The notes under the pieces: model-generated
What the model was told of the DNA's origin: nothing
Databases searched by the model: none
Seen by the model: the letters and a program-made list of their open reading frames with translations, nothing else
Made by a program: the position numbers and the translations under genes
Shown: in pieces, positions 1 through 64,000 of the stretch
How the letters are laid out: each line of letters starts with the position of its first letter
How positions within the stretch are numbered: the stretch's first letter is position 1
From: Azolla caroliniana
Lineage: Eukaryota; Plantae; Polypodiophyta
Length of the DNA stretch: 64,000 bases
NCBI GenBank assembly: GCA_043228905.1
Contig: JBHGNT010000011.1
Span: forward strand, 10,664,001 to 10,728,000
Direction: 5' to 3'

Positions 1-104
1 TAAAGTTCTTGAACATCGAGAGTGACTACTCACTTTCACATGTATCATGTGAAATGTAATATTTTTGGTCTCATAGGTCATATTTGACCTCCGAAGACGA
101 TAAT

Positions 105-144
<40 letters not shown>

Positions 145-178
145 TCTCTCTCTCTCTCCTTCTCTCTCTCTCTCTGCC
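1..178 (+). mobile_element. 3' terminus of RTEX/CR1-group-like LINE (stem-loop plus (CT)n tail)
   Basis: AGGTCATATTTGACCT hairpin, then GAAGACGATAATATA, then a (CT)n tail. The same tail occurs at 38651 and related tails at about 25190, 29770 and 39656. Confidence 0.6.
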
Positions 179-279
179 TTTGAGAAGTGGGAGAGGGTGA
201 ACAACTACCCAAGCACTCGAAGGAAGGCTCTTGGTTTACGTGCGTACGTTCGCACGCCTTCTTCAAGGTTTGAAGGAAG

Positions 280-1700
280 GCTTGAGGTACATACTCTGAG
301 CCTTCGAAGGTTGCAAGCATATAAGCTAATAACAATGGAAGGGTCATGAAATGGGGTTGCCTCTCACTCTCAAACTTTTGGATCACTCCCTTCACACCAT
401 CAGCAATTAGAGGATGTGTAGCTCAAGGCTCAATTGAACCTTGAAGAAATTAACTTGAGAATACACACTCGCTCCCATCTACAATGCTTGACTTTATTGA
501 TTTTTCCTCATACTCTCATGTCTTCTTAACATGCAAATCCCACTAGGCTAGTGTGGTGTCGATTTTTTCACCTCCCGCAATTCGTAAAACTTTTTTTTGT
601 TCAGATGTTTTGTAGAGAGCTCCAATTCACAACTAAGAATTCCACAATGATTCTCGTAAAATTTGTGAGACATTCACATGAAGAAGAGCCAGCTTCAATA
701 TGAACAACCAAGTTTCTTAAAATGAGTCTCCAAAGTCCATCAAAGTGAGGGTTTGAAGTTTCAAGTAACCAACAAAGAGTTAAATGAGCATGGCAAAGCT
801 AGCTAGGGACTTGAATGAGGCTCATCAAGAACTCCAATAAGGCTTGTGACAAGTTATGTCCAACCACTTGACTCCTATTGCATTTGTACAATTGTAGTTC
901 TCAATTACATGAATTTTATTGTTTGCCTCATCTACATGCAAAATAGGTACATCCACATTGGTCCTAATCGTGATTATGTGGGTAGCAACATCAAAGGGAG
1001 TAAAATTGTGCAAGGGGAGACATTTGCAATGATTGAGTTAACATTTCCTATAATTTTCTTTAATGGGGTCTTCACACAACATAGGCCATTTAACAAAAGA
1101 AGGAAGCACCACAATGTCATACAAGGTCAAAATTTAAAGCAAAGCATTGAAATGTACATTACCCATAATTTGTAATTTATAAGGTGAATGCTGATTAAAC
1201 AAGCAAAGTTGTTTGATTTTTTTGATCAATTATTTTACAATGTAGCCCTATCAATCTCACCTTATAATTACTATAATTACATTTTGAGAAGGCTGGTGAG
1301 TAATCAATGAACAAAATAGTCTAATTTTCCACTATGTTGTGACTTTCTCATATACAAATTATCTACAAATTACTTTGTGATTGATAATTAATTTGTTAAT
1401 GCATCATCTAGCAATATCCATGTTATAAATTCTATAACGATGATTAATCTAGGATTTTATGTTATGTATGATCAAGCAATCTACTATGACCATGCTAAGA
1501 TGTTTATTACATTTTGGTTCTCTTTTAGGAATCAAAACCTTTTATGCTAATGGTAACATTGGCCAACAACTTTGAATTATAGCTTATTTGACTCCCATAG
1601 CAAATTACTCATATGATCTAGATGCGTTTCATTCCGTCATTTTCTTCCAATAACTCTATTGCGCTAATAGTTATAAGCCATTGCTTGAGGTATCCTTTTG
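280..1700 (-). mobile_element. Heavily degraded LTR-retrotransposon remnant (possible gag/protease)
   Basis: Only a weak retropepsin-like peptide (…ENYNCTNAIGVKWL, ORF 825-1013). Many stops and no termini found. Confidence 0.25.
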
Positions 1701-2015
1701 CCCATGTGTTGTAAAGATGAATGCCCCTATACTATCTTTACGACATATACAGACTTCAATATCTTGAAATTTTGGGAACCAAATGAACAAAAAACATTAA
1801 CCATCTTCATGGAAAAAGAATAAAGGCATGGGAAAATTATCTGTACACAGTTTATTTGGCCCAAATTTAAGCATTTATCTTTTGTTTTCTTTCCCTTAAT
1901 ACATCAGCTTGAGTTACACACAAGATCCTGCAACATGATCAAGGTTATATATTTTCAATCGGCTTTAATTGATCTCGAACGGGATTTTTATTGAGAAAGA
2001 GTAAAGAGAAATACC

Positions 2016-4485
2016 TCATTTTACTGCACCAAAGAGTTCTTTGACAGATTTGGCCGGTGCATCTATGCGCGATACAATCTCCACAACTTTGAACGAAGCT
2101 TCCGGATACTTCAGAGCTTCGACAGCAACATGGGCAACAGAATCTCGTGAAATGGAGCCCTCGTAAAGTGTATCCTGGGAAACCAATGTGATTGAGATAA
2201 TATTATGATAGCAAGCTTCCCAACTTCATCATTCAGAATCAAAGAGTTTGCCAACAATATCACCATGGAACTCTGCAAACCTCACTTTTTTTTTGTTAGT
2301 TCAAAGTATGTGTTGAAGTTACAGAAGTATTTGTTACCTCTGGTGACATAACAATGTTGCCTTTAGGTGGGTCATTCGTTAAACCTCCAGGTCTTATGAT
2401 TGTATAATCAATGCCAGAACTTCGTATGTAATTCTCCGCTTGCAACTTGGCGATAAGTGTTAATCCAAGTAAATTGAGTACCACATATGCAGGATTCAAA
2501 ATTTGGCCCATGGAAGCACCATTTACCAAGATTGAGCTAATCAAAATAAACCTTTTTATTCCATTCTTCTTGCAAGCATCAACCAGATTAACTGTTCCAA
2601 AGTTGTCAACCTGACGTATTGCATATACAAGGACCACCATGCATAGGTAAGCACAATATTTAACAAAACACAGAGAGAAGAGAAAACGTGAAAGTTGTCT
2701 CTCATGATAATATATTATGTGTATAACACTCTCACATAGATTCTAGTAGCAACTCAATCATGCACCTGTTTGCACACATACAGGAACATAGAAGATTGCA
2801 TGCACATAGTCTTATAATACACGTGAATATCGGATCAAATAACAATAAGAAATCCAGTATAATGATGACAGAATACAAGCCACAAAACGCATAGAGAAGG
2901 AAAATATGAAAGTTATCTCCCATGATAGTAGTATGCCTAGAGCACTCACACAAATAGCTTCTAGTAAGCACTCAATCATACACTTGCTTGCACACATACA
3001 GGGTGTAGAAAAGTGCAACCATACATTCATGTATATATCAATCAAATAACAGTAAGAAATCCAGTATAATGATGATATAATACAAACCAAATTATTGGAC
3101 ACAGAATCATTCAGGGCTTTGATTACTCTCATATTTTCTCAAATGCCCTGAGACACCATACGGAAGATTTCAATGTTGTTGAGTACTTAGGCATGATGAA
3201 CTTCCACAAAACAAAGAGTTTTGCCAAGAATGGCTTTCTCTTAAAACTTGAAGAATGTCGAATGCATTTAAATTCCTTCATATCAGCACAACACTATCCA
3301 TGGGTTGCTATACATATCATTGAGGCAGACATGTACCTTCTTCAGGATCTCCTTGTTATCTATTATTTTATATTAACCTAGGCATAGAACATGGTGACAA
3401 AACAAAACAAATATCACCTTCCAAGGAGCAAATAGGTCAAGAGAACGATTATATCCAGTTGCACATATAACAGTCTCCACATTTCCAATTGCTAGTGCTA
3501 GTTTCTCAGCACCCTCTGTAACATCCGCTTCTACCTGTGCACATACATTGTAAAGCAACAAGAAGTATATGACACATATTTACTTATATGAAACACCTTT
3601 AAGTTGAGAATAATCTATATTTGTGATTTTCTTTCTGAAAAAACCTGATTTGCAAACAAATTTTCTGCTAGCCATCAATCGTGTTTCCATTTTCATGTGT
3701 AGAATAATACAAATTTATGGGAAAACAGGAGTTAACTGAGGATTTAAACACTATTAATTCAAAAGCGCCCAATAGATTTAAAAAAATACAAGCTTTGCTT
3801 CAAAAATCCTCGACAGTCCAATGCCTCTTCATTAGCTGGAATCTTAGTTGATGCCATTATAAAAATAAAATGGTAAACCTCTGAAACTTTACCTCATTTT
3901 GTGAGCAAGAAGCACACAATAGCGCCAAATCAAATGTTTAAAAATGAATATGATTATGATTACTTACACACATTATACACAATTTATATTGCACGGCATG
4001 CAAATTAGAATGAAGCAGAAAAATGTGATTGCTTGCAAATTCAACACAAATGTGGTTATATGCAAAGAAAAGGAAGGATTTGGATGTGGTAACTTACAAG
4101 TTCAACATTGGCATTGGTTGGAAGGATGTTAGAAGCGGTCTTGAGGTCTCGAACCCCTGCTCGCACTTTATATCCACAAGAAAGCAGCTCTTTCACGATA
4201 CGTTTTCCGGTATTTCCACTCGCCCCTGCAACAAACACTCTTCTGGTACCTGTTTCTTCTTCTGGTGCATTGTCCTGGATGTACAGTTCAAGCGAAGTAA
4301 TACAATGAAGGGCAATATGAAGCAAGAATGCATTCAGAGAGTCAAAAATACAAAGGGAGAAAGAAAGAAAGAAAAATACATTCAAGAAGCTAAAGAAAGA
4401 TAATGCATACAAGAGAAGCTAAAGAGAGACAGGAAAACATGCTCTTGATTTTGTGTCTCCATATCGTTCACTGTAGCCCCCCAAC

Positions 4486-4526
<41 letters not shown>

Positions 4527-4832
4527 AGATAAGCTAAAGAATATAGAAATACATGCATTAAGAGAACATATGGAGCATGAAAATTCCGGTGAGCCAGAAC
4601 GAAGACAGGACGAAAACGAATGAATAAAAGAAGAAAGAAGAAAGGGCAGAAGCACAGAAAGACATAGATTCACAAGAGAAGGTGAATGTTAAGGAAAGAC
4701 AGAAAAGGGAAGAGCCAGTGAGCTTTAGTAGAATACCTTGACAGAGGCTCTTGCAAAAGCAGATTGCCGAGGAATGAATGCAGAAGAGGTGTAGAAGGTT
4801 CCATGGAATGGCAGGAGCAAAGACTTCATCAT
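2016..4832 (-). CDS. NAD(P)-binding Rossmann-fold (NmrA/NAD_binding_10-like) protein, At2g34460-like, probably chloroplast-targeted; about 273 aa
   Basis: Five GT-AG exons join in frame: 4832-4737, 4274-4098, 3534-3418, 2610-2338, 2174-2016. Motifs: VFVAGASGNTGKRIV, VDNFGTVNLVDAC, YTIIRPGGL, GSISRDSVA. Exon 1 is Ser-rich and resembles a transit peptide. An extra micro-exon between exons 1 and 2 cannot be excluded. Confidence 0.9.
2740..3090. repeat. Diverged ~215-bp tandem duplication in intron 3
   Basis: TTCTAGTA…CTCAATCAT…TGCACACATACAGG…AAGAAATCCAGTATAATGATGA…ATACAA occurs at about 2740-2885 and 2958-3090. Confidence 0.7.
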
Positions 4833-4976
4833 CACCACTATCTCATCTCCGAGGCTCCTCTGTGTTCTTTCTGTTTCTTTTATATATATATATATATATG
4901 AAATGAATCTGAGGTGAGAAAGAAGGAAAGAAGAAGAGTGTAGAGTAGAAGGAATGGCACTCAAGACAAAAATTAT

Positions 4977-5250
4977 GGAGACCAAAGAAAGGCTCTTCTG
5001 AGTTCACCGATCCGGGAGTTCTCGAATGGACAGGCAAGGCAGGGCGATTAATCTACACTTGACTTCACATATGGACAGGCAAGGCAAGGCGATGTTGAGA
5101 GACCAAAGAAAGACTCTTGTGAGTTCACCGATTCGGAGTTCAGGAATGGATAGGCAAGGCAGGGCGATGAATCTACACTTGACTTCACATATGGACAGGC
5201 AAGGCAGAGCGATGAATCTACACTAACTTCACATATGGCTAGGCAGGGTC
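4977..5250. repeat. Compound tandem repeat (~120-bp unit containing ~45-bp subunits) upstream of the Rossmann-fold gene
   Basis: GAGACCAAAGAAAG…GAGTTCACCGAT occurs twice. ATGGACAGGCAAGGCA…GCGAT-type subunits occur 4-5 times, three of them with AATCTACACT…ACTTCACAT. Confidence 0.85.
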
Positions 5251-5399
5251 ATGATGAGTCCATGATCTCATCGTCTTGCCTATCATGTCCATTCGAGACG
5301 GAAAGCTCAATCAGCTATGCACACGAACTTCATGTCCTACTCGAAATTCACCGATTTTATACCACATTATTGAGTTGCCCCTACGAGCTCAACTCCAAA

Positions 5400-6069
5400 T
5401 CCACCTTTCCTTGTAACGGGTGTAGCGTCCATGGGAACTATAGATTCCTTGAGCCCGACGATGACCTCCATCTCTCCGATTGTCATGGAATGTGTCGGTG
5501 CCGAGATATTGAAATGTGAATGTTATACCCAATATGCAGTCATTATGGGAGTAACAGATTCTTTGTTGACATTGAATCAACAGGCATTCAACCTAATGAA
5601 TACTTTACCGAATATTCTGGAACCAATGTTATGACCTGAAATATGCACTATTAGTTGGCCCTTGGATGGATGGTGGAAGGAGAGAATGCATAGTTGTTTG
5701 CCACAAGGATAAACCATCATTATTACACATAGTTTTGGAACTAGCAGTTATAGACAATAAGACTTTTTTTACCAAGGTTAAGAAAATGAGAGCATCTACA
5801 TGAAAACATGCTCTATCTTGCAAAGTTCTTAATGTTATCTCATACAATACACGACATTTCTTGCATATCCTTGAGAAAATTTTGTGTTCTCTCTATTTCA
5901 TCTTGATGAATAATCAATATTGATAAGGGCTTGTGGCTAAAAACCGTACATCAACATAAAAGAGTTATATCTAGTTGGAGTATGTTTAGAACGATTACAA
6001 GGTAACTCTAACAAGTGGAGACATTTCTCCCATTTTGTCAGCTTCTTTCCACATAGGCTTGAAGCGTAT
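5400..6069 (-). mobile_element. Degraded L1-type LINE RT fragment (host of the copia insertion)
   Basis: Residual motifs DNI, ALIFL, TASSK..CNNDG and TFQYLG appear in L1 RT order on the minus strand, with many stops. Confidence 0.45.
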
Positions 6070-6170
6070 TGTTAATAATTAGGTGATTAACTACGGGTTA
6101 ATTAGTACCTAAATATGTGATTAGTTGATAAGCGGAAGATTAAGTGATATGTGTGTCTATGTGTGTGAGA

Positions 6171-6221
<51 letters not shown>

Positions 6222-6324
6222 ACACACACACACACACACACTTATGAACAACACAAGATGGGGGATGAGTAAGTATATTAAATTAGCATTATCATCATCC
6301 CCCATCTTGTGTTATTCATAAGTG

Positions 6325-6398
<74 letters not shown>

Positions 6399-6475
6399 CA
6401 CTTAATCTTCCGCTTATCAACTAATCATATAATTAGGTACTAATTAACCCATAGTTAATCACCTAATTATTAACA
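6070..6475. repeat. Fold-back palindrome in the 5' LTR position of Copia-1
   Basis: Arm 6070-6268 is the reverse complement of 6295-6475 (TGTTAATAATTAGGTGATTAAC…GTTAATCACCTAATTATTAACA), with a 26-nt loop. The arms differ by a few substitutions and in microsatellite lengths. Confidence 0.95.
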
Positions 6476-6487
6476 TGGTATCAGAGC
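6476..6487 (+). promoter_or_regulatory. Primer-binding site, tRNA-iMet
   Basis: TGGTATCAGAGC directly after …TTAACA. Confidence 0.95.
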
Positions 6488-7090
6488 GTGTGGTTTAGAA
6501 AATCCACTAAGCCCACCCGACTCTGTGATTGTGTGTTCAAGACGCCGACGACAAAATCCAGCTATCAGCTACCGTAGTGCCGCTACGTAGCACGTGTACG
6601 TGATCGAAGGAAGAAAAGCAAAAGAAGAGAAGACACTACAATCAACATGAACACACAAATGGGTAGCTCGCTCCCTAGTGAAAAGCTAGACCGGAGCAAT
6701 TATTCATCTTGGGAGTACAAGATGACCCAATACCTCGTCAACCAAGGGTATTGGAGCTACCTCAACAACGCACAAGAAAATCGACCCGACCCAAAGAATG
6801 CCGACTACGCAACATGGGAGCAAGCGGCTAGTCGAGTCATGTATTGCTTGGCAACATGTGTCCAAGACCACATGCTTAGCAATATTCGAGACGCCAAAAC
6901 GCCTAAAGAAGCATGGGTGAACTTAAAGAAAATGTTCGCCGCCAACACAACTGCCCGAAAGCTTCAACTCCGACAAGAGTTGAACAACATTCGGCAAAAA
7001 GACATGTTTGTGTCGGACTACACCACCAAGATCAAGAGCATTTGTGACTCGCTTGGCTCCATCAAAATAAACGTCGACGAAGACGAGATG

Positions 7091-7710
7091 AATCGGAAAA
7101 ACAAACCGGTTTCATCCATATTGTAAGCATTGTTAGGATCATACTCATTGACTATAGCATAAAGCTTTTCCAAAGAAGCCAACAATTCAAGGTCATTTCT
7201 ATCAACTACCCCTCCTTCCCCATATAAATTAATAGTATTCAAACATTGACGATGACGAAATTTCCTAAACCAGCCCCAAGTTGCTTTGAAGTCATTGTCA
7301 GAAATATTCATTTCTGATGCCAATCATCGAGCCTTCTCCATAATAACGGATGGAGGAATGCAATTGACAATCGATGAGATGCATCAATCCTAGCATACAA
7401 GTATTCCTCTAATTCAGGATATGTTCCTTTTGATCCTCTAAAAGTTGTTTTTCTTGCATTGTGATCTTTTTGTTGAGCACGCAATCGTATCTCATCTTTC
7501 TTCTTGATCAAACTTCTAATACCGGATTCACTTACACCAAATTGTCTACCTATGTTACGAAGAGAAGGAAATGATGGTTGTTCCAATAACTCCAAATTTT
7601 GTAGCCTTTGTTCATCATTCAAACGAAGTCCAACACCTCGCTTATGGGTTAAATTCATCTCTGTAATATGCAATGCTAATTAGCTAAATTCACCTCAATA
7701 TTTCGTTCCC
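7091..7710 (-). pseudogene. Fragment of pogo/Tigger (CENP-B-like) transposase inserted in Copia-1 gag
   Basis: HTH-psq-like SLRNIGRQFGVSESGIRSLIK, CENP-B HTH (YPELEEYLY…FKATWGWFRKFRHR) and the DDE_1 start YNMDETGLFFR. Gag resumes as ICLGGL, collinear with Copia-2 (VDEDKMVQICLGGL). Confidence 0.85.
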
Positions 7711-8117
7711 TATATGCTTGGGTGGCCTCGCACAATGATTCGACTCGTTGAGGATGGCAATCTTGGCTAGGGAAAACCCTCCTTCATTCTTTGACCTCCA
7801 ATCAATGCTATTGGTCGAAGAGAACCACGTCCGAACCAAAAGAAAGACGTCGAAAGGACAAATGTTCTTCTCGAATTCGGACGGTGGCTGACGAGGAGGT
7901 CACAGCGGTAGAAGAGGTCAATTCGACCCATCACACGAAGGGAACTCAAACCTTCACGGAAGCCATCGAGGAACCTTCAGAAGAAGGGGGGAGCTTCCAC
8001 ACCGAACATGGTCGGCAAACGAGGCCCGCAACTTGCAATTATTGCGGCAAAATCGGCCACTACGAGTCAGAGTGTCGGAAAAAGAGAAGTGAGTCGACTT
8101 CAACAAGTCGACAACTC

Positions 8118-8261
8118 ACAAACTACGCATCGAACTCCAACTACGAAAATCGTAGTGGAATGTTCACGAATCACGCATCGAATTCCGACTACGACGATCA
8201 TAGTGAAATGTTTACAAAGTACGCCACAAATTCCGACTACGGCAACCGTGGTGGAATGTTC
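8118..8261 (+). repeat. Three 48-bp in-frame tandem repeats in the Copia-1 gag-protease linker
   Basis: TNYASNSNYENRSGMF / TNHASNSDYDDHSEMF / TKYATNSDYGNRGGMF. Confidence 0.8.
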
Positions 8262-8917
8262 GTAATGAGGCATAGAACGAACTCTATGACGGCCTCCAAC
8301 TCCACAAGCACCTCCAACTTGGAAGACGTGTGGTTCGTCAATTCCGGCGCCTCACATCACATGACATCTCACAAAGAGTGGTTTCGTGGTTTATGAACGC
8401 TGGATCGACCTGACTACATAGAGATGGGAGACGACACCACGCATCCCATTCGGCACATCGGAACCGTTCCATTCGGCAACGATGGCAAGAACAATTGCAT
8501 CAAGAATGTCTTGCATGTGCCCACGATAACGACGAATTTGGTCTCGGTAGGCCAAATCATGGAGCAAGGAATGGAAGTTCGCTTCAACAAAGAAAGATGC
8601 TTCATCGAGAAAGATGGCCAACTCATAGCGAAGGGGCGGAGAGACGGTCGAATGTTCATCCTTGATTCAAACGAGGTGAAATCGGCAATGTATGCTAAAG
8701 GTCTCAAAACTGAGACAAGTATCGAGTTGTGGCACAAGAGAATCAACCACATAAACTTCCAATGGCTCCGAGCAATGCAAACCAAGGGAGTCGTCATCGG
8801 ACTTCTAACATTCGAGTCAAAACGAGTTGACCGAGTATGCGAAGCGTGTCAACTCGGCAAACAACTTCGACTCCCATTCCCGAAGGAGAGCCACGCGAGC
8901 AAAGGCCTCCTCAACGT

Positions 8918-9705
8918 TGTCGTAGTGTATTTCGTACACTACGTGAAAAAGTAAAAATAATATAACCGATTTAATTACATATAAATAAATAAAATAATAT
9001 ATCAAGATATTTATCACGTACATAGGGCAAGATTCGAACCCTATACCTCCACATAGCCAAACCTCAACTTTACCATTATGCTACCTTATCTTTAATGTTC
9101 TACAAATAGATTTAATAACTATAAGTGCTTTATTTGCGCCTACCTTTATTAAAAGGTAAATCATGCATTTTTAGAGTGCGTGAATATTTTATAGAAAAAC
9201 GCAAGCAACCAAAAAGTGACTCATGCACATCTAGCGTGCATGAGCACTATATTTAGCAAATAAAAGCAAGGATTAGAAAAGCATCACATGCACATTTAGT
9301 GTGCATGAACATATTAGAAAAAAGCATGTAGCTATGCTTAGTCTCTCCCATCACTATATAAGGATGGGGAGCACAATGTAATAGGCGTGTGAAATATTTG
9401 GAAATTGGATATATTTCCGAAAACACCAACCGATTAATATAATCGTGGGATTCACGAAAATAATATAATCTATACTTGTGGGATTCACAAGTTTCTTATA
9501 TCTTTCTTTCAATCTAAATACATATTCTTATCTAAATATTGATTAATCGAATAAAATACACTCGTGGGATTCACGAAATTTCTATCTCTCTTTCTAATAA
9601 TCTATACATTACTAGCCTCATCTCATATTCTTCTTTCTCCTAGTCCAAAACCTCGGTGGTTCCCACCCGACTCACGCAAACGATCCGGAGCCGAAAGGCA
9701 CGACA
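8918..9705 (+). mobile_element. Solo LTR of the Trp-primed gypsy lineage, inserted in Copia-1 integrase
   Basis: TGTCGTAGTG…GGCACGACA. The 3' ~70 bp is near-identical to the LTRs at 44106 and 50843. TSD ACGT/ACGT (4 bp). Confidence 0.93.
9021..9090 (-). other. tRNA-like A-box/B-box cassette inside the gypsy solo LTR
   Basis: Minus strand reads TAGCATAATGGTA…GGAGGT…GGTTCGAATC, with tRNA-like spacing. Confidence 0.7.
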
Positions 9706-11027
9706 ACGTCATACACTTGGATGTATGGGGACCAGCTCAAACGCCGACGATCGGCGGATGCCGATACTACGTAACCTTCATCGACGACTACTCCCGCTAC
9801 ATGTGGATCTACCCGATGAAGAAGAAAAGCGAAGTGCTCTCCCACTTCCAAAAGCTCAAGCGTCAAGTCGAAAAAGAAACCGGTCGGCACATTCAATGCC
9901 TACGATCGGATGGAGGAAAGGAGTACTTCTTTGACGAATTCACCTCCTACCTCCAAAGTGAAGGCATTCAAAGAGAATTCTCGTGCCGACACACACCCCA
10001 ACAAAATGGAGTCGCCAAAAGGAAGAATCGACAAATGCTCGAGGTCGCACGTGCCATGATGCATGAAAAGCACATGCCGAATTTCTATTGGGTCGAAGCA
10101 GCATCCACGACCGTCTATCTCATGAATCGATGCACCACCAATGGACTCCATGAGCTAACTCCCTACGAGCTCCTTGTCGGAAGGAAGTTGATCCTGTCGC
10201 ACCTCAAGGTGTTTGAAAGCATTGCGAATGTACGCATCCCGAACCAACACCGAGGGAAGCCTGATGCGAAGTAAGAGGAATGTATCCTCATAGGATACTC
10301 ATCCGCGAAGAAGGCATACAAGTGCTACAACCCTTCTACCCGAGCGGTTCGAGTAAGTCAAGATGTAGTCTTCAACGAGTCCGCATCTTGGTACGCACCA
10401 GAGACAACTTCGACTCCGACTCTACTCGACCCGGAATCCACCGAACAAGAGGTAGAAGATGGAGATCGCTTCGAACACATGTTCGAAGAAAGTTCGATTA
10501 CGGCAAGGCCTAGTGGGCCACAAGAGCCCCCTCGCGGCCCAGGCACGTCGTGGCCAAGTACGAACTTGGACAAAGGCAAAGGTAAGATGCTCGAATACGA
10601 AGTCGACCACCCTGACGACAATGATTCGGATGGATCGGCTCCCTCATTAGACAGTGAGTTTGGTGTACCCATCATGCGTACACCCGGAGTAAAGAAGGCG
10701 CTCACATCGGCGAGCGAAAAACTTCGACACTCTTCTAGAGAGAAGAATCTCGTCACTCGGCTCAGCTACAATGAGTATATGGCCCATCATTACACCTTCG
10801 CAATGAAGGTAGCGGTTGAACAAGAGCCTGAGAGCTCTACAGAAGTAGTTTGTAACCCGTGATGGGTGAAAGCACTCGGCCAATTTTGCACAAGCCTTCA
10901 CCACAGGCTTGAGGGGGAGGAACCGAAACTGCCACAAAGAAGTCAACGCTGAAAGAAACAATACCGACCATCCAAAGCCGAAGCCGATTCAACCGAATCG
11001 ACGATCGTGCTTGAGCTTGAGGGGGCG

Positions 11028-11136
11028 TGTTGAGAGATCAAGCTCGTCAACATTTCTAACTAGATTCTATCTAGGTAACTACGAAGTTACACGGTTGACT
11101 AACTAACTAAACTAAGTTGAGCTTGATCTCTCAACA
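11028..11136. repeat. Fold-back palindrome in the 3' LTR position of Copia-1
   Basis: TGTTGAGAGATCAAGCTC…GAGCTTGATCTCTCAACA forms perfect 18-bp arms with an inner GTCAAC/GTTGAC pair, immediately after the PPT. It resembles the U3 start of the Copia-2 LTR (TGTTGAGCAAGCAAGCTCAACTAG). Confidence 0.92.
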
Positions 11137-11176
11137 CATATCTTCAATTATTTGGTTAACACATTTATTTTGTCCA

Positions 11177-11700
11177 TTACATTACTAATAATATGAGGAA
11201 CTTGTGCTCAAAGTGGTTTCCGCCTTTTGAAAGACTTGGGTTCAAATCAAATAGTATACTGACTACATCCATCGGTAACATGTAAAATTGGAATATCTTG
11301 ACAAAAAACTTGTAAGCCAATTCATGAGTTGTTATTGTGATTTTAGTTGGTATAAACCTCACTAGTTTTGTAAGTTGATTGATAACAATTCATGTAGAGT
11401 CATGACATCTTTTTGTTCAATGTAGGTTAACAATAATAACAATAAACCCCATACATTAACTTTACGCCACTCAACCCTAATAGTTGTTACTTTGTTAAAG
11501 CTTTGCTTTATGATTTTATATAGAAAAACAAACAAAGATGCTAAGGATAATGTAAAACAGAATGTTGTGGAGGTGGTGATGGAGACCAAGTCCATGTTGG
11601 CAACATTTCACTGGTTTTATAGATTGCGGAGTTAATTTGTATTTCACTAGTAAACTTCCTTTGGTATTAAGGATTAAGCAATGGTTGAATTCATTCATAA
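11177..11700 (-). mobile_element. Degraded gypsy integrase fragment
   Basis: RFIPTKITITTHELAYKFFVKIFQFYMLPMDVVS resembles the gypsy integrase core (HFIP…GLP..IVSD). Confidence 0.5.
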
Positions 11701-14321
11701 TGCCTAATTGTGTTGATCATGTACATGTGAACCCAAAGAGGTTTCTATGATGTGTTTTTTCGATCATTAGAACATTGTATTGCTTTGATGGGAAAGGTAC
11801 CAATCCTTTTTTATAAAAGGTTAGTGCATATGATTAAATGGGTTCTTGTGGTCAATTAAAAAGATTTATTGAAATAACAATGTGCAAATTGGTAATTCTT
11901 GATTATAGTAATACATTTTTTTTAGAATTGTTACAAGAATTGATGCCTCAAATTGGTAAACTTTTGGTTGATCCCCATTTTAATTATTTAAAGAAATGTA
12001 GATTTTGCATGTCATGGGACACAAGTTGCAAGCTTCATAAGGAGAATTTTGCAAGACATTGTTAAAAATGTGGTCAATTGGGGCATTTTATGGTTATCAT
12101 GGCAAACCATACCAAAAAAATATATGTTAGAGAAAAAGATAACGAATATGTTTAGAATAATATTATCTTATCAATGGTTTATACGGTCATGGATGAGGGA
12201 CATGTCATGGGTTAGAGTGAGATTCTTAAGTTCAAGGTCATGGAGGTGTTGGTGAGGATAGTAGAGTACATACTAGTGTAGAACCAAATGTTGTTGAAGA
12301 ACAATAGTGGCATTAAGTGCAATATAATATAAAAGGGAAGGGTGTTGCCAAACAAAGGGACAGAATAAGTACTAATGGTAATGCATTACCAAAAGGTAAT
12401 GGGAGAATGAAGGAGGGGTTTAAGAGAAATTTGTGGCAAAAACAAGTGTGAAATTAGAGATTGTCTAACTAATTAAAGTTTGATTCTTTAGAAGGGTGAT
12501 GCAACTCAATTTAATAAAGGATTTCATACTCATGGGGCTAGACAACAAAATTCTATGATTGATGTAGTACACACAAATCCTTATGCAGTTCTTAAACAAG
12601 TAGTTACTACATTTATGCATACGTTTGCTCGTAAAGAGCAAATTCTTACTAAAGGTGTTCAGTAAGCGTGGTATCATGGAATGTGCGAGGGGCATCTTCT
12701 CCTCATAAGAAATATATATCATATAAAAAATATTTATTAACGAATGGGATATTTTATGTGTAGTTGGCCATAAGTTTCATGATTTAGTAAGATCTCTGAT
12801 ACATTTGCATGGATATATCCACATATTATGCAAGCCAATTATCACATCATTATTTGGGTGTAGCCATGATTATTCATGATTTGTTTTGTCCACATATAGT
12901 GCATATATGATCCATAGTGATCAAAGTCAAAACCTTTCAATGTTTTGATATGATTTGTAAGAACTTATGCACCCAACATTGCTAATCAACGCATCGAGTT
13001 GAGTTTTCTATGTATCCAAGGTTATCAATGGGTCGGACTGGTTTGTTGATGGGTGATTTTAACATGTGATTGCTGAGTTCTTTTGAACAAGTTGTTTGGG
13101 ACAAGCTTGCATTAGAGGTTTTGAAGTTGGATGTATGGAAATGGTTGCATCAAGATAAGTGTGGATTTATATTTTAAGTCTATATAATATACAGAAACAC
13201 AAAGTAGGTTGGACCAAATGTATGTTATACACGATGAGTCCTTTTTGCCAGAGATGCTTAATATGTCAATTGTGCAAGAGGTTGTATCCTCAAGATCATT
13301 TTTCCATAGGTTTCGTGTTTAATAAATATGTTGTATATATGTACAAAACATTGTTTGATAGGGTCCCTTTGAAGTTTAACTCTTATTTATTGTTTCATTC
13401 CTTGTTTGATGCTTGTGTGTGACAAATGTTCTATAGGTTTTCAGAACATGTTAATTCAAGGGGATGGCATGCATGGGATACAATATTTAAAAACATCGAG
13501 ATATTTAAAAACAGACAGGACACCTAGCTAAGGAGTGTCCTTGTAAGATTGGAAAGGGAAGCTCGGGACCACGACCCTCGGGCAAAGTCGGGACAACCAA
13601 GGGTGAAGAAGCTCCTTGGCTACCCGTTAAGAAGAAGGGGAAACTTGGAGGCCTAGGTGCCTCCTCTCCCGCCCTTTTTCATGACCACCCCCTTGAAAGA
13701 AGTCCTGCCACCTTGTCACCAGCAAGCGTGGACGAGCAACCCTTGAAACGAGTAAAGATCCTCTCCGGGAGTGCCAAGGCACCCGACCTACAGGTGAGAG
13801 CTACCAACAGATTTACACTTCTTCAAGGGTTAGGGGATGGCGACCCAGCAGCGCTGGCAGCAATGTTGTCCCCGTGCGACTCCTCACGCCTTCCCCCGCG
13901 GGAGCCCGAACTCGTGTTCTCCACCCCGATGGAGATGCAACCCCAACTTGTACCGTCCACCCCGGAAGAGAAGTTGGCACAGCCCCCCCCTCCCGTTGGA
14001 ACGTGAATGTGGTAGTGGCCTCAGATTAGTGAAATCGTGGATCCGGACGGGCAAGCTCAAGGACAAAGAAAAGGGTAAGATAGGAAGACCAACACCTGGT
14101 TTGGCAACGACTCTGTTAGATAGAAGGGTGCAAGTTGTGCCACCGCTTCGGAGCACAAATGTATCGCGGGATCTATTTGAAGCGGGTCGGGAACGACCGG
14201 CTGAGAATCTTGTAGGGGATTTGCAGCCTGCAGTGGAGACCATACCCCCCGAAACAGGTGTTAGTTTGCCCCATGACATGGGGATCGGCCCGAACATGGG
14301 CGCCAACGTCACCGTTTTCGG

Positions 14322-17300
14322 ATGAGGATCCTAACGTGGAATGTACAGGGCCTTGGTGGAGGCCGACAACACCAAGAGTGTAGAAGACTTCAGGAGGAGT
14401 TGAATCCCCTTAATATAGGGGGCCATATTGACATATTGCTTTTGCAGGAACACCACCTCTCGCAAGAGCGAACTCAGAGCTTAGTAAACCCCTTGTCGGG
14501 TGGGTGGACCACATGGTGGTCGGCTGCGCAGGGTGACCTCCACCGAAGAGGAGGGGTCTGCATCTTGATCAGCGATAAGGCCCGATACGAAGTAACATCA
14601 TCTGGCACGCTGGTGGAGGGTCGGGCCTTATACGTGCTTTTGAAATGGAATCGCCTACAGATTGGGGTGCTAAACATTTATGCCCCTAACTCAGCCCCCG
14701 AGAGAGCAATCTTTTGGAGGATGCTAGCAACAACATTACCTAATGTCGAGGCTTGGGTAATGGCAGGTGATTTCAACATGACTGAACACATGGGAGATAG
14801 GAAAGGAGGGACCTAGAGGCCTATTTATGGTGCGGAGCTGGATTCATGGGCTTTCCTAATTGGCAAAATCGGGGTGAAGGATACATGGGGCTCTTCCCTT
14901 AGGCGAAGCTCACATTCGCTGCACTTTTCTAGAGCCGCCGGGAATGCTAGGGGCGGTAGTCTTGCACGGCTAGACCGCATATACATCAGCTCATCCCTCG
15001 AAGAGCTCGGGGGCTCCTTTGCTATCTTGGCAGGCCTTACCTTTTCAGATCATCAGCCGGTGAGACTAGACCTTAACCCACCCAACGATAGCAAGGGCAG
15101 TCTCAATGTAAAGATCCCCATAAAGATCATGAAGAGTGAAGAGGTGAAGGCCGGTTTACAGAGTATATGGCAGGACACCATGGGCAGTAAATCAGCCAGC
15201 GAAGATCTGCAGAAAAAATTGGCCCTCTCCTCCTCCTTTTTACAACAAGAGACCAAGCGCGCCCTCCAACAGGTTAGAGCCATTGAAACAAAATTAAGGA
15301 AGGCCGTTGCGCTGTTACAGGTAGACCCTGGTTGCAAATGGTCTAGAGCTAAACTAGAGGAAGCAAAGATGAAGGTACATGAAAGGACTTTGGAGAAGAA
15401 CCGAATGTTGTTTCGAAGAAACGCAGCATGGTGGGCTAGAAAAGACGACAAGGCCAACCGACATTTCTTTCACTACAAGGCACCCAAGGGTGGTGGTGGA
15501 CGTATACACGGGCTGCGAAAACCAGACGGCTCAATAACGGAGGACAAGACTGAGGTTCTGGAAATGGCAACACAATACTATCGTGACCTCCTCGCACCTA
15601 TGCATGTGCGGCAAAACTCGGAGTTGGCTGATCGAGTGATGTCTTGCATTCACCCCAAGGTAACCCAAGAGATGGAAGTTGTGCTCGATAGTCCCATTTC
15701 TCGTTTAGAGCTCTCGGAGGCACTTAGGGGATTGCGAAGGGGTGCATGCTCCGGTCCCGATGGTCTCTCACGAGATTTCTTCGAGATTCATTGGGAATGT
15801 GTTATCCCGTCCTTGGAAGCCGGGTTCCAAGAGATTTGGTCCTCAGGAAAGATGCCGATTGGTCTGGCTGAGGGGATGATATATCTCATCCCCAAATCCC
15901 AAGAGCGAAGCCTAGAGTTGCGCCAATGGCGTCCAATCACAATCCTTAACACGGCATACAAGATACTCGCTAAAGTCCTAGCTCAGTGATTAGCAAGCTT
16001 CTTACCGGACATCATACACGACAATCAAACTGGGTTTGTCAAGAACAGGTGTATCTTTGATAATGTGTTGCTTCTTTGGGAAGCTATGGCATTGGCCGGT
16101 CGCTCCGTATCGAGCTCGACTATTCTGATGCTAGACTTCGAGAAGGCCTACGATAGGGTGTTATGGCCCTTTTTGGAAAATGTGATGAGAGCTTTGGGCC
16201 TACCTCAAAAATGGAGGAATTGCACTTCTGCACTCTATCGGACAGCTACGAGTAGCGTGCTGATGGCTGGATCTAGGGGACCCGCCTTCCAACTACAACG
16301 CTCAGTGAGGCAAGGTTGTCCCCTAGCCCCATATCTCTATCTCTTTATAACCGAGGCTTTCTCCGCCTACTTACAAGCACCAACTAGCGGGCTGCGGGGA
16401 TTGCCCATCCCCAATGCGACTGAAGATTTGCTGTTATCTGAATATGCCGACGATACGGTTCTTTTCTTGCAAGGTGATGAGGAGAATTTACAACGGGCTG
16501 AACATCTTGTCGAGGACTTTTGTCAGGCGGCTGGTGCCAAGATCAATTGGAATAAAACCCAAGGTCTATGGTTCAGCGAACAGGAGACACCAAGATGGCA
16601 ACCCCATGCCGATTTTACGTGGGTCCCTAGTGGGACGACTTTCAAGTACCTTGGATTTACGATGGGGAGGTCAATCCCCAAGGGAGCGCAATTGGCCCAC
16701 GTACAAGCCAAAATAAGTAAGAAGCTGAACCAGTGGAGTAGATCAAAATTGTCCTTCGCTGGTAGGGTCCTTGTGGCGAACCAAGTGCTGCTCGCTACCA
16801 TGTGGCACTCAGTCTCATGCTGGATTATGGACCCTGCAGGTTTGCACGCGATTAAGGCTGCCATTAGGGGGTTTATATGGTCAGGTAAGGACAACCCACG
16901 GGCTGCCGCCAGAGTCTCATGGTGTTGGTTAACGCAACCGCGGGTGTTATACATTTTAGGGTTAGGGTTAAGGACGATGATGATTATCAATGACAAAGAT
17001 AGACATGGCGTAATAGCGAAGATAATGGAGAGTATGATGGTAAGAGAGATTGGCATGAAGATGTTGAGAATCGTTGAGAAGCATTGTGGGGTGGGGGGTG
17101 GTGCCTAGAATGGCTCCACCCCCCTCCCAAGGGGGTTCAACGTTGAGGGAGAGAGATAGGAAGAGAGATGACAAGAGAGAGAGAGAGAGATGATTCCCTT
17201 TTCATTCATTCCCCATAAGGGGGTTAAATAGTACAAGAGGGGGTAGATACAAAGGGGTGTAAGCCCCCTAGAGCATTCATACTGGACACTCACTCATACC

Positions 17301-19140
17301 TCCTCGTATCCATCCACATGCACACACGTGTGCATGTGTTCACATATGTATCGACTCACAATTACATTTATGCCCCCTACACATACACAACATTATGATA
17401 ACATTCGACCCTCGCTCATCACACTTGACTCTCCGTACATCTCGTACGAGGTAACAACGGGCCAAAGGGGGGCTTGGCCTCATAGACCCCTTAATGCAGA
17501 GTCGTGCATTGCTGGCTAAAATGGTGGTTCGCTGCCTCCTGCCAGGTAAGGGGTGCTGGAAGGTACTTCTTCGCAACAGGCTGCAAGTAGGGACTCCCAA
17601 GTATGGTAGGCCTTGGCCCGACTCCTTGAATTGGTGCTGCACGAGTGGAGTCCCACCCAGGCTGGCTTGCCATCCGGAGGATAGGGTCACGAACTCCATC
17701 TTGCGGGCATGGTGCCATATACGACAGCATTTGGTCAAGCACACCCCGGAGACATTGACCGAATGGACTAGACAGCCACTATTCTGGAATCCTCATGTGC
17801 AAACGAATGACAACGCGATGCTAGGGCAACTTAAGGGCCTAGCATGGGGAAAGTTGGCACAAACAGGCCTCCTATCTATAGACGATTGGAGACGCATGGC
17901 TGATTCAGGAAGAGCCCAAGAGGACCTTTTCCCTCCCCTCAAGGGAGCTACGAAAATGCGGAGACTGATAGCTGAGGCAGTTGACAGGGTTCTGATGGGG
18001 GAGGCGAGAGAACATGCATGGTTCGGTCTCTTTGACGAGGCTGGAATGGTCAAGTCGCTAAAGGGCATGAGCGGATCGGGGAGTGATACAGTTTTTGGGG
18101 ACAGCCAGAGCAGCGGCTCTTGGCACCCAATCCGAGTGGTGGCACAGATTGATAACATCTGGAAGACAGACCCGGATGTTGCTAAGGTGGAACCCCATTG
18201 GAGGTTAAGGGTATACGGTTGTCGTCCCCTTGTCGATCTGGATTGGGACCCCGGGGATTTCAGATGGAAACATGACGATAGACTCCACCACTTCTTCGGT
18301 TACACCACTAAATTGGGTCGGACTTTGCAACTGCAGCGAGGCGGCCCCCTTCGCAACGGCTAGCGAACATTGGGCATCCCCGATGAGGCGCTCATTGCCT
18401 TTTGGAAGGGTCTTTGGCGTCTCCACATGCATGAAAAGATCAAGCTCTTTTGGTGGCAGATCGGTCATAATGTGGTGCCCGTTGGCGAATGGTTAGATAA
18501 ACGTGGTGGCCCGTTAGGCTGCCCACTGTGCTCTCTACCTATTGAGTCTCTGAGACATTGTTTGTGGGATTGCCCTCAAGCTCAAAAGGTATGGGATAGA
18601 GTGACTCGCCTCCTTGTGGCATGTGACGTTGAAGGAACAGCCTCGTGGAGCGCTGCGGCATGGATTGATCACTCGGTCGAAGGGTGGACGGACGCCGTCA
18701 ATGCGGATAGTTGGTGCTATGTATGCACGAGAGGCAAAATCGTCAAGATCCATTTTGAAAGAGGCTTGCAGCCCGCATCCCCTAGGTTTCCGGAAATCTG
18801 GATGTTGATCGCAGGTTTCACCTTGTGGTATATATGGAAAGCGCGTTGCCTCAAGGTCTTCCAAGGTACGGTACGACCCTCGGAGGAAGTGATCATGGAC
18901 ATATGGTTCGCGCTTATCAGCTGCCTACGAGGGCAACTAGAAGAGGTTTGCAGCCACTCCAACGACGTGACCACTGCCCGTTTGCGCTTTTGGCAGAAAT
19001 GGCGGAACACACCTATGGTGATGCAAGGCGGGAGTGGCCCGAGGTGGAACTACCAGCCCCCACGTTGGTTGTTTCCTATTCACCTGCCACCCTCTCTTCG
19101 GTGTAGGCCCCAAGAGCCGACTCGTACGAGGCCACATTGA
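14322..19140 (+). pseudogene. LINE ORF2 (APE endonuclease, RT, zf-RVT) with in-frame stops and a solo-LTR insertion
   Basis: Motifs ILTWNVQG, LQEHH, YAPN, GDFN, RLDRIY, SDH, WRPITILN, LDFEKAYD, QGCPLAP, YADD, CPLC…HCLWDC. Stops at 14814, 15987 and 18361. Confidence 0.92.
16945..17456. mobile_element. Solo LTR inserted in LINE ORF2
   Basis: TGTTA…TAACA ends and TSD GCGGG/ACGGG. Removing it restores QPRAKGGLGL. Confidence 0.85.
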
Positions 19141-19374
19141 AGGGCATTGCCTTGGATATAGGTAGCTTCTTACATTAAGTTAGGCCGCAAGGCAATGTAA
19201 GTGGCTCATCTTCTTTGGCTTGATCGGAGGAAGTCTCCCCGATGTGTGTATAAATCTCCTTATAGACTCTATGTAATAATCCTTCCTAACTAATGGGAAA
19301 GTAGCTTTACTTTGAAAAAAAAAGAAAAAAAAGAAAAAAAACATCGAGATATTCACTATATGCATGGTTTGACT

Positions 19375-19592
19375 CATAGTATGAACCATACGCACCATAC
19401 GTGCATTCGCATTCGCATAAGAAAAACACCCTCAAAGAAGGATAAATACCATACTTTTGGATTAACTATTTATTATGAGGTAAATAAGCCAAAAAAATGG
19501 AAAATAACAAAAAAAAACATTTTAAAAATGGGAAAAAAACACAAGAATGTTTGAATAACATTCGCATACGAACACGAATTTTACGTACTATG
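19375..19592 (-). mobile_element. hAT-type MITE (218 bp)
   Basis: TIR CATAGTA…TACTATG and an 8-bp TSD GTTTGACT. Subterminal sequences are shared with the copies at 27254 and 41777. Confidence 0.9.
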
Positions 19593-20407
19593 GTTTGACT
19601 AATGCTAAAAGATATGTTTTCACATATTCTTATGCGATGCAATGTATTATTGATGTATAATCCACGTGATGAAGAGATTTTGGATCTTTAAGTTCAATTA
19701 TAGGACATTGTGAAGAAATTGTATTATTAAAGTTAACAGAAGGCAAGACCACGTTAGTTGCTAGAGGGGTTTATGAATAATCAATCTCATATGTTTTTTC
19801 AAGGATTAAGACCATCATATGCTCGTTCAAATGTGGTGCAAATTAAGCTAGGAGATGACATTGTTGTGAACACAATCATGGTTATTGAGGTATATATTTC
19901 TCATTTTAAGGTTTTGATTAGGCTAGAGTTGATTATTAATGAGGATGTGTTGAAAGAAAGACAAGAGTTTAATAATGTAGTTGGATGTATTGTGAATACA
20001 TATATTTGTCAAGAGTTGGATAAATTTAAAGAAGTTGAAGTAGAAAAGGTATTGTTATACCTTTCAAATGGTAAAAGTCTTGGTTGGGATGGTATTGCAA
20101 ATGAAGTCTTTAATAAAATGCTTGTATTCTTAAGAGACCATTCACACAAATGTGTCAACATGTTGGGTTTCTAGTTTCATGCTTGAGAGTTGGAATGTGG
20201 GTATAGTAAAATTGATACCAAAGGTACCATCACTTGAGTCATTTCATCAATGGAGGCCTATGTAATTGATGTGAGGGTTGTACAAAGTGTTTGCAAATAA
20301 ATTATCCAATAAACTTAAGAAATTCTTACCTCACTTTATTCACCCATCTCAATATGGTTTTATTGTGGGCAAAAATATATTAATGTATAGAATGTTCATA
20401 TGCCTAC

Positions 20408-21075
20408 TGTGAAGTCAATTTTTGTTGTAAGAAAAGACCATGGCAAATACATCGAATATTAAGCTCTATAAGAATAAAGCACAATGTGAAAGGCTCAAGA
20501 GTTAAGAGAAGAAGAAAATTGAAGGGATATGAAGTTAGAGGCGTCTTCCAAAAGTAGAAAAAGCAAGAGAAAAGATAGAAGGAAAAAAATGCATAATAAG
20601 GCAGAGAAAGTAGGGCAGAGAAAAAAGCTCATAACTTCTGAAACTCTTATCCAAATTTTAAAAAAAATAAATTATAAGAGAGCTTTCTTTATGATAAATT
20701 TAGAAACATAAAATAGAAATAATGATACGAAAAATGCATCACATAAACTCGAGCATATGTAAAAGAAAAAAAAGAAAGAAAAAAGCAAGAATAACGCAAC
20801 TAGAAACCTATAAATATGAGGGTATTCTTAGTAATAGGGGAGAGGATAGATTATCTGCAAGAAGAAGGGAGAAAGAATAAGAGGGTTATAAGAAGTTTAG
20901 TAGAAGAAAGGGTGAAGAAGGAAAGACTTTTTTGTCTAATATTATATTTAAGTAGTTATTTGGTTTTTGTTATTGTTAGAGTATAAGAGTATTGTATTCT
21001 TTTCTTATTAGTATATTGAAGCCTTCTTGTTTCCTCCTCCTCTCTTCTCTATCATTTTTCTCTATCTCTTCATCA
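20408..21075. mobile_element. Solo LTR (A-rich) inserted in old LINE RT
   Basis: TGTGAAG…CTTCATCA ends, 5-bp TSD CCTAC/CCTAC and an internal TATAAAT. Confidence 0.8.
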
Positions 21076-22882
21076 CCTACTAATTATGCATCCACATCAA
21101 GAAATGATTATGGTTCAATTAGATTTGGAAAAAGCGCATGTTAACTTGCATTTTCTCTCAATATGGGTTTTAGTTCTTGTATGTGTCAACTTATTTTTTT
21201 GCTAAGGCAAAATGCAACATCCTTGTGTGATTGTGTGATGCTTAATGGTGGAATTACTCCCAATGTTTATCTTATTAGATCGGTGTAGCAAGGATGTTCA
21301 TGAAGTCCATTGTTATTTGTTATGGCTACACATCCTCTATTAGTAATGTTATCCAATATTGCAGCTCATGTGATATTGTGGGTTTGCATATTCCTTTAAG
21401 AGGACAATGAGTGGCAGAAGCCTTGGTTAGTGATTCTTTTTTGTTTTTAAAATAAAATTTTGAAAGGAGTATGCAAGTTTGGGATCATTTTCCCTTAGCT
21501 TCAAGGTTGCATATAAATTGGAGGAAGTCTCACCTTATTTCTTGTACAAAGGGTGGCTTGGAATGTTTGGGATGACAAGGGTTAGCGATTACATGAAGGA
21601 TCGATTTATCAACATTTGGGGTATCCATTAGGCATCGATGTTGCAAATGCTCAACTAATTGATTGGATTGATAGTAAATTGAAGGACACCATTATGTATT
21701 GGAAGTCTCAATTATGGCCATTTCATGTATGATTGAAAGTGGTGCAGTGTATCATGTTACAACAAAATGGGATGTGTACCCAATCATCAAAAATAAAAAT
21801 AAAATAAAACATAGACAAAAGAGTTATAGTATTGTACAAAAGGTGTTATGGCGTGACATATTCTATAAAGGAAATGACTATGTCCTAGGCCTAGTTTCAT
21901 TCCCATCTAAGTCTCTTGAAAAGGATCACGAGGTCAAAGGGTTTCGATGTGGGTGTGGCTCGTGGTTCCGATTTAAAAGGTACCTCAACCATAGCTTTTA
22001 GGTGGTGCAACTCACATTCTCGTATCTTCTTAATTGCTTCTACACAATGAGTGACTTTGAGGAGGCCTGACATCTGAGAGTGTTTGGTTGTTATTTATTT
22101 ATTTGCTTCAATGAGGGTGAGGGCGAGTGGTGCAGGTGTGTTGATGCTCATCGTGCCCTCTTGTCCCATGTTGATGAATATTAGAAAGGTTATGGTTAGC
22201 ATTTTGTAGCTTGTTCTCTTTATGTTGTTTTAGCTCTAAGATACATCTACCTAATTTCTTTATATTTCAGGTATCTAATAGTTTGGAGAGGGTGGGAAGG
22301 GTCCTAGCATGTCTTGGTGTTATGCCATTATCACGACGCAAGTTGGACACTTGCATGTAAAGTGATACTCATCGTCTATCTCTATATGGCATAATTTACA
22401 TATCCGTTCCTCTCATGGGACTCCATTAGCACGACTATTCTCAACGTCAAGTTGGTGAGAAGATACTCTAAGTTGTCCAAATGGCAACCCTTAGTGCATT
22501 TGATAAGAACGTATCCACAATATTCTAGCCGTGTAATAAAACTAGACTTAGAGAAGTGCATGAAGTGTTCCTTATATATAGTACAACATTTTAGATCGGA
22601 GTGGCCCTAAAAAATCAGGTTAAGATCCATTATGTGGAGCGTAAAAATTGCCACATTTCTTCTTGGCGTTAGTATTTACTTTGATTAGAGTACCTCATGA
22701 GAGATTAAAGTTTAATCGGTCTCCTTCCCTTCTCCTTCTCCTTCTCAAAAAAAAAGTGTGTGGAACTAACTATGTACACTAACTTCTAAGTAGTCGGGGA
22801 GAGATTACACAGAAGAAGAAGAAGAAGAAGACACAGAGAGTTACATAATAAACAGAGAGCCAAAGGAGGCAGGCAGGCAGCG

Positions 22883-25225
22883 ATGGCCTACCTTCTCACC
22901 TTCTCCCTGTCGCTTCTCTTCTTCCACACCTCCGAGTTCTTTCTCGCTCTCCTCTTCCATGGACCCAGCAAGGTCTCCACCAGATGTGAGTATTCTTCTC
23001 CCTCCATTCCTCTATTCGTCTCTCTCCTCCTTCTCTCCTTCTCAATTCTGTTCCTTTTTCTACAATATTTCTTTTCCCTTTTGATTTCTTTTCTCTCCTT
23101 ACACCTCGTTTCGTTTTTGTAACATTTTGTGACCTCTTTCTTCACCTCTTGCTTTCTATATCTCCCATTTACCTTGATTACTTATTCTATACTTCTGTTT
23201 TGTTTGGTACACAGAGAAAACATGTATCCCCCCAAATACATCCCTTATTTGAATTTGTGGAGTGTAAATGCTTTCTGTTTGTATAGTTTGGAGATCGTTT
23301 CATAAAGATCTCTTGCTCCCATTTTCTCAAAAGAAACATTGTATTTATTTATTTCTTGAATTCATTGTTTGTTGAGTTATTGTCATGGTTTTGTCTTCTT
23401 TCCATTTGTATCTTCTTCTTCTTCTTCTTCTTCTTCAAGGATTATACCTTTGATAAGTCCAATGACGTATTCTTTTCATCTGTGTAGCTAGTTTTTATAT
23501 CAAAACTCTATGGGAGTTATTAGACAAAAACCATCTGCAAAACATCTAAAAATATAATTGTTTTGAGATATCCGCTACCTATTGGTCCGTTTTACACCAA
23601 CGTCAATGAGAGTTATCAGGACTACATCACTTCCAATGTAGGTAGGTCAAGATTGTCGCAACTTGCAAAACATCACAAACAGTATTCTTTTGTGTCAGTC
23701 TACTGATTGTTGTTTTTGTATCGTAAAGACCAATCTTCCTTCTTTCCACTTATCACATGTTTGAATTTCAGGGAGACATTTATTAGACTCATGTCAAGTT
23801 TTAGGGATAACCCTTTATATTCTCCTTTTCATGATTTATTTGATCGTAGTGGCCGTGTACATGTAGACATTGTCTATGTTTTCTTTTAATGTGCATTATT
23901 TGTGTTACACAATAGATGATATAAAGACCAGTGCACTTCTTTTATGTTTTCGTAATACTCTTATGTTTTCAAATAATAAATTGATACATGAGTGTATGTT
24001 TTTGTTAGAATAGATCTCAAAGAACTCCAAACTATCTGATCTCGTACTTGGTTAATAATAGCAAGTTTGGAACTCTTCATTGTTACACCTTGATTATGGG
24101 TTTTCATCCTATCCGGGCTTCTTGCAACATGATATAAAAGATATTATAGAAATAGATCATGTTCTAGTTTTATATTTGAAATCATCATTTGATGAGAAGG
24201 TTAAATAATCATACAAAACAGAATGAATAGAAAAGACAAGATATAGATAAGCTGGAAACTCCTGACAAGAGAATAATGTAGTGGTTAAGAGCACAAGACT
24301 GATAACAACAGCCAAGAAAGCTCTCAGCTACAAATGGCCAATAAGATGGAACATAGGATTGAGAATGAATAGTGGCTGAAGGAGAAGACTACTCACAGGA
24401 TTTTAGATTAATGGAGAAGGATGTGATTTGGATCCTTTTATAGCGCCACAACAAACTGATTTGGCCGGAAAACTAGATGAGGATTTGTAGAAAAAGATGG
24501 GAGGGGAATTTTATGTCACAACTTGAAATCTCTTGGAATATGCAAAATATTTGAATGGCGATGATTTTGTAGAGGGTTACACACTAACTATTATCTTTGC
24601 TGAAGTTGGATAATTTGAATGAATGTAATCTCAAACTAGAATAACAGATATCATTTACATCATCTCTTATCTCCTGATTTGCAAGTTTAATTTTTGTATA
24701 TTTGGTGATCATAAAGAAAAGGGAAATTTTATGAAATACTTTGAGTTTTGTTTATTTCCACAAATGCCCTTAATTAATTGCCCAAAATAACAGAAAGGAA
24801 TGAAATCATCCTATAATTTCTCAAACAGCACATTCGATTGAGGAAATGGTGTTGAAGTGACAACATTATTGCTCAAGATGGGGCTGACCGAGGACATTCA
24901 GGGAATGAATGGAACACTTGGGGATATGTGGAGAAATAAAAAAATTTCTGGGTATTTCTGATTGTTTTCTTTCTTCTCCTTCAAGAGATCGGGCAATAGC
25001 AATTCGTCGTGCATGTAGGGCTTGGCCCCATGGATCACGATCTCACCACCCTTGTCATCGACAGATAAAGGCCATTATCTCCCGCCATCGCAGGTGTTTC
25101 CCTTGCTTTGGAGACCTCTCCATTCTAGATTGACCAATGCTAGAGATCTTTTGAAGACAAAAGTTACAATATATCTAGCTTGAGAATCTTACATTTTGGC
25201 ATCCTAAAAGACATTAATATATCTT

Positions 25226-25262
<37 letters not shown>

Positions 25263-28200
25263 CATCCTCTTCGTTTTATGCAATGCATTATCTGAAACGT
25301 CTACCTTCTTTGCCATTTGCATTTCTCTGACCATACTCTGTACTTGTTGTCCTAGTTATAGAACACCATGGATTCCGAATCAGACAATAATGAAAGATAT
25401 GGATTTCAACACCCACGAAGATATGAATCAGACCCCAATAAGATACCATTGAAGAAAAGGATGGGATGGGAGCACTTTGGGTGGCGCCAAAAGGATGCAC
25501 AAGCAAGATCCAAGTTCGATTCGATGTCGAACAAGGGAAATATGATCTCTTACGTGATTTGATTATACAAGAGATCAGTCTTAGGAAAGAGGGTATAGAA
25601 AGAGCTTTAAAGGAGGAAATACGAAAGGAGATTGAGAAACCAAAAACAAATTTGTATGCCTCTCTCAAGATGGAGTTATTAGAAGCCATACGAAAAGAGA
25701 TCACAAATATTGTCAAGAAATTAAACTCAAGAGTTCAAGGATGTCATGGAACAATACCTAAAGGATGGAATATCCTCAAATAAGGTTGAATTAGTGGCAC
25801 ATCAAGCTCAAGTAGCACATCACAAAGAAAACATGCCACAAGTGCATGACACAAGAAAGGAAGGAAAATTTATTGTATATAGAGATGGTAAGGTCATTAT
25901 TTCAGAGTAGAGAGCCACATGATAGTGCATGGCCTGCCAAACCTTACACATGACTATATAGAATTGCAATGGCTCTCTAAGGACAGATGTTGAGTGTTTA
26001 TTTTGAAGACTTCAAGAACACAGATATTGCTATGTATATAGAAACCCATCAATGCATGGCTAGTAAACTACAGTATGTCATCCCCAAACATGTTCACCAA
26101 GAGGCACTAGAGGTTCAGGAGGAATGGCTTTGTACACAAAGGAGCTCCATGATAGAGTGCATGTTGTGCATAAGGATGTAGGTGTGCATTATATGTGGAT
26201 ACGAATCAAAAGAGGGGATCTTAGGGAACTATATATTGCAAAATGCTACTTTCCATGTGCCTACTCAAGGTTTGCAGCTTTGGAGAATGACCGTATCTAC
26301 TATTATAATGATATCATAATATTTGCTACTATGGGGGACGTAGTACTATTATGGGACTCCAATGCACGAACTAAGGATGAACAAACAAGTTTGACGCCAA
26401 TGAGGCTGTGTATGAGAAGTTATGGCAAAAGAGGTTGGTCTAAATTGGCAAGCTCAAGATGTGAGTGAAATAATGGAATATGGCAAATACTTCCTAGCCT
26501 TGGGAAGTGCCTATGGATTTGTGATATATAATGGATGTCACAATGGCCCAAATCAACCCAAAAGGAGGTGCAAGCACGATCAATTACTTGATGGGATATC
26601 CATCTCTTATACTTGAAATAACAGAGTTCACTATATATGGTAGACCTATTGCCTTGGCAGCAGATAATGCATATCTATGCATTGAGGTGGTGAATGGATG
26701 CTAAGAAGGATAGTGGGCTGGGTAAATACCAATTTATTTGGGAGACAATTGATGTGTATAGTTGTGGAGTATGTAATGGCATGCTAGATCCCTAGAGGAA
26801 GTTACACAAAGATTGTCAAAGTCATTCCATAAAGCAACTAGAAATTCTTTCCCCCCACAACATAGTGAGTATGATGAGGAATGTCTGATACAAGGAGATG
26901 CTTATGCTTGCAGTGTTAAGGAACTTGGGGTATTTATACACACAAATAAGCAATCTTCTAATGGCTCATGAGTAAAAAGAAGAGATGGTATTTAGTTTCA
27001 ACATGTCTATCACTTGTTCCTAGGACAAGAAAGTAAAAAAAACATGGAAAATGTTTAATGAGAGGCAATCTATCACACAAATGACCTTATCTCAGGTGGC
27101 ATGAATGTGCAAAGGTACTCTAATATATCCATGGGCTAGCACAATTGGAATAAAACAACAATGCTCTCTATCACCCACCCTCTTTGGTCTTTATATAGAT
27201 GAGGTATCACACTATATAGAGAGATTCAGGGGTTCAAAAGCATGCATAACGGGCATAGAACGTAATATTCGTGTTCGTGCAACCATTCAAATGATTGAAA
27301 ACGTTTGAAAAGGGAAAAATACGTGCTCCTTTTTTTTTCTTTTTTTTTCATGCTTTTATCACAAATTCAGGTCATCCTAGTGGTAACGAGACATGCTATT
27401 GTTGTCTATGTCTTGGGTTCGAGTCCCAATTTTCTCCTCTCTTGTTAGTACCATAGCAAAATTTTATATTAGTTTTTTCGTTTTTCATTTTTTTTTCATT
27501 TTTTGTTATTAGAAATGAGCTTAACCTAGTGGTAAGTTGCCATGCTACTATTGCTTGTGTCTTGAGTTAAATTCCCAACTTTCTCATATCCTCTTATTAT
27601 TGTCATGTTACTTTTTTTTTGTTTGTTTGTTATTAGAAATTAGCTCACCCTAATGGTACAATTTTTATTCTACTACTGCCTATGTCATGTTTTCTTCATA
27701 TTCTCGAATATACGTTTTATGAGTTTTTGATCGTTTCTTTTTTCTTCTTTTTCTTTCTTTCTTTGTTATTAGAAATTAGCTCACCCTAGTGATAAGTTAT
27801 GTTACTATTGCCTATGTCATGTTTTCTTCATATTCTCGAATGTACGTTTTATGAGTTTTTGAACATTTGATTATAATTTATAATGACATATTTTGATTCA
27901 ATCTCTATAGTTCATACTCCTTTTTTTGTAAAGTTCTAAAGTGAGGATGATAGAGATGTCTTGATTCTTAAGAAGCATCCCAAAAGTATGCATGTGATAC
28001 AATGCAAATATTGCAACCATACTTATGTTGGTGGTTCACAATGGATTAGAGTCCACTTATTGGGATTGAGAGTGAATCAATATATAATATAGACCATAGT
28101 CAATCCAATCCAACTTTGAGATGATTTACCATACACGTTTGATTGAATCATTCTCGAATGCGAATGCACATATGATACGCATGGTTCATTCTATGATAGC

Positions 28201-30547
28201 GGGTATAGCCATGCACATATTACTATATGCTGCTAATAATATGCTAATCTTTGACTCTCCAGAGGGAATACAAAGACATTTAAACACCCAAGAGTATTTT
28301 TTACAAACAAAGGTTTGTCGATAGACATGGATAAAACTATAGTGATGGTGTTTAATACCACTCAAGTATGGGAAACAAGATTAGAACCAGAATTCTTCTT
28401 GATAGAGGAAAAGGTGGCATACACACTCTCCTACACTCACTTAGGAGTAACATTCACAAGGCCTAGGTTGTCCTTATGGAAGGCTGCTTGTGCTCGATTT
28501 TCTTGGGAATACTAGTCACACCAACTCTTCTCTATGGAGCTGAAACATGGGAACCAAATCTTCACAAAGCAAGTAACTGGAAAGATTTAGAGAGATCTTT
28601 AGTCTCAATAATTTCCCACATGGAGCAGGCCCTATAATCATCGAGGCATTACTGCAATTACTGACTTGTATCCAATGGCCTTTGGGAGCTCCCTAAATGA
28701 AGGTACTTAAGGTTGGCATTTACATCATCAAAACAACATGCTGAACATGGAGATATTCATTGTTGGTATGTTGAAATGCAGCAATGGTTTGAGTCACATG
28801 GCATAAACGTAAATGCACACCCCCATTCCAATATAGCTTGGATTTTCCCCATCTAAACATGACCAAAATGGTGAAGAATAGAGTGATTTGAATTGATATC
28901 TTTAACTTGGAAAACAAGGTAACATGGATCAGCCCCAAAATATCACTTGGTAGGAAGATGCCCCACTACGAGAGATACTTTTTATACACATGGTAAGATG
29001 GAATCATCATCAGGCTATTATAGATGGACATGCACCTATCCTATCAGCCCCGCAGTGTGGTAATGCAGCTGGGAACTTCATCACATCAGTTAGAGATCGA
29101 GGTAGTAAAAAATGCAAGAATACCACTAGAAGGAAGAATTTCCCAATTGTGTCATCAGGGAGTGGAATTTGAAGAACACTGTGTCAATGTAGTGTTTTAT
29201 ATGAAGTAAGGGAGATATCATTGCCTCTTTAAGGAAGGCTTTGGCCCACTAGGCAAGGTAATGGAATATGACTACCAATAGTGCTTGGAGCTTTCTTACT
29301 AGTAGTCAAGAGTCACAGGGAAATGTTGTTGGACAACAATCCAGCCACACAAGCTCATCAGCAATGAACAATCACAACTTTCTTTTAAGCCCATCACTCC
29401 TACTCATGCTACAACGCAATCAAGGGCTACACAAATGTACAATACATCGGGCAATAGCAATTTGCCGTGCGTGTAGTCCCCGGCCTCATGGACCACAATC
29501 TCACCACCCTTGTCATCAACTGATAAAAGTCATTATCTCCCACCAACAAAGGTGCTTTGATTGCTTCAAAGACATCTCCATTTTGGTGACATAAGCTGGA
29601 TATTTAGAAGATGAAAATTGCAGTATATTTGACTTGAGAATCTTACATATACTGATAACAAGATTCTATATTCACTTTTATGCTATTTCCCTTTTTACTT
29701 AGTAACAATTATTTTTGTTTGTTCTCAAAGATGAGACAACACTTAAGATGCAATCTCTTGTTTGGTCTTATAGGCCATTTTGGCCTCTTAAAAGACATTA
29801 ATATATCTTTCTTTCTTGCTACAAACATATCTCTAATAGGATGCTAATTTTCAATGCAGCGTTTCTTGTTAGCAAGCCATATGTGGTTGCAATGGTGTCT
29901 GGAATAATAGAGTATGCAATTGAGGGCTTTCTTCTACCAGAGCTAAAATCAAAGGCATGGGTTAGCTACATAGGCCTTTCACTTGTTATTCTTGGTGAGA
30001 TGATTCGCAAGACTGCCATAATTACAGCACAAAAGAACTTCACTCATGATATAAAGTTGTATCATGATGAAAGTCATAAGCTAGTGGTCCATGGAGTCTA
30101 TGGGTATTAATCTAGATCCTCTCTTGGTTTTATGAAACTGAACACCTTTCTCATAATTAATTTTTTCAAGGGGAATATTGTAACTTTCAATTGTTTTCTA
30201 GATTTGTTCGACATCCAAGCTACTTGGGTTTCTTTATATGGTCTGTTGGAACTCAAATCCTACTTATGAATCCAATATGTTCCATTGGGTATGCTTTGGT
30301 GACATGGCGTTTCTTTGCAGATCGGGTTAAGTATCCTCATTGATATTGTGCAAATTACACTGTGGAATATCATCGTGCACTATGGGGTTTAGGAGCGCGC
30401 TCATATACTGACTTGGTTTAATAATTGTGAGGTTTTCTTAATGAACTAAATAACAGATATGAAGAATACTTCTTGTACCAATTTTTCGGAAAGCAATATG
30501 CAGATTATGCCAACAGAGTTTGGTCTGGTATACCATTTGTTAGATGA
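22883..30547 (+). CDS. STE14: Protein-S-isoprenylcysteine O-methyltransferase (ICMT), about 188 aa
   Basis: Exons 22883-22985, 29860-30103, 30202-30330 and 30457-30547 splice in frame (567 nt). Motifs: FFHTSEF, NFTHDI, HKLVVHGVYGFVRHPSYLGF, YEEYFL..FFG..Y..Y…V.SGIPF. Confidence 0.93.
24985..25260 (+). mobile_element. 3' fragment of RTEX-like LINE ending in (CT)n
   Basis: Homologous to 29445-29816 (RAIAI.RAC…PHG..SHHPCH). Tail AAAAGACATTAATATATCTTTC followed by (TC)n. Confidence 0.7.
25261..29816 (+). mobile_element. Degraded, internally deleted RTEX/CR1-group-like LINE in ICMT intron 1
   Basis: Coiled-coil ORF1 remnant (25368-25783). EN remnants ETH, YFP and WDSNART. RT remnants GIKQQCSLSPTLFGLYID and LLYAANN. 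C-terminal LEIE…IPLEGRISQLCHQGVEFEEH. 3' hairpin AGGCCATTTTGGCCT followed by (CTTT)n. Confidence 0.75.
27254..28195 (+). mobile_element. hAT deletion derivative retaining a BED zinc-finger fragment and tRNA-like repeats
   Basis: TIR CATAGAA…TTCTATG and TSD ATAACGGG/ATAGCGGG (7/8). IQCKYCNHTYVGGSQWIRVHLLG at about 27995-28065. It interrupts the LINE RT. Confidence 0.85.
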
Positions 30548-32562
30548 TAATCAACGAAAAAGTCATTATAAGGTTAGCCTCAGCACTTACTTACCCTTAT
30601 CTGTTTCAAAATAAAATTTTGCATAGATATATTAAGTAAAGAAGAATTGTTGGCCTTTTACTATTTTCTGTTATCATATTCCTCAGTTCAAATAGATGTG
30701 CTTGGGTCAGAGAATCCATATATATTGTTATGGATTGTGCTATAGTTTATCATCAGGGCTTTAATGGAAGTAAGAAACTTTGCAACATCAGTAAAAGGAT
30801 GCAGCACAATTGCTCTTGAAATCCCCTAACCTAAAATTCTATGTTCGGTGGAGAGACCTGAAAACTTTCTATCCCTTTGTTTTTGTTGTATGGATATAAG
30901 GGAACTAGGTGCATGTTTAAAACGTTTCTTGCGATTCTATAATTCTATTTACTAGATTTTTCTGCATGTCAATAAAGAAATGTTTATATCTCAATGTAGC
31001 AATTTTTACTGGACGTACAGTTCAGTACTGTATATCATCTCATAAAACTTTCCTCATATAGGCATGACATTGAATGCCAAGTTAGTTCTGTTTGTTTTAT
31101 CAAAGACTATTCCAGTATGCTGCGGGAACCATTGAAATCTAAAATCTACCTATTTGATTATGATGTGCAGGAGGTTTAATATTTGTGTATTTGTTTTCTT
31201 TTAGGGACCATCAAAACATTTTTGCTCAGTATTTTTGGAATGTTGTAATGTTCAAGTCGCTACAGACAATTGCAACTTTCAAAATCCTGCCCGTGTCCAG
31301 TGTGAAAGCATTATCGTTTAAGCTTAGTTGTACCATGAGTCTCTGTTGCTACTTAGTGGATGAATAAAATTTTGGATATATGTAACCTTGTATATTTTGC
31401 AGCGTTCCACTATTAATGGCAGTTTGCAGCCATCATGCAATGTCAATGATGGGATGGCTGTTTACACAGAACAATATAATGCTGATGCTGGACTATGTAT
31501 AAATTGATTGGTGTCATTGTATTAACCCTTGGGCCAGTGGTTCAAAACCATTGCATTAAATGGAACATTTTATTCATAGAAGTGGAAAGGAGAAACAAAA
31601 TCCATAACGTTGATCAGTGTCTGTATGATTATATATTTTTTATCTTTCAGGACAGCAACTCTTGATAAACACTGCTATTGATAAACTCTGTTTGTTTTTC
31701 ATTGAAATGGAATGTAGAAAAATGTCTTAGATTTGTCAGTTACCATGTACGTGATTGCCTGATTTGCCTTTCATCTTTTTCAAATATGTTCATGAAAGTT
31801 CTTTTATAATACGTGCATAAGTGCACTGGAGGCAAAAGGAACTTCTGCATATGATTATATTCAGTACTTTCAAAGTTGCCAAATTTAGTTATTATTTCCA
31901 TTTGCTAATTGAGGATACACAATTGTGATGCCAAATTGTTTTTATAACCAGATGCACAATTGATTTATGTGGATGCGAATGTAGATGGCGATATGTGGAT
32001 TACGTATAAAACTCCAAATGCATGTGAAGACTTGTTCATGGGTTTGTTTTAAGCCTTGCCATTGGTATCATGTGGTTGGAGGATGATAAATGAAAGTCTG
32101 AATATCAATATGCTTTTTCTTGGTTTGTTTTAAACCAATCCTTTTGTATGACAAATGGTCTGTTGCTTATAATACAAGTGTATGAAGTCTTGTTCTTGGG
32201 TTTTTGCTTTAGACCTAGCCATTCACACTGTCAATTCATTCATCATTAACATGCTCAATGAAGTAAGCTGCAACTGTTGGAGAAATGAAGAGGTTGAAAC
32301 CTTCATAAATGATGGTTATGTCATGAGAGGGGAAAGCCATGATGACATCAGCTGCAAAAGCAAAAGAATATGTTCAATGACCATGGAGGTAAGGATGCCA
32401 ATTGAACTTTACAATGTAGAACTACTCATGCTTTAACCATGCTCATGTTTTACTTATGTTATACGTTATCGGAAAGGCCATATTGAAGCTAGATTGAAAA
32501 AACAAAAGAGAATACTTCAAGAACATCGAAGTAAGAGGATGTGGACTTTACACTGTAAAAGG

Positions 32563-35500
32563 TTATGGTTTTTTCAGCATGCTTCTGAAACTGTGCAGAT
32601 ATTTCTTCATATGTACTATGTGAATTTGATTTGATGAGATGATGCACATGTGCTTGCCAGTAGGGTCAAATGCCACACAAACCACTCCTGCAATCAAGGT
32701 AAAATTATATATGGAAAACGTTTTTTTTATCAATATTTCAAAACAAACTCGAAAACAGAGAATCACTGATACTGTCAAAATATCCTGAAATTGTGCCATG
32801 ATAGAACTTCAGAAAAATAAGACATTCTATGTTGATGGAAAACATCAGACACATTAGATGTTTGATTTGTAAGCTCTAGAAAATTTCTGCACTCATTTCA
32901 TTGAGAACAATATGATATATATGGAATAAGAATTTTCATTCCCAAACTTATTTCTGCGATGTTCCATGCTGAACCTCAGACAAACTTATGTCTAATATAA
33001 GAACATCGATAGGTTAATAAAACCCAAACGTCATATTTTTTTAATTCCTCTTTAAAGATGAGAATGGAGATACCCAAGTGATGTACAGAAATTGTTCCTT
33101 AAACCTGTTTCTGTTTATCATATTTCAATCCACAAGAAGAACAGAACGTAGGTGTGTCGAAACTTACCTTTTTGCATATCATACATGCCAGCAACAAGCT
33201 TCAGGAGACAGCAAAATGGCAGGTCTTTAGTGTTTCTCTTGTTGAACGTTACTAGAGAGTAGACTACATAAGAAGAGGGGAAAACTCCCAAATATGCCCC
33301 TAAGTTTCCGCTATCTCCTAATGCCCCTGGTAAAATCCCAAAATAGAGAAAAGTGGGATGAATTGATCATATAATTGCTCGAAGGGGGATTGCCAAGAGC
33401 ATTTGAGGAGATGATGAAAATTTTATGGGGCACATGAGGAAATAATGGGTAAACTTGGGCATCATTTGGCGTTTTTCCCTCAACAAATGTTACTTGCATA
33501 ACAAGATATTTTATATACCTGTCCACTTCCAGTGTGAAAAATGGATGCTTCATTTGAAGCACTTCCACCTGCTGCAAGAAAATCATGTGACACTTTCTTT
33601 CCATAGCATGCCGAGTAGATATGGCACTCCTGCACAGGGACAGAAATCTCAATGTCACCTTAAATTCACAAGAAAAAACACCATACATATCTTATATCTG
33701 AACTTACTTTGACAATAAGGAAAAATACATGATGGTTTTTATCCTACGAAGAGGTCACAGTTGAAAAATATCAAAAGTTAGCATAATAAACCTACCACGA
33801 ACTTTTATCCTGACATTTAACCATGCAGACAAAATTTACCAAAACTTCATTACATCCATGTACCACATTACAATCTTCAAAATCTAAAGATCATCCAGAT
33901 GCTCACTTACAATTACAAATGGTTCTCAGGGCATTTATTTATCAGGCAATGTCATAGAATAAATTTGTATAATTATATAGCCCCATGTCCGGCCATGGAT
34001 CCACAAGGCAATCAAAGGATGATGTCTTTCTATTGTCATAAAACATTTGCAAAAGAATAGACACATTTTTATAGCTATAAATAGAAAAGTTGATGATAGT
34101 CTTAGTTATATCCACAGAATGCAAAAGAATTAAGAACAAGAAATAAATTTGAAATATCTTTATCAGGATAGCACGGGTGTTCATACCTTATTCATTGTTT
34201 GAGGCCATACAAATGTGCGAACAAGGTTTCCAGTACCATAGTCCCACTCCTACGCGAGACAAAAAAAACTATTCAGCATTGATGCTCTGATAACGATCTA
34301 CAAGGTATTTAGGACATCACATACACACATAACGAAGTAAGAAAATTTTGTTTTAAGAACCAACCTGTAACTGATCAGTTTCTCTCCATGATCCAGTTAG
34401 GACTCTACTTGAATTACCATCAAAGTCGATGGACGCTCCACAAAGATAGGGTCCAAAAATACTTCTCACTGACTTTCCAACCCTCAAGTCCCATATCTAT
34501 TGAAAAAATAACCTTTTTTAACCTTTCCTGGGTATGCATCACCTAACTATCTTACCTTTAATGAAAAATATTCTACAAAATATAGATCTTCTGTTGTTCA
34601 TACATCAAGTGATGACTATGGATGATTCTCACCTGAACAGTGCTGTCCCAACCACCACTAAGAACTGTATTTGTATCCTCGGGATTCCACTTTAGAGAAA
34701 ATATTCTATTGGTATGACCAACCGTAGTAGATCCATTGCTGCTCTTATACAGACACAAAAGCTTTACTCAGAATATTCTTTACTCTATTATTCATTCAAT
34801 GTGTAGAGAAATTGTGGTTGAAATATGTTCCACTCATACTCCACTCATACCCTTCTTCCAAAACATTGCAAAGCTTCATTGTTAGCCCATCATATACCCG
34901 TACCTGAAAACTTTTTAACCAATCAATTAGAACCCCCTTTGTAGAAGAAGACAAAAAGAAAAACCACTGTTAAATATTTTAGAAATAGGAGGATATAAAC
35001 ATATTTTAAAATTATAGGGATTTGTGAGGTAAACAAGAAGTTACAAATAGCAAGCATTTCATATTGATAGAAGGGAATTCCTCAATGTCTTGCATTCAGC
35101 TATGATTTCATCATATAATTCTCGACATGTGATAATCAATGGGAATGAGAGCAGCAAAGGTTTGCATGAAAGTGTAAGCATAAAAACCACTATAATAAGA
35201 GCAAACAAAAAGAGCATCAAATGTAATACAATAGAAATAGGAGTGCAAACCCATTACAAATTCATCACAAGGAGAAAAAATTCTTATCTACTACATGAAA
35301 GACTACCAAAACGGATATATATAATAATATGAAATATGTACATTTCTCAGTACTTAGCACAAAATAAAGGATCAGAGTCACACCTTAGCATCTAGTCCAG
35401 CTGCGGCAAAGAGGGCACCTTCTTCCTGGTGAGCCACGGTAAAGACCTCATTACCCAGTTCATCAATGGTATTTATGAGTTTCCCAGACGTAATGTGCCA

Positions 35501-38337
35501 GTGATAGACCTTTCCACCCACATCTTCATAATATATAGTGAAAGAAGTTAGTGAGGTATAAACCTGTGAATGCATCAAAAACCTGCAAAAATCAAGAGCC
35601 TGACAGAGAAGTACCACATGAGATCAGCACATTTTTTGTTGAGAAGAGTTCCCCTGTAGGCCGAAAACATACAGATACATTGGGATATTTTGTGGCACTA
35701 TTTTGATTTAGTGTAAAACAATGGCTTCCATCTGTAACCTTGTAGACCTGTCTTATGGGAAATGATAAAAATCACAAGATTAAAGTATCTTTATAGAAGA
35801 TTATCAACAAACAAAATCATATTCATATACATGTTCATATTAAAGATTAGCCCAAATAAACTATGGTCTAAGCTTCTATCATTTCAGTAGAGGTGTTGAA
35901 CATAATCTGTGGTTATTGGAGGTTCAATTTCAACAGTAGAAAAAATCAAATAAAAAACTGTGCTCTGAAAGGCAAAGCAAAGGCAATTTATATACTTGTG
36001 ATGCTTAACAAATAGATATTTGAAACTTAAGTGTCAGGATGTAGTGATTATGCTCATGGTTAAGATAAATTTGCAGAAAGTATTTAATTGCTAGAGCCGA
36101 TATCCTTATCAGTGTCTAAATCTTCGGAATCATTAACAATCACAAACCAATGGTTGTTTTCTACTTTTTCTAACTTTACCTCAATTCTTACATCTTTAAT
36201 AGTTATATCGCAAGAGAAATCATTTTCCATAGTTTATAATATTCTTTTGTTGAGGGTCCCATAAGACTAGATTAATGTCATGGCAAAAAAAGACATTTTC
36301 TACTGTTTCAAGCATTCTTTTGCTGGAAGTACCAATCAGGTTAACTATCTTTACATAGCAAGAATATGCCTAACAACAAACATATGCATACATTACAAGA
36401 GATAGCACATTGGCAAGGATAGAAGGTCATAAGAAAAATAAATATGAAGGCAAGAAAATGCACTAAACAAATGGAGAGGCCTGCTGTATGAACATTGACT
36501 AGAAGTAGAGAATTTTGCAGTACAGTGAGTTAAAGCATTATATAGAAAACATGGAAACATGCAAATGGATATACAAACGAACTGCGAATCTTTTCATAAC
36601 CTCATTTAAATATAAGACCTAAATTCTTTCTAAACCTCCATAAAGTTGTTATATAGTGCATATATACATAAACGATCTTCCATATGAACTGTACTGAGGG
36701 TTCCATTATCAACATATTTATGCCTAGATTCAGATGGTCAAGGATACCTAACCTTCATTATTCAAAAGACAGCTACATGAACATTAGTTAATAATGATAC
36801 ACTTACATGAACACATACATGGGAACATAGAAAACGGTACAACTAAGCAAATGGATAAACAAAAGCATGCTTTCTATGATCCGCAACAGATTGTCAAGTT
36901 CTTCATAATTAGAAATTTAAATAAAGGATCTAGAAACATTATGGCTCAATAACGAAAATATACAAAATATGTGTTTTCTATACATGCATACATACATACA
37001 TGTATACTTCTTCTTTTGGTGGTGATTAGTGGTTGGAAGGGGGAGGGGGGGTAAATACATTATATAAGAGATGGGAAACCTCAAGGATAGGTGAAGACCC
37101 ACAACTAGTGGATAAAAGGTAGGTTATGTAGAGGTCTCCTACAACCCATAGGGTAAAGGCATTAAAAAAAAAGAGCACAGAGATGCCCTGGAATATCCTG
37201 GGAGGTATAGCAAGCCTTCAGATACAATCCAAGTGATCTCCAAAAGGTAAGTAACCAAAACTCCAAAAGAACTTGCTAAAACTATGACCAACAAACCTTA
37301 CTTGTGAGAGAAATGCTATAATTGTAGGAGAAATCTTTGTGTGGTGTGGAAGTTCCACCTGAAATGTAGCATATTTTCCCTGGTGTGTCCATCATATGTA
37401 GGTGGTGTACTCCAAGAAAACACCTCCACAAGAAGACACATTCCATAAGAGGCAAAAAATTCTTCTGAATACATTTTAACATTTGATTTCCACTAAGCCA
37501 ATGGTTCATGCATATTTGATATACAGCAATGCTATGCACATCTCGTCATTATTCTGGTTGTTGATGCCTGAATAGATTTCAGTAACTTAATGGAATACCA
37601 ATCCAATGGGTTTGCGCATATTTAATATATGGCATTGCAATGCATATCCCACCATGGTTCTGGTTGTATGCCTGCATAGACTGTACTAACTAACATGGAC
37701 AAGAAGGTCATCCACGTTTGGCGACTAGTTGCCAATCTTGAAGGAGATCTTGTTAATCTAAGTGTGGCACAGGGACAGCCAAATTTCAAGGAGCTTTCGT
37801 AATGCTTACCAAATAGCCTGATCGTGCACACCCACGCCATATATCTTCTTCTGGCTTCCAAAGAGTTGATACATTTCTATCAAAGTTGGTGACATTTTGA
37901 ATGGTGCATATGCAAAATTGTGACAGGAAAGTTGGATTTTTTGTGTGGATGAGACAATATACACACAGTCACATATAGATACAAATTGGAAAGCGTAGGA
38001 TATTTTAAGCCCACATTCTAATATTGACGGATAACGAACCTCGATCATCCCAAGGTTATAAGAAACTGCGAGCCAGGACCCATCTTCGGAAAAGCACGCA
38101 GAAGTAGCTTCTTTATCTTCGCTACAAAGAAGAAGCAAAAAGAAGAAGAAGAAAGGAGCGAGAGAAGGAAGACCAGGATTAAAGAACGAACAGAGGGGAC
38201 TGTGAAGATCAAAGTTAATAAGAGAATGAATAAAAATGGACGAACGAACGAATGAATGAATGGGTGAGTGAATGGAATTGTGATTACAGGAGGATAGAGA
38301 CGGTGGGATCAATGGCGACAACGTCGAAGCTGGCCAT
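32563..38337 (-). CDS. WD40-repeat beta-propeller protein, about 341 aa, 11 exons
   Basis: Exons 38337-38288, 38121-38040, 35747-35615, 35523-35384, 34903-34851, 34738-34633, 34496-34365, 34249-34187, 33629-33519, 33198-33168 and 32687-32563 join in frame with GT-AG introns. Motifs: GHTNRIFSLKW…VLSGGWDSTVQIWDLR, IFGPYLCG, LTGSWRETDQLQEWD. Confidence 0.88.
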
Positions 38338-38404
38338 GTCTTCTCTCTGTGCTCTCTGTTCTGTTCTGCTCTGTTCTGCTCTGCTTGTTGTGTGATTGTG
38401 TGTA

Positions 38405-38503
38405 AGAAAGGAAGCCAAGAAAGAAAGAAAGTAAGAAAGAAAAGAAGAAAGAAAGAAAGAAAGAAAGAAAGATATATTAACGTCTTTTCTAAGGCCAAAA
38501 TTG
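38405..38503 (-). mobile_element. Extremely truncated RTEX-like 3' tail upstream of the WD40 ATG
   Basis: Minus strand reads CAATTTTGGCCTTAGAAAAGACGTTAATATATCTTTC(TTTC)n, almost identical to the tail at 39661-39720. Confidence 0.75.
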
Positions 38504-38650
38504 CTTATAAACCTTCTTTATATTTTACGTGCACAAGAAGCCTATATATGTATACTTTTCAAAATCTCCAAAAATACCCCTCTCCCTCTCCTTAGAAATC
38601 CTTCACCTTTCATCGACACACACCACGATTCTAACTCTCTCTCTCTCTCT

Positions 38651-38709
38651 TTAGGTCATATTTGACCTCCTCCAAAGACGATATAATATAATCTATCTCT
38701 CTCTCTCTC
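38651..38709 (+). mobile_element. Extremely truncated RTEX-like 3' tail embedded in (CT)n
   Basis: TTAGGTCATATTTGACCT…AAGACGATATAATATAATC, flanked on both sides by (CT)n. Confidence 0.7.
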
Positions 38710-39725
38710 ACGCCAAGAAATATGGCAAATCTACACTCGATACAAATGGATCACCCCACGAGAGCCACTCCCATCTAAAATGGTGTACTATAAGGAACAC
38801 TTCTTGCACTTCTCTAAGTTAGGGTTTATTACACGACCAAGATACCTAGATACTTTCTTATCAAATGCACTAAGGGTGGCCATTGGACAACTTAGGATAT
38901 CATCTCACCAACTTGAGATTGAGAATGGTCGAGCTAATAGAGTCCCTAGAGAGGAAAGGCTATGTAGGTTATGCCACATAGAGATAGAGGATGAGTATCA
39001 CTTCACATGCAAGTGCCCAACTTATGCCGAGATACGGGCGGAATACCAAGACATACTAGGACCCTCTCCCACCCTCTCCAAACTATTAGATACCCCGAGT
39101 GTAAAGAGACTAGGTAGGTATATCTTAGAGCTAAAACAACATAGGGAGGATAAATTACAAAGTGTTAATCATAACCCTTTTACTACTCATCAACATGTAT
39201 CTAGTGTAATTTTTCAGGAACATGGGGAGACGATGAATGTGGATACACTTATGCCGCTCGGCCTCTCCCTTGAGGAAGCAGAAATACAAAGAGCAACCAA
39301 ACGTCCTCGGATGTTGGGCTTCAACACAAGTCAACGTGGAGTAGAAAAGATTAAGAAGATAAGGGAACGTGAGCTACGTCGACTCGAAGCTATGGTTGGG
39401 GTACCTCTTACATGGGGACCACGGGCCACATCCACATGGCAACCCTTTGACCCCCCGCTTCTCTTCGAGAGACTTGGATGGAAATGAAATTAGGCCTAGT
39501 ATAGAATCATTCTCATTGTAGAACATGTTTTTTATATAGAACATGTTTGTTGTTTTCTTAGAACTATTTAGCTTAAACTCTATTTTATCTTATTTTTATT
39601 TTTACTTTCGATGAATGGGTAAATATCCCATTTTTGTTGTACACCATTTGTCTCATGGGCCAATTTTGGCCTTAGAAGACGTTAATATATCTTTCTTTCT
39701 TTCTTTCTTTCTTTCTCTCTCTCTC
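38710..39725 (+). mobile_element. 5'-truncated RTEX/CR1-group-like LINE with open C-terminal ORF (38780-39487)
   Basis: LRISSHQLEIENGR…PREERLCRLCHIEIEDEYHFTCKCPTY zinc-knuckle domain. 3' hairpin GGCCAATTTTGGCC followed by a (CTTT)n/(CT)n tail. It starts directly after (CT)n. Confidence 0.85.
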
Positions 39726-40446
39726 CCTTTAATCATGATCTTGCTCACATGGCTACGACAAGATTAGGGCTAATTATACCCAATTATACCACAAGGTTCA
39801 GATGAAGACCCCAAACTCTCGTCTTCTTACAAGAAAAACTACATTTATAGAATGGTGTTCACATTTTGATTACACAATAATCACAGTAGTGATTTTGAGA
39901 AGTGTTTAAAATGGTATATATAACAAAGAAGCTAAGGTAGATTAAGCTAACTTTCGACTTCTCTCCACCATGCTCGCCCAACACATTGTGATAGCTTATT
40001 GAAGGAGGAGAAGGTTACAAAATAGAAATAGATGAAGATGAAGGAGAGGTGCCCCAAACTCCACTCCCACACTCTACACTCTCCCAACCCTAAACCCCAA
40101 GTAAAGAGAAGGAAATGAAACCCTAAAAACTCCACAAAAAAGAGATCCTCTAAAGGTTGTTAACATCCAAAATAACATTAAACCCCAAATAAGCAACCTA
40201 AAGTGAACTCTGCTCTCCTCTTTTTTTATAGTGAGAGAGGTGCCTACCAAGTACATTTAATGCTCAAATAGACCCCTTTTCATAAAGGATAGTCTATAGC
40301 CTGAACTGTTTGGCTATAAGAATGGTTTTATAAATACATTTTTACATTTTTGTGGTTGTCCCTTCCCCCTTTTTTCTCTATCTTCAAACTTTGGACCCCA
40401 CCCACCATATCATGGCATCCACCCCCACTAAAGCCCACATACTCTA

Positions 40447-40855
40447 TGTTGAGCAAGCAAGCTCAACTAGATCCGGATCGGTTGAATAAGCCTGAGCCAA
40501 ATCGGCATCCGGAAGGATGAACCGAATCAGTATCTGGAAACAACCGTCCGGATCAAGGAGCCGGATTGGAGAGCCGGATTCGAGCGGGAACCGGAAGCCT
40601 AGTAGTAGCCTAGACTACTAGGTAATCATTGTCTCGTAGTTAGTGTCAGTTGCATGTATGAGCATTGAAGTACTTGTCAGTCCTTTATGAACTTGTATAA
40701 ATAGTGATGTTTAGCACGTTGTATGTACAAAGTTTTATGTTCTGCTCTCTCTGTCTCCTTTATGTTTGAAGCTTTTCCATTAAATCTTCATCTCATTTTC
40801 TATGCTATCCGGGTGAGCCGGTTCTGTCTGACGCTTCCACGCATTAACATTCACA
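40447..40855 (+). repeat. Copia-2 5' LTR (conventional, non-palindromic)
   Basis: TGTTGAG…ATTCACA with TATAAATA at about 40697, followed by the iMet PBS. Confidence 0.88.
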
Positions 40856-41776
40856 TGGTATCAGAGCGCGAGGGTTGAGAACCTCTGCAACCGATACTTG
40901 CTTTCGTAGACGAACCTTAGAACTCGGAAACTAGACGAACCTTAGAACCCGGAAACAACAAACAGAGAGAATATATGGACAGAGGAATGGCGAGTTCACT
41001 TCCAACAGAGAAGCTCGATCGGAGCAACTACACGTCTTGGTCATATAAAATGCACCAATACCTGCTGGGGCATGGATATTGGAGCTTCGTGGAAGGAACA
41101 AATGAAGTAGCACCAGAGCCGTCACACAAAGACTTCCCGGTATGGGAGCAAGGAGCGAGTTGGGTACTGTACTGTCTCACGTTCAGTGTGCATGATCAAA
41201 TGCTCAGCTACATCAAGGATGCAAAGATGCCGAAGGAGGCCTGGGAAAATCTACGGAAGATTTTTGCCGCAAGTACCACAACTCGGAAGTTGTAGCTCCG
41301 GCAAGAGCTGAACAACATCCAACAAAGAGACATGCATGTCGGTTATGGATTACACCACCAAGATAAAGGAGATTTGTGACGCACTCGGGTCCATCAACGT
41401 GACGGTGGACGAAGACAAGATGGTACAAATCTGCCTCGGTGGTCTAGTGTAGGGGTACGGGCCAATCCGGACAACAATCTGCAGCTGGGAGAAACCACCA
41501 TCTTTCTTCGACTTGCAATCGATGCTGATGGTCAAAGAAAACCACGCGAGTGGGTCAAGGACCACTCAATCGAACGTTTGGATGCTATACACGGAGACAG
41601 ATCGGCCCCATGGTCGTGGTGGACGAGGTGGGTTAGCACGCAATGGAGGTGGCCGTCTAGAGTAGGACCGGAGGCACAGAGGAGGTGCCGACAGTAGTTC
41701 CGGACCCTCCACAAGCAGGGGGAGTCAAAGCGACACCGGGAGCCAGCAAGGAAAGGCCGACATGGAATGTTGGTAC

Positions 41777-42553
41777 CATAGTACGTAAAATTCGTGTTCG
41801 TCAGGCTTATCATTCGTTTTCCTACGTTGGAAAACGAACACGAATGATATTAAAAAGTTCGTGTGTTTTTTTTTTCCTTTTTTTTCATTTTTTCCTTTTT
41901 TTTTCGTTTTTTCCCTCTTTCTCCCTCTTCTTCTCTGCACGTAACGTTACGCTCTCCTCTCCTCTCCCACCTAGCCTCCAACGATCTGCATAGTGCACAC
42001 TGCTTACCAAGTTTCAACAACTCACGACATTTAGGTATGATTAGAATTTAGGTTTAATAATCGCTATTAGGGTTTAAATTTCCAAAACGAAATTTCAGAA
42101 ATTTCTCTAATGAAATTTCTGAAATTTTAAAGATGAAATGTCTGAAATTTCAAAGATTTCATGTCTGAAATTTCCAAAATGAAATTTCTATGATGAAATT
42201 TCTGAAATTTCAGACATGAAATCTCTAAATTTTCATGGCTGAAATTTCTGAAATTTCAGAGATGATCAGACATGAAATTTCTGAAATTTCAGAGATTTCA
42301 TGTCTAATCATCTCTGAAATTTCAGACATTTCATGGCTGAAATTTCTGAAATTTTTGCAATTTCTGAAATTTCTGAAATGTTTTTTTTTTGCAATTTTTA
42401 AATTTTTTTTACCTTGAAAAAATATTTATCTTATAGTAAATAGTTTAACCAAAAGTATGGTATTTATCATTCTTCAAGGGTGTTTACCCTTCTCAAATGA
42501 TTGAATCATTCTTGAACACAAATGCACGAATGGTGCGCATGGTTCATACTATG
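41777..42553 (+). mobile_element. hAT-type MITE with internal GAAATTTC(T/A) minisatellite, inserted in the Copia-2 zinc knuckle
   Basis: TIR CATAGTA…TACTATG and a 7-8 bp TSD (G)TTGGTAC. Removing it restores ECWYCGKKGH. Confidence 0.9.
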
Positions 42554-44190
42554 TTGGTACTGTGGCAAAAAGGGCCACAGGGAAAGCGAGTGCTGGAAGA
42601 AGCGTGCCGATTCGGACAAATCCGAACCCGGCAAAACTGGTCGGGAGAACTGGCAAAGCTCGCACTACGCGGAAGGATCCGGAACTGGGAAAACCGGTAA
42701 AGGGCCAGCCTTCGTGATGAAACACAAGGATAACTCGATGAAGAAGACTACTTCCAAATCGGAGGAAGTATGGTACGTTGATTCCGGAACATCCAACCAC
42801 ATGACAAGCCATGAAGAGTGGTTCTCCTTTTTGGAGAAGCTGGAACAATCAGGGATTGTCGAAATTGGAGACGACACCCCTCACCTGATTGTGCATGTCG
42901 GAGAAGTCCCTTTAAGCCATGTCGGACAAAAGGGGAAGCAGATGAACGTACTACACGTTCCGACTATCACAAAGAACCTGGTGTCAGTTGGGAAAATCGT
43001 CGACCAGGGGATGCCAGTGCGTTTTACGCACCTAGGGTGCTTCATCGAGGAAGAGGGCTGGATAATTGCGCAAGGGCGCAAAGACGGGAGGATGTTCATC
43101 CTCAACACTAATGATGTCGGCACCGCTATGTTTGCAAATGGGCAGAAGGTCGAATTGGACATCGACCTGTGGCACAAGCGGATCAGCCACATCACTTATC
43201 GGAGGCTTCAAGACCTGCAATTGAAATAAGTCGTTTTCGGTTTGCCGAAATTTAGTGGCCAGAAGGCTGAAATTTGTGAAGCCTGCCAACTTGGGAAGCA
43301 ACATCGGCTTCCATTTCCCACCGATCGAAACCGGAGCCATAACAAGCTCGATTTAATCCATTTGGATGTATGGGGACCGACACAAAACGTTAGTCTTGGT
43401 GGGAGTCAGTATTTTGTCTCCTTCATCGACGACTACAGCCGATACACATGGATCTACCTCATCAAGAGGAAGAGTGAAGTCTTCAAGTGTTTCCGGAAAC
43501 TTCAAAGCTTGGTTGAATGGGAAACGGAGAGGAAGATCAAGTGCTTGCGGTCGGATGGCGGGAAAGAATACTTTTCCGGCCAATTCAATAGTTATCTGCA
43601 GCAGAACGGAATTCAGAGAGAATTTAGCTGCAGGTACACATTGGAGCAAAACGGTGTGGCCGAAAGAAAGAACCGGTCGATTATCGACGTGGCAAGGGCA
43701 ATGCTGGAGGAGAAGAGTATGCCCCATTTCTTTTGGGCCGAGGTGGTCCGGACGACTGTCTACATCCAAAACTGGATCGGTGACAAGGTGTCAACACATG
43801 AGTTGTATTTCGGGCGAAAGCCGAATTTGAGACACCTTCGAATATTCGGTAGCATAGCATATGTGCATGTACCGGATGAGAAGCGGAGGAAGCTGGATCT
43901 GAAGTCGGAGAAATGCATTCTAGTCAGTTACTCACATGAGCAAAAGGGGCATAAGTGCTTTAACCCCCGGACTAAGCAAATCCGAGTAAGCCGAGATGTT
44001 GAGTTTGATGAGACGACATCATGGTACTCCTTATTGACTCTAACTCCCAAACCGGGTGATACCAAGTTGCGCCGGTCTTCCCGCCTGAAGAACCCCGTTA
44101 CACGGTGTCGTAGTGTAGGTTGCACACTATGTGGAAATTATATTTTTGTCCCTCCGGATAGAGAATGGAGTGCTCGGTGAGAACCGGAAG

Positions 44191-44285
44191 AAAACGGCAT
44201 ACCGGCAAGGAGGAAAAACGGCATACCGGCAAGGAGGGAAAACGGCATACCGGCAAGGAAGAAAACGGCATACCGGCAAGGAAGA
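44191..44285 (+). repeat. 23-24 bp tandem repeat in U3 (4 units in 5' LTR, 5 units in 3' LTR at about 50928-51044)
   Basis: Unit AAAACGGCATACCGGCAAGGA(G/A)G. Confidence 0.9.
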
Positions 44286-44332
44286 GCCGGATAAAGAGAC
44301 ATAAATGTAAAAAGAAAGGAAATACTCACTAC

Positions 44333-44404
44333 TGCGCAAGGCGTGATTCAAACTCTGCACCTCCACGTTGACAAACCCCAACCTTACCATTACATTAACT
44401 TATC
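44333..44404 (-). other. tRNA-like A-box/B-box cassette in Gypsy-A LTR (second copy at about 51093-51164)
   Basis: Minus strand reads TAATGTAATGGTAAGG…TTGTCAA…GGAGGTGCAGAGTTTGAATC, followed by a T5 tract about 25 nt later. Confidence 0.65.
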
Positions 44405-44946
44405 TTAAGTGTTTTAAATATAGATTTAATACGTATAAGACCTTTATTTATGCATACCTTTATTAAAAGGTAAATCGTGTATTTTTTTAATATATGAAAA
44501 AGAAAAACACGAGACACTAAAAATAACTCATGCACATCTAGCGTGCATGAGCCCTATACTTAGGAAATAAAAAAGCATCACATGCACATTTTAGTGGACA
44601 TGAACACTTTTTGTAAAAGAAAAAAAAAGCATGAAGCCATGCTTAGCTCTTCCTTCCTTATATAAGGAGGAGAGAAATATATAAAGGGTTGTTGATTATT
44701 TGGATTAAGGATTAATCAATACAAAAATTATTCGTGGGATTCACGATTTATACATCTACTTCTCTCTTAACACCCTAAGTACCAATTAATATAGTATACT
44801 CGTGTGATTCACGAGTTTCTTATCTTTCTCTTCGCTATTTATTCATAATTAATCTTTATCTCACGAACTTCTTTCTCCTAGTCCAAGACCTCTGTGGTTC
44901 CCACCCGACTCACGCAACGATCCGGAGCCGAAAGGCACGACACAGT

Positions 44947-44963
44947 TGGTGAACCCGACGTGA
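44947..44963 (+). promoter_or_regulatory. Primer-binding site complementary to cytosolic tRNA-Trp
   Basis: TGGTGAACCCGACGTGA is the reverse complement of the plant tRNA-Trp 3' end (TCACGTCGGGTTCACCA). It lies 4 nt after the LTR. Confidence 0.85.
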
Positions 44964-44980
44964 AAACGGGTGGCAAGGAG

Positions 44981-47020
44981 ATGGAGGCTCAACAAGCTAA
45001 CAATATGATGGCGATGTTCGAACGGATGCTTCAAGAACAACGCACGATGTCGGAGATTTCGGCATCAGTAGAGCGGCTCGTGCAACGCAACGGGCAATTT
45101 AATGGTAAGGATGTGTCGCGATATTTGCAGGACTACAAGGCGGAGATGCTCCGGTGCCGGGCTTCGGAAGGACTGCAAGTGACATCCTTTAACCGGGTGG
45201 CGACCGACGGGCTTCAAGGGAGTATCCACGGGTTGCAACAACAAAATCCGACGTGGGAAGCATTCGAAGAGGCGTTAAAGACCACGTTTGCCATCGAGGA
45301 CTCCTCCAAGGCAACGCGGAGGGGATTCGAGGATTGGGTGGAAACGTCAGGTAAGGGGCTGAAGGTCCTCGAAGTGTTTTCGACATTCGAAAGTCGGTTC
45401 GGGAGGTTGTCCGCGAGAGATCAAACTATTCTTGCACCGGACAAAGTCATCATGTTTTTGCGAGTTGTGGACGTCCGGGACCGGAAAGATCTCGGAGTGC
45501 TTCTTGAGGACACGACCACCGAAAGCGGCCTCACCGAAACATGGGAAAGCGTGCGGGATATCGTCGCGCGGTACATGAAGAGGGGGCAATGGCTTGCCAA
45601 CGAAGAAAAGAGGGTTTCGGAACCGATTCCGAAACCGAGAATGGGACTGGAAGACCATCAACCGAGGGCTCGGGAGATTACGGCCGAGAAGGGAGTCGAT
45701 GCGTCTACGGTGGAGCAGCTGCTGAAGGAGATGGAGAATCTAAAGATCGCGATGGTGAAGAAGTCGGATGACCGCCCCACAAGCTCCAAATATACGGATC
45801 GACGGTGCATATGGTGCGATAGCGCCGAACACGATCGGAGGGATTGCGACGACCATAAGGAGGCGCTACGACGGGATCTCATCTACTACGAGGGAAACCG
45901 GATTCATTCGATGGACTCTCGGAAGCCACTCCGACCGAACTTCCGGAAAGGCGGCATGAAGAAGGTGCTCGAGGAGGAGTTAGCGGCAAGAAGCAACTAT
46001 GCGACAACCGCGGGAATATGTGTCGGGGAGTCATCGGGAGCGAAGGCGTCTTTCTGGCCGGAGGTGCTAGGAAACACCGAGAAAACCGACTCCAACGATA
46101 TCTGAAACACCGCGGAAGGCGTCCGGGAAGCTACGGGATGGGAGTGCCCTGTCGACAAGAATAGCATATACGCCCTGTGTCAATTACATGAGGTGTATGT
46201 GGACGAGAAATGACGGCGCACGGAGGATGCGGCCGGACCATCGAAGATACCGGAAAGCTGGAACTCCGGAGGTAAGGGAAAAGAAAAGGCGACTCCGGCA
46301 TTCAAGCTCGCCTCGGACATAGAACAACAAACCGACTTGAAAAGAGTGTTCGAGGAAAGAATCTTGGATAGCCGGGTAGATTTTTCGTTGCGGGAACTAC
46401 TCGGAATAGCGAAGAAGGAGTTTCACGATCTTCTCGTGGATCTCGTGAAAAGGAAGAGACAAAGTACGGAGGAAAATGCTCCAAGGGTGAATGCAAATAC
46501 CGTTTCAACGAACGACACCGAAGTGGAAGGCGAAATTCCGAACTCCCACTATACAAGGCCACACTGGGCCCGTGCGACTACGGAGACTCCGGTCCGAATC
46601 GGCAACATCAAAGAACCCGTGCTAGCATTGATTGATCACGGATCGGAGATCAACTTGATGTCCAAGGAGTTCTACCGAAAGGGGAAGTGGCCTATAAACA
46701 CCAACCATGGATGGAAGATTCGGGCAGCCACGAAAACGACAGAAGACCTATTTGCGGCTTGTCCGGATGTGACGGTAAAGATCGGGGATGTCGAAATTGA
46801 CCAAAATTTCTTTGTGCAGGATGAGGTTTCACATTCTGTCATCCTCGGCCAACCCTTTATCACGGCTTCACGGATGGAGACGAAGGTGCTCGATAGTGGT
46901 GCGGCTTTTGCGCGAATTCGGAGCCAAAACGGAGGGAAATCCGTCCAATTCCTAACGGTGCCGGCAAATCACGAAAGGAACAAGAGGGAACTCTTGCCCC
47001 AAGTGAGAATGGATTTTTAA
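44981..47020 (+). pseudogene. Gypsy-A gag-protease with two in-frame TGA stops
   Basis: FNGKDVSRYL, zinc knuckle CIWCDSAEHDRRDC and protease ALIDHGSEIN are all in one frame. TGA stops at 46103 and 46211. Confidence 0.88.
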
Positions 47021-47063
47021 AGCGGACTGTTGCGGAGTGGGGAAGTGATAGTCCGAGAAGCCC
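47011..47063 (+). promoter_or_regulatory. Putative -1 ribosomal frameshift signal between protease and pol
   Basis: G_GAT_TTT precedes the TAA, followed by stem GGACTGTTGC/GTGATAGTCC. The -1 frame is open into the ORF at 47155. Confidence 0.7.
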
Positions 47064-47113
47064 TGATACCCCACACAGGAAGAAAACTCTCGGAGCAAAA
47101 CAAGTACGAATCG

Positions 47114-47574
47114 GCCCGGATGGGGCATCTACGTACACGGCCGTAACCGGAGGAATGAAGAAACAATACCGACAAGTGGAGGATAAGTTACGGTCGGCAT
47201 CAATAATAAAAGAAGACGAAGAAATCGTGGGAGTGATCGAGGAAGTGTTCTATGGGAATACACTACAACGGCTTGAAGAGCTTGCGGAAGATAAAAGCCA
47301 AGGGAACCGGGTAGTCCCGGTGGAATCGGTCGAGATGTACGTAGATGCCCGGATGGGGCATCTACGTACACGGCCGTAACCGGAGGAATGAAGAAACAAT
47401 ACCGACAAGTGGAGGATAAGTTACGGTCGGCATCAATAATAAAAGAAGACGAAGAAATCGTGGGAGTGATCGAGGAAGTGTTCTATGGGAATACACTACA
47501 ACGGCTTGAAGAGCTTGCGGAAGATAAAAGCCAAGGGAACCGGGTAGTCCCGGTGGAATCGGTCGAGATGTACG
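47114..47574 (+). repeat. 233-bp tandem duplication that frameshifts the pol N-terminus
   Basis: 47114-47341 is repeated from 47347. ORFs 47155 and 47388 begin with identical peptides in different frames. Confidence 0.95.
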
Positions 47575-50500
47575 AGATTGTTGCGAAAATGGGGCCGGAT
47601 GCGCTCCGCAAAGAAGAAGCAATGGTAAGTACGAAATACAAGACCGTGGAGAAGAAGGTGAAACCGGCCGCGGGACCACTACCCGCCGATAGCGAACAAA
47701 AGAGGAAAGAAGTCTCGGGAGATCCGACACTTCGGAAGACCGTGGATATCGGACATGCCTTCACAGATGAGACCCGGAAGAAACTTCGGATCGGTGGAGG
47801 TGGGTTCCTCTTACAAGAAGAAGAAAAACGGTTTCGAGAGATGTTGGAGCAACACGGCAAAGCATTCGCGTTCACATCGAGGGAGATCGGATGCATTGAT
47901 CCAAAGATAGTGGAGCCGATGGTGATCTTCACGATTGATCATGTACCGTGGAACCTGAAGCCGATTCCGGTGCCACGGGCGCATATTCCGAAAGTCATCG
48001 ACTTGCTCAAGGAGAAGGTGGCGATGGGGATTCTAGAGCCATCAAGTGCTCCGTACTCAAATCGATGGTTTACGGTTCCGAAGAAGAATGGGTCACTCCG
48101 ATTCATCCAAGACTTGCAACCGGTGAACAAGGTCACGATCCGGAACTCGGGAGTCGGTCCGATAGTGGACGAATTCGCGGAAGCTTTTGCCGGACGTGCG
48201 ATATACTCCATCGGGGACCTATACTCGGGGTATGACCAATTCCAACTAGCCGTGGAGAGCCGAGACATCACTACCATGCGGACACCGATAGGACTAGTTC
48301 GAATGTGCACACTACCACAAGGAGCGACAAACTCGGTTGCACATATGATGAACGCGATGAACAAGGTGCTTCGAGATTGCATCCCGGAGATAACGATGCC
48401 GTTTCTAGATGACATTCCGATGAAAGGATGCGCGGTGGAAGAAAAAGATGAGACTATGGATGATCGGGGATGCCGAAAGTTCGTGGTCGACCATATTCAT
48501 GATTGCGAGAAAGTGTTGCGAAAGCTAGAAGATGTGCACCTAACACTTTCCGGGGAGAAATCGGCATTCGGGCAAGAAGAAATATTGGTGGTCGGACATC
48601 TATGTGGACCCTACGGCCGAAGACCGTCACCAACAAAGATCGATGCGATTCAAGCTATGAAGGAAGTATGTGAGTCAACATCGGAAGTCCGAAGGTTTCT
48701 GGGTGCGTGTGCATTCTATCACATATGGATTCCGCACTATGCACATATAGCGGACCCGCTCTATCACTTGTTGCGGAAAGGTAAGAAATTCGAGTGGAAA
48801 CCGGAACACACTAAAGCCATGAGGAAGCTCAAGAAGACACTATGGAGGGCGGAATCACTTAAGAAGCCAAGCTACGAGCGGCCAATCATAGTAACGGTTG
48901 ATACAAGTCCAACCGGTATCGGGTGGGTCATCAATCAAGCCGACTCGGATGGTTCGCGGTATCCGATCCGATTTGGGGCAAAGGTCCTCAACGAAAGGCA
49001 ACGCGGATATGCACAAGTCAAAAGAGAATTGTGGGGAGTCGTGTCGGCGATAAAATCGGATCGGGATTATTTGATCGGAGCTGAAGTGGTGATCGAGACG
49101 GATTGTCTTCCGATACTCGGGATGATGCGGTGTTGTACGATACCGGATGTGGCTATGCTAAGGTGGATTGCATATGTCAAGTCACTTAATCCGGAGGTTC
49201 GACACATCTCGGGGAAGGACAACGCGGTAGCGGACATGTTATCGAGGGCGCGGTTTGAAGACGACATAACCGAATCAGATAATGAAGAAGTTTCCGAAGA
49301 CTACTTCACGTCAGAACACATATGCCGAGTGAACGTGATCCGAGAATTCCGGGAAGAAGAATACGAGGGGGAAACCTTGATGATCGGGAAGATGCTACAA
49401 GAGGTCGAGGATTCAACCAATGATAAAGAAAGGAGAGCCGAGATCCGAAGGAAGAAGAGGCAAGTCCAAAAGTTCTTCTTGGAAAACGGTTTAATATGGA
49501 GGACGCCGAAAAGACCGGATGGGATACCACTTCGAGTAGTCGGGACGAAAGAGCAACGAAACCGGATAATGTCCGAGTTCCACGAATCCGATTGGGCTGG
49601 ACATCGAGGAACATGGGCAACTTTTGTGAAAATCAAGCAAAGATATTGGTGGAAGAACATGTATAAAGATGTCGCGGAGTTCACAGAAAGCTGCGAGAAA
49701 TGTCAAGTCTACTCCGGGGTCCGACACCGAGATGAGCTGCATCCGACATTCTCACCGACAATCAACTTCAAGTGGATGGTCGACATTGTAGCTATGCCGA
49801 CCGGGATTGGACAAAAGAAATACTTGGTGTTAGCTCGAGAAGATCTCACAAACCAAGTTGAAGGTCGAGCGCTTCGGAGGAAAACGTGTGCCGCGGTGTG
49901 CCAATTTCTTTTGGAAGAAGTGTTTTGTAGGTACGGCTGCGTAGGACAAGTGATTGCGGACCGGGGAGAACTCGACTCGGACAAAGCTAGGGGATTCTTC
50001 GCCAAACATGGAGTTCGGTTAACGTTGACAACGGCCTACAATCCGGAGGCCAACGGGAAGATCGAACGAGGACATAGTCCGATCGTGAAAGCACTTGCGA
50101 AGGCATGCGACGGAAGGGTGAAGGATTGGCCACAAATGCTTCCGTATGCACTATGGGCGGATCGGACGACGCATAGCTCCGTGACCGGTTACATGCCGGC
50201 AGAACTCATGACCGGACAAGCACCGGTAATGCCAACGGAAACCGCAATCGCGACATGGACAATACTACCGTGGAAGGAAGAGATGAGCCGGGAAGAACTA
50301 CTAGCGGTCCGGATACGACAACTGGAGGGAAGACCGAAAGATGTAGCGGAAGCGTCACGCCGACAACAAGAAGCACGGTTCCGGAACAAAAGCCGGTTCG
50401 ACACAAAGCACCGACTACGACCGAGGAGGATTGAAGAAGGAGATTGGGTGATCGTCTATGATAGTAGCTTGGACCATCAACATACAACGATGCGGAAATT

Positions 50501-50855
50501 CGCGAAAAGGTGGTTCGGGCCGTACGAGGTTCGGAAGGTCTTCGACAACGGGACGTACCGACTGTCCGAGTTGGATGGAACAATACTACGAGTGCCTATA
50601 GCCGGGAAGCGGGTGAAGATTTTCAAGAAGCGGACCGACGACAAACCTTATGTGATCCAAGTCGAGGCCGACAACGAGGAGCAATCGGACGAAGACCACA
50701 ATGATGCGGGAAGCGAAGAAAGTGGATTACAACTCATAATCGACATAAGGGGAGAATCGGAGGAAGCTTCGGATGAAGACGGATACGAAGAATCAAGAAC
50801 TTCGGCACATACCGGAGGATGTGCGGGTTTGGAGGGGGCGAGTGTCGTAGTGTAG
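47388..50855 (+). CDS. Gypsy-A pol (RT, RNaseH, integrase; no chromodomain)
   Basis: 1155-aa open frame with DLYSGYDQ, LPQGATNS, PFLDD, VDTSPTGIG, HHCC zinc finger, ADRGE, NPEANGKIER and WFGPY. Confidence 0.92.
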   Translation: MKKQYRQVEDKLRSASIIKEDEEIVGVIEEVFYGNTLQRLEELAEDKSQGNRVVPVESVEMYEIVAKMGPDALRKEEAMVSTKYKTVEKKVKPAAGPLPADSEQKRKEVSGDPTLRKTVDIGHAFTDETRKKLRIGGGGFLLQEEEKRFREMLEQHGKAFAFTSREIGCIDPKIVEPMVIFTIDHVPWNLKPIPVPRAHIPKVIDLLKEKVAMGILEPSSAPYSNRWFTVPKKNGSLRFIQDLQPVNKVTIRNSGVGPIVDEFAEAFAGRAIYSIGDLYSGYDQFQLAVESRDITTMRTPIGLVRMCTLPQGATNSVAHMMNAMNKVLRDCIPEITMPFLDDIPMKGCAVEEKDETMDDRGCRKFVVDHIHDCEKVLRKLEDVHLTLSGEKSAFGQEEILVVGHLCGPYGRRPSPTKIDAIQAMKEVCESTSEVRRFLGACAFYHIWIPHYAHIADPLYHLLRKGKKFEWKPEHTKAMRKLKKTLWRAESLKKPSYERPIIVTVDTSPTGIGWVINQADSDGSRYPIRFGAKVLNERQRGYAQVKRELWGVVSAIKSDRDYLIGAEVVIETDCLPILGMMRCCTIPDVAMLRWIAYVKSLNPEVRHISGKDNAVADMLSRARFEDDITESDNEEVSEDYFTSEHICRVNVIREFREEEYEGETLMIGKMLQEVEDSTNDKERRAEIRRKKRQVQKFFLENGLIWRTPKRPDGIPLRVVGTKEQRNRIMSEFHESDWAGHRGTWATFVKIKQRYWWKNMYKDVAEFTESCEKCQVYSGVRHRDELHPTFSPTINFKWMVDIVAMPTGIGQKKYLVLAREDLTNQVEGRALRRKTCAAVCQFLLEEVFCRYGCVGQVIADRGELDSDKARGFFAKHGVRLTLTTAYNPEANGKIERGHSPIVKALAKACDGRVKDWPQMLPYALWADRTTHSSVTGYMPAELMTGQAPVMPTETAIATWTILPWKEEMSREELLAVRIRQLEGRPKDVAEASRRQQEARFRNKSRFDTKHRLRPRRIEEGDWVIVYDSSLDHQHTTMRKFAKRWFGPYEVRKVFDNGTYRLSELDGTILRVPIAGKRVKIFKKRTDDKPYVIQVEADNEEQSDEDHNDAGSEESGLQLIIDIRGESEEASDEDGYEESRTSAHTGGCAGLEGASVVV

Positions 50856-51954
50856 GTTGCACACTATGTGGAAATTATATTTTTGTCCCTCCGGATAGAG
50901 AATGGAGTGCTCGGTGAGAACCGGAAGAAAACGGCATACCGGCAAGGAGGGAAAACGGCATACCGGCAAGGAGGGAAAACGGCATACCGGCAAGGAGGAA
51001 AACGGCATACCGGCAAGGAAGAAAACGGCATACCGGCAAGGAAGAGCCGGATAAAGAGACATAAATGTAAAAAGAAAGGAAATACTCACTACTGCGCAAG
51101 GCGTGATTCAAACTCTGCACCTCCACGTTGACAAACCCCAACCTTACCATTACATTAACTTATCTTAAGTGTTTTAAATAAAGATTTAATACGTATAAGA
51201 CCTTTATTTATGCATACCTTTATTAAAAGGTAAATCGTGTATTTTTTTAATATATGAAAAAGAAAAACACGAGACACTAAAAATAACTCATGCACATCTA
51301 GCGTGCATGAGCCCTATACTTAGGAAATAAAAAAGCATCACATGCACATTTTAGTGGACATGAACACTTTTTGTAAAAGAAAAAAAAAGCATGAAGCCAT
51401 GCTTAGCTCTTCCTTCCTTATATAAGGAGGAGAGAAATATATAAAGGGTTGTTGATTATTTGGATTAAGGATTAATCAATACAAAAATTATTCGTGGGAT
51501 TCACGATTTATACATCTACTTCTCTCTTAACACCCTAAGTACCAATTAATATAGTATACTCGTGTGATTCACGAGTTTCTTATCTTTCTCTTCGCTATTT
51601 ATTCATAATTAATCTTTATCTCACGAACTTCTTTCTCCTAGTCCAAGACCTCTGTGGTTCCCACCCGACTCACGCAACGATCCGGAGCCGAAAGGCACGA
51701 CAACGGTACGGGTATAATGAGTACATGGCGCATCATTATGCGTTCATGACTAAGGTGGCGGAAGCGCGTGAGCCGGAGAGCTACGCAGAAGCGGCAAAGG
51801 ATGCAAATTGGCGTGCCGCTATGGAGGAAGAAATGCGGGCACTAGATGCCAACAACACATGGGACCTCGTTGACCCTCCCTGACACTATAAACCGATCGG
51901 TTGCAAATGGGTGTACAAGGTAAAGTACAATGTTGACGGTTCGGTTAACAAGTA

Positions 51955-52761
51955 CAGATCCGGATGCACCTCGATGACTAGGAGAAAATGGCTTTCGTCA
52001 CCGAATGGGGAGTGTTTGTTACCGTAGTAATGATGTTCGGACTAAAAATGGCACCGGCAACGTTCCAGAGGATCATCATGGAAATATTCGGAGAATTCAT
52101 ACCGGCATTCATGTAGGTGTTTCTGGATGACTTCGCCGTCTATAGTTGGGAAGGAGATCACTTTCAGCACCTCCGACTGTGTCTAGAGAAATGTCGGGCT
52201 TACCGGCTAAGCTTGAATCCGGCAAAATGTGTATTCGGAGTGTCAAGCGGGGCGCTATTAGGACACATTGTGAGCAAGGAAGGAATTGTCATGGACCCGG
52301 ACAAAGTAAAAGCAATCTTGGAGGCATCGGCACCAACAACAACCCAAGCATTAAGCCGTTTCTTAGGCCAAATCCGGTGGCATAGCCGAATGCTCTGGTA
52401 TTTCACGGACCTAGCTACATCACTGCATGCTGCGGTACACCGAACATCGTTCTAGTGGACCGACACCGAAGACAAGGCGTATCGGGCACTCAAAGTACTA
52501 TTGTCGAAAAGCGCCGGTAATGCAACCACCGGATTGGGCTAAGGAGTTTCATGTGTTCGTGGATGTGTCCGACATTGCAATCGGAAGTGCACTGATGCAA
52601 CTTACAGAGCCAAGGTGGTATTGGCCCGTATATTACGCAAGCCGAAAGTTATCCCAAGCCGAGCGAAATTATTCCACCACGGAGAGGGAAGCTTTGGGCA
52701 TGATCTACAGCGTGACAAAATTCAGACATTATTTGTTGGGAAGGAAATTTTCCTTCCACGT
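51955..52761 (+). mobile_element. Degenerate RT-RNaseH fragment (Gypsy-C), same family as Gypsy-D
   Basis: QIRMH…AFVTEWGVF…FLDDF…YYASRKLSQAERNYSTTEREALGM is collinear with the minus strand of about 62755-63560. Several stops. Confidence 0.9.
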
Positions 52762-53247
52762 TGTCGTGCCTTTCGGCGCCGGATCGTTTGTGTGAGTCGG
52801 GTGGGAACCACCGAGGTTTTGGACTAGGAGAAAAGAAAATTGTAAGGCAATGAAGAATATGAAATATGTTGTAAGAAAGAAAGATATGAAAAACTCGTGA
52901 ATCCCACGAGTATAGTGTATTAGTGAGTACTCAAATTAAGAGACGAAAATAGTTAGCAAACTCGTGGATCCCACGATTATATTATATTAATCAACCCTTG
53001 TAAAAATAATCAACAACCTCTATACATCTTTCTCTCTTCCTTATATAGTGTTGGAAGAGTCTAAGTTTATCACATGCAAGCATCATGCTTTTCCTATTTT
53101 TAGTTTTCATGCACACTGCATGTGCATGATTAGCTTTCTATCTCATCTTTTCTTTTAACTCGAGTGTCTATGCATGAATAACTTTTTGTACCACGCATGT
53201 CTAGAAATTTTACATGGGATAAAGTTTAGTATAACTTTAAAATTCAT

Positions 53248-53318
53248 AATACGCTAGTATAATGATAAGGCTTAACATTATTAACATGGAGGTGCAAGGT
53301 TCGATTCTTGCCCTATGC
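53248..53318 (+). other. tRNA-like A-box/B-box cassette in Gypsy-B LTR (antisense to element)
   Basis: TAGTATAATGATAAGG…GGAGGTGCAAGGTTCGATTCTTGC, with T-stem-like GCAAG/CTTGC pairing. Confidence 0.7.
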
Positions 53319-55873
53319 ATGTAATTTATAATTTTATACTTTCTTCTATTTACAAATATGTCTCTTCATTTGGTGAGAGACTCTCACCGGCCTTCTTCAT
53401 CCGGCTCTTGCCGGTTCTGCTTCATCCGGTTCTCGCCGGTTTTCTTTATCCGGTTCTTACCAGTCCTCTTCGTCCGTTTCTTACCGACTCTCACCGGCCT
53501 TCTTCATCCGGCTCTCGCTGGTCTCCTTACCGGTTTCGGTCCTCACCGGTTCTTCCTTCCGGTTCTCACTGGGTACTGGATATCATATCCGGAGAAACCA
53601 AAAATGTAAATTTTCACGTAGTGTGCGAATTACACTACGACACTCGCCCCCTCCGAACCCGCACATCCTCCGGTATGTGTCGAAGTCCGCGATGCTTGCT
53701 ATTCACCTTCATCCGAAGCTTCCTCCAATTCTCCCCTTAAGTCGACTATGAGTTGTAATCCACTTTCCTCGCTTTTCGCATCACCGCGATCTTCGTCCGA
53801 TTGCTCCTTGTCGGTCTTGTCTAGGATCACATAGGGTTCTTCTTTAGTTCGCTTCTTGAAAATCTTCACCCGTTTCCTGGCTATAGGCACTCGTAGCGTC
53901 GTTCCATCCAACTCGCATAGTCGGTAAGTTCCGTTATCGAAAACTTTCCGAACCTCATATGGCCCGAACCACCTTTTCGCGAACTTCCGCATCGTTGTAT
54001 GTTGATGATCCAAACTACTGTCGTAGACAATCACCCAATCTCCTTCTTCAATCTTCCGCGGTTGTAGTCGGTGCTTTGTGTCGAACCGGCTTTTATTCCG
54101 GAATCGCGCTTCTTGTTGTCGGCGTATTGCTTCCGCTATGTCATCCGGTCTTCCCTCCAGTTGTTGTATCCGGACCGCTAGTAGTTCTTCCCGGCTCATC
54201 TCTTCCTTCCATGGTAGCATTGTCCATGTCGCGATTGCGGTTTCCGTCAGCATTACCGGTGCTTGTCCGGTCATAAGTTTTGCCGGCATGTAACCGGTTA
54301 CGGAGCTATGTGTCGTCCGATCCTCCCGTAGTGCATACGGAAGCATTTGCGGCTAATCCTTCACCCTTTCATCGCATGCCTTCGCAAGTGCTTTGACAAT
54401 CGGACTATGTCCTCGTTTGATCTTCCCGTTGGCTTCCGGATTGTATGCCGTTGTCAGTGTTAACCGAACTCCATGTTTAGTGAAGAATTCCTTAGCTTTA
54501 TCAGAGTCGAGTTCTCCCTGATCCGCAATCACTTGTCCTACGCACCCGTACCTACAAAACACTTCTTCCAAAACAAATTGACATACTGCAGAACACGTTT
54601 CCTTCGTAGCGCCCGACCTTCTACTTGGTTTGTGAGATCTTCCCGAGCTAACACCAAGTACTTTTGATGTCTGATCCTGGTTGGCATGGCTACAATATCG
54701 ACCATCCATTTGAAGTTGATTGTCGGTGAGAATGTCAGATGTAACTCATCTCGGTGTTGAACTCCGGAGTAGATTTGACACTTCTCGCAGCTTTCCGTGA
54801 ACTCCGCGACATCTTTGTACATATTTATCCACCAATATCTTTGCTTGATCTTCCCAAATGTTGCCCATGTTCCCCGATGTCCAGCCCAATCAGATTCGTA
54901 AAATTCGGACATTACCTGGTTTTGTTGCTCTTTTGTCCCGACTACTCGAAGTGGTATGCCACCCGGTCTTTTCGGCTCCCTCCATAAAAATCCATTTTTC
55001 AAGAAGAACTTTCAGACTTGCCGTTTCTTACTTCGGATCTCGGCTCTCTTCTCTTTATTGTCCGATGATTCCTCGATTTTTCGTAGCATTTTCCCGATCA
55101 ACAAGCTTTCTCCCTCGTACTCTTCTTCCCGGAATTCTTCGATTACGTCCACCCGGCATATGTGCTCCGAAGCAAAGTAGTCTTCGGAAACTTCTTCATT
55201 ATCGGATTCGGTTATGTCATCTCCGAACCGCGCCCTTGATAGCATATCCGCTACAACGTTGTCTTTTCCGGAGATGTGTCTTACCTCCGGATTAAATGAC
55301 TTAACATATGCAATCCATCTTAGCATAGCCACATCCGGTATCGTGCAACACCGCATCATCCTGAGTATCGGAAGACAATCCGTTTCGATCACAATCCATT
55401 TCGATCACTACTTCGGCTCCAATCAAATAATCTCAATCCGATTTGATTGCCAACACGACTCCCCATAATTCTCTTTTAACTTGTGCATATCCGCATTGCC
55501 TTTCGTTGAGAACCTTCGCTCCAAATCGGATCGGATATCGCGAACCTTCCGGATCGGCTTGATTGATGACCCATCCGATTCCAGTTGGACTTGTGTCAAC
55601 CGTTACTATGATCAGTTGGTCATAGTTCGGCTTCTTTAGTGCTTCTGCCCTCCGTAGTGATTTCTTGAGCTTCTTCACGGCTTTGGTATGCTCCGGTTTC
55701 CATTCAAACTTCTTACCCTTCCGCAACAAGTGATAGAGTGGGTCCGCTATATGTGCATAGTGCGGAATCCATATGTGGTAGAATGCACATGTTCCAAGAA
55801 ACCTTCGAACTTCGGATTGTGACTGGCATACTTCTTTCATAGCTTGAATCGCATCGATCTTGGTTGGTGACGG

Positions 55874-56672
55874 TGTCGAGATATTACGCAAGTGCGTGCG
55901 GAATAGAGGCGGGACCGCGGGGGTCTCGAACCAAAGAGCAAGCGAGGGAGGAGAAAGAGAGAGAACCGGCTACGCAGGACCGGGGATACACAGGGACACG
56001 GCCCTTCAGCACGGAGAACGCGAACAGACACCGACACAGACGGATGCGAATGACTAAATATGTGTATTAACAAAATGGCTAACACGACTACAACCCCCGA
56101 TGGGGCACAGGTTGGTTGCAACCGAACAGGCCGGCGAACAGATGCCGATGCCTGTTCGCTTTGACGCACAAACGGGGAAATGGGGGGGGGTAGCAGGTCG
56201 GAGGTGCTGCCGGAAGCACTCGGGCGTTCCTCGAAACAGCGCGAGCCTCCCCGGAACCCTGCACAGAAAGCTTTGGAGCTCAAGAAGGAAGGAAACGGAG
56301 AGAGCGAAGCGTCCAGAAACGGTTCGACAGCACTTCGTCCTCTCCGCGCCCGATCCCTGCAACAGCTCTTTCCCGCTCCTTATATAGGCCGACGAACAGG
56401 CCGTCGTGTCAGCTTTATTCCCTGTCCCTTTTGGACAGGGATCCGCTCCGTTTTTCACAGATCCGCGTAGTTACGCCGCCGACTCGTACAGTTCGCGCGC
56501 GCGACCGAAAAGACTGTTCGCGCGGTCTTTGTCTCCACTTGAGTTAGGGCCCGTTCCTGCCGATTATCCTCTCAATTCGTTTCTATGTACAACTCGGAGC
56601 GTGCGCGCGTGAAGAACCGGTTCCCACGCCTTGGTGCGCCGATTCCGCCTATGGACGGTTTTCTTCACGACA
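55874..56672 (+). mobile_element. GC-rich solo LTR inserted in Gypsy-B pol
   Basis: TGTCGAG…CACGACA ends, 4-bp TSD ACGG/ACGG and TATATAGG at about 56381. Removing it restores GRRPSPTK. Confidence 0.88.
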
Positions 56673-58055
56673 ACGGTCTTCGGCCGTAGGGCCCACATAG
56701 ATGTTCGGCTACCAATATTTCTTCTTGTCCGAATGCCGATTTCTCTCCGGAAAGTATTAGATGCACATCTTCTAACTTCCGTAACACTTTCTCACAATCA
56801 CGGATATGGTTGACTACAAACCTTCGGCATCCCCGTTCATCCATAGCTTCATCTTTTTCTTCCACCGCACACCCTTTCATCGGAATGTCATCTAGGAACG
56901 GCATCGTTATCTCCAGTATGCAATCCCGGAGCACCTTGTTCATCGCATTCATCATATGTGCGACTGAGTTCGTCGCACCTTGTGGTAGCATACACATCCG
57001 GACTAATCCTATCGGTGTCCACATGGTAGTGATGTCTCGGCTCTCGACGGCTAGTTGGAATTGGTCATATCCGGAGTATAGGTCTCCGATGGAGTATATC
57101 GCACGAACGGCAAATGCTTCCGCGAATTCGTCCACTATCGGACCGACTCCGGAGTTCCGGATCGTGAACTTGTTCACCGGTTGCAAATCTTGAATAAATT
57201 GGAGTGACCCATTCTTCTTCGGAACCGTAAACCATCGATTTGAGTACGGTGCATTTGATGGCTCTAGAATCCCCATCGCCACCTTCTCCTTGAGCAAGTC
57301 GATGATTTTCGGAATATGCGCCCGTGGCACCGGAATCGGCTTCAGGTTCCATGGCACATGGTCAATCGTGAAGATCACCATCGGCTCCACTATCTTCGGG
57401 TCAGCGCATCCTATTTCTTTCGATGTAAATGCAAATGCTCTCCCATGTCGCTCTAGCATCCCACGGAATCGTTCTTCTTCATTCTTTAATAGGAACCCAC
57501 CTCCACCGATCCGAAGTTTCTTCCGGGTCTCATCCGTGAAGGCATGTCCGATATCCATGGACTTCCGAAGTGTCGGATCCCCCGAGACTTCTTGTTATTC
57601 GCTTAGCCGGACAAGGCCTAACACAAGGTGTCACGGAGACACTTCACCAAAGGGTGATTACGGCATAGGATTAAGATTCAACGATTACACCGACTTACGT
57701 AGGTTACACGATTAGATTGCTTGGTTAATTACACGCGTAAGATATAACAGTGATTACAGAACGGAAATCAAGACAGAAGTACAAACATCATAAGCTCTAT
57801 TAATTATCCGCTGTCATTACAATAGGGTCCGGGCCTTTAAATAGGTTTCCGGCCCGTAGTACAAAACGGTGCCTCTCGCACCTATTCGGGATCCGTCCGG
57901 ATCTGGAACGGCATACCGTTTCCAGTCCGTCCGTCCACACTATCCTCATTTACAACCATATATAATTAATTCCGTATTTTGGACTCCTTGCCGGCCGGTA
58001 ACACATGGCACGCCCGTGGGACAGTACCTTGTACGTCGAACCCTTCTCGGCCCCT

Positions 58056-60989
58056 TCATTGTTCACCCGAATTGTCCAAAATACTTGGTTCAAGAATTTC
58101 CGCTTGTTCTTTCGGTTGTGGTTGTTGCGGCTGTGCTTGCTGCTGCTGCTGTGATTGCGGTTGTGACTGAGGTTGCTCCGGCTGCTCAGTTTGTCTCTCT
58201 GGCTCCTGCATCTCCGTTTGACTGCTTCCGGTCCGGTCTCCTTCCAGTAATGGTTCCTCATCACTGAGGTTGACCGTAACTGGTTCTCGTTCTTTCTCTC
58301 CCCGGATCCGGGACCTCTCGTAGCTTTCAAACTGGATCTGCGCCTCCAGCCTGTCGTCGTCCAGCTGAGCTACAAGTTGCCGGACTTGCTCTAATTGGTC
58401 TTCTGCCAAGGCTTGAAAGTCTTCGGCCAGCTCATCTCTTATGCCGGTGAAGTCTTCGGAAGTCAGCATATAGCAATCATCTCCCTCCTTCCGCCGGTTC
58501 TCTACGTCAGCCCGGAGCAATTGGAGTTCCGCCGCGTTCGTGGCCCACTTGGTCCACCATTTGACGGAGCCGTTGTCAATCAAGCTCTTGGTCTGGTTCA
58601 ACCAGGCCCGCATTATATCTTGGATGCGACTTGCTCCCATTTGTGCTCTGCTTTCCACCACTTGTCGCTCCTCCTTCAACTGCTTGATGAGATTTGCCGT
58701 ATCCTCCGCCTGCTCCCTGTAGCGCGTCAGCTGTCCTTGATATGTCGTTTGCAGCCTCTGCAGTACCTCCGCCGCTCTTTCTTTTTCCGCCTGCTGTTGC
58801 CTGAGGAGCTCTGTCCGAACCTTCTCCGCCTCTTCCAACCGTCTTCTGTTTTCCGCTTGTTCCTTGGCGAATGCGGTTGCGGTCCGATCAACTGCTTGCC
58901 GGAGCTCATCCGTCCGTTCCTTGTGCTCCGTTTGCAACCGTTTATACTCCCGGTGCAATTGCTCAAATTCCTCCGTTTTTTGTTTGAGCTTGCCGTTGAT
59001 CTGGCGATTGTTCCGGTCCTCCCGGTCCTTTACCTGCCGGAGTTCCTCTTTCAGGCGCTCTACTTCTGTTTCGGCGTTCCTCCGGAGCTTGTCCTTCTCT
59101 TGCAGCATTTTCTCCTTTTCCTCCTTGAGCCGGTCGTAAGCTTGGTGGCCTTTCCGTAAGCTCTCCTCGGCCCGGCGTAGATTCTCAGCAGTCTTTTTGA
59201 GTTCTGCCTCCGCTGCCGTCTTCAATTCTCTTTCGCGGCTCCTCAGCGCTTCTTGGGCAGCAAGCTCATCCTTTAAATCCGCAAGCTCTTGGGCTTGTGC
59301 CGCATTTCTCTCCGGAACGGTTTCCGTTGCCGGGGTCTGATTGCTATGTAAAGGTTGATTTGATACTTTATTCTGTACATTGCCCGGAGTCACCGGTGCT
59401 TGGACTTGTGTTTCCCTTGTGACCCTGTCCAAGTCTTCTTCAAGGCTCCGGATTCTGGACCGGGCCGTCTCTAGATCTACGGTTGTGACGAGCAACCGTT
59501 CCTGGTGCGTTCTCTCTTCCGCCTCTATATACTCGACCACTCCGGCGATTTGCTCGCCTACCCACCGTAGCCACATGCTACTGGTGCCCTGTTGCTGTAC
59601 TGGTCGAGTCGCCTCATTCACCGTGGAATTGTCTGGCCTGATTGCCTGCATATGCCATTCTGGTTCTACTCCTTGGCCGCCGTGTGCTCTGGCTGGGCTC
59701 GCCGGCTGTTGAGTTCCGGTTCTCGCCGTCTCCGGAGCCGTTGGACTGACTTCTTCTATAGAAGTCGACAAGACCGGTTCCCTACGTACCGGTTCCGGTT
59801 CTTCCCTTGTGGTTTGCTCAGGTTGAGTTGGGGGCGTCTCTGCCTCTCGCGGGTACAACCGCTCCCCTCCTGCCTCGGCGATCCTACTTCTTGACCGTCG
59901 TTGGAGGTGCTCTTCTGGCTCCTCCGTTTCCTCTTCCTGTGTCACGGCATGTTTCGGTGCCGTCAAGGGTTCCGGTTCCTTCTGTCCCGGTCTCCGTAAG
60001 GTTATCTTGACGGGTCGGACCGGTGACACCTCCTCCGGTTCTGGGGCCCGTTTCTTTCCTTTCGTCGCCTTCGACGCCAGCAGCTGCTGTCGTTTGGACG
60101 CCGGCTTCGAGGTGCTCCCTTCCGATACTCTTGGCCGCTTCTTTGGCTGGACGGTCTCCACCGGCGGCACGAGCAATGTTATCCATTGAGCTACGGCGTG
60201 CCACAGCTTCCGGCCCTCCTTGCCGTCCTTCCCTCGTACCATGTCGATTGCCATGCACAGCCCGTCTGCAATCAGCACCGGCCAGTCCACCTTGACCCCT
60301 TCATAGGTGGCTATGATCATCCCTGCCCGATTTTTTGGCATGACAGGGGGTCGGGGGTACACGTGACCGTACTCATGCAGCACTCGAGCTATCTCCCTGA
60401 ATAGCGGATCTTCGCCGCCCTGCGTCCGATAGCCTTTGCCGGCAACAGAGTACTCACCGAAATATCGGGTGAGTTGCTCCGAGGTTGGGTTATCGATCTG
60501 AAAGATTCCTCCCTCCGGAAGGCCTGTTAGCGCGCGGATCGCTTCCTCGGTGATGACCTCTGTGGCGAGCTCCTTGATGACCCGGTCGGCTTCTCTGTGC
60601 GGCGGTGCCTCCATGATGGCCAAGAACCCCTCCAGTCCGTTTTGCCTGAACCATTTCCTGGCCGCTTCCGACAGCGTTTGGGGTTCCATGTCTGCTTCAA
60701 GGTCGAGGGAAGATGGCGAGGTAGAGTGGTGATGAGAGTGAGAGCGAGAGAGAGAGCGTTCTGAGCGCGGAGGTTCTCTGCGTGCAGGTTCGCGTTTGCT
60801 CAGCTTCCACTGTCTTGGTGCTTCTGTGCTTCTTGGCTCGCGAAATGAAAAGGTCTCCATGCGTTCTGCTTCTTCTTTGTGCGTTTTGGCGCCTTTTTCG
60901 AGCATGCACACGTCGTGTACCCATTTAGTATTAAGTAGCGTGGCGTCTCTTAAATGCCCACTACGTACCTTTTCGCGCCTCGCTTTCAC
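58056..60989 (-). CDS. Extra ORF downstream of pol: N-terminal globular region, P/E/R-rich linker and long coiled coil; function unknown
   Basis: Uninterrupted ~2.9-kb frame between pol and the LTR, on the same strand as pol. The true start may be a downstream ATG (about 60905 or 60861). ITEEAIRALTGLP resembles accessory ORFs of Athila/Tat-like elements. Confidence 0.75.
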   Translation of the reverse strand: MKARREKVRSGHLRDATLLNTKWVHDVCMLEKGAKTHKEEAERMETFSFREPRSTEAPRQWKLSKREPARREPPRSERSLSRSHSHHHSTSPSSLDLEADMEPQTLSEAARKWFRQNGLEGFLAIMEAPPHREADRVIKELATEVITEEAIRALTGLPEGGIFQIDNPTSEQLTRYFGEYSVAGKGYRTQGGEDPLFREIARVLHEYGHVYPRPPVMPKNRAGMIIATYEGVKVDWPVLIADGLCMAIDMVRGKDGKEGRKLWHAVAQWITLLVPPVETVQPKKRPRVSEGSTSKPASKRQQLLASKATKGKKRAPEPEEVSPVRPVKITLRRPGQKEPEPLTAPKHAVTQEEETEEPEEHLQRRSRSRIAEAGGERLYPREAETPPTQPEQTTREEPEPVRREPVLSTSIEEVSPTAPETARTGTQQPASPARAHGGQGVEPEWHMQAIRPDNSTVNEATRPVQQQGTSSMWLRWVGEQIAGVVEYIEAEERTHQERLLVTTVDLETARSRIRSLEEDLDRVTRETQVQAPVTPGNVQNKVSNQPLHSNQTPATETVPERNAAQAQELADLKDELAAQEALRSRERELKTAAEAELKKTAENLRRAEESLRKGHQAYDRLKEEKEKMLQEKDKLRRNAETEVERLKEELRQVKDREDRNNRQINGKLKQKTEEFEQLHREYKRLQTEHKERTDELRQAVDRTATAFAKEQAENRRRLEEAEKVRTELLRQQQAEKERAAEVLQRLQTTYQGQLTRYREQAEDTANLIKQLKEERQVVESRAQMGASRIQDIMRAWLNQTKSLIDNGSVKWWTKWATNAAELQLLRADVENRRKEGDDCYMLTSEDFTGIRDELAEDFQALAEDQLEQVRQLVAQLDDDRLEAQIQFESYERSRIRGEKEREPVTVNLSDEEPLLEGDRTGSSQTEMQEPERQTEQPEQPQSQPQSQQQQQAQPQQPQPKEQAEILEPSILDNSGEQ

Positions 60990-61069
60990 ACCCGTTCATA
61001 CCTCGATTTTTAATGATGTTTTTTTTTTTTTTTTTTTTTTTTTTCAGTCTTTAATGACGGTGTGTGACC

Positions 61070-64000
61070 TTACACATCCGTAGGTCCCTTCGGACCCTGA
61101 CCGTTTTCCTTCCGGGTTGCCGTGTCTTCCTTTGTCTCTGCTACGGGTTCCCCGTCGTCTTTTTCTTCCGGATCGATCCGTACCGATCCCGGACAGGTTC
61201 CTGGTGTAGTGCCGGTGAGCTGCATAAACGGGTTCTTTGGCATCGGTCCTTTATAGGGTTTTAGTCGAAATCCGTTTACCCACTTGCCTAGTACTTCACC
61301 GGCAAGTGTCCCTATCTGATAGGACCCGTTGTATTCCCGTGTCAGCCAATACGGGCCTGTCCATCTGAACCGGAGTTTACCCGGCATTTTGCCCATCCTC
61401 GTTTGGAAGACTAGAACCGGCTTTCCGATTTCGAACATCTTTTCGTTACCTTTTCGGTGACGGTCAACGAACGCTTTCCGTCGTCGTTGCTCCAGTTCCA
61501 TGTGGAGGATGCTGGCCAGCCGTTGCTCCTCCAGTTCGCATAGTGCTGCTAGCCGCATTTCCTCCGACTTCTTTTCATTCAGGCGTTCCCGTAGTTGGAT
61601 CCGTAAGCTTGGTACCTGAAACTCGACCGGCATGACCGCTTCCAAGCCGAATGCTAACCGGAACGGTGTTGTCCGGATACTTGTTTTGTATGCCGTTCTG
61701 TACGCCCATAGCGCGCTATTGAGCTTTGTATCCCAGTCCGTCCGGTTTTCGTTGACGATTTTGCGGAGAATGTTCTGCAGCGTTTTGTTGGTGGATTCCG
61801 CCAACCCGTTCGCCTGTGGGTAGTACGGTGTGCTTCTTTTATGCACCACGGCATAGAACGTTGTTAAGCTTTCCACTACCTGGCCGAGGAAATGCCCTCC
61901 TTGGTCGCTGATCAGTTCAATCGGACATCCATATCGGCACCAAATGTTTTCGTATAGGAATTTTGCTGTGGATGACGCGGTGTTGTCTCTCAGGGCCTTA
62001 GCTTCCACCCATTTCGTGCAATAATCCGTTGCCACGATGACATAACGATTACCCGTTCTCATTGCCGGTGGCTTGAACGGTCCGACAAAATCCAACCCCC
62101 ACTTCTGGAATGGCTCTAGTGGAAGTACCGGTTGGTGTGGCATTCGTGCTTGCTCCGTAGGCTGGCCCATTCGTTGGCATAGGTCACATTCCTTAGCATA
62201 CTTGACGGCGTCTTTTAACGTCGTGGGCCACCACAAGCCGCTCTGCCATACTTTCCTCGCCGTCGCTTCCCCGGCATAGTGTCCTCCGGCAACCCCACAG
62301 TGTGCTTCCCGTAAAATTACTTCTTTCTCGTCACTACGGACTGCCCGTCGCCATATTCCATCTGCTCCTTTGTGGTAGAGAGTGTCCCGTAACAGACAGA
62401 AATTGCGGCTCTGCACCGCCAGTCGTTTCCTCTCGTCCCGGTTCATTTCCTCCGGTGGCAGGCCCGTGCTTAGGAACTGGTGCATGTTTGTCAGCCATTT
62501 ATCTTCTGATGCCACCGTGTCGTCCGCTGCCGTTTCCGGGGTGATACGGAATAACTCCGCGTCCGGGAATTCATCCGCTACTCCGTCGCCTGGTTCTCCG
62601 GACTCTAACCGGCTCAGGTAGTCTGCTACGGCATGCTGGATACCGGGCCGGTGGAAAATCTCGAATTCGAACTCCTGCAACAGCAAGGTCCAACGGGCCA
62701 ACTTACCGGTCAGGGACGCCTTGGAAACTAAGTAGAGGAGCGCCGAGTGATCCACATGGAAGGAGAACTTCCTTCCCAATAGGTAGTGACGAAACTTTGT
62801 GACACTGTAGATCATGCCGAGGGCCTCCCGTTCCGTCGTTGAATAGTTCTTCTCCGCTTGGGACAGCTTCCGGCTGGCGTAATATACCGGCCGGTACCAT
62901 TTGGGCTCCGTAAGCTGCATTAAGGCGCTGCCAATCGCGATGTCGGACGCGTCCACGAACACGTGAAATTCCTTGCTCCAATCCGGAGGCTGTACGACGG
63001 GTGCTTGCGATAAAAGTACCTTCAGGGCATTGTATGCCTTATCCTCCGTCTCCGTCCATTGGAACGGTGTCCGATGTACCGCGGTGTGTAATGGTGTCGC
63101 CAAGTCCGCCAAGTGACGGAGCATCCGGCTATGCCACCGGATTTGTCCTAAAAATCGGCTTAGTGCTTTGGCCGTTTTCGGCGCCGGTGCCCCTAGTATG
63201 GCGTTTACTTTGTCCGGGTCGACCGCAATGCCCTCCTTACTTACGATGTGTCCCAGCAATATTCCACTTGAAACCCCAAAGATGCATTTTGCTGGGTTTA
63301 AGCTTAGCCGGTATAACCTGCACTTTTCAAGGCATAACCGTAGGTGCTGCAAATGGTCTTTTCCCCGGCTATAGACTGCAAAATCATCTAGGAAAACTTG
63401 CATGAAGGCAGGAATGTATTCGCCGAAGATCTCCATGATGATTCGCTGGAACGTTGCTGGTGCCGTTTTTAGGCCGAACATCATGACTTCGGCCACAAAC
63501 ACCCCCCATTCGGTGACGAACGCTGTCTTTTCCTGGTCGTCCGGGTGCATCCGGATTTGATTGTACCCGCTGAACCCGTCTAAAAAGCTATAAACTTCAT
63601 GACCGGCGACGGCATCCAGTACTCCGTCCGTGAACGGAAGAGGGAATGCATCCGTAATTGTGGCGGCATTTAGTTTCCTGTAATCAACACACACACGGAT
63701 TTTACCGTTTTTCTTGGGGACGACGACGATGGGGCTTAGCCACGTCGCTTTCTTTACTGGCCGGATGAAGCCCACTCTTAGGAGTTTGTCGATTTCCTCC
63801 TTCACTTTGGCGGCGTAGTTGGGGTTCATTCGGTATCGTCTTTGCGCCACTGGTTTCGCGTCCTTGCCTAAGTGGATCTGATGCTGATATAATTGAGGGT
63901 CCAGCCCTCGCATGTCTTCGTATGACCAGGCGAATACGTCGCGAAACTCCGTGAGAAGTTTGATCATCGCCGCTTTATCTTCCGGCTTCATTTCTTTGGC
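61070..64000 (-). CDS. Gypsy-D pol (RT, RNaseH, integrase), 5'-partial
   Basis: RVCVDYRKLN, LDGFSGYNQI, MFGLKTAPATFQR, FLDDF, VDASDIAIG, HHCC finger, ISDQGGHF, PQANGLAE and WTGPY. Confidence 0.95.
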   Translation of the reverse strand, partial: AKEMKPEDKAAMIKLLTEFRDVFAWSYEDMRGLDPQLYQHQIHLGKDAKPVAQRRYRMNPNYAAKVKEEIDKLLRVGFIRPVKKATWLSPIVVVPKKNGKIRVCVDYRKLNAATITDAFPLPFTDGVLDAVAGHEVYSFLDGFSGYNQIRMHPDDQEKTAFVTEWGVFVAEVMMFGLKTAPATFQRIIMEIFGEYIPAFMQVFLDDFAVYSRGKDHLQHLRLCLEKCRLYRLSLNPAKCIFGVSSGILLGHIVSKEGIAVDPDKVNAILGAPAPKTAKALSRFLGQIRWHSRMLRHLADLATPLHTAVHRTPFQWTETEDKAYNALKVLLSQAPVVQPPDWSKEFHVFVDASDIAIGSALMQLTEPKWYRPVYYASRKLSQAEKNYSTTEREALGMIYSVTKFRHYLLGRKFSFHVDHSALLYLVSKASLTGKLARWTLLLQEFEFEIFHRPGIQHAVADYLSRLESGEPGDGVADEFPDAELFRITPETAADDTVASEDKWLTNMHQFLSTGLPPEEMNRDERKRLAVQSRNFCLLRDTLYHKGADGIWRRAVRSDEKEVILREAHCGVAGGHYAGEATARKVWQSGLWWPTTLKDAVKYAKECDLCQRMGQPTEQARMPHQPVLPLEPFQKWGLDFVGPFKPPAMRTGNRYVIVATDYCTKWVEAKALRDNTASSTAKFLYENIWCRYGCPIELISDQGGHFLGQVVESLTTFYAVVHKRSTPYYPQANGLAESTNKTLQNILRKIVNENRTDWDTKLNSALWAYRTAYKTSIRTTPFRLAFGLEAVMPVEFQVPSLRIQLRERLNEKKSEEMRLAALCELEEQRLASILHMELEQRRRKAFVDRHRKGNEKMFEIGKPVLVFQTRMGKMPGKLRFRWTGPYWLTREYNGSYQIGTLAGEVLGKWVNGFRLKPYKGPMPKNPFMQLTGTTPGTCPGSVRIDPEEKDDGEPVAETKEDTATRKENGQGPKGPTDV

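What the first reader, a model, noticed from the sequence alone, without database searches (positions are those of the whole stretch)
6070..11136. Copia element with two different fold-back palindromes instead of direct-repeat LTRs
Seen: the segment before the PBS (6070-6475) is a ~200-bp-arm palindrome made of LTR 3'-end (U5-side) sequence. The segment after the PPT (11028-11136) is a different palindrome of U3-start sequence that resembles the U3 start of the Copia-2 LTR. The two ends do not match each other, yet the unit ends TG…CA and has a 5-bp TSD (CGTAT/CATAT). The layout is rc(U5)-U5-PBS…PPT-U3-rc(U3). Known: LTR elements get direct repeats from two strand transfers. Inference: either both strong-stop DNAs folded back instead of strand-transferring and integrase still accepted the product, or the interior of an oppositely oriented element was inverted with breakpoints in both LTRs. 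If recurrent, this would be an inverted-end replication mode that standard LTR finders miss. The arms differ by substitutions and microsatellite lengths, which argues against a read-chimera artefact.
Basis: partly seen in the sequence, partly recalled or inferred. Interest (0 to 1): 0.85.

Follow-up and report, generated by a model that had tools for sequence, protein, structure and literature searches.

The report
Copia copy with two fold-back ends
One dead copy of a plant jumping gene has two folded-back, mirror-image ends instead of the usual matching end-repeats; it is likely a one-off copying accident that the element's integrase still inserted, not a new way of replicating, because the other copies seen have normal ends.

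Summary
The layout is in the sequence: TSD, rc(LTR ~258-end), LTR ~290-end, PBS, gag-PR-INT (no RT), PPT, LTR 1-18, rc(LTR 1-91), TSD. Relatives have ordinary 434-458 bp direct LTRs; 0 of 18 informative LTR starts and 0 of 5 PPT junctions fold back, so this is not a family replication mode. Both ends are fold-back joints at 5-6 nt inverted repeats 30-42 nt apart. LTR positions ~92-257, with the TATA box, are missing from both ends, which rules out a clean reciprocal inversion. The left fold lies 33-34 nt after the only TATAWA match, the predicted transcription start, where minus-strand strong-stop DNA ends. Best reading (0.5): a self-primed minus strong-stop hairpin plus a second switch in U3 gave a DNA with swapped but intact ends that integrase inserted. 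A post-insertion fork template switch leaves the same joints (0.28). The outer junctions appear in contigs of three studies; the fold centres were not recovered in independent data. The copy lacks a promoter and is predicted dead. Unchecked scan notes report two other inverted-end insertions in this genome.

The parts
6065..6069 (+). left target-site duplication CGTAT
   Evidence: unique flank contigs
6070..6299 (-). left outer arm, 230 nt = family LTR ~258 to end (predicted R+U5) in reverse; supplies the U5 terminus
   Evidence: host-run contigs leave the window at 6299 and go on as normal LTR
6295..6299 (.). left fold joint, 5-nt inverted microhomology TCATC/GATGA, partners about 30 nt apart
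6295..6475 (+). left inner arm, 181 nt = family LTR ~290 to end
6476..6487 (+). primer-binding site TGGTATCAGAGC (tRNA-iMet type; label recalled)
   Evidence: same junction in L035, L048
6578..7090 (+). gag, N-terminal part
   Evidence: Retrotran_gag_2 E 1.1e-17
7091..7713 (-). later insertion of about 622 nt in gag, no TSD seen; decayed transposase-like reading frame
   Evidence: joint 7090-7713 in 4 of 4 runs; six-frame translation; family label by eye only
8034..8075 (+). CCHC zinc knuckle of gag
   Evidence: translation
8330..8917 (+). protease and GAG-pre-integrase domains, interrupted by a stop
   Evidence: Pol_BBD, gag_pre-integrs
8918..9705 (+). nested Gypsy solo LTR with 4-bp TSD
9706..10860 (+). 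integrase core and SH3-like domain, with stops
   Evidence: rve, SH3_retrovirus
10861..11018 (+). short 3' region in place of RT/RNase H, with an upstream PPT-like motif at 10911
   Evidence: same RT-less layout in L035, L010, L038, L049
11019..11027 (+). polypurine tract (3' part)
11028..11045 (+). right inner arm = family LTR 1-18
11046..11051 (.). right fold joint GTCAAC/GTTGAC (family LTR 38-43 and 86-91, 42 nt apart); implies a 19-nt loss from the inner arm
   Evidence: the 19-nt loss is inferred
11046..11136 (-). right outer arm, 91 nt = family LTR 1-91 in reverse; supplies the U3 terminus
   Evidence: 2 differences in 91 nt to L017
11137..11141 (+). right target-site duplication CATAT

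Best explanation
This single RT-less Copia copy has two fold-back ends made of its own family's LTR, and it is likely an aberrant reverse-transcription product that integrase inserted. Shown: the arm map, the short inverted repeats at both joints, the loss of LTR ~92-257, intact U5 and U3 termini in swapped positions, and the TSD. Inferred steps: (1) tRNA-primed minus strong-stop DNA reached the RNA 5' end (predicted at LTR ~258), its 3' TCATC paired with GATGA about 30 nt back, and it copied itself through U5 and the tRNA 3' end, giving a hairpin with a PBS tail; (2) that tail annealed to a normally made minus strand from the second RNA in the particle, in place of plus strong-stop DNA, and both strands extended; (3) on entering U3 the growing plus strand switched at GTCAAC (38-43) onto GTTGAC (86-91) of the displaced PPT-primed strand (or that strand folded back at 91) and copied back to the U3 start; (4) integrase joined the U5 end on the left and the U3 end on the right, and host repair trimmed the leftover branch. 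RT would have come in trans. With no TATA box and no direct R repeat the copy is predicted unable to replicate again.
For: Family LTRs are direct and 434-458 bp (8 complete LTRs). The left outer arm starts 33-34 nt after the only TATAWA match in 8 of 8 LTRs, at a T/G step; Arabidopsis TATA hexamers peak at -35 and starts follow a YR rule (PMC1832190, passages). A simulated two-break inversion with free deletions puts that break in a 16-nt start window in 4.2% of 2,000,000 draws, and gives both joints this tight with the outer arm longer in 2.6%. The 91-nt U3 strand folds with its 3' end paired at 38-43 (-12.2 kcal/mol). Both rearrangements lie inside LTR sequence and both termini are exact. 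Arm divergence (3.7%, about 1.8% per arm) is close to the 2 of 91 differences between the U3 arm and its nearest relative, compatible with arms as old as the insertion. Self-priming of minus strong-stop DNA is known in vitro for HIV-1 (PMC6088434, passages); integrated template-switch products are described in grasses (PMC1950507, abstract).
Against: The transcription start is predicted, not measured. The left hairpin is marginal (-0.3 kcal/mol), and 5-nt inverted matches within 15-80 nt exist at 39-46 of 355-378 LTR positions, so the microhomology itself is not rare. Two rare events must meet in one particle. In HIV-1, self-primed products are called dead ends and were not detected in endogenous reactions. 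Joints at 5-6 bp inverted repeats 40-80 bp apart are also the signature of replication-fork template switching (PMC10766186, passages). With either arm allowed to be longer the simulated chance rises to 10%, and the window sizes were chosen after seeing the data. The interior differs from relatives at 91 of 959 sites (9.5%), more than the arms differ from each other; this may reflect CpG content (79 CG in 1138 nt against 1 in 112) and lineage, but could also mean younger arms. The right joint needs an extra 19-nt loss. No contig across the left fold was shown.
Confidence: 0.5

Rival explanations
1. A normal element inserted in minus orientation; later, replication or repair template switches at the two short inverted repeats (ODIRA-like dog-bone, or two broken ends that each folded back), resolved by LTR-to-LTR recombination, inverted the interior and removed both LTR middles.
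For: Joint geometry matches the described ODIRA signature. The outer junctions and TSD are what a normal minus-orientation insertion would leave. The locus has had other rearrangements (622-nt insert without TSD). Arms are less diverged than the interior is from relatives.
Against: Needs an origin or double break inside 4.5 kb, both switches inside LTRs and two out-of-register crossovers over 180 and 91 bp. It does not predict the left fold at the predicted start (4.2% by chance).
Confidence: 0.28
2. A plus-orientation element inserted into a minus-orientation solo LTR of the same subfamily, and the spacers of the two resulting inverted repeats were later deleted.
For: The family is very abundant (summed depth about 43,000 against 40 in unique flank, X1) and nesting is common in this window. 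Host-run copies include near-identical ones.
Against: Three events. The arms differ by 3 of 79 nt in the terminal block against 10-15 to each of 8 family LTRs, and share long CT tracts. No inner TSD or LTR-middle remnant.
Confidence: 0.1
3. Assembly or library chimera: the true locus is a normal minus-orientation element whose interior was flipped.
For: Only the outer junctions are seen in independent runs; no shown piece bridges the left fold.
Against: Arms differ by 4 substitutions, microsatellite make-up and a 19-nt gap, whereas fold-back chimeras copy one arm (own knowledge). Two such joints at natural inverted repeats with no gap are needed. Logan contigs drop rare variants, and no locus-specific interior contig was shown anywhere in the element.
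Confidence: 0.07
4. A self-perpetuating inverted-end replication mode of this family.
For: Both termini are exact and a TSD is present.
Against: 0 of 18 LTR starts, 0 of 5 PPT junctions and 0 of 2 PBS junctions in related loci fold back; host-run contigs continue as normal LTR at 6299 (8, 9 and 6 contigs); the copy has lost the TATA region.
Confidence: 0.05

Closest known systems
Ty1/copia LTR retrotransposons, non-autonomous RT-less subfamily (relatives L035, L010, L038, L049)
   Same: PBS, gag-PR-INT order, PPT, TG...CA termini, 5-bp TSD; 81-88% identical interior and the same RT-less layout. Nearest named integrase hits are from the fern Adiantum nelumboides, 59% at best.
   Different: No direct-repeat LTRs; U5 and U3 termini swapped; LTR middle with the TATA box lost.
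[quoted passage not shown]
   Same: 3' end at the R start folds on a nearby inverted repeat and is extended, giving rc(R-U5)-U5.
   Different: Described in vitro and as a dead end; here it would have been rescued through the PBS, joined to a second fold and integrated. The hairpin here is 5 bp, not a TAR-size stem.
Template-switch complex LTR insertions in Triticeae (PMC1950507, abstract read)
   Same: Aberrant switch during reverse transcription followed by insertion as one unit.
   Different: Those fuse two parent elements; the abstract mentions no inverted, fold-back ends.
ODIRA inverted amplification (PMC10766186, passages read)
   Same: Two palindromic joints at 5-6 bp inverted repeats with short spacers.
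   Different: ODIRA gives an inverted triplication around an origin; here no direct copies flank the inverted interior, so two further recombinations are needed.
Autointegration inversion circles of SISYPHUS/ATCOPIA52 (PMC7197481, passages read; supplements not seen)
   Same: Copia cDNA with an inverted portion made inside the particle.
   Different: Those are circles with LTR ends joined to internal sites and non-functional; here the LTR ends join host DNA and the joints are not at LTR termini.
DIRS-type elements with inverted terminal repeats (recalled, no call)
   Same: Retroelement with inverted ends.
   Different: Tyrosine recombinase, no integrase-type TSD; here the two ends are unrelated to each other and there is a DDE integrase and a TSD.

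Membership tests
Ty1/copia LTR retrotransposon | gag-PR-INT before RT-RH | tested here: met
   gag, PR, INT in this order; RT-RH absent, as in relatives
Ty1/copia LTR retrotransposon | PBS after the 5' end and PPT before the 3' end | tested here: met
Ty1/copia LTR retrotransposon | TG...CA termini with 5-bp TSD | tested here: met
   4 of 5 match
Ty1/copia LTR retrotransposon | two LTRs in direct repeat | tested here: not met
   not met in this copy; met in relatives L035 and L048. It is a rearranged derivative, not an intact member
Self-primed minus strong-stop product | outer arm ends at the RNA 5' end | tested here: inconclusive
   33-34 nt after the TATA match; no RNA run on record among the 20 holders
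Self-primed minus strong-stop product | 3' end pairs with an upstream site of the same strand | tested here: met
   5-nt match, weak energy
ODIRA-type rearrangement | joints at 5-6 bp inverted repeats 40-80 bp apart | tested here: met
   6 bp / 42 nt on the right; 5 bp / about 30 nt on the left, a little shorter
ODIRA-type rearrangement | inverted triplication containing an origin | tested here: not met
   no direct copies of the interior beside it; origin not testable
Autointegration inversion | LTR termini joined to internal element sequence | tested here: not met
   termini join host flanks
DIRS-type | tyrosine recombinase, ends inverted to each other | tested here: not met
   rve integrase found, no recombinase hit among 5 ORFs scanned; ends unrelated
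Recurrent inverted-end replication mode | several copies with independent TSDs | tested here: inconclusive
   none among 26 family loci or shown contigs; the whole genome was not available

The most novel reading that the evidence does not exclude
Self-primed minus strong-stop DNA is not a dead end: in this plant lineage it is rescued through the PBS, and fold-back Copia cDNAs with swapped ends are integrated again and again, forming an overlooked class of palindrome-ended insertions whose fold marks the transcription start and which direct-repeat LTR finders cannot see.
Probability: 0.2. Interest if true: 0.7.

Novelty: new variant of a known kind. Interest (0 to 1): 0.42.

Why it matters
If the reverse-transcription origin holds, this is a genomic fossil of a side reaction known from HIV-1 test-tube work and called a dead end there, and it shows that a Copia integrase accepts correct ends in swapped, palindromic context. 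Such insertions escape LTR finders and put 200-bp hairpins into the genome. The idea is cheap to test by a genome-wide scan. As a single dead copy with an unresolved origin its weight is moderate.

Tried and rejected
Whole-genome search for more copies: no genome is held. Copia-2 as reference LTR: only the first 22 nt align; rejected. Clean reciprocal inversion: would keep all LTR sequence (2L = 515 nt, L about 257), but L is 434-458 and ~92-257 is absent from the window. Fold at TCAAC (17-21) on the right: leaves 3 unexplained bases; the 38-43 fold with a 19-nt loss is preferred but not shown. Left fold centre in Logan contigs: 379 laid, 32 shown, none crosses 6299/6300, no joints; this is no evidence of absence. 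Left-joint 17-mer in 55 loci: 0. Of 55 metagenome loci, 29 were dropped as chance or unrelated matches. Self-inverted hits in 2 of 26 family loci were an AT-rich non-LTR stretch (L034) and the PPT-LTR start of another family at a contig end (L048). None of 5 solo-like LTR loci has matching TSDs, so these short-read contigs may be collapsed or chimeric; I use them for LTR structure only. Pfam scan of the gag insert did not run, so its label is by eye. Paper searches for a described case: 0 papers; 4 listed; 2; 5; 10; no listing described an integrated element with two fold-back ends; subscription papers are not covered. One search gave no lineage name, and with no RT the Copia lineage was not assigned. 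PMC5651808 (abstract) did not bear on it. Runs with small shares were not used.
Full report
Observation. The window holds at 6070-11136 a Copia-type unit: TG...CA termini, flanks CGTAT and CATAT, PBS at 6476, gag, protease and integrase domains, and a PPT ending at 11027. The 406 nt before the PBS form an interrupted palindrome; the 109 nt after the PPT form a second one with an 18-nt perfect arm; the two ends do not align with each other. A 4-of-5 flank match occurs in 1.8% of random pairs. There is no RT or RNase H. Two later insertions lie inside: about 622 nt in gag, skipped by contigs in 4 of 4 runs, and a Gypsy solo LTR at 8918-9705.

The family. No genome is held, so I scanned metagenome contigs for the 18-nt LTR start: 55 loci, of which 26 belong to the family and 29 were dropped. 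Eight complete LTRs are 434-458 bp. L035 and L048 have two LTRs in direct orientation around PBS...PPT, and L035, L010, L038 and L049 lack RT in the same way, so the parent is a non-autonomous subfamily with ordinary ends. Of 28 LTR starts, 18 reach position 110 and 0 of 18 fold back at 91; 0 of 5 PPT junctions and 0 of 2 PBS junctions are rearranged. These contigs may be collapsed (0 of 5 solo-like LTRs have matching TSDs), but contigs from the host's own runs leave the window at 6299 and at 11057 with the continuation seen in these LTRs. The nearest named integrase hits are from a fern.

Map of the ends. Left: 6070-6299 is LTR ~258-end in reverse (230 nt) and 6295-6475 is LTR ~290-end forward (181 nt); they overlap in TCATC/GATGA. 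Right: 11028-11045 is LTR 1-18 and 11046-11136 is LTR 1-91 in reverse; the family has GTCAAC at 38-43 and GTTGAC at 86-91, so the simplest reading is a fold at this pair and a 19-nt loss from the inner arm (the loss is inferred). At both ends the outer arm is longer and carries the loop. LTR ~92-257 is absent from the window. A reciprocal inversion would keep it, so that version is rejected.

Is it real? Single-copy-depth contigs of three studies run from both flanks into the termini (30-32 nt left, 22-25 nt right). They carry 0-9 differences, so more than one haplotype has the insertion. This confirms the outer junctions only, which a normal minus-orientation element would share. The left fold centre was not bridged by any of 32 shown pieces of 379 laid; such contigs drop rare variants, so this is neutral for one copy but gives no sign of a high-copy joint. 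The arms differ by 4 substitutions in 109 nt, by microsatellite make-up and by the 19-nt gap, which a fold-back chimera would not give (own knowledge). I put an artefact at 0.07.

How it most likely arose. In 8 of 8 LTRs there is one TATAWA match at 223-225, and the left outer arm starts 33-34 nt after it at a T/G step. Plant TATA hexamers peak at -35 and starts follow a YR rule (PMC1832190, passages). So the outer arm has the predicted extent of minus strong-stop DNA, with a 3' end able to pair 30 nt back. Self-priming of this intermediate is known for HIV-1 in vitro and is called a dead end (PMC6088434, passages). A hairpin extended through the tRNA 3' end would have a PBS tail and could replace plus strong-stop DNA in the second transfer (inference). 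The right fold is not at a strong stop; it needs a switch onto the displaced PPT-primed strand or a premature fold of it, whose 91-nt form folds with its 3' end paired (-12.2 kcal/mol). The product has a U5 end and a U3 end in swapped positions, both exact, and a TSD. A simulation of two-break inversions with free deletions gives joints this tight with longer outer arms in 2.6% and a break in a 16-nt start window in 4.2% of draws; the windows were set after seeing the data.

What speaks against it. The start is not measured, the left hairpin is marginal (-0.3 kcal/mol) and 5-nt inverted matches exist at 11-13% of LTR positions. Two rare events are needed. Joints at 5-6 bp inverted repeats 40-80 bp apart are the described mark of fork template switching (PMC10766186, passages); a dog-bone or double fold-back repair followed by LTR recombination gives the same sequence. 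Dating does not decide: per-arm divergence (about 1.8%) matches the 2 of 91 differences of the U3 arm to L017, but the CpG-rich interior differs from agreeing relatives at 91 of 959 sites. I give reverse transcription plus integration 0.5, chromosomal switching 0.28, nested insertion with spacer loss 0.1, artefact 0.07 and a self-perpetuating mode 0.05.

Comparison. It works like a template-switch product inserted as one unit (PMC1950507, abstract) and differs from autointegration inversion circles, whose LTR ends join internal sites (PMC7197481, passages; its supplementary figure and table of structural variants were not seen and may hold similar reads). It derives from a Copia family but fails the direct-LTR test. 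Five searches listed no description of an integrated element with two fold-back ends. The scan's own unchecked notes report two other inverted-end insertions elsewhere in this genome, and no look-alike of this stretch; I treat them as leads only.

Verdict. A real and unusual structure, most likely one dead copy recording a reverse-transcription accident. It is not shown to recur and is not a replication mode of the family. Interest 0.42; new variant of a known kind.

Noticed in passing
window 8918-9705 and 44106-51702: A Gypsy family with 4-bp TSDs (ACGT, ACGG) sits inside both Copia elements; the full copy has 97% identical LTRs and holds a further copy in reverse.
   Followed up: partly
window 7091-7713: Insert in gag without a TSD; the minus-strand frames read like a decayed pogo/Tc5-type transposase (label recalled, by eye); repeated in the genome.
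   Followed up: partly
window 40447-51990: Copia-2: 409-bp 5' LTR, PBS at 40856, integrase, RT start resuming after the Gypsy insertion at 51706; no second LTR in the window.
   Followed up: partly
window 42076-42380: AT-rich array of short units in direct and inverted order inside an insert in Copia-2.
   Followed up: no
window 47114-47578: Tandem duplication of 233 bp at 99.6% identity inside the Gypsy pol; recent or an assembly slip.
   Followed up: no
L032, reverse strand 1390-1560: The first ~85 nt of the family LTR are duplicated in tandem, ending near the internal TGTTGA that resembles the LTR start and is the right fold site of this finding.
   Followed up: partly
L037:1218-1662: The 5 bp on either side of this LTR are reverse complements (GAAAC, GTTTC) instead of a direct TSD.
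   Followed up: no
window 8116-8259: Three 48-bp tandem units between the zinc knuckle and the protease; L035 has fewer.
   Followed up: no
window 13509-19140: Decayed LINE with endonuclease, RT and zf-RVT domains.
   Followed up: no
window 58056-60995, minus strand: 979-codon open frame with no Pfam hit.
   Followed up: no

What the first reader, a model, noticed from the sequence alone, without database searches (positions are those of the whole stretch)
8914..56676. CpG-centred 4-bp target sites: all four insertions of the TGTCG…CGACA LTR group hit ACG(T/G) inside other retroelements
Seen: TSDs are ACGT (8914/9706), ACGG (44102/51703) and ACGG (55870/56673), plus flank ACGT at 52758 where only one end is visible. 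The duplications are 4 bp, whereas other LTR insertions here give 5 bp (CCTAC, C(G/A)TAT). All four lie in pol regions of other TEs. Known: most plant LTR elements make 5-bp TSDs with weak sequence bias. Inference: this integrase has no chromodomain and may read a central (possibly methylated) CpG, which would steer it into CpG-rich TE bodies and away from AT-rich genes. The sample is only n=4.
Basis: partly seen in the sequence, partly recalled or inferred. Interest (0 to 1): 0.72.

Follow-up and report, generated by a model that had tools for sequence, protein, structure and literature searches.

The report
Retrotransposon that inserts only at CG
Two families of plant jumping genes in this genome insert almost only into four-base sites with CG at the centre, a habit already published for the moss Phygy group to which they likely belong; the integrase likely reads the CG itself, and whether methylation of that CG matters is untested.

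Summary
Observation confirmed and much strengthened. All four insertions have 4-bp duplications with a central CG; the missing end of the 52758 element lies just beyond the window (ACGT). Genome-wide, 1,095 of 1,179 host-facing LTR ends of the main family (93%) are NCG, against 3.0% CG in background. 76 of the other 84 are TG/CA, which is CpG decay. A sister family behaves the same. The preference is already published: Neumann et al. 2019 list Phygy Ty3/gypsy elements as 4-bp NCGN, tRNA-Trp primer, no chromodomain, all met here. Tree placement among Phygy references could not be tested. Added here: the site is VCGB with ACGT favoured, matching the foamy-virus VYRB rule narrowed to CG, and candidate integrase residues are conserved. 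Flank CG density equals that of random CG sites, so most steering into transposons is passive. No host-gene domain flanked 86 insertions (7 of 110 random CGs did), which fits selection or methyl-CG reading; nothing here separates the two. Kinase exons sampled are not AT-rich. An earlier scan note (e1-10618240) had filed related nested elements of this genome near Phygy. Verdict: new member of a known kind.

The parts
8914..9709 (+). Element A: solo LTR 8918-9705 with ACGT duplications (8914-8917, 9706-9709), inside a Copia integrase gene
44102..51706 (+). Element B: full-length Ty3/gypsy 44106-51702 (7,597 bp), ACGG duplications at 44102 and 51703, LTRs differ by 2 substitutions plus 23 gap columns; inside a Copia INT-RT linker
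44947..44963 (+). Primer-binding site of B, complementary to the 3' end of host tRNA-Trp(CCA)
   Evidence: 63 genomic matches of T-loop plus PBS complement, 6 of 6 loci scanned are tRNA-Trp
44882..47379 (+). gag/protease region of B, broken into several frames; DUF4100 and aspartyl protease hits
47295..50855 (+). pol of B: RT, RNase H, integrase; no chromodomain and no second RNase H by Pfam
49527..50654 (+). Integrase. Conserved R146 and E148 (E148 aligns to PFV Ala188, a target-base contact); conserved Q318, H319, K324 in the predicted loop between the first two C-terminal strands
52758..57592 (-). Element C (same family group as B): 3' LTR 52762-53643 and pol to 57592, ACGT flank at 52758; 5' part and second ACGT lie beyond the window (L068:3348-6754); inside a gypsy RT-RNaseH
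55870..56676 (-). Element D: solo LTR 55874-56672 of a sister family, ACGG duplications, inside C's pol
57588..64000 (-). Element E: unrelated gypsy nested in C, LTR 57593-58003, 5-bp TSD CTTCT; serves as a 5-bp comparison

Best explanation
These are Ty3/gypsy retrotransposons without a chromodomain that make 4-bp duplications centred on CG in 93% of surviving host-facing ends, likely members of the Phygy lineage, whose integrase likely selects the CG step directly as it bends the target DNA. Shown: the TSD rule, the element anatomy, the tRNA-Trp primer, and decay of the duplicated CG after insertion. Inferred: like the foamy-virus intasome, the enzyme cuts 4 bp apart and needs a sharp kink at a central pyrimidine-purine step; lineage-conserved residues (R146/E148 and the Q318-H319-K324 loop) would narrow that step from YR to CG. 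Because young retroelement bodies are the CG-dense part of this genome, insertions pile up there largely passively, and selection likely removes those that hit exons. Methylation of the target is probably not required, but this is untested.
For: 2,033 LTR-end matches split into 1,095 NCG, 44 NBH of which 38 NCA, 40 NKG of which 38 NTG, and 854 with A at position 2, of which 762 are exact PBS. Background CG is 2.97%. In 19 of 22 solo LTRs with a TG/CA right flank the left copy still reads CG, so most exceptions decayed after insertion. Sister family D: 22 of 22 right and 21 of 22 left flanks NCGN; 170 CGN ends genome-wide, while 98 of the first 100 of 170 DDN ends are the PPT junction. Three readable flanks in other families from metagenome contigs are NCGN, 3 of 3. 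Phygy features in Neumann 2019 are matched. First TSD base is T in 1 of 132 ends and last is A in 3 of 132, as in PFV's VYRB. Best solved relatives are PFV and Ty3 integrases. Flank CG density equals that of random CG sites.
Against: No Physcomitrium Phygy sequence was available, so clade membership rests on features only; B (7.6 kb) and D (about 7.3 kb) are slightly below the published 7.7-10.0 kb range. Insertions are somewhat more often in repeats than random CG sites by the wider test (64 of 86 vs 245 of 400, Fisher p 0.026; upper edge of the block-bootstrap range 44-74%) and more often in retroelement domains (22 of 86 vs 12 of 110, p 0.008, with a control thinned in CG-dense regions). 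That leaves room for methylation or chromatin targeting. The loop 319-326 has pLDDT under 50, and its match to the PFV Arg329 loop is by position only; no sequence alignment to PFV reached it. In PFV, Ala188 contacts bases outside the TSD and Arg329 its edges, not the central pair, so these residues do not by themselves explain CG choice. 3 of 22 decayed solos carry TG/CA on both sides.
Confidence: 0.7

Rival explanations
1. The integrase itself needs, or strongly prefers, a methylated CpG at the centre of the site, so it reads an epigenetic mark to stay in silenced DNA without a chromodomain.
For: CG alone is chosen among the four flexible YR steps. No host-gene domain at 86 sites vs 7 of 110 random CG sites. 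Only 13 of 86 sites lie in CG-poor DNA with no repeat hit vs 129 of 400 random CGs. Duplicated CGs later decay on both strands, 38 TG and 38 CA, which suggests methylation after insertion. Precedent for methyl-CpG-guided integration exists: CopiaMBD (PMC6673714, abstract).
Against: No MBD or other reader domain in pol by Pfam. Flank CG density and repeat rate are close to those of random CG sites. Exon avoidance is expected from selection alone. Decay after insertion says nothing about the state before it.
Confidence: 0.2
2. CG choice is by sequence, but a host protein or heterochromatin feature also tethers the complex to silenced repeats.
For: The modest excess in repeats over random CG sites. 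Phygy is reported enriched at liverwort centromeres (PMC12885004, passages) and nested in Tcn1 in moss (PMC6911290, passages).
Against: The excess is borderline and confounded by selection. The integrase tail after the SH3-like domain is a short acidic stretch that differs between B and D; no tethering motif was found.
Confidence: 0.09
3. Chance or mis-called element ends in four local copies.
For: n was 4 in the window; ACGT is palindromic and extends the terminal inverted repeat.
Against: 1,095 of 1,179 genome-wide. Non-palindromic sites (ACGG, CCGT, GCGT) are direct repeats on both sides, with 20 of 22 full-length D copies matching. Ends are fixed independently by the PBS and PPT junctions.
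Confidence: 0.01

Closest known systems
Phygy clade of non-chromovirus Ty3/gypsy elements (Neumann et al. 2019, PMC6317226; passages and supplementary file 5 read)
   Same: 4-bp TSD with NCGN motif (186 elements, 100%), tRNA-Trp PBS (81%), no extra domain, coding region fills the interior.
   Different: Described there as specific to Physcomitrella patens, 7.7-10.0 kb; here 7.3-7.6 kb in a host that is likely a fern. Phygy is since reported in a liverwort (PMC12885004) and in ferns (PMC13477047), one passage each. The VCGB/ACGT bias, the decay analysis and the flank controls are not in the passages I read.
Prototype foamy virus intasome and other 4-bp integrases (Serrao et al. 2015 PMC4422553, 2014 PMC4005685; passages read)
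   Same: 4-bp stagger, central YR step, T and A disfavoured at the TSD edges (VYRB); closest solved integrase by sequence and fold.
   Different: There YR is enriched only about 63% over random; here one YR step, CG, is nearly obligatory. Glu replaces Ala188. Outside the TSD the base at +4 leans G/T, not A/C.
Drosophila gypsy/Idefix-clade LTR elements (Linheiro and Bergman 2012, PMC3276498; passages read)
   Same: Ty3/gypsy elements with 4-bp TSDs and high-information palindromic target motifs shared by clade.
   Different: Their motifs are AT-rich (TATA, ATAT), not CG.
CopiaMBD of arthropods (de Mendoza et al. 2019, PMC6673714; abstract read)
   Same: LTR element accumulating in CpG-dense, transposon-rich DNA.
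   Different: It carries a captured MBD domain shown to bind methylated DNA; no such domain here, and the signal here is in the TSD itself.

Membership tests
Phygy | Ty3/gypsy domain order PR-RT-RH-INT | tested here: met
   Pfam on B
Phygy | No chromodomain and no additional RNase H | tested here: met
   No Chromo or second RNase H hit in B pol; no PF00385 among the 120 listed pol relatives; short acidic tail in B and D
Phygy | 4-bp TSD | tested here: met
   4 of 4 in the window; 20 of 22 full-length D copies with identical 4-mers
Phygy | NCGN target motif | tested here: met
   1,095 of 1,179 host-facing ends
Phygy | tRNA-Trp primer-binding site | tested here: met
   (6 of 6 loci scanned, of 63 matches)
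Phygy | Length 7,656-9,968 bp | tested here: inconclusive
   B 7,597 bp, D 7,259-7,337 bp: just below the range; the paper treats size as a weak classifier
Phygy | Phylogenetic placement of RT/RH/INT with Physcomitrella Phygy references | not testable with these tools
   Reference FASTA and element table too large to read; no Physcomitrium-named hits. The tree only shows B and D in one clade near Riccia sequences and far from element E
TatI | 4-bp TSD and tRNA-Trp PBS plus an additional (archaeal-type) RNase H | tested here: not met
   First two shared; no additional RNase H in B pol
Selgy | tRNA-Ala PBS and about 5 kb length | tested here: not met
   tRNA-Trp PBS, 7.3-7.6 kb
Methyl-CpG-guided retrotransposon (CopiaMBD-like) | Encoded MBD domain | tested here: not met
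   No MBD by Pfam in B's frames
Methyl-CpG-guided retrotransposon (CopiaMBD-like) | Preference for methylated over unmethylated CpG targets | not testable with these tools
   No methylation data or assay; indirect tests ambiguous

The most novel reading that the evidence does not exclude
Probability: 0.2. Interest if true: 0.75.

Novelty: new member of a known kind. Interest (0 to 1): 0.3.

Why it matters
The CG rule itself is in print for Phygy, so the finding is not a new kind of element. What it adds is scale and a handle on mechanism. More than a thousand ends show that the choice is close to absolute at insertion, far stricter than the YR bias of 4-bp retroviral integrases. It is shared by families whose pol proteins are only 62-79% identical. 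That makes this integrase a clean test case for how an intasome can read a dinucleotide, and for the open question of how plant gypsy elements without chromodomains end up in heterochromatin. If methylation mattered, it would be a route to epigenetic targeting that my searches did not find described.

Tried and rejected
Chance or shifted element ends: rejected. TatI and Selgy membership: rejected on RNase H, PBS and size. Extra steering to CG-dense DNA beyond the dinucleotide: not found at 100, 300 or 1,000 bp. 'AT-rich genes': not true of 30 kinase exons, a sample biased to single-exon domains. Mapping the C-terminal loop on PFV Arg329 by sequence failed; only Ty3 aligns across it. The AlphaFold model is moderate (mean pLDDT 70.6, loop under 50); Foldseek returns PFV and Ty3 integrases; a second structural aligner was not obtained. 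ESM Atlas gave only generic gypsy-type integrase clusters. Metagenome contigs were mostly collapsed repeats: 3 of 80 loci gave a readable host-facing flank, and many come from one series of records, so they are not independent hosts. Literature: among the 25 listed papers only Neumann 2019 holds 'NCGN'; searches showed no study of methylation dependence of Phygy insertion in their listings. Subscription journals are largely outside the library, and Neumann's additional files 1 and 3 could not be read.
Full report
1. Observation. A (8918-9705) and D (55874-56672) are solo LTRs. B (44106-51702) is a full-length Ty3/gypsy element with gag, protease, RT, RNase H and integrase and no chromodomain. 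C starts at 52762 on the minus strand; its other LTR ends 6.75 kb beyond the window and is followed by ACGT, which completes the fourth duplication. All four hosts are pol regions. A, B and C belong to one family group. D is a sister family with a different LTR; the pol of a full-length copy is 62-79% identical to B's in protein. Three other insertions have 5-bp flanks: CCTAC, C(G/A)TAT (ends only, LTR pairs not verified) and CTTCT.

2. Genome-wide test. A 24-base LTR end shared by A, B and C occurs 2,033 times. Of these, 1,095 are followed by NCG, 44 by NBH (38 NCA) and 40 by NKG (38 NTG). The remaining 854 have A at position 2 and face the element's interior: 762 are the exact primer site, and the position-2-A rows among the first 100 were primer-site variants. 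So 1,095 of 1,179 host-facing ends (92.9%) are CG-centred, or 86% if all 92 unclassified ends are counted against it. Background CG is 2.97% in 32 evenly spaced 10-kb regions of two contigs, a 31-fold enrichment. At least three of the 84 non-CG rows are element-internal junctions rather than host flanks; I left them in. I read 60 of those 84 loci: among 22 solo LTRs with a TG or CA right flank, 19 keep CG on the left and 3 have TG/CA on both sides. Most exceptions therefore decayed after insertion, and the rate at insertion is inferred to be about 98-99%. Family D: 15 of 16 host-facing ends, and 22 of 22 right and 21 of 22 left flanks of full-length copies, with identical 4-mers in 20 of 22 (seven ends were shifted by one base by my parser and corrected). 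Genome-wide 170 D ends are CGN; of 170 DDN ends, 98 of the first 100 are the PPT junction; CH and DC classes were not counted.

3. The site is narrower than NCGN. Over 132 ends from 86 insertions (64 main family, 22 D; locus L114 was not parsed), the first base is A 75, C 32, G 24, T 1 and the fourth A 3, C 26, G 28, T 75. In background, T starts 32% of NCG. The two ends of one insertion are not independent; the first 100 rows agree, with one TCG. ACGT is the commonest site, 28 of 86.

4. Where the insertions land. Flank CG density (about 5%) is far above random positions (3%; p about 1e-11) but equal to random CG sites (p 0.23-0.52). BLAST against background regions and the window finds repeats at 50 of 86 insertions, 214 of 400 random CGs and 112 of 400 random positions (p 0.47 and 3e-7). 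With insertion flanks added to the database the figures are 64 of 86 and 245 of 400 (p 0.026); a block bootstrap over the 32 regions gives 44-74% for random CGs. Pfam on frames touching the site gave retroelement domains at 22 of 86 insertions (69 had a frame to scan; one hit is a chromodomain, taken as a chromovirus) and host-gene domains at none. Random CG sites gave 12 and 7 of 110 (p 0.008 and 0.019). That control was spaced at 700 bp, which thins CG-dense repeats. Kinase exons have 49% GC and 4.1% CG, their flanks 2.1%, and retroelement bodies in the window 4.4-8.2%. Reading: most of the bias towards transposon bodies follows from where CG is; a smaller excess and the lack of exon hits remain, and fit either selection or methylation/chromatin targeting.

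5. Mechanism. The closest solved relatives of the integrase are those of prototype foamy virus and Ty3. Serrao et al. (PMC4422553, PMC4005685; passages) show that 4-bp integrases kink the target at a central YR step, disfavour T and A at the TSD edges (PFV: VYRB), and contact bases through Ala188 and through Arg329 in the C-terminal beta1-beta2 loop. The site here, VCGB, is that rule with YR narrowed to CG. Among 58 aligned integrases, R146 is kept in 54 and E148, which aligns to Ala188, in 54. In the predicted loop between strands 307-312 and 328-338, Q318 is kept in 56 of 58, H319 in 49 of 58 and K324 in 57 of 57. Element E, with a 5-bp TSD, has DQGG and a shorter loop. These are candidates only: the loop is poorly modelled, was not aligned to PFV, and the PFV contacts lie at and outside the TSD edges. 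I put direct sequence readout without a need for methylation at 0.7, methyl-CpG readout at 0.2 and added chromatin tethering at about 0.1.

6. Comparison with what is known. Neumann et al. 2019 (PMC6317226; passages; supplementary file 5 in full) state that Phygy elements prefer NCGN and list 186 elements with 4-bp TSDs (100%), tRNA-Trp PBS (81%) and no extra domain. The PBS here pairs with host tRNA-Trp. TatI and Selgy also make 4-bp TSDs but fail on RNase H or on PBS and size. Placement in a tree with Phygy references was not possible; additional files 1 and 3 of that paper, which I could not read, may already hold per-element TSDs with the ACGT bias. Named relatives come from Riccia, Ceratopteris and, more distantly, Chara. 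One host gene has its best named matches in ferns, in line with the fern lead in scan note e1-10618240; my Phygy reading predates that look-up. Phygy in ferns and a liverwort is mentioned in PMC13477047 and PMC12885004 (one or two passages each). Jedlicka et al. 2019 (PMC6911290; passages) report GC-centred 4-bp TSDs and Phygy nested in Tcn1. CopiaMBD (PMC6673714; abstract) is the precedent for methyl-guided LTR integration but uses a captured domain. Also consulted by passages without bearing on the verdict: PMC6839031, PMC7466625, PMC8282616, PMC13469084; PMC3276498 for Drosophila motifs.

7. Verdict. Real and strong, but a new member of a known kind. The additions are quantitative: near-absolute CG choice, the VCGB bias, post-insertion decay, and controls showing mostly passive steering. 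The methylation question stays open and is testable. Interest 0.3; the methyl-reading case has probability 0.2 and would merit 0.75.

Noticed in passing
window 57593-64000 (-) and L068:1-3348: Element E, a gypsy with identical LTRs and a 5-bp TSD (CTTCT), has no purine tract beside its 3' LTR; at 58004 onward the opposite strand reads like a tRNA primer site (TGGCACGCCC...). This resembles the dual-primer-site lineage in earlier scan notes on this genome; the tRNA was not identified here.
   Followed up: partly
window 58059-60995 (-): 979-aa open frame inside element E, downstream of pol, with no Pfam hit; an extra ORF of unknown role.
   Followed up: no
G000 C1-C4, rows: Many copies of the main family have LTR ends only about 2.4-2.9 kb apart instead of about 6.5 kb, likely non-autonomous derivatives; the ones read (L004/L005, L017/L018) have matching NCGN duplications.
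   Followed up: partly
window 47104-47569: 233-bp tandem duplication (98-99% identical) at the gag-pol junction of element B.
   Followed up: no
window 42516-64000 and L068: Deep nest: Copia host with B; then a junction near 51900 to a gypsy RT fragment holding C, which holds D and E.
   Followed up: partly
G000:C8:17796786-17823371 and C16:4989495-5105657: Clusters of tRNA-Trp-like matches (16 on C8, about 1.2 kb apart for most; 19 on C16); possibly tandem tRNA arrays. These loci were not scanned.
   Followed up: no
window 42075-42380: 23-bp tandem, partly palindromic repeat array inside the Copia host.
   Followed up: no
L251-L330: Relatives at 57-100% integrase identity mostly keep TGTCGT...CGACA termini and the same primer site, so the termini are lineage-wide.
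   Followed up: partly

Follow-up and report, generated by a model that had tools for sequence, protein, structure and literature searches.

The closest described systems are the Helenus TRIMs (TRIMp3; Kojima, 2024; PMC10886601), whose LTRs contain tRNA-derived sequence that is kept around boxes A and B without a functional tRNA. As described in the accessible part of that paper, these elements are non-coding, span 311–1263 bp, and have a promoter that is proposed to transcribe the element; in contrast, the carriers reported here measure 7.6 kb, encode gag and pol, have a TATA promoter, and hold a unit that is mostly antisense. The same part of that paper argues that the autonomous partners of Helenus need Pol II, places the sole plant Helenus in Selaginella, and mentions that "not a few LTRs" of Repbase contain tRNA-like pieces, which it leaves undescribed. 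Cassandra and Ajax TRIMs, as presented there, likewise have an internal Pol III promoter in their LTRs, but this promoter is 5S-derived and drives the RNA of non-autonomous elements, unlike the case here. Foamy viruses offer a second parallel, since the available text of PMC3993851 describes autonomous elements whose LTRs combine A/B-box Pol III units with an adjacent Pol II promoter; however, their cassettes yield defined hairpin RNAs with terminators, whereas no conserved fold or terminator is evident here. Finally, yeast and animals have TFIIIB/TFIIIC barriers and tRNA-gene insulators, in which a B-box cis element is likewise proposed to restrain silent chromatin (PMC9540200), but these barriers are host loci rather than being carried in an element's own LTR. 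The accessible sections of that review of plant barriers give no tRNA-gene barrier from plants. A search of the openly accessible literature yielded no description of tRNA-like units in autonomous plant elements or in Phygy or moss Tcn1 LTRs, and the available text of PMC7466625, PMC2864245, and PMC6317226 makes no mention of a tRNA-like LTR unit.

We analyzed a 64,000-nucleotide stretch of the Azolla caroliniana genome (contig JBHGNT010000011.1, positions 10,664,001 to 10,728,000), hereafter the window. The original prediction held that gypsy LTRs in this region keep an antisense tRNA-type module. All four predicted LTR copies were found in place, each antisense to its element and with 43 nt separating the A box from the B box, among the following features (window coordinates):

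8918..9705, plus strand: solo LTR of the Phygy-type family, with a 4-bp target duplication (ACGT), sitting inside a Copia element
9071..9083, minus strand: A box of the tRNA-type unit in the solo LTR
9030..9040, minus strand: canonical B box of the solo LTR, GGTTCGAATC
9212..9330, plus strand: CATGCAC-type palindromic repeats of the solo LTR, between the tRNA-type unit and the TATA box
9355..9363, plus strand: predicted TATA box of the solo LTR
44106..44942, plus strand: 5' LTR of Gypsy-A, with target duplication ACGG
44385..44397, minus strand: A box of the Gypsy-A 5' LTR
44344..44354, minus strand: damaged B box of the Gypsy-A 5' LTR (TTTGA, C56 to T)
44659..44667, plus strand: predicted TATA box of the Gypsy-A 5' LTR
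44947..44963, plus strand: primer-binding site of Gypsy-A, with 5561 exact copies in the genome
44882..47020, plus strand: gag-like (without Pfam match) and DUF4100/protease frames of Gypsy-A, as separate ORFs
47104-47569: tandem duplication of 233 nt in Gypsy-A
47295..50855, plus strand: pol ORF of Gypsy-A, 1186 aa, with RT, RNase H, and integrase and no chromodomain
50831..50842, plus strand: polypurine tract of Gypsy-A
50843..51702, plus strand: 3' LTR of Gypsy-A
51145-51157 and 51104-51114, minus strand: A box and damaged B box of the Gypsy-A 3' LTR
52762..53642, minus strand: 3' LTR of Gypsy-B
53255..53308, plus strand: tRNA-type unit of Gypsy-B, antisense to the element (A box 53255-53267, B box 53298-53308)
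53643-57593: pol remnants of Gypsy-B

Pattern searches detected the module more often than chance would give. The motif as originally described gave 506 genome matches, compared to none for its reversed control, and a generic A/B-box pattern gave 1713 matches, again with 0 for the control; 29 of the first 30 loci examined with the generic pattern were not tRNA genes, and every LTR match that could be oriented was antisense. When scored with a weight matrix trained on host tRNA genes only (30 shuffles per module), the solo and Gypsy-B modules came out above every shuffle; neither damaged Gypsy-A copy reached significance, with 2/30 and 4/30 shuffles equally high. The A-to-B distance was 43–45 nt in 18/18 representatives (scan window 41–47 nt), and most host tRNAs fall at 42–45 nt, i.e., the spacing is that of a type 2 Pol III promoter. 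The tRNA-derived origin that had been proposed is supported.

The unit is nevertheless not a functional tRNA gene by the measures applied. At default thresholds, Rfam detected no tRNA in the window or in nine loci, ARAGORN recognized 0/18 units at full threshold and made calls only when relaxed, and the window modules shared no cloverleaf fold (folding z-scores of −0.2, +1.6, and −1.9). Parentage was sought in a host set of 13 isotypes, some organellar, from which Trp, Pro, Val, Ala, and Glu were absent. A second Phygy family best matched host tRNA-Arg(TCT), with 0/200 spacer shuffles as good, whereas the window modules (9/200, 18/200, and 64/200 shuffles as good) are too worn for parent assignment. 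Inspection by eye for plant tRNA upstream motifs (TATA-like, CAA) gave no clear match.

In line with the prediction that the module is carried by a protein-coding gypsy lineage, full-length Gypsy-A measures 7597 bp and is a gag-pol element that encodes RT, RNase H, and integrase. Its 5' and 3' LTRs differ by two mismatches over 837 aligned bases, and its primer-binding site is one that we take to correspond to tRNA-Trp. Deleted derivatives of about 3.3–3.7 kb retain gag. The coding capacity of the 7597-bp element sets it apart from Helenus/TRIMp3, as does the orientation of the unit, which, if a sense promoter is required, could not transcribe the element; identity with Cassandra was rejected because the unit is tRNA-type rather than 5S-derived. 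The order RT-RNase H-integrase, the lack of a chromodomain, and an internal region filled by the polyprotein were all found in Gypsy-A, and target duplications in the window's family were NCGN in 31/32 cases. These match the traits given for Phygy elements in the available text of Neumann (2019; PMC6317226), i.e., NCGN target preference, no chromodomain, and a short internal region that the polyprotein takes up. Judged from sequence, the carriers are Phygy-type non-chromovirus Ty3/gypsy elements. Their closest named homologues are Riccia proteins (~70%), and the Riccia proteins gave no clean outgroup.

Two details of the predicted module held in part. The TTTGA B box attributed to Gypsy-A is present in the window's copies but is a minority state in the family: of 380 genome matches, the first 100 listed comprised 83 with TTCGA, 16 with TTTGA, and one with TTCAA. 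The common U3 position holds relative to the TATA box (about 250–315 nt) but not to the LTR 5' end, from which the distances are 113, 239, and 335 nt because of tandem repeats upstream.

Conservation was assessed across 61 LTRs (from 115) that were chosen by U5 or PBS anchors rather than by the module and that represent 18 subfamilies and 112 distant pairs. Identity reached 0.80 in the B box, a value attained by 0/310 U3 windows, and 0.72 in the A box (16/306 U3 windows as high), compared to 0.47, the same as the median of U3, in the anticodon region; the boxes are thus better conserved than the anticodon arm, as anticipated. The A-to-B length was 54 nt in 57/60 LTRs, whereas seven other 54-nt U3 windows clear of the B box kept their modal length in only 8–42 of 60. 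The TATA box, U5, and the CATGCAC repeats were conserved equally well or better than the boxes; these repeats, which are kept across LTR subfamilies and also occur in a distant relative, may act at 9212..9330 as a Pol II enhancer. Between the window LTRs and those of the distant relative L322 (integrase 69% identical), alignment was confined to the CATGCAC palindrome and the stretch around the B box. TTCGA was the majority state in every subfamily with at least eight sampled LTRs, and its persistence despite the mutation hotspot described below suggests selection against B-box loss. In Tcn1, a young family, U3 was conserved all along (0.75–0.98) with no box excess visible, in a run that had faulty LTR ends.

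We used 40 Gypsy-A LTR pairs to follow mutations arising after insertion. C56 of the B box changed to T in seven of the 40 pairs, compared to 11 events over 40 other CpG strand-sites (Poisson p = 2 × 10^-8), a rate approximately 25-fold that of other CpGs. Inside the module, 14/16 C/G transitions were C-to-T on the module strand (p = 6 × 10^-6), compared to 14/22 on the same strand outside it (p = 0.07). Ratios of TTTGA to TTCAA among the matches listed were 16:1 for Gypsy-A, 21:7 for the second Phygy family, and 7:4 for Tcn1 (not significant). The second family, for which 12 LTR pairs had been chosen for intact boxes, showed no strand bias (4/11 C sites, 4/14 G sites), and host tRNA arrays of three isotypes, a weak control with non-independent copies, contained 41 C56-to-T and 16 G57-to-A changes. 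According to the accessible part of PMC6130373, C-to-T and G-to-A rates are both raised in transcribed tRNA genes, in contrast to the one-sided skew in the module. The strand-biased hotspot may indirectly indicate Pol III engagement, although strand-biased methylation or repair could also generate it.

The unit was predicted to be always antisense; this is true of the window's family, with antisense units in 27/28 complete U5-anchored LTRs, but not of its relatives. Upstream of TATA, different, sense-oriented units are present in L294/L299, which is the sister lineage (integrase 83%), and in L295/L296 (integrase 72%), and L208, L297, L298, and L382 have two antisense units upstream of TATA plus one sense unit downstream. 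Both the orientation and the sequence of the unit thus appear to be exchangeable between related lineages. In Tcn1 chromovirus LTRs, chosen by polypurine tract, the unit lies at the LTR start, with both boxes in 29/30 and the A box deleted in one. The largest Phygy clade of the genome (21 RT rows) is without the unit; among the PBS-anchored regions L221-L260, 3/40 passed the scan for their own LTR, or five if two weak copies are included. Of the metagenome relatives with LTRs of at least 350 nt (n = 50), 12 had an antisense unit and four had one in sense orientation in U3, whereas the other 34 showed neither; no relative was found among viral contigs. In 1.2 Mb of own-genome DNA, a sample biased towards elements, the clustered high-scoring units were LTR-borne or a single weak internal match.

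We propose that the tRNA-derived A and B boxes in U3 form a platform for TFIIIC and Pol III that acts in cis next to the Pol II promoter, and give this reading a probability of about 50%. TFIIIC and the rest of the Pol III machinery would dock on the DNA at the two boxes, with TFIIIB placed on the promoter-facing side of the unit and short antisense Pol III transcripts arising as by-products. So bound, the unit would hold the adjacent Pol II promoter in an open state, or shield it, among silenced transposons. It would be an optional, non-essential helper, because many families are without it. Of the two functions originally suggested, an antisense RNA or an insulator, the latter gains indirect support from the unit being swapped in the sister lineage and multiplied elsewhere. 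It is possible, though we hold this more tentatively, that Phygy and Tcn1, two gypsy lineages far apart from each other, have taken up tRNA-type promoters on repeated occasions, exchanging and multiplying them as portable barriers flanking their own Pol II promoters.

The prevailing antisense orientation, both in U5-anchored LTRs and in the generic-pattern matches, would also suit a functional short antisense Pol III RNA, for example one that dampens the element or influences how small RNAs silence U3. The C56 skew is compatible with transcription of the module, and Pol III miRNAs are expressed from foamy virus LTR cassettes (PMC3993851, available text). A T4–T5 tract was predicted downstream and does occur, with T4 23–35 nt past the B box in the window's family; however, it is no sign of a terminator, because 4761/7953 (60%) of 40-nt windows of antisense U3 contain T4, and two Tcn1 representatives have none in 100 nt downstream. 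In addition, the spacer drifts at the U3 rate, no common fold is evident, and sense-oriented units stand in for antisense ones in relatives. We consider a functional RNA unlikely, and the defined antisense transcript of ~90–100 nt that had been envisaged loses support, given that neither a fold nor a spacer sequence nor a terminator appears to be conserved.

Equally improbable is passive inheritance, in which SINE or tRNA sequences that inserted into U3 long ago would simply be passed on with the LTR as they gradually decay. Such a relic would accord with the lack of a unit in most Phygy families and with B-box CpG retention being no better than elsewhere in U3 (cluster-weighted, 0.44 versus 0.56–0.66 for four of the six remaining CpGs that were listed for U3 downstream of its terminal CpG). 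Elements with a damaged box also still transpose: in the TTTGA sublineage, which includes the window's Gypsy-A, both LTRs are damaged and members differ by 3–11 inherited changes, so this sublineage has probably transposed repeatedly without C56. Even the antisense bias might follow if sense SINE tails disturb 3' processing. However, the boxes and the distance between them persist around a saturated spacer, TTCGA remains the majority although C56 mutates so much faster than other CpGs, captures recur at one promoter-proximal place, and the element-biased 1.2 Mb contained no free SINE family. Passive SINE inheritance, which the original prediction had listed among the outcomes that would refute it, is hence disfavoured.

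A slightly less likely explanation is that the bound Pol III complex serves as a roadblock or dampener, stopping flanking read-through into the 5' LTR or lowering the element's own Pol II output. In yeast, tRNA genes repress nearby Pol II promoters and act as Pol II roadblocks. The same box conservation speaks for this reading, and the Tcn1 unit occupies the outer edge of U3, 11–40 nt from the LTR end; however, a copy in the 3' LTR would presumably hinder genomic RNA short of R, and units on both sides of TATA better fit an open-promoter role. It is very unlikely that the unit is a landing pad drawing Pol III-targeting (Ty3-like) elements or the family's own integrase to LTRs, as the 120 nt upstream are unlike any other copy (over 90 nt) in just 2/111 window-family module copies and the target duplications follow the known Phygy preference.

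Previously, Pol III promoters in plant LTRs had been known to drive the RNA of small non-coding elements. Here, the carriers are protein-coding and belong to two lineages, the units are mostly reversed, and signs of selection are confined to the boxes. If the platform recruits TFIIIC, this would explain element expression within silenced transposon nests. Given the 1713 pattern matches and the near absence of tRNA genes from the first 30, these LTRs could be more numerous TFIIIC targets than true tRNA genes. Such recruitment would also make testable, in mosses, the long-open question of whether tRNA-type units serve as chromatin barriers in plants. If they are indeed portable barriers, the genome would contain thousands of mobile TFIIIC sites, and the unit would be the first tRNA-type insulator from a plant.

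All four window-family LTRs in the window (the solo LTR, both Gypsy-A LTRs and the Gypsy-B 3′ LTR) contain the predicted antisense module, i.e., a tRNA-type A box and B box in U3, with the boxes 43 nt apart. These and other features of the window are as follows.

8918-9705: solo LTR
44106-51702: Gypsy-A, complete element with RT, RNase H and integrase; no chromodomain
Minus strand: Gypsy-B, 3′ part
13509-19140 (+): LINE interrupted by stops, with endonuclease, RT and zf-RVT
27373-27430 (+): tRNA-like A/B-box unit, score 21.5, not within any LTR; flanks similar at genome locus L274
27474-27868: three degenerate tandem copies following that unit, then an apparent BED-finger remnant (by eye)
42069-42405: 9/23-nt tandem repeats rich in palindromes, separating gag-like from pol parts of a Copia-type element
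61070-64000: pol of a second gypsy element, followed by an ORF of 979 aa with no Pfam hit
~57593-58003: 3′ LTR of the second gypsy element, with no obvious purine tract ahead of it
58006-58022 (minus): CCA-ending stretch, like the 3′ end of host tRNA-Arg(TCT), in place of that tract

As a search pattern, the motif of the original prediction gave 506 matches in the 523 Mb genome, compared to zero in the control. A U5 anchor that made no use of the module gave 1531 matches; 30 such loci yielded 28 complete LTRs, with the unit antisense in 27 and partly deleted in one. The TTTGA B box reported for Gypsy-A is present in the window, but it is the less common state, seen in 16 of the first 100 among 380 matches, and the downstream T-tract occurs at chance level (60%). 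Target duplications are of 4 bp and read NCGN in 31 of 32 elements, the hallmark of the Phygy clade known from Physcomitrella (PMC6317226); the closest named pol homologues are from Riccia (~70%). The Phygy and Tcn1 lineages would suggest a moss as the host. Deletion derivatives of the window family, ~3.3-3.7 kb long and retaining gag, lie at L162, L166, L168, L169, L229 and L250, of which L162 is a tandem with three LTRs.

We assessed conservation in an alignment of 61 of 115 LTRs, those chosen without use of the module, from 18 subfamilies. Between distant subfamilies, B-box identity was 0.80, a value reached by none of 310 U3 windows, and A-box identity was 0.72, reached by 16 of 306 (with the A-box interval one base off). 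As predicted, both exceeded the anticodon region, which at 0.47 equaled the U3 median; with gaps ignored, the values were 0.82, 0.80 and 0.52, respectively. Of 60 LTRs, 57 had an A-to-B span of 54 nt, whereas the length of other U3 windows was far more variable. Since the TATA region (0.88), U5 (0.91) and CATGCAC repeats (0.70) are conserved too, the unit behaves as one among the working signals of the LTR. TTCGA is the majority form in all subfamilies with at least eight sampled LTRs; because the B-box base C56 mutates so fast that loss would be expected over 20-35% divergence, we read this retention as selection. Against selection counts that, with old single copies weighted equally, B-box CpG retention is below that of most other U3 CpGs. 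Overall, the unit is real and probably selected, and its being a passive relic appears unlikely.

The fast mutation of C56 was apparent from LTR pairs, which are identical at insertion, such that differences between them arose afterwards. Among 85 differences in 40 Gypsy-A pairs, C56-to-T occurred in seven pairs, whereas 40 other CpG strand-sites together had 11 events and the opposite C in the same palindromic TTCGAA changed once. All seven fall within 29 pairs selected irrespective of that base, though in two the target duplications do not match, so that these may stem from recombination, leaving five. Within the module, 14 of 16 C/G transitions were C-to-T on the module strand. Among the genome matches listed, TTTGA:TTCAA was similarly skewed in a second Phygy family (21:7) and stood at 7:4, not significant, in Tcn1 elements; 12 LTR pairs from the second Phygy family, which had been selected for having intact boxes, showed no strand bias. 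As transcribed tRNA genes are mutation hotspots (PMC6130373), such a skew is consistent with transcription by Pol III or with bound TFIIIC; methylation or repair acting unequally on the two strands is another possible cause. The U3 of a new copy derives from the 3′ LTR of its parent, so damaged daughters cost nothing for one generation. Six elements with damaged B boxes in both LTRs differ by 3-11 inherited changes, and thus at least one sublineage probably continued transposing without C56.

Neither ARAGORN nor Rfam detected a tRNA in the module at default thresholds, and its folding energies were not consistently better than those of shuffles; the unit is not itself a tRNA. When compared with the 13 recovered host isotypes, the unit of a related Phygy family matched tRNA-Arg(TCT) outside the boxes too (0 of 200 spacer shuffles as good), which supports a tRNA origin; the window copies matched none of the 13 decisively. 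Host tRNA genes occur in arrays with many degenerate copies (L031-L060, L261-L280); those examined held 85 Arg-TCT, 45 Lys-TTT, 31 Thr-TGT and 15 Ile-TAT sequences.

Diverged units occur in further Phygy families of the genome (L203, L213, L208, L254, L382) and at the LTR start in 29 of 30 LTRs of Tcn1-type chromoviruses, selected by polypurine tract and confirmed by chromodomain; a single Tcn1 pattern matched 1004 times. A generic A/B-box pattern had 1713 genome matches and none in controls, and its first 30 loci comprised one tRNA gene, one tandem array of LTR ends and otherwise LTR units, antisense wherever flanks show orientation. Further high-scoring units lie at about 800-860 in L176 and 730-790 in L246, and L390 (G000:C1:15580280-15583334) is a tandem array of Tcn1 LTR 5′ ends with a unit in each.

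The unit is nevertheless optional for Phygy elements, being missing from the largest Phygy clade in this genome. Metagenome relatives numbered 80 by integrase, 50 with LTRs of at least 350 nt; among these 50, which are not independent because contigs are partly near-identical to one another or to the window family, the unit was antisense in 12 and absent in 34, with eight sense matches (four in U3, two right after TATA, one outside the LTR, one weak) and 0 of 100 strands matching in reversed controls. On an integrase tree whose root is not secure, the antisense state requires at least five to six gains or losses. A sister lineage (L294, L299) shares the LTR ends of the window family but has a different unit, in sense and upstream of TATA, and L208, L297, L298 and L382 have outward-facing units on both sides of TATA. 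Phygy LTRs with at least two units or duplicated B-box halves were seen at L208/L130, L297, L298, L382, L306 and L329, four of them with an additional sense unit ~85-130 nt past TATA.

In the literature searched, we found no report of tRNA-like LTR units in Phygy or moss Tcn1 elements. The LTRs of Helenus and Cassandra likewise hold Pol III promoters, but both elements are short and lack coding capacity, and autonomous elements were argued to use Pol II (PMC10886601); the LTR Pol III cassettes of foamy viruses serve miRNAs (PMC3993851). A functional antisense RNA, as originally proposed, is unlikely given that no constraint was seen on sequence, fold, terminator or orientation. A roadblock or dampener is slightly less probable still, and a landing pad is very improbable, as only 2 of 111 window-family copies had upstream sequence that did not match another copy. 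Constraint limited to boxes and spacing, in units that are swapped and multiplied, is instead the pattern of a DNA-level element. Barriers formed by TFIIIB/TFIIIC and tRNA genes are known in yeast and animals, with no plant tRNA-gene case in the available text of the review (PMC9540200). We therefore give a probability of about one half to a docking role, in which TFIIIC would bind the A and B boxes and place TFIIIB at the side towards the enhancer and TATA, and this stretch of the promoter may thereby be kept open or shielded within transposon nests.
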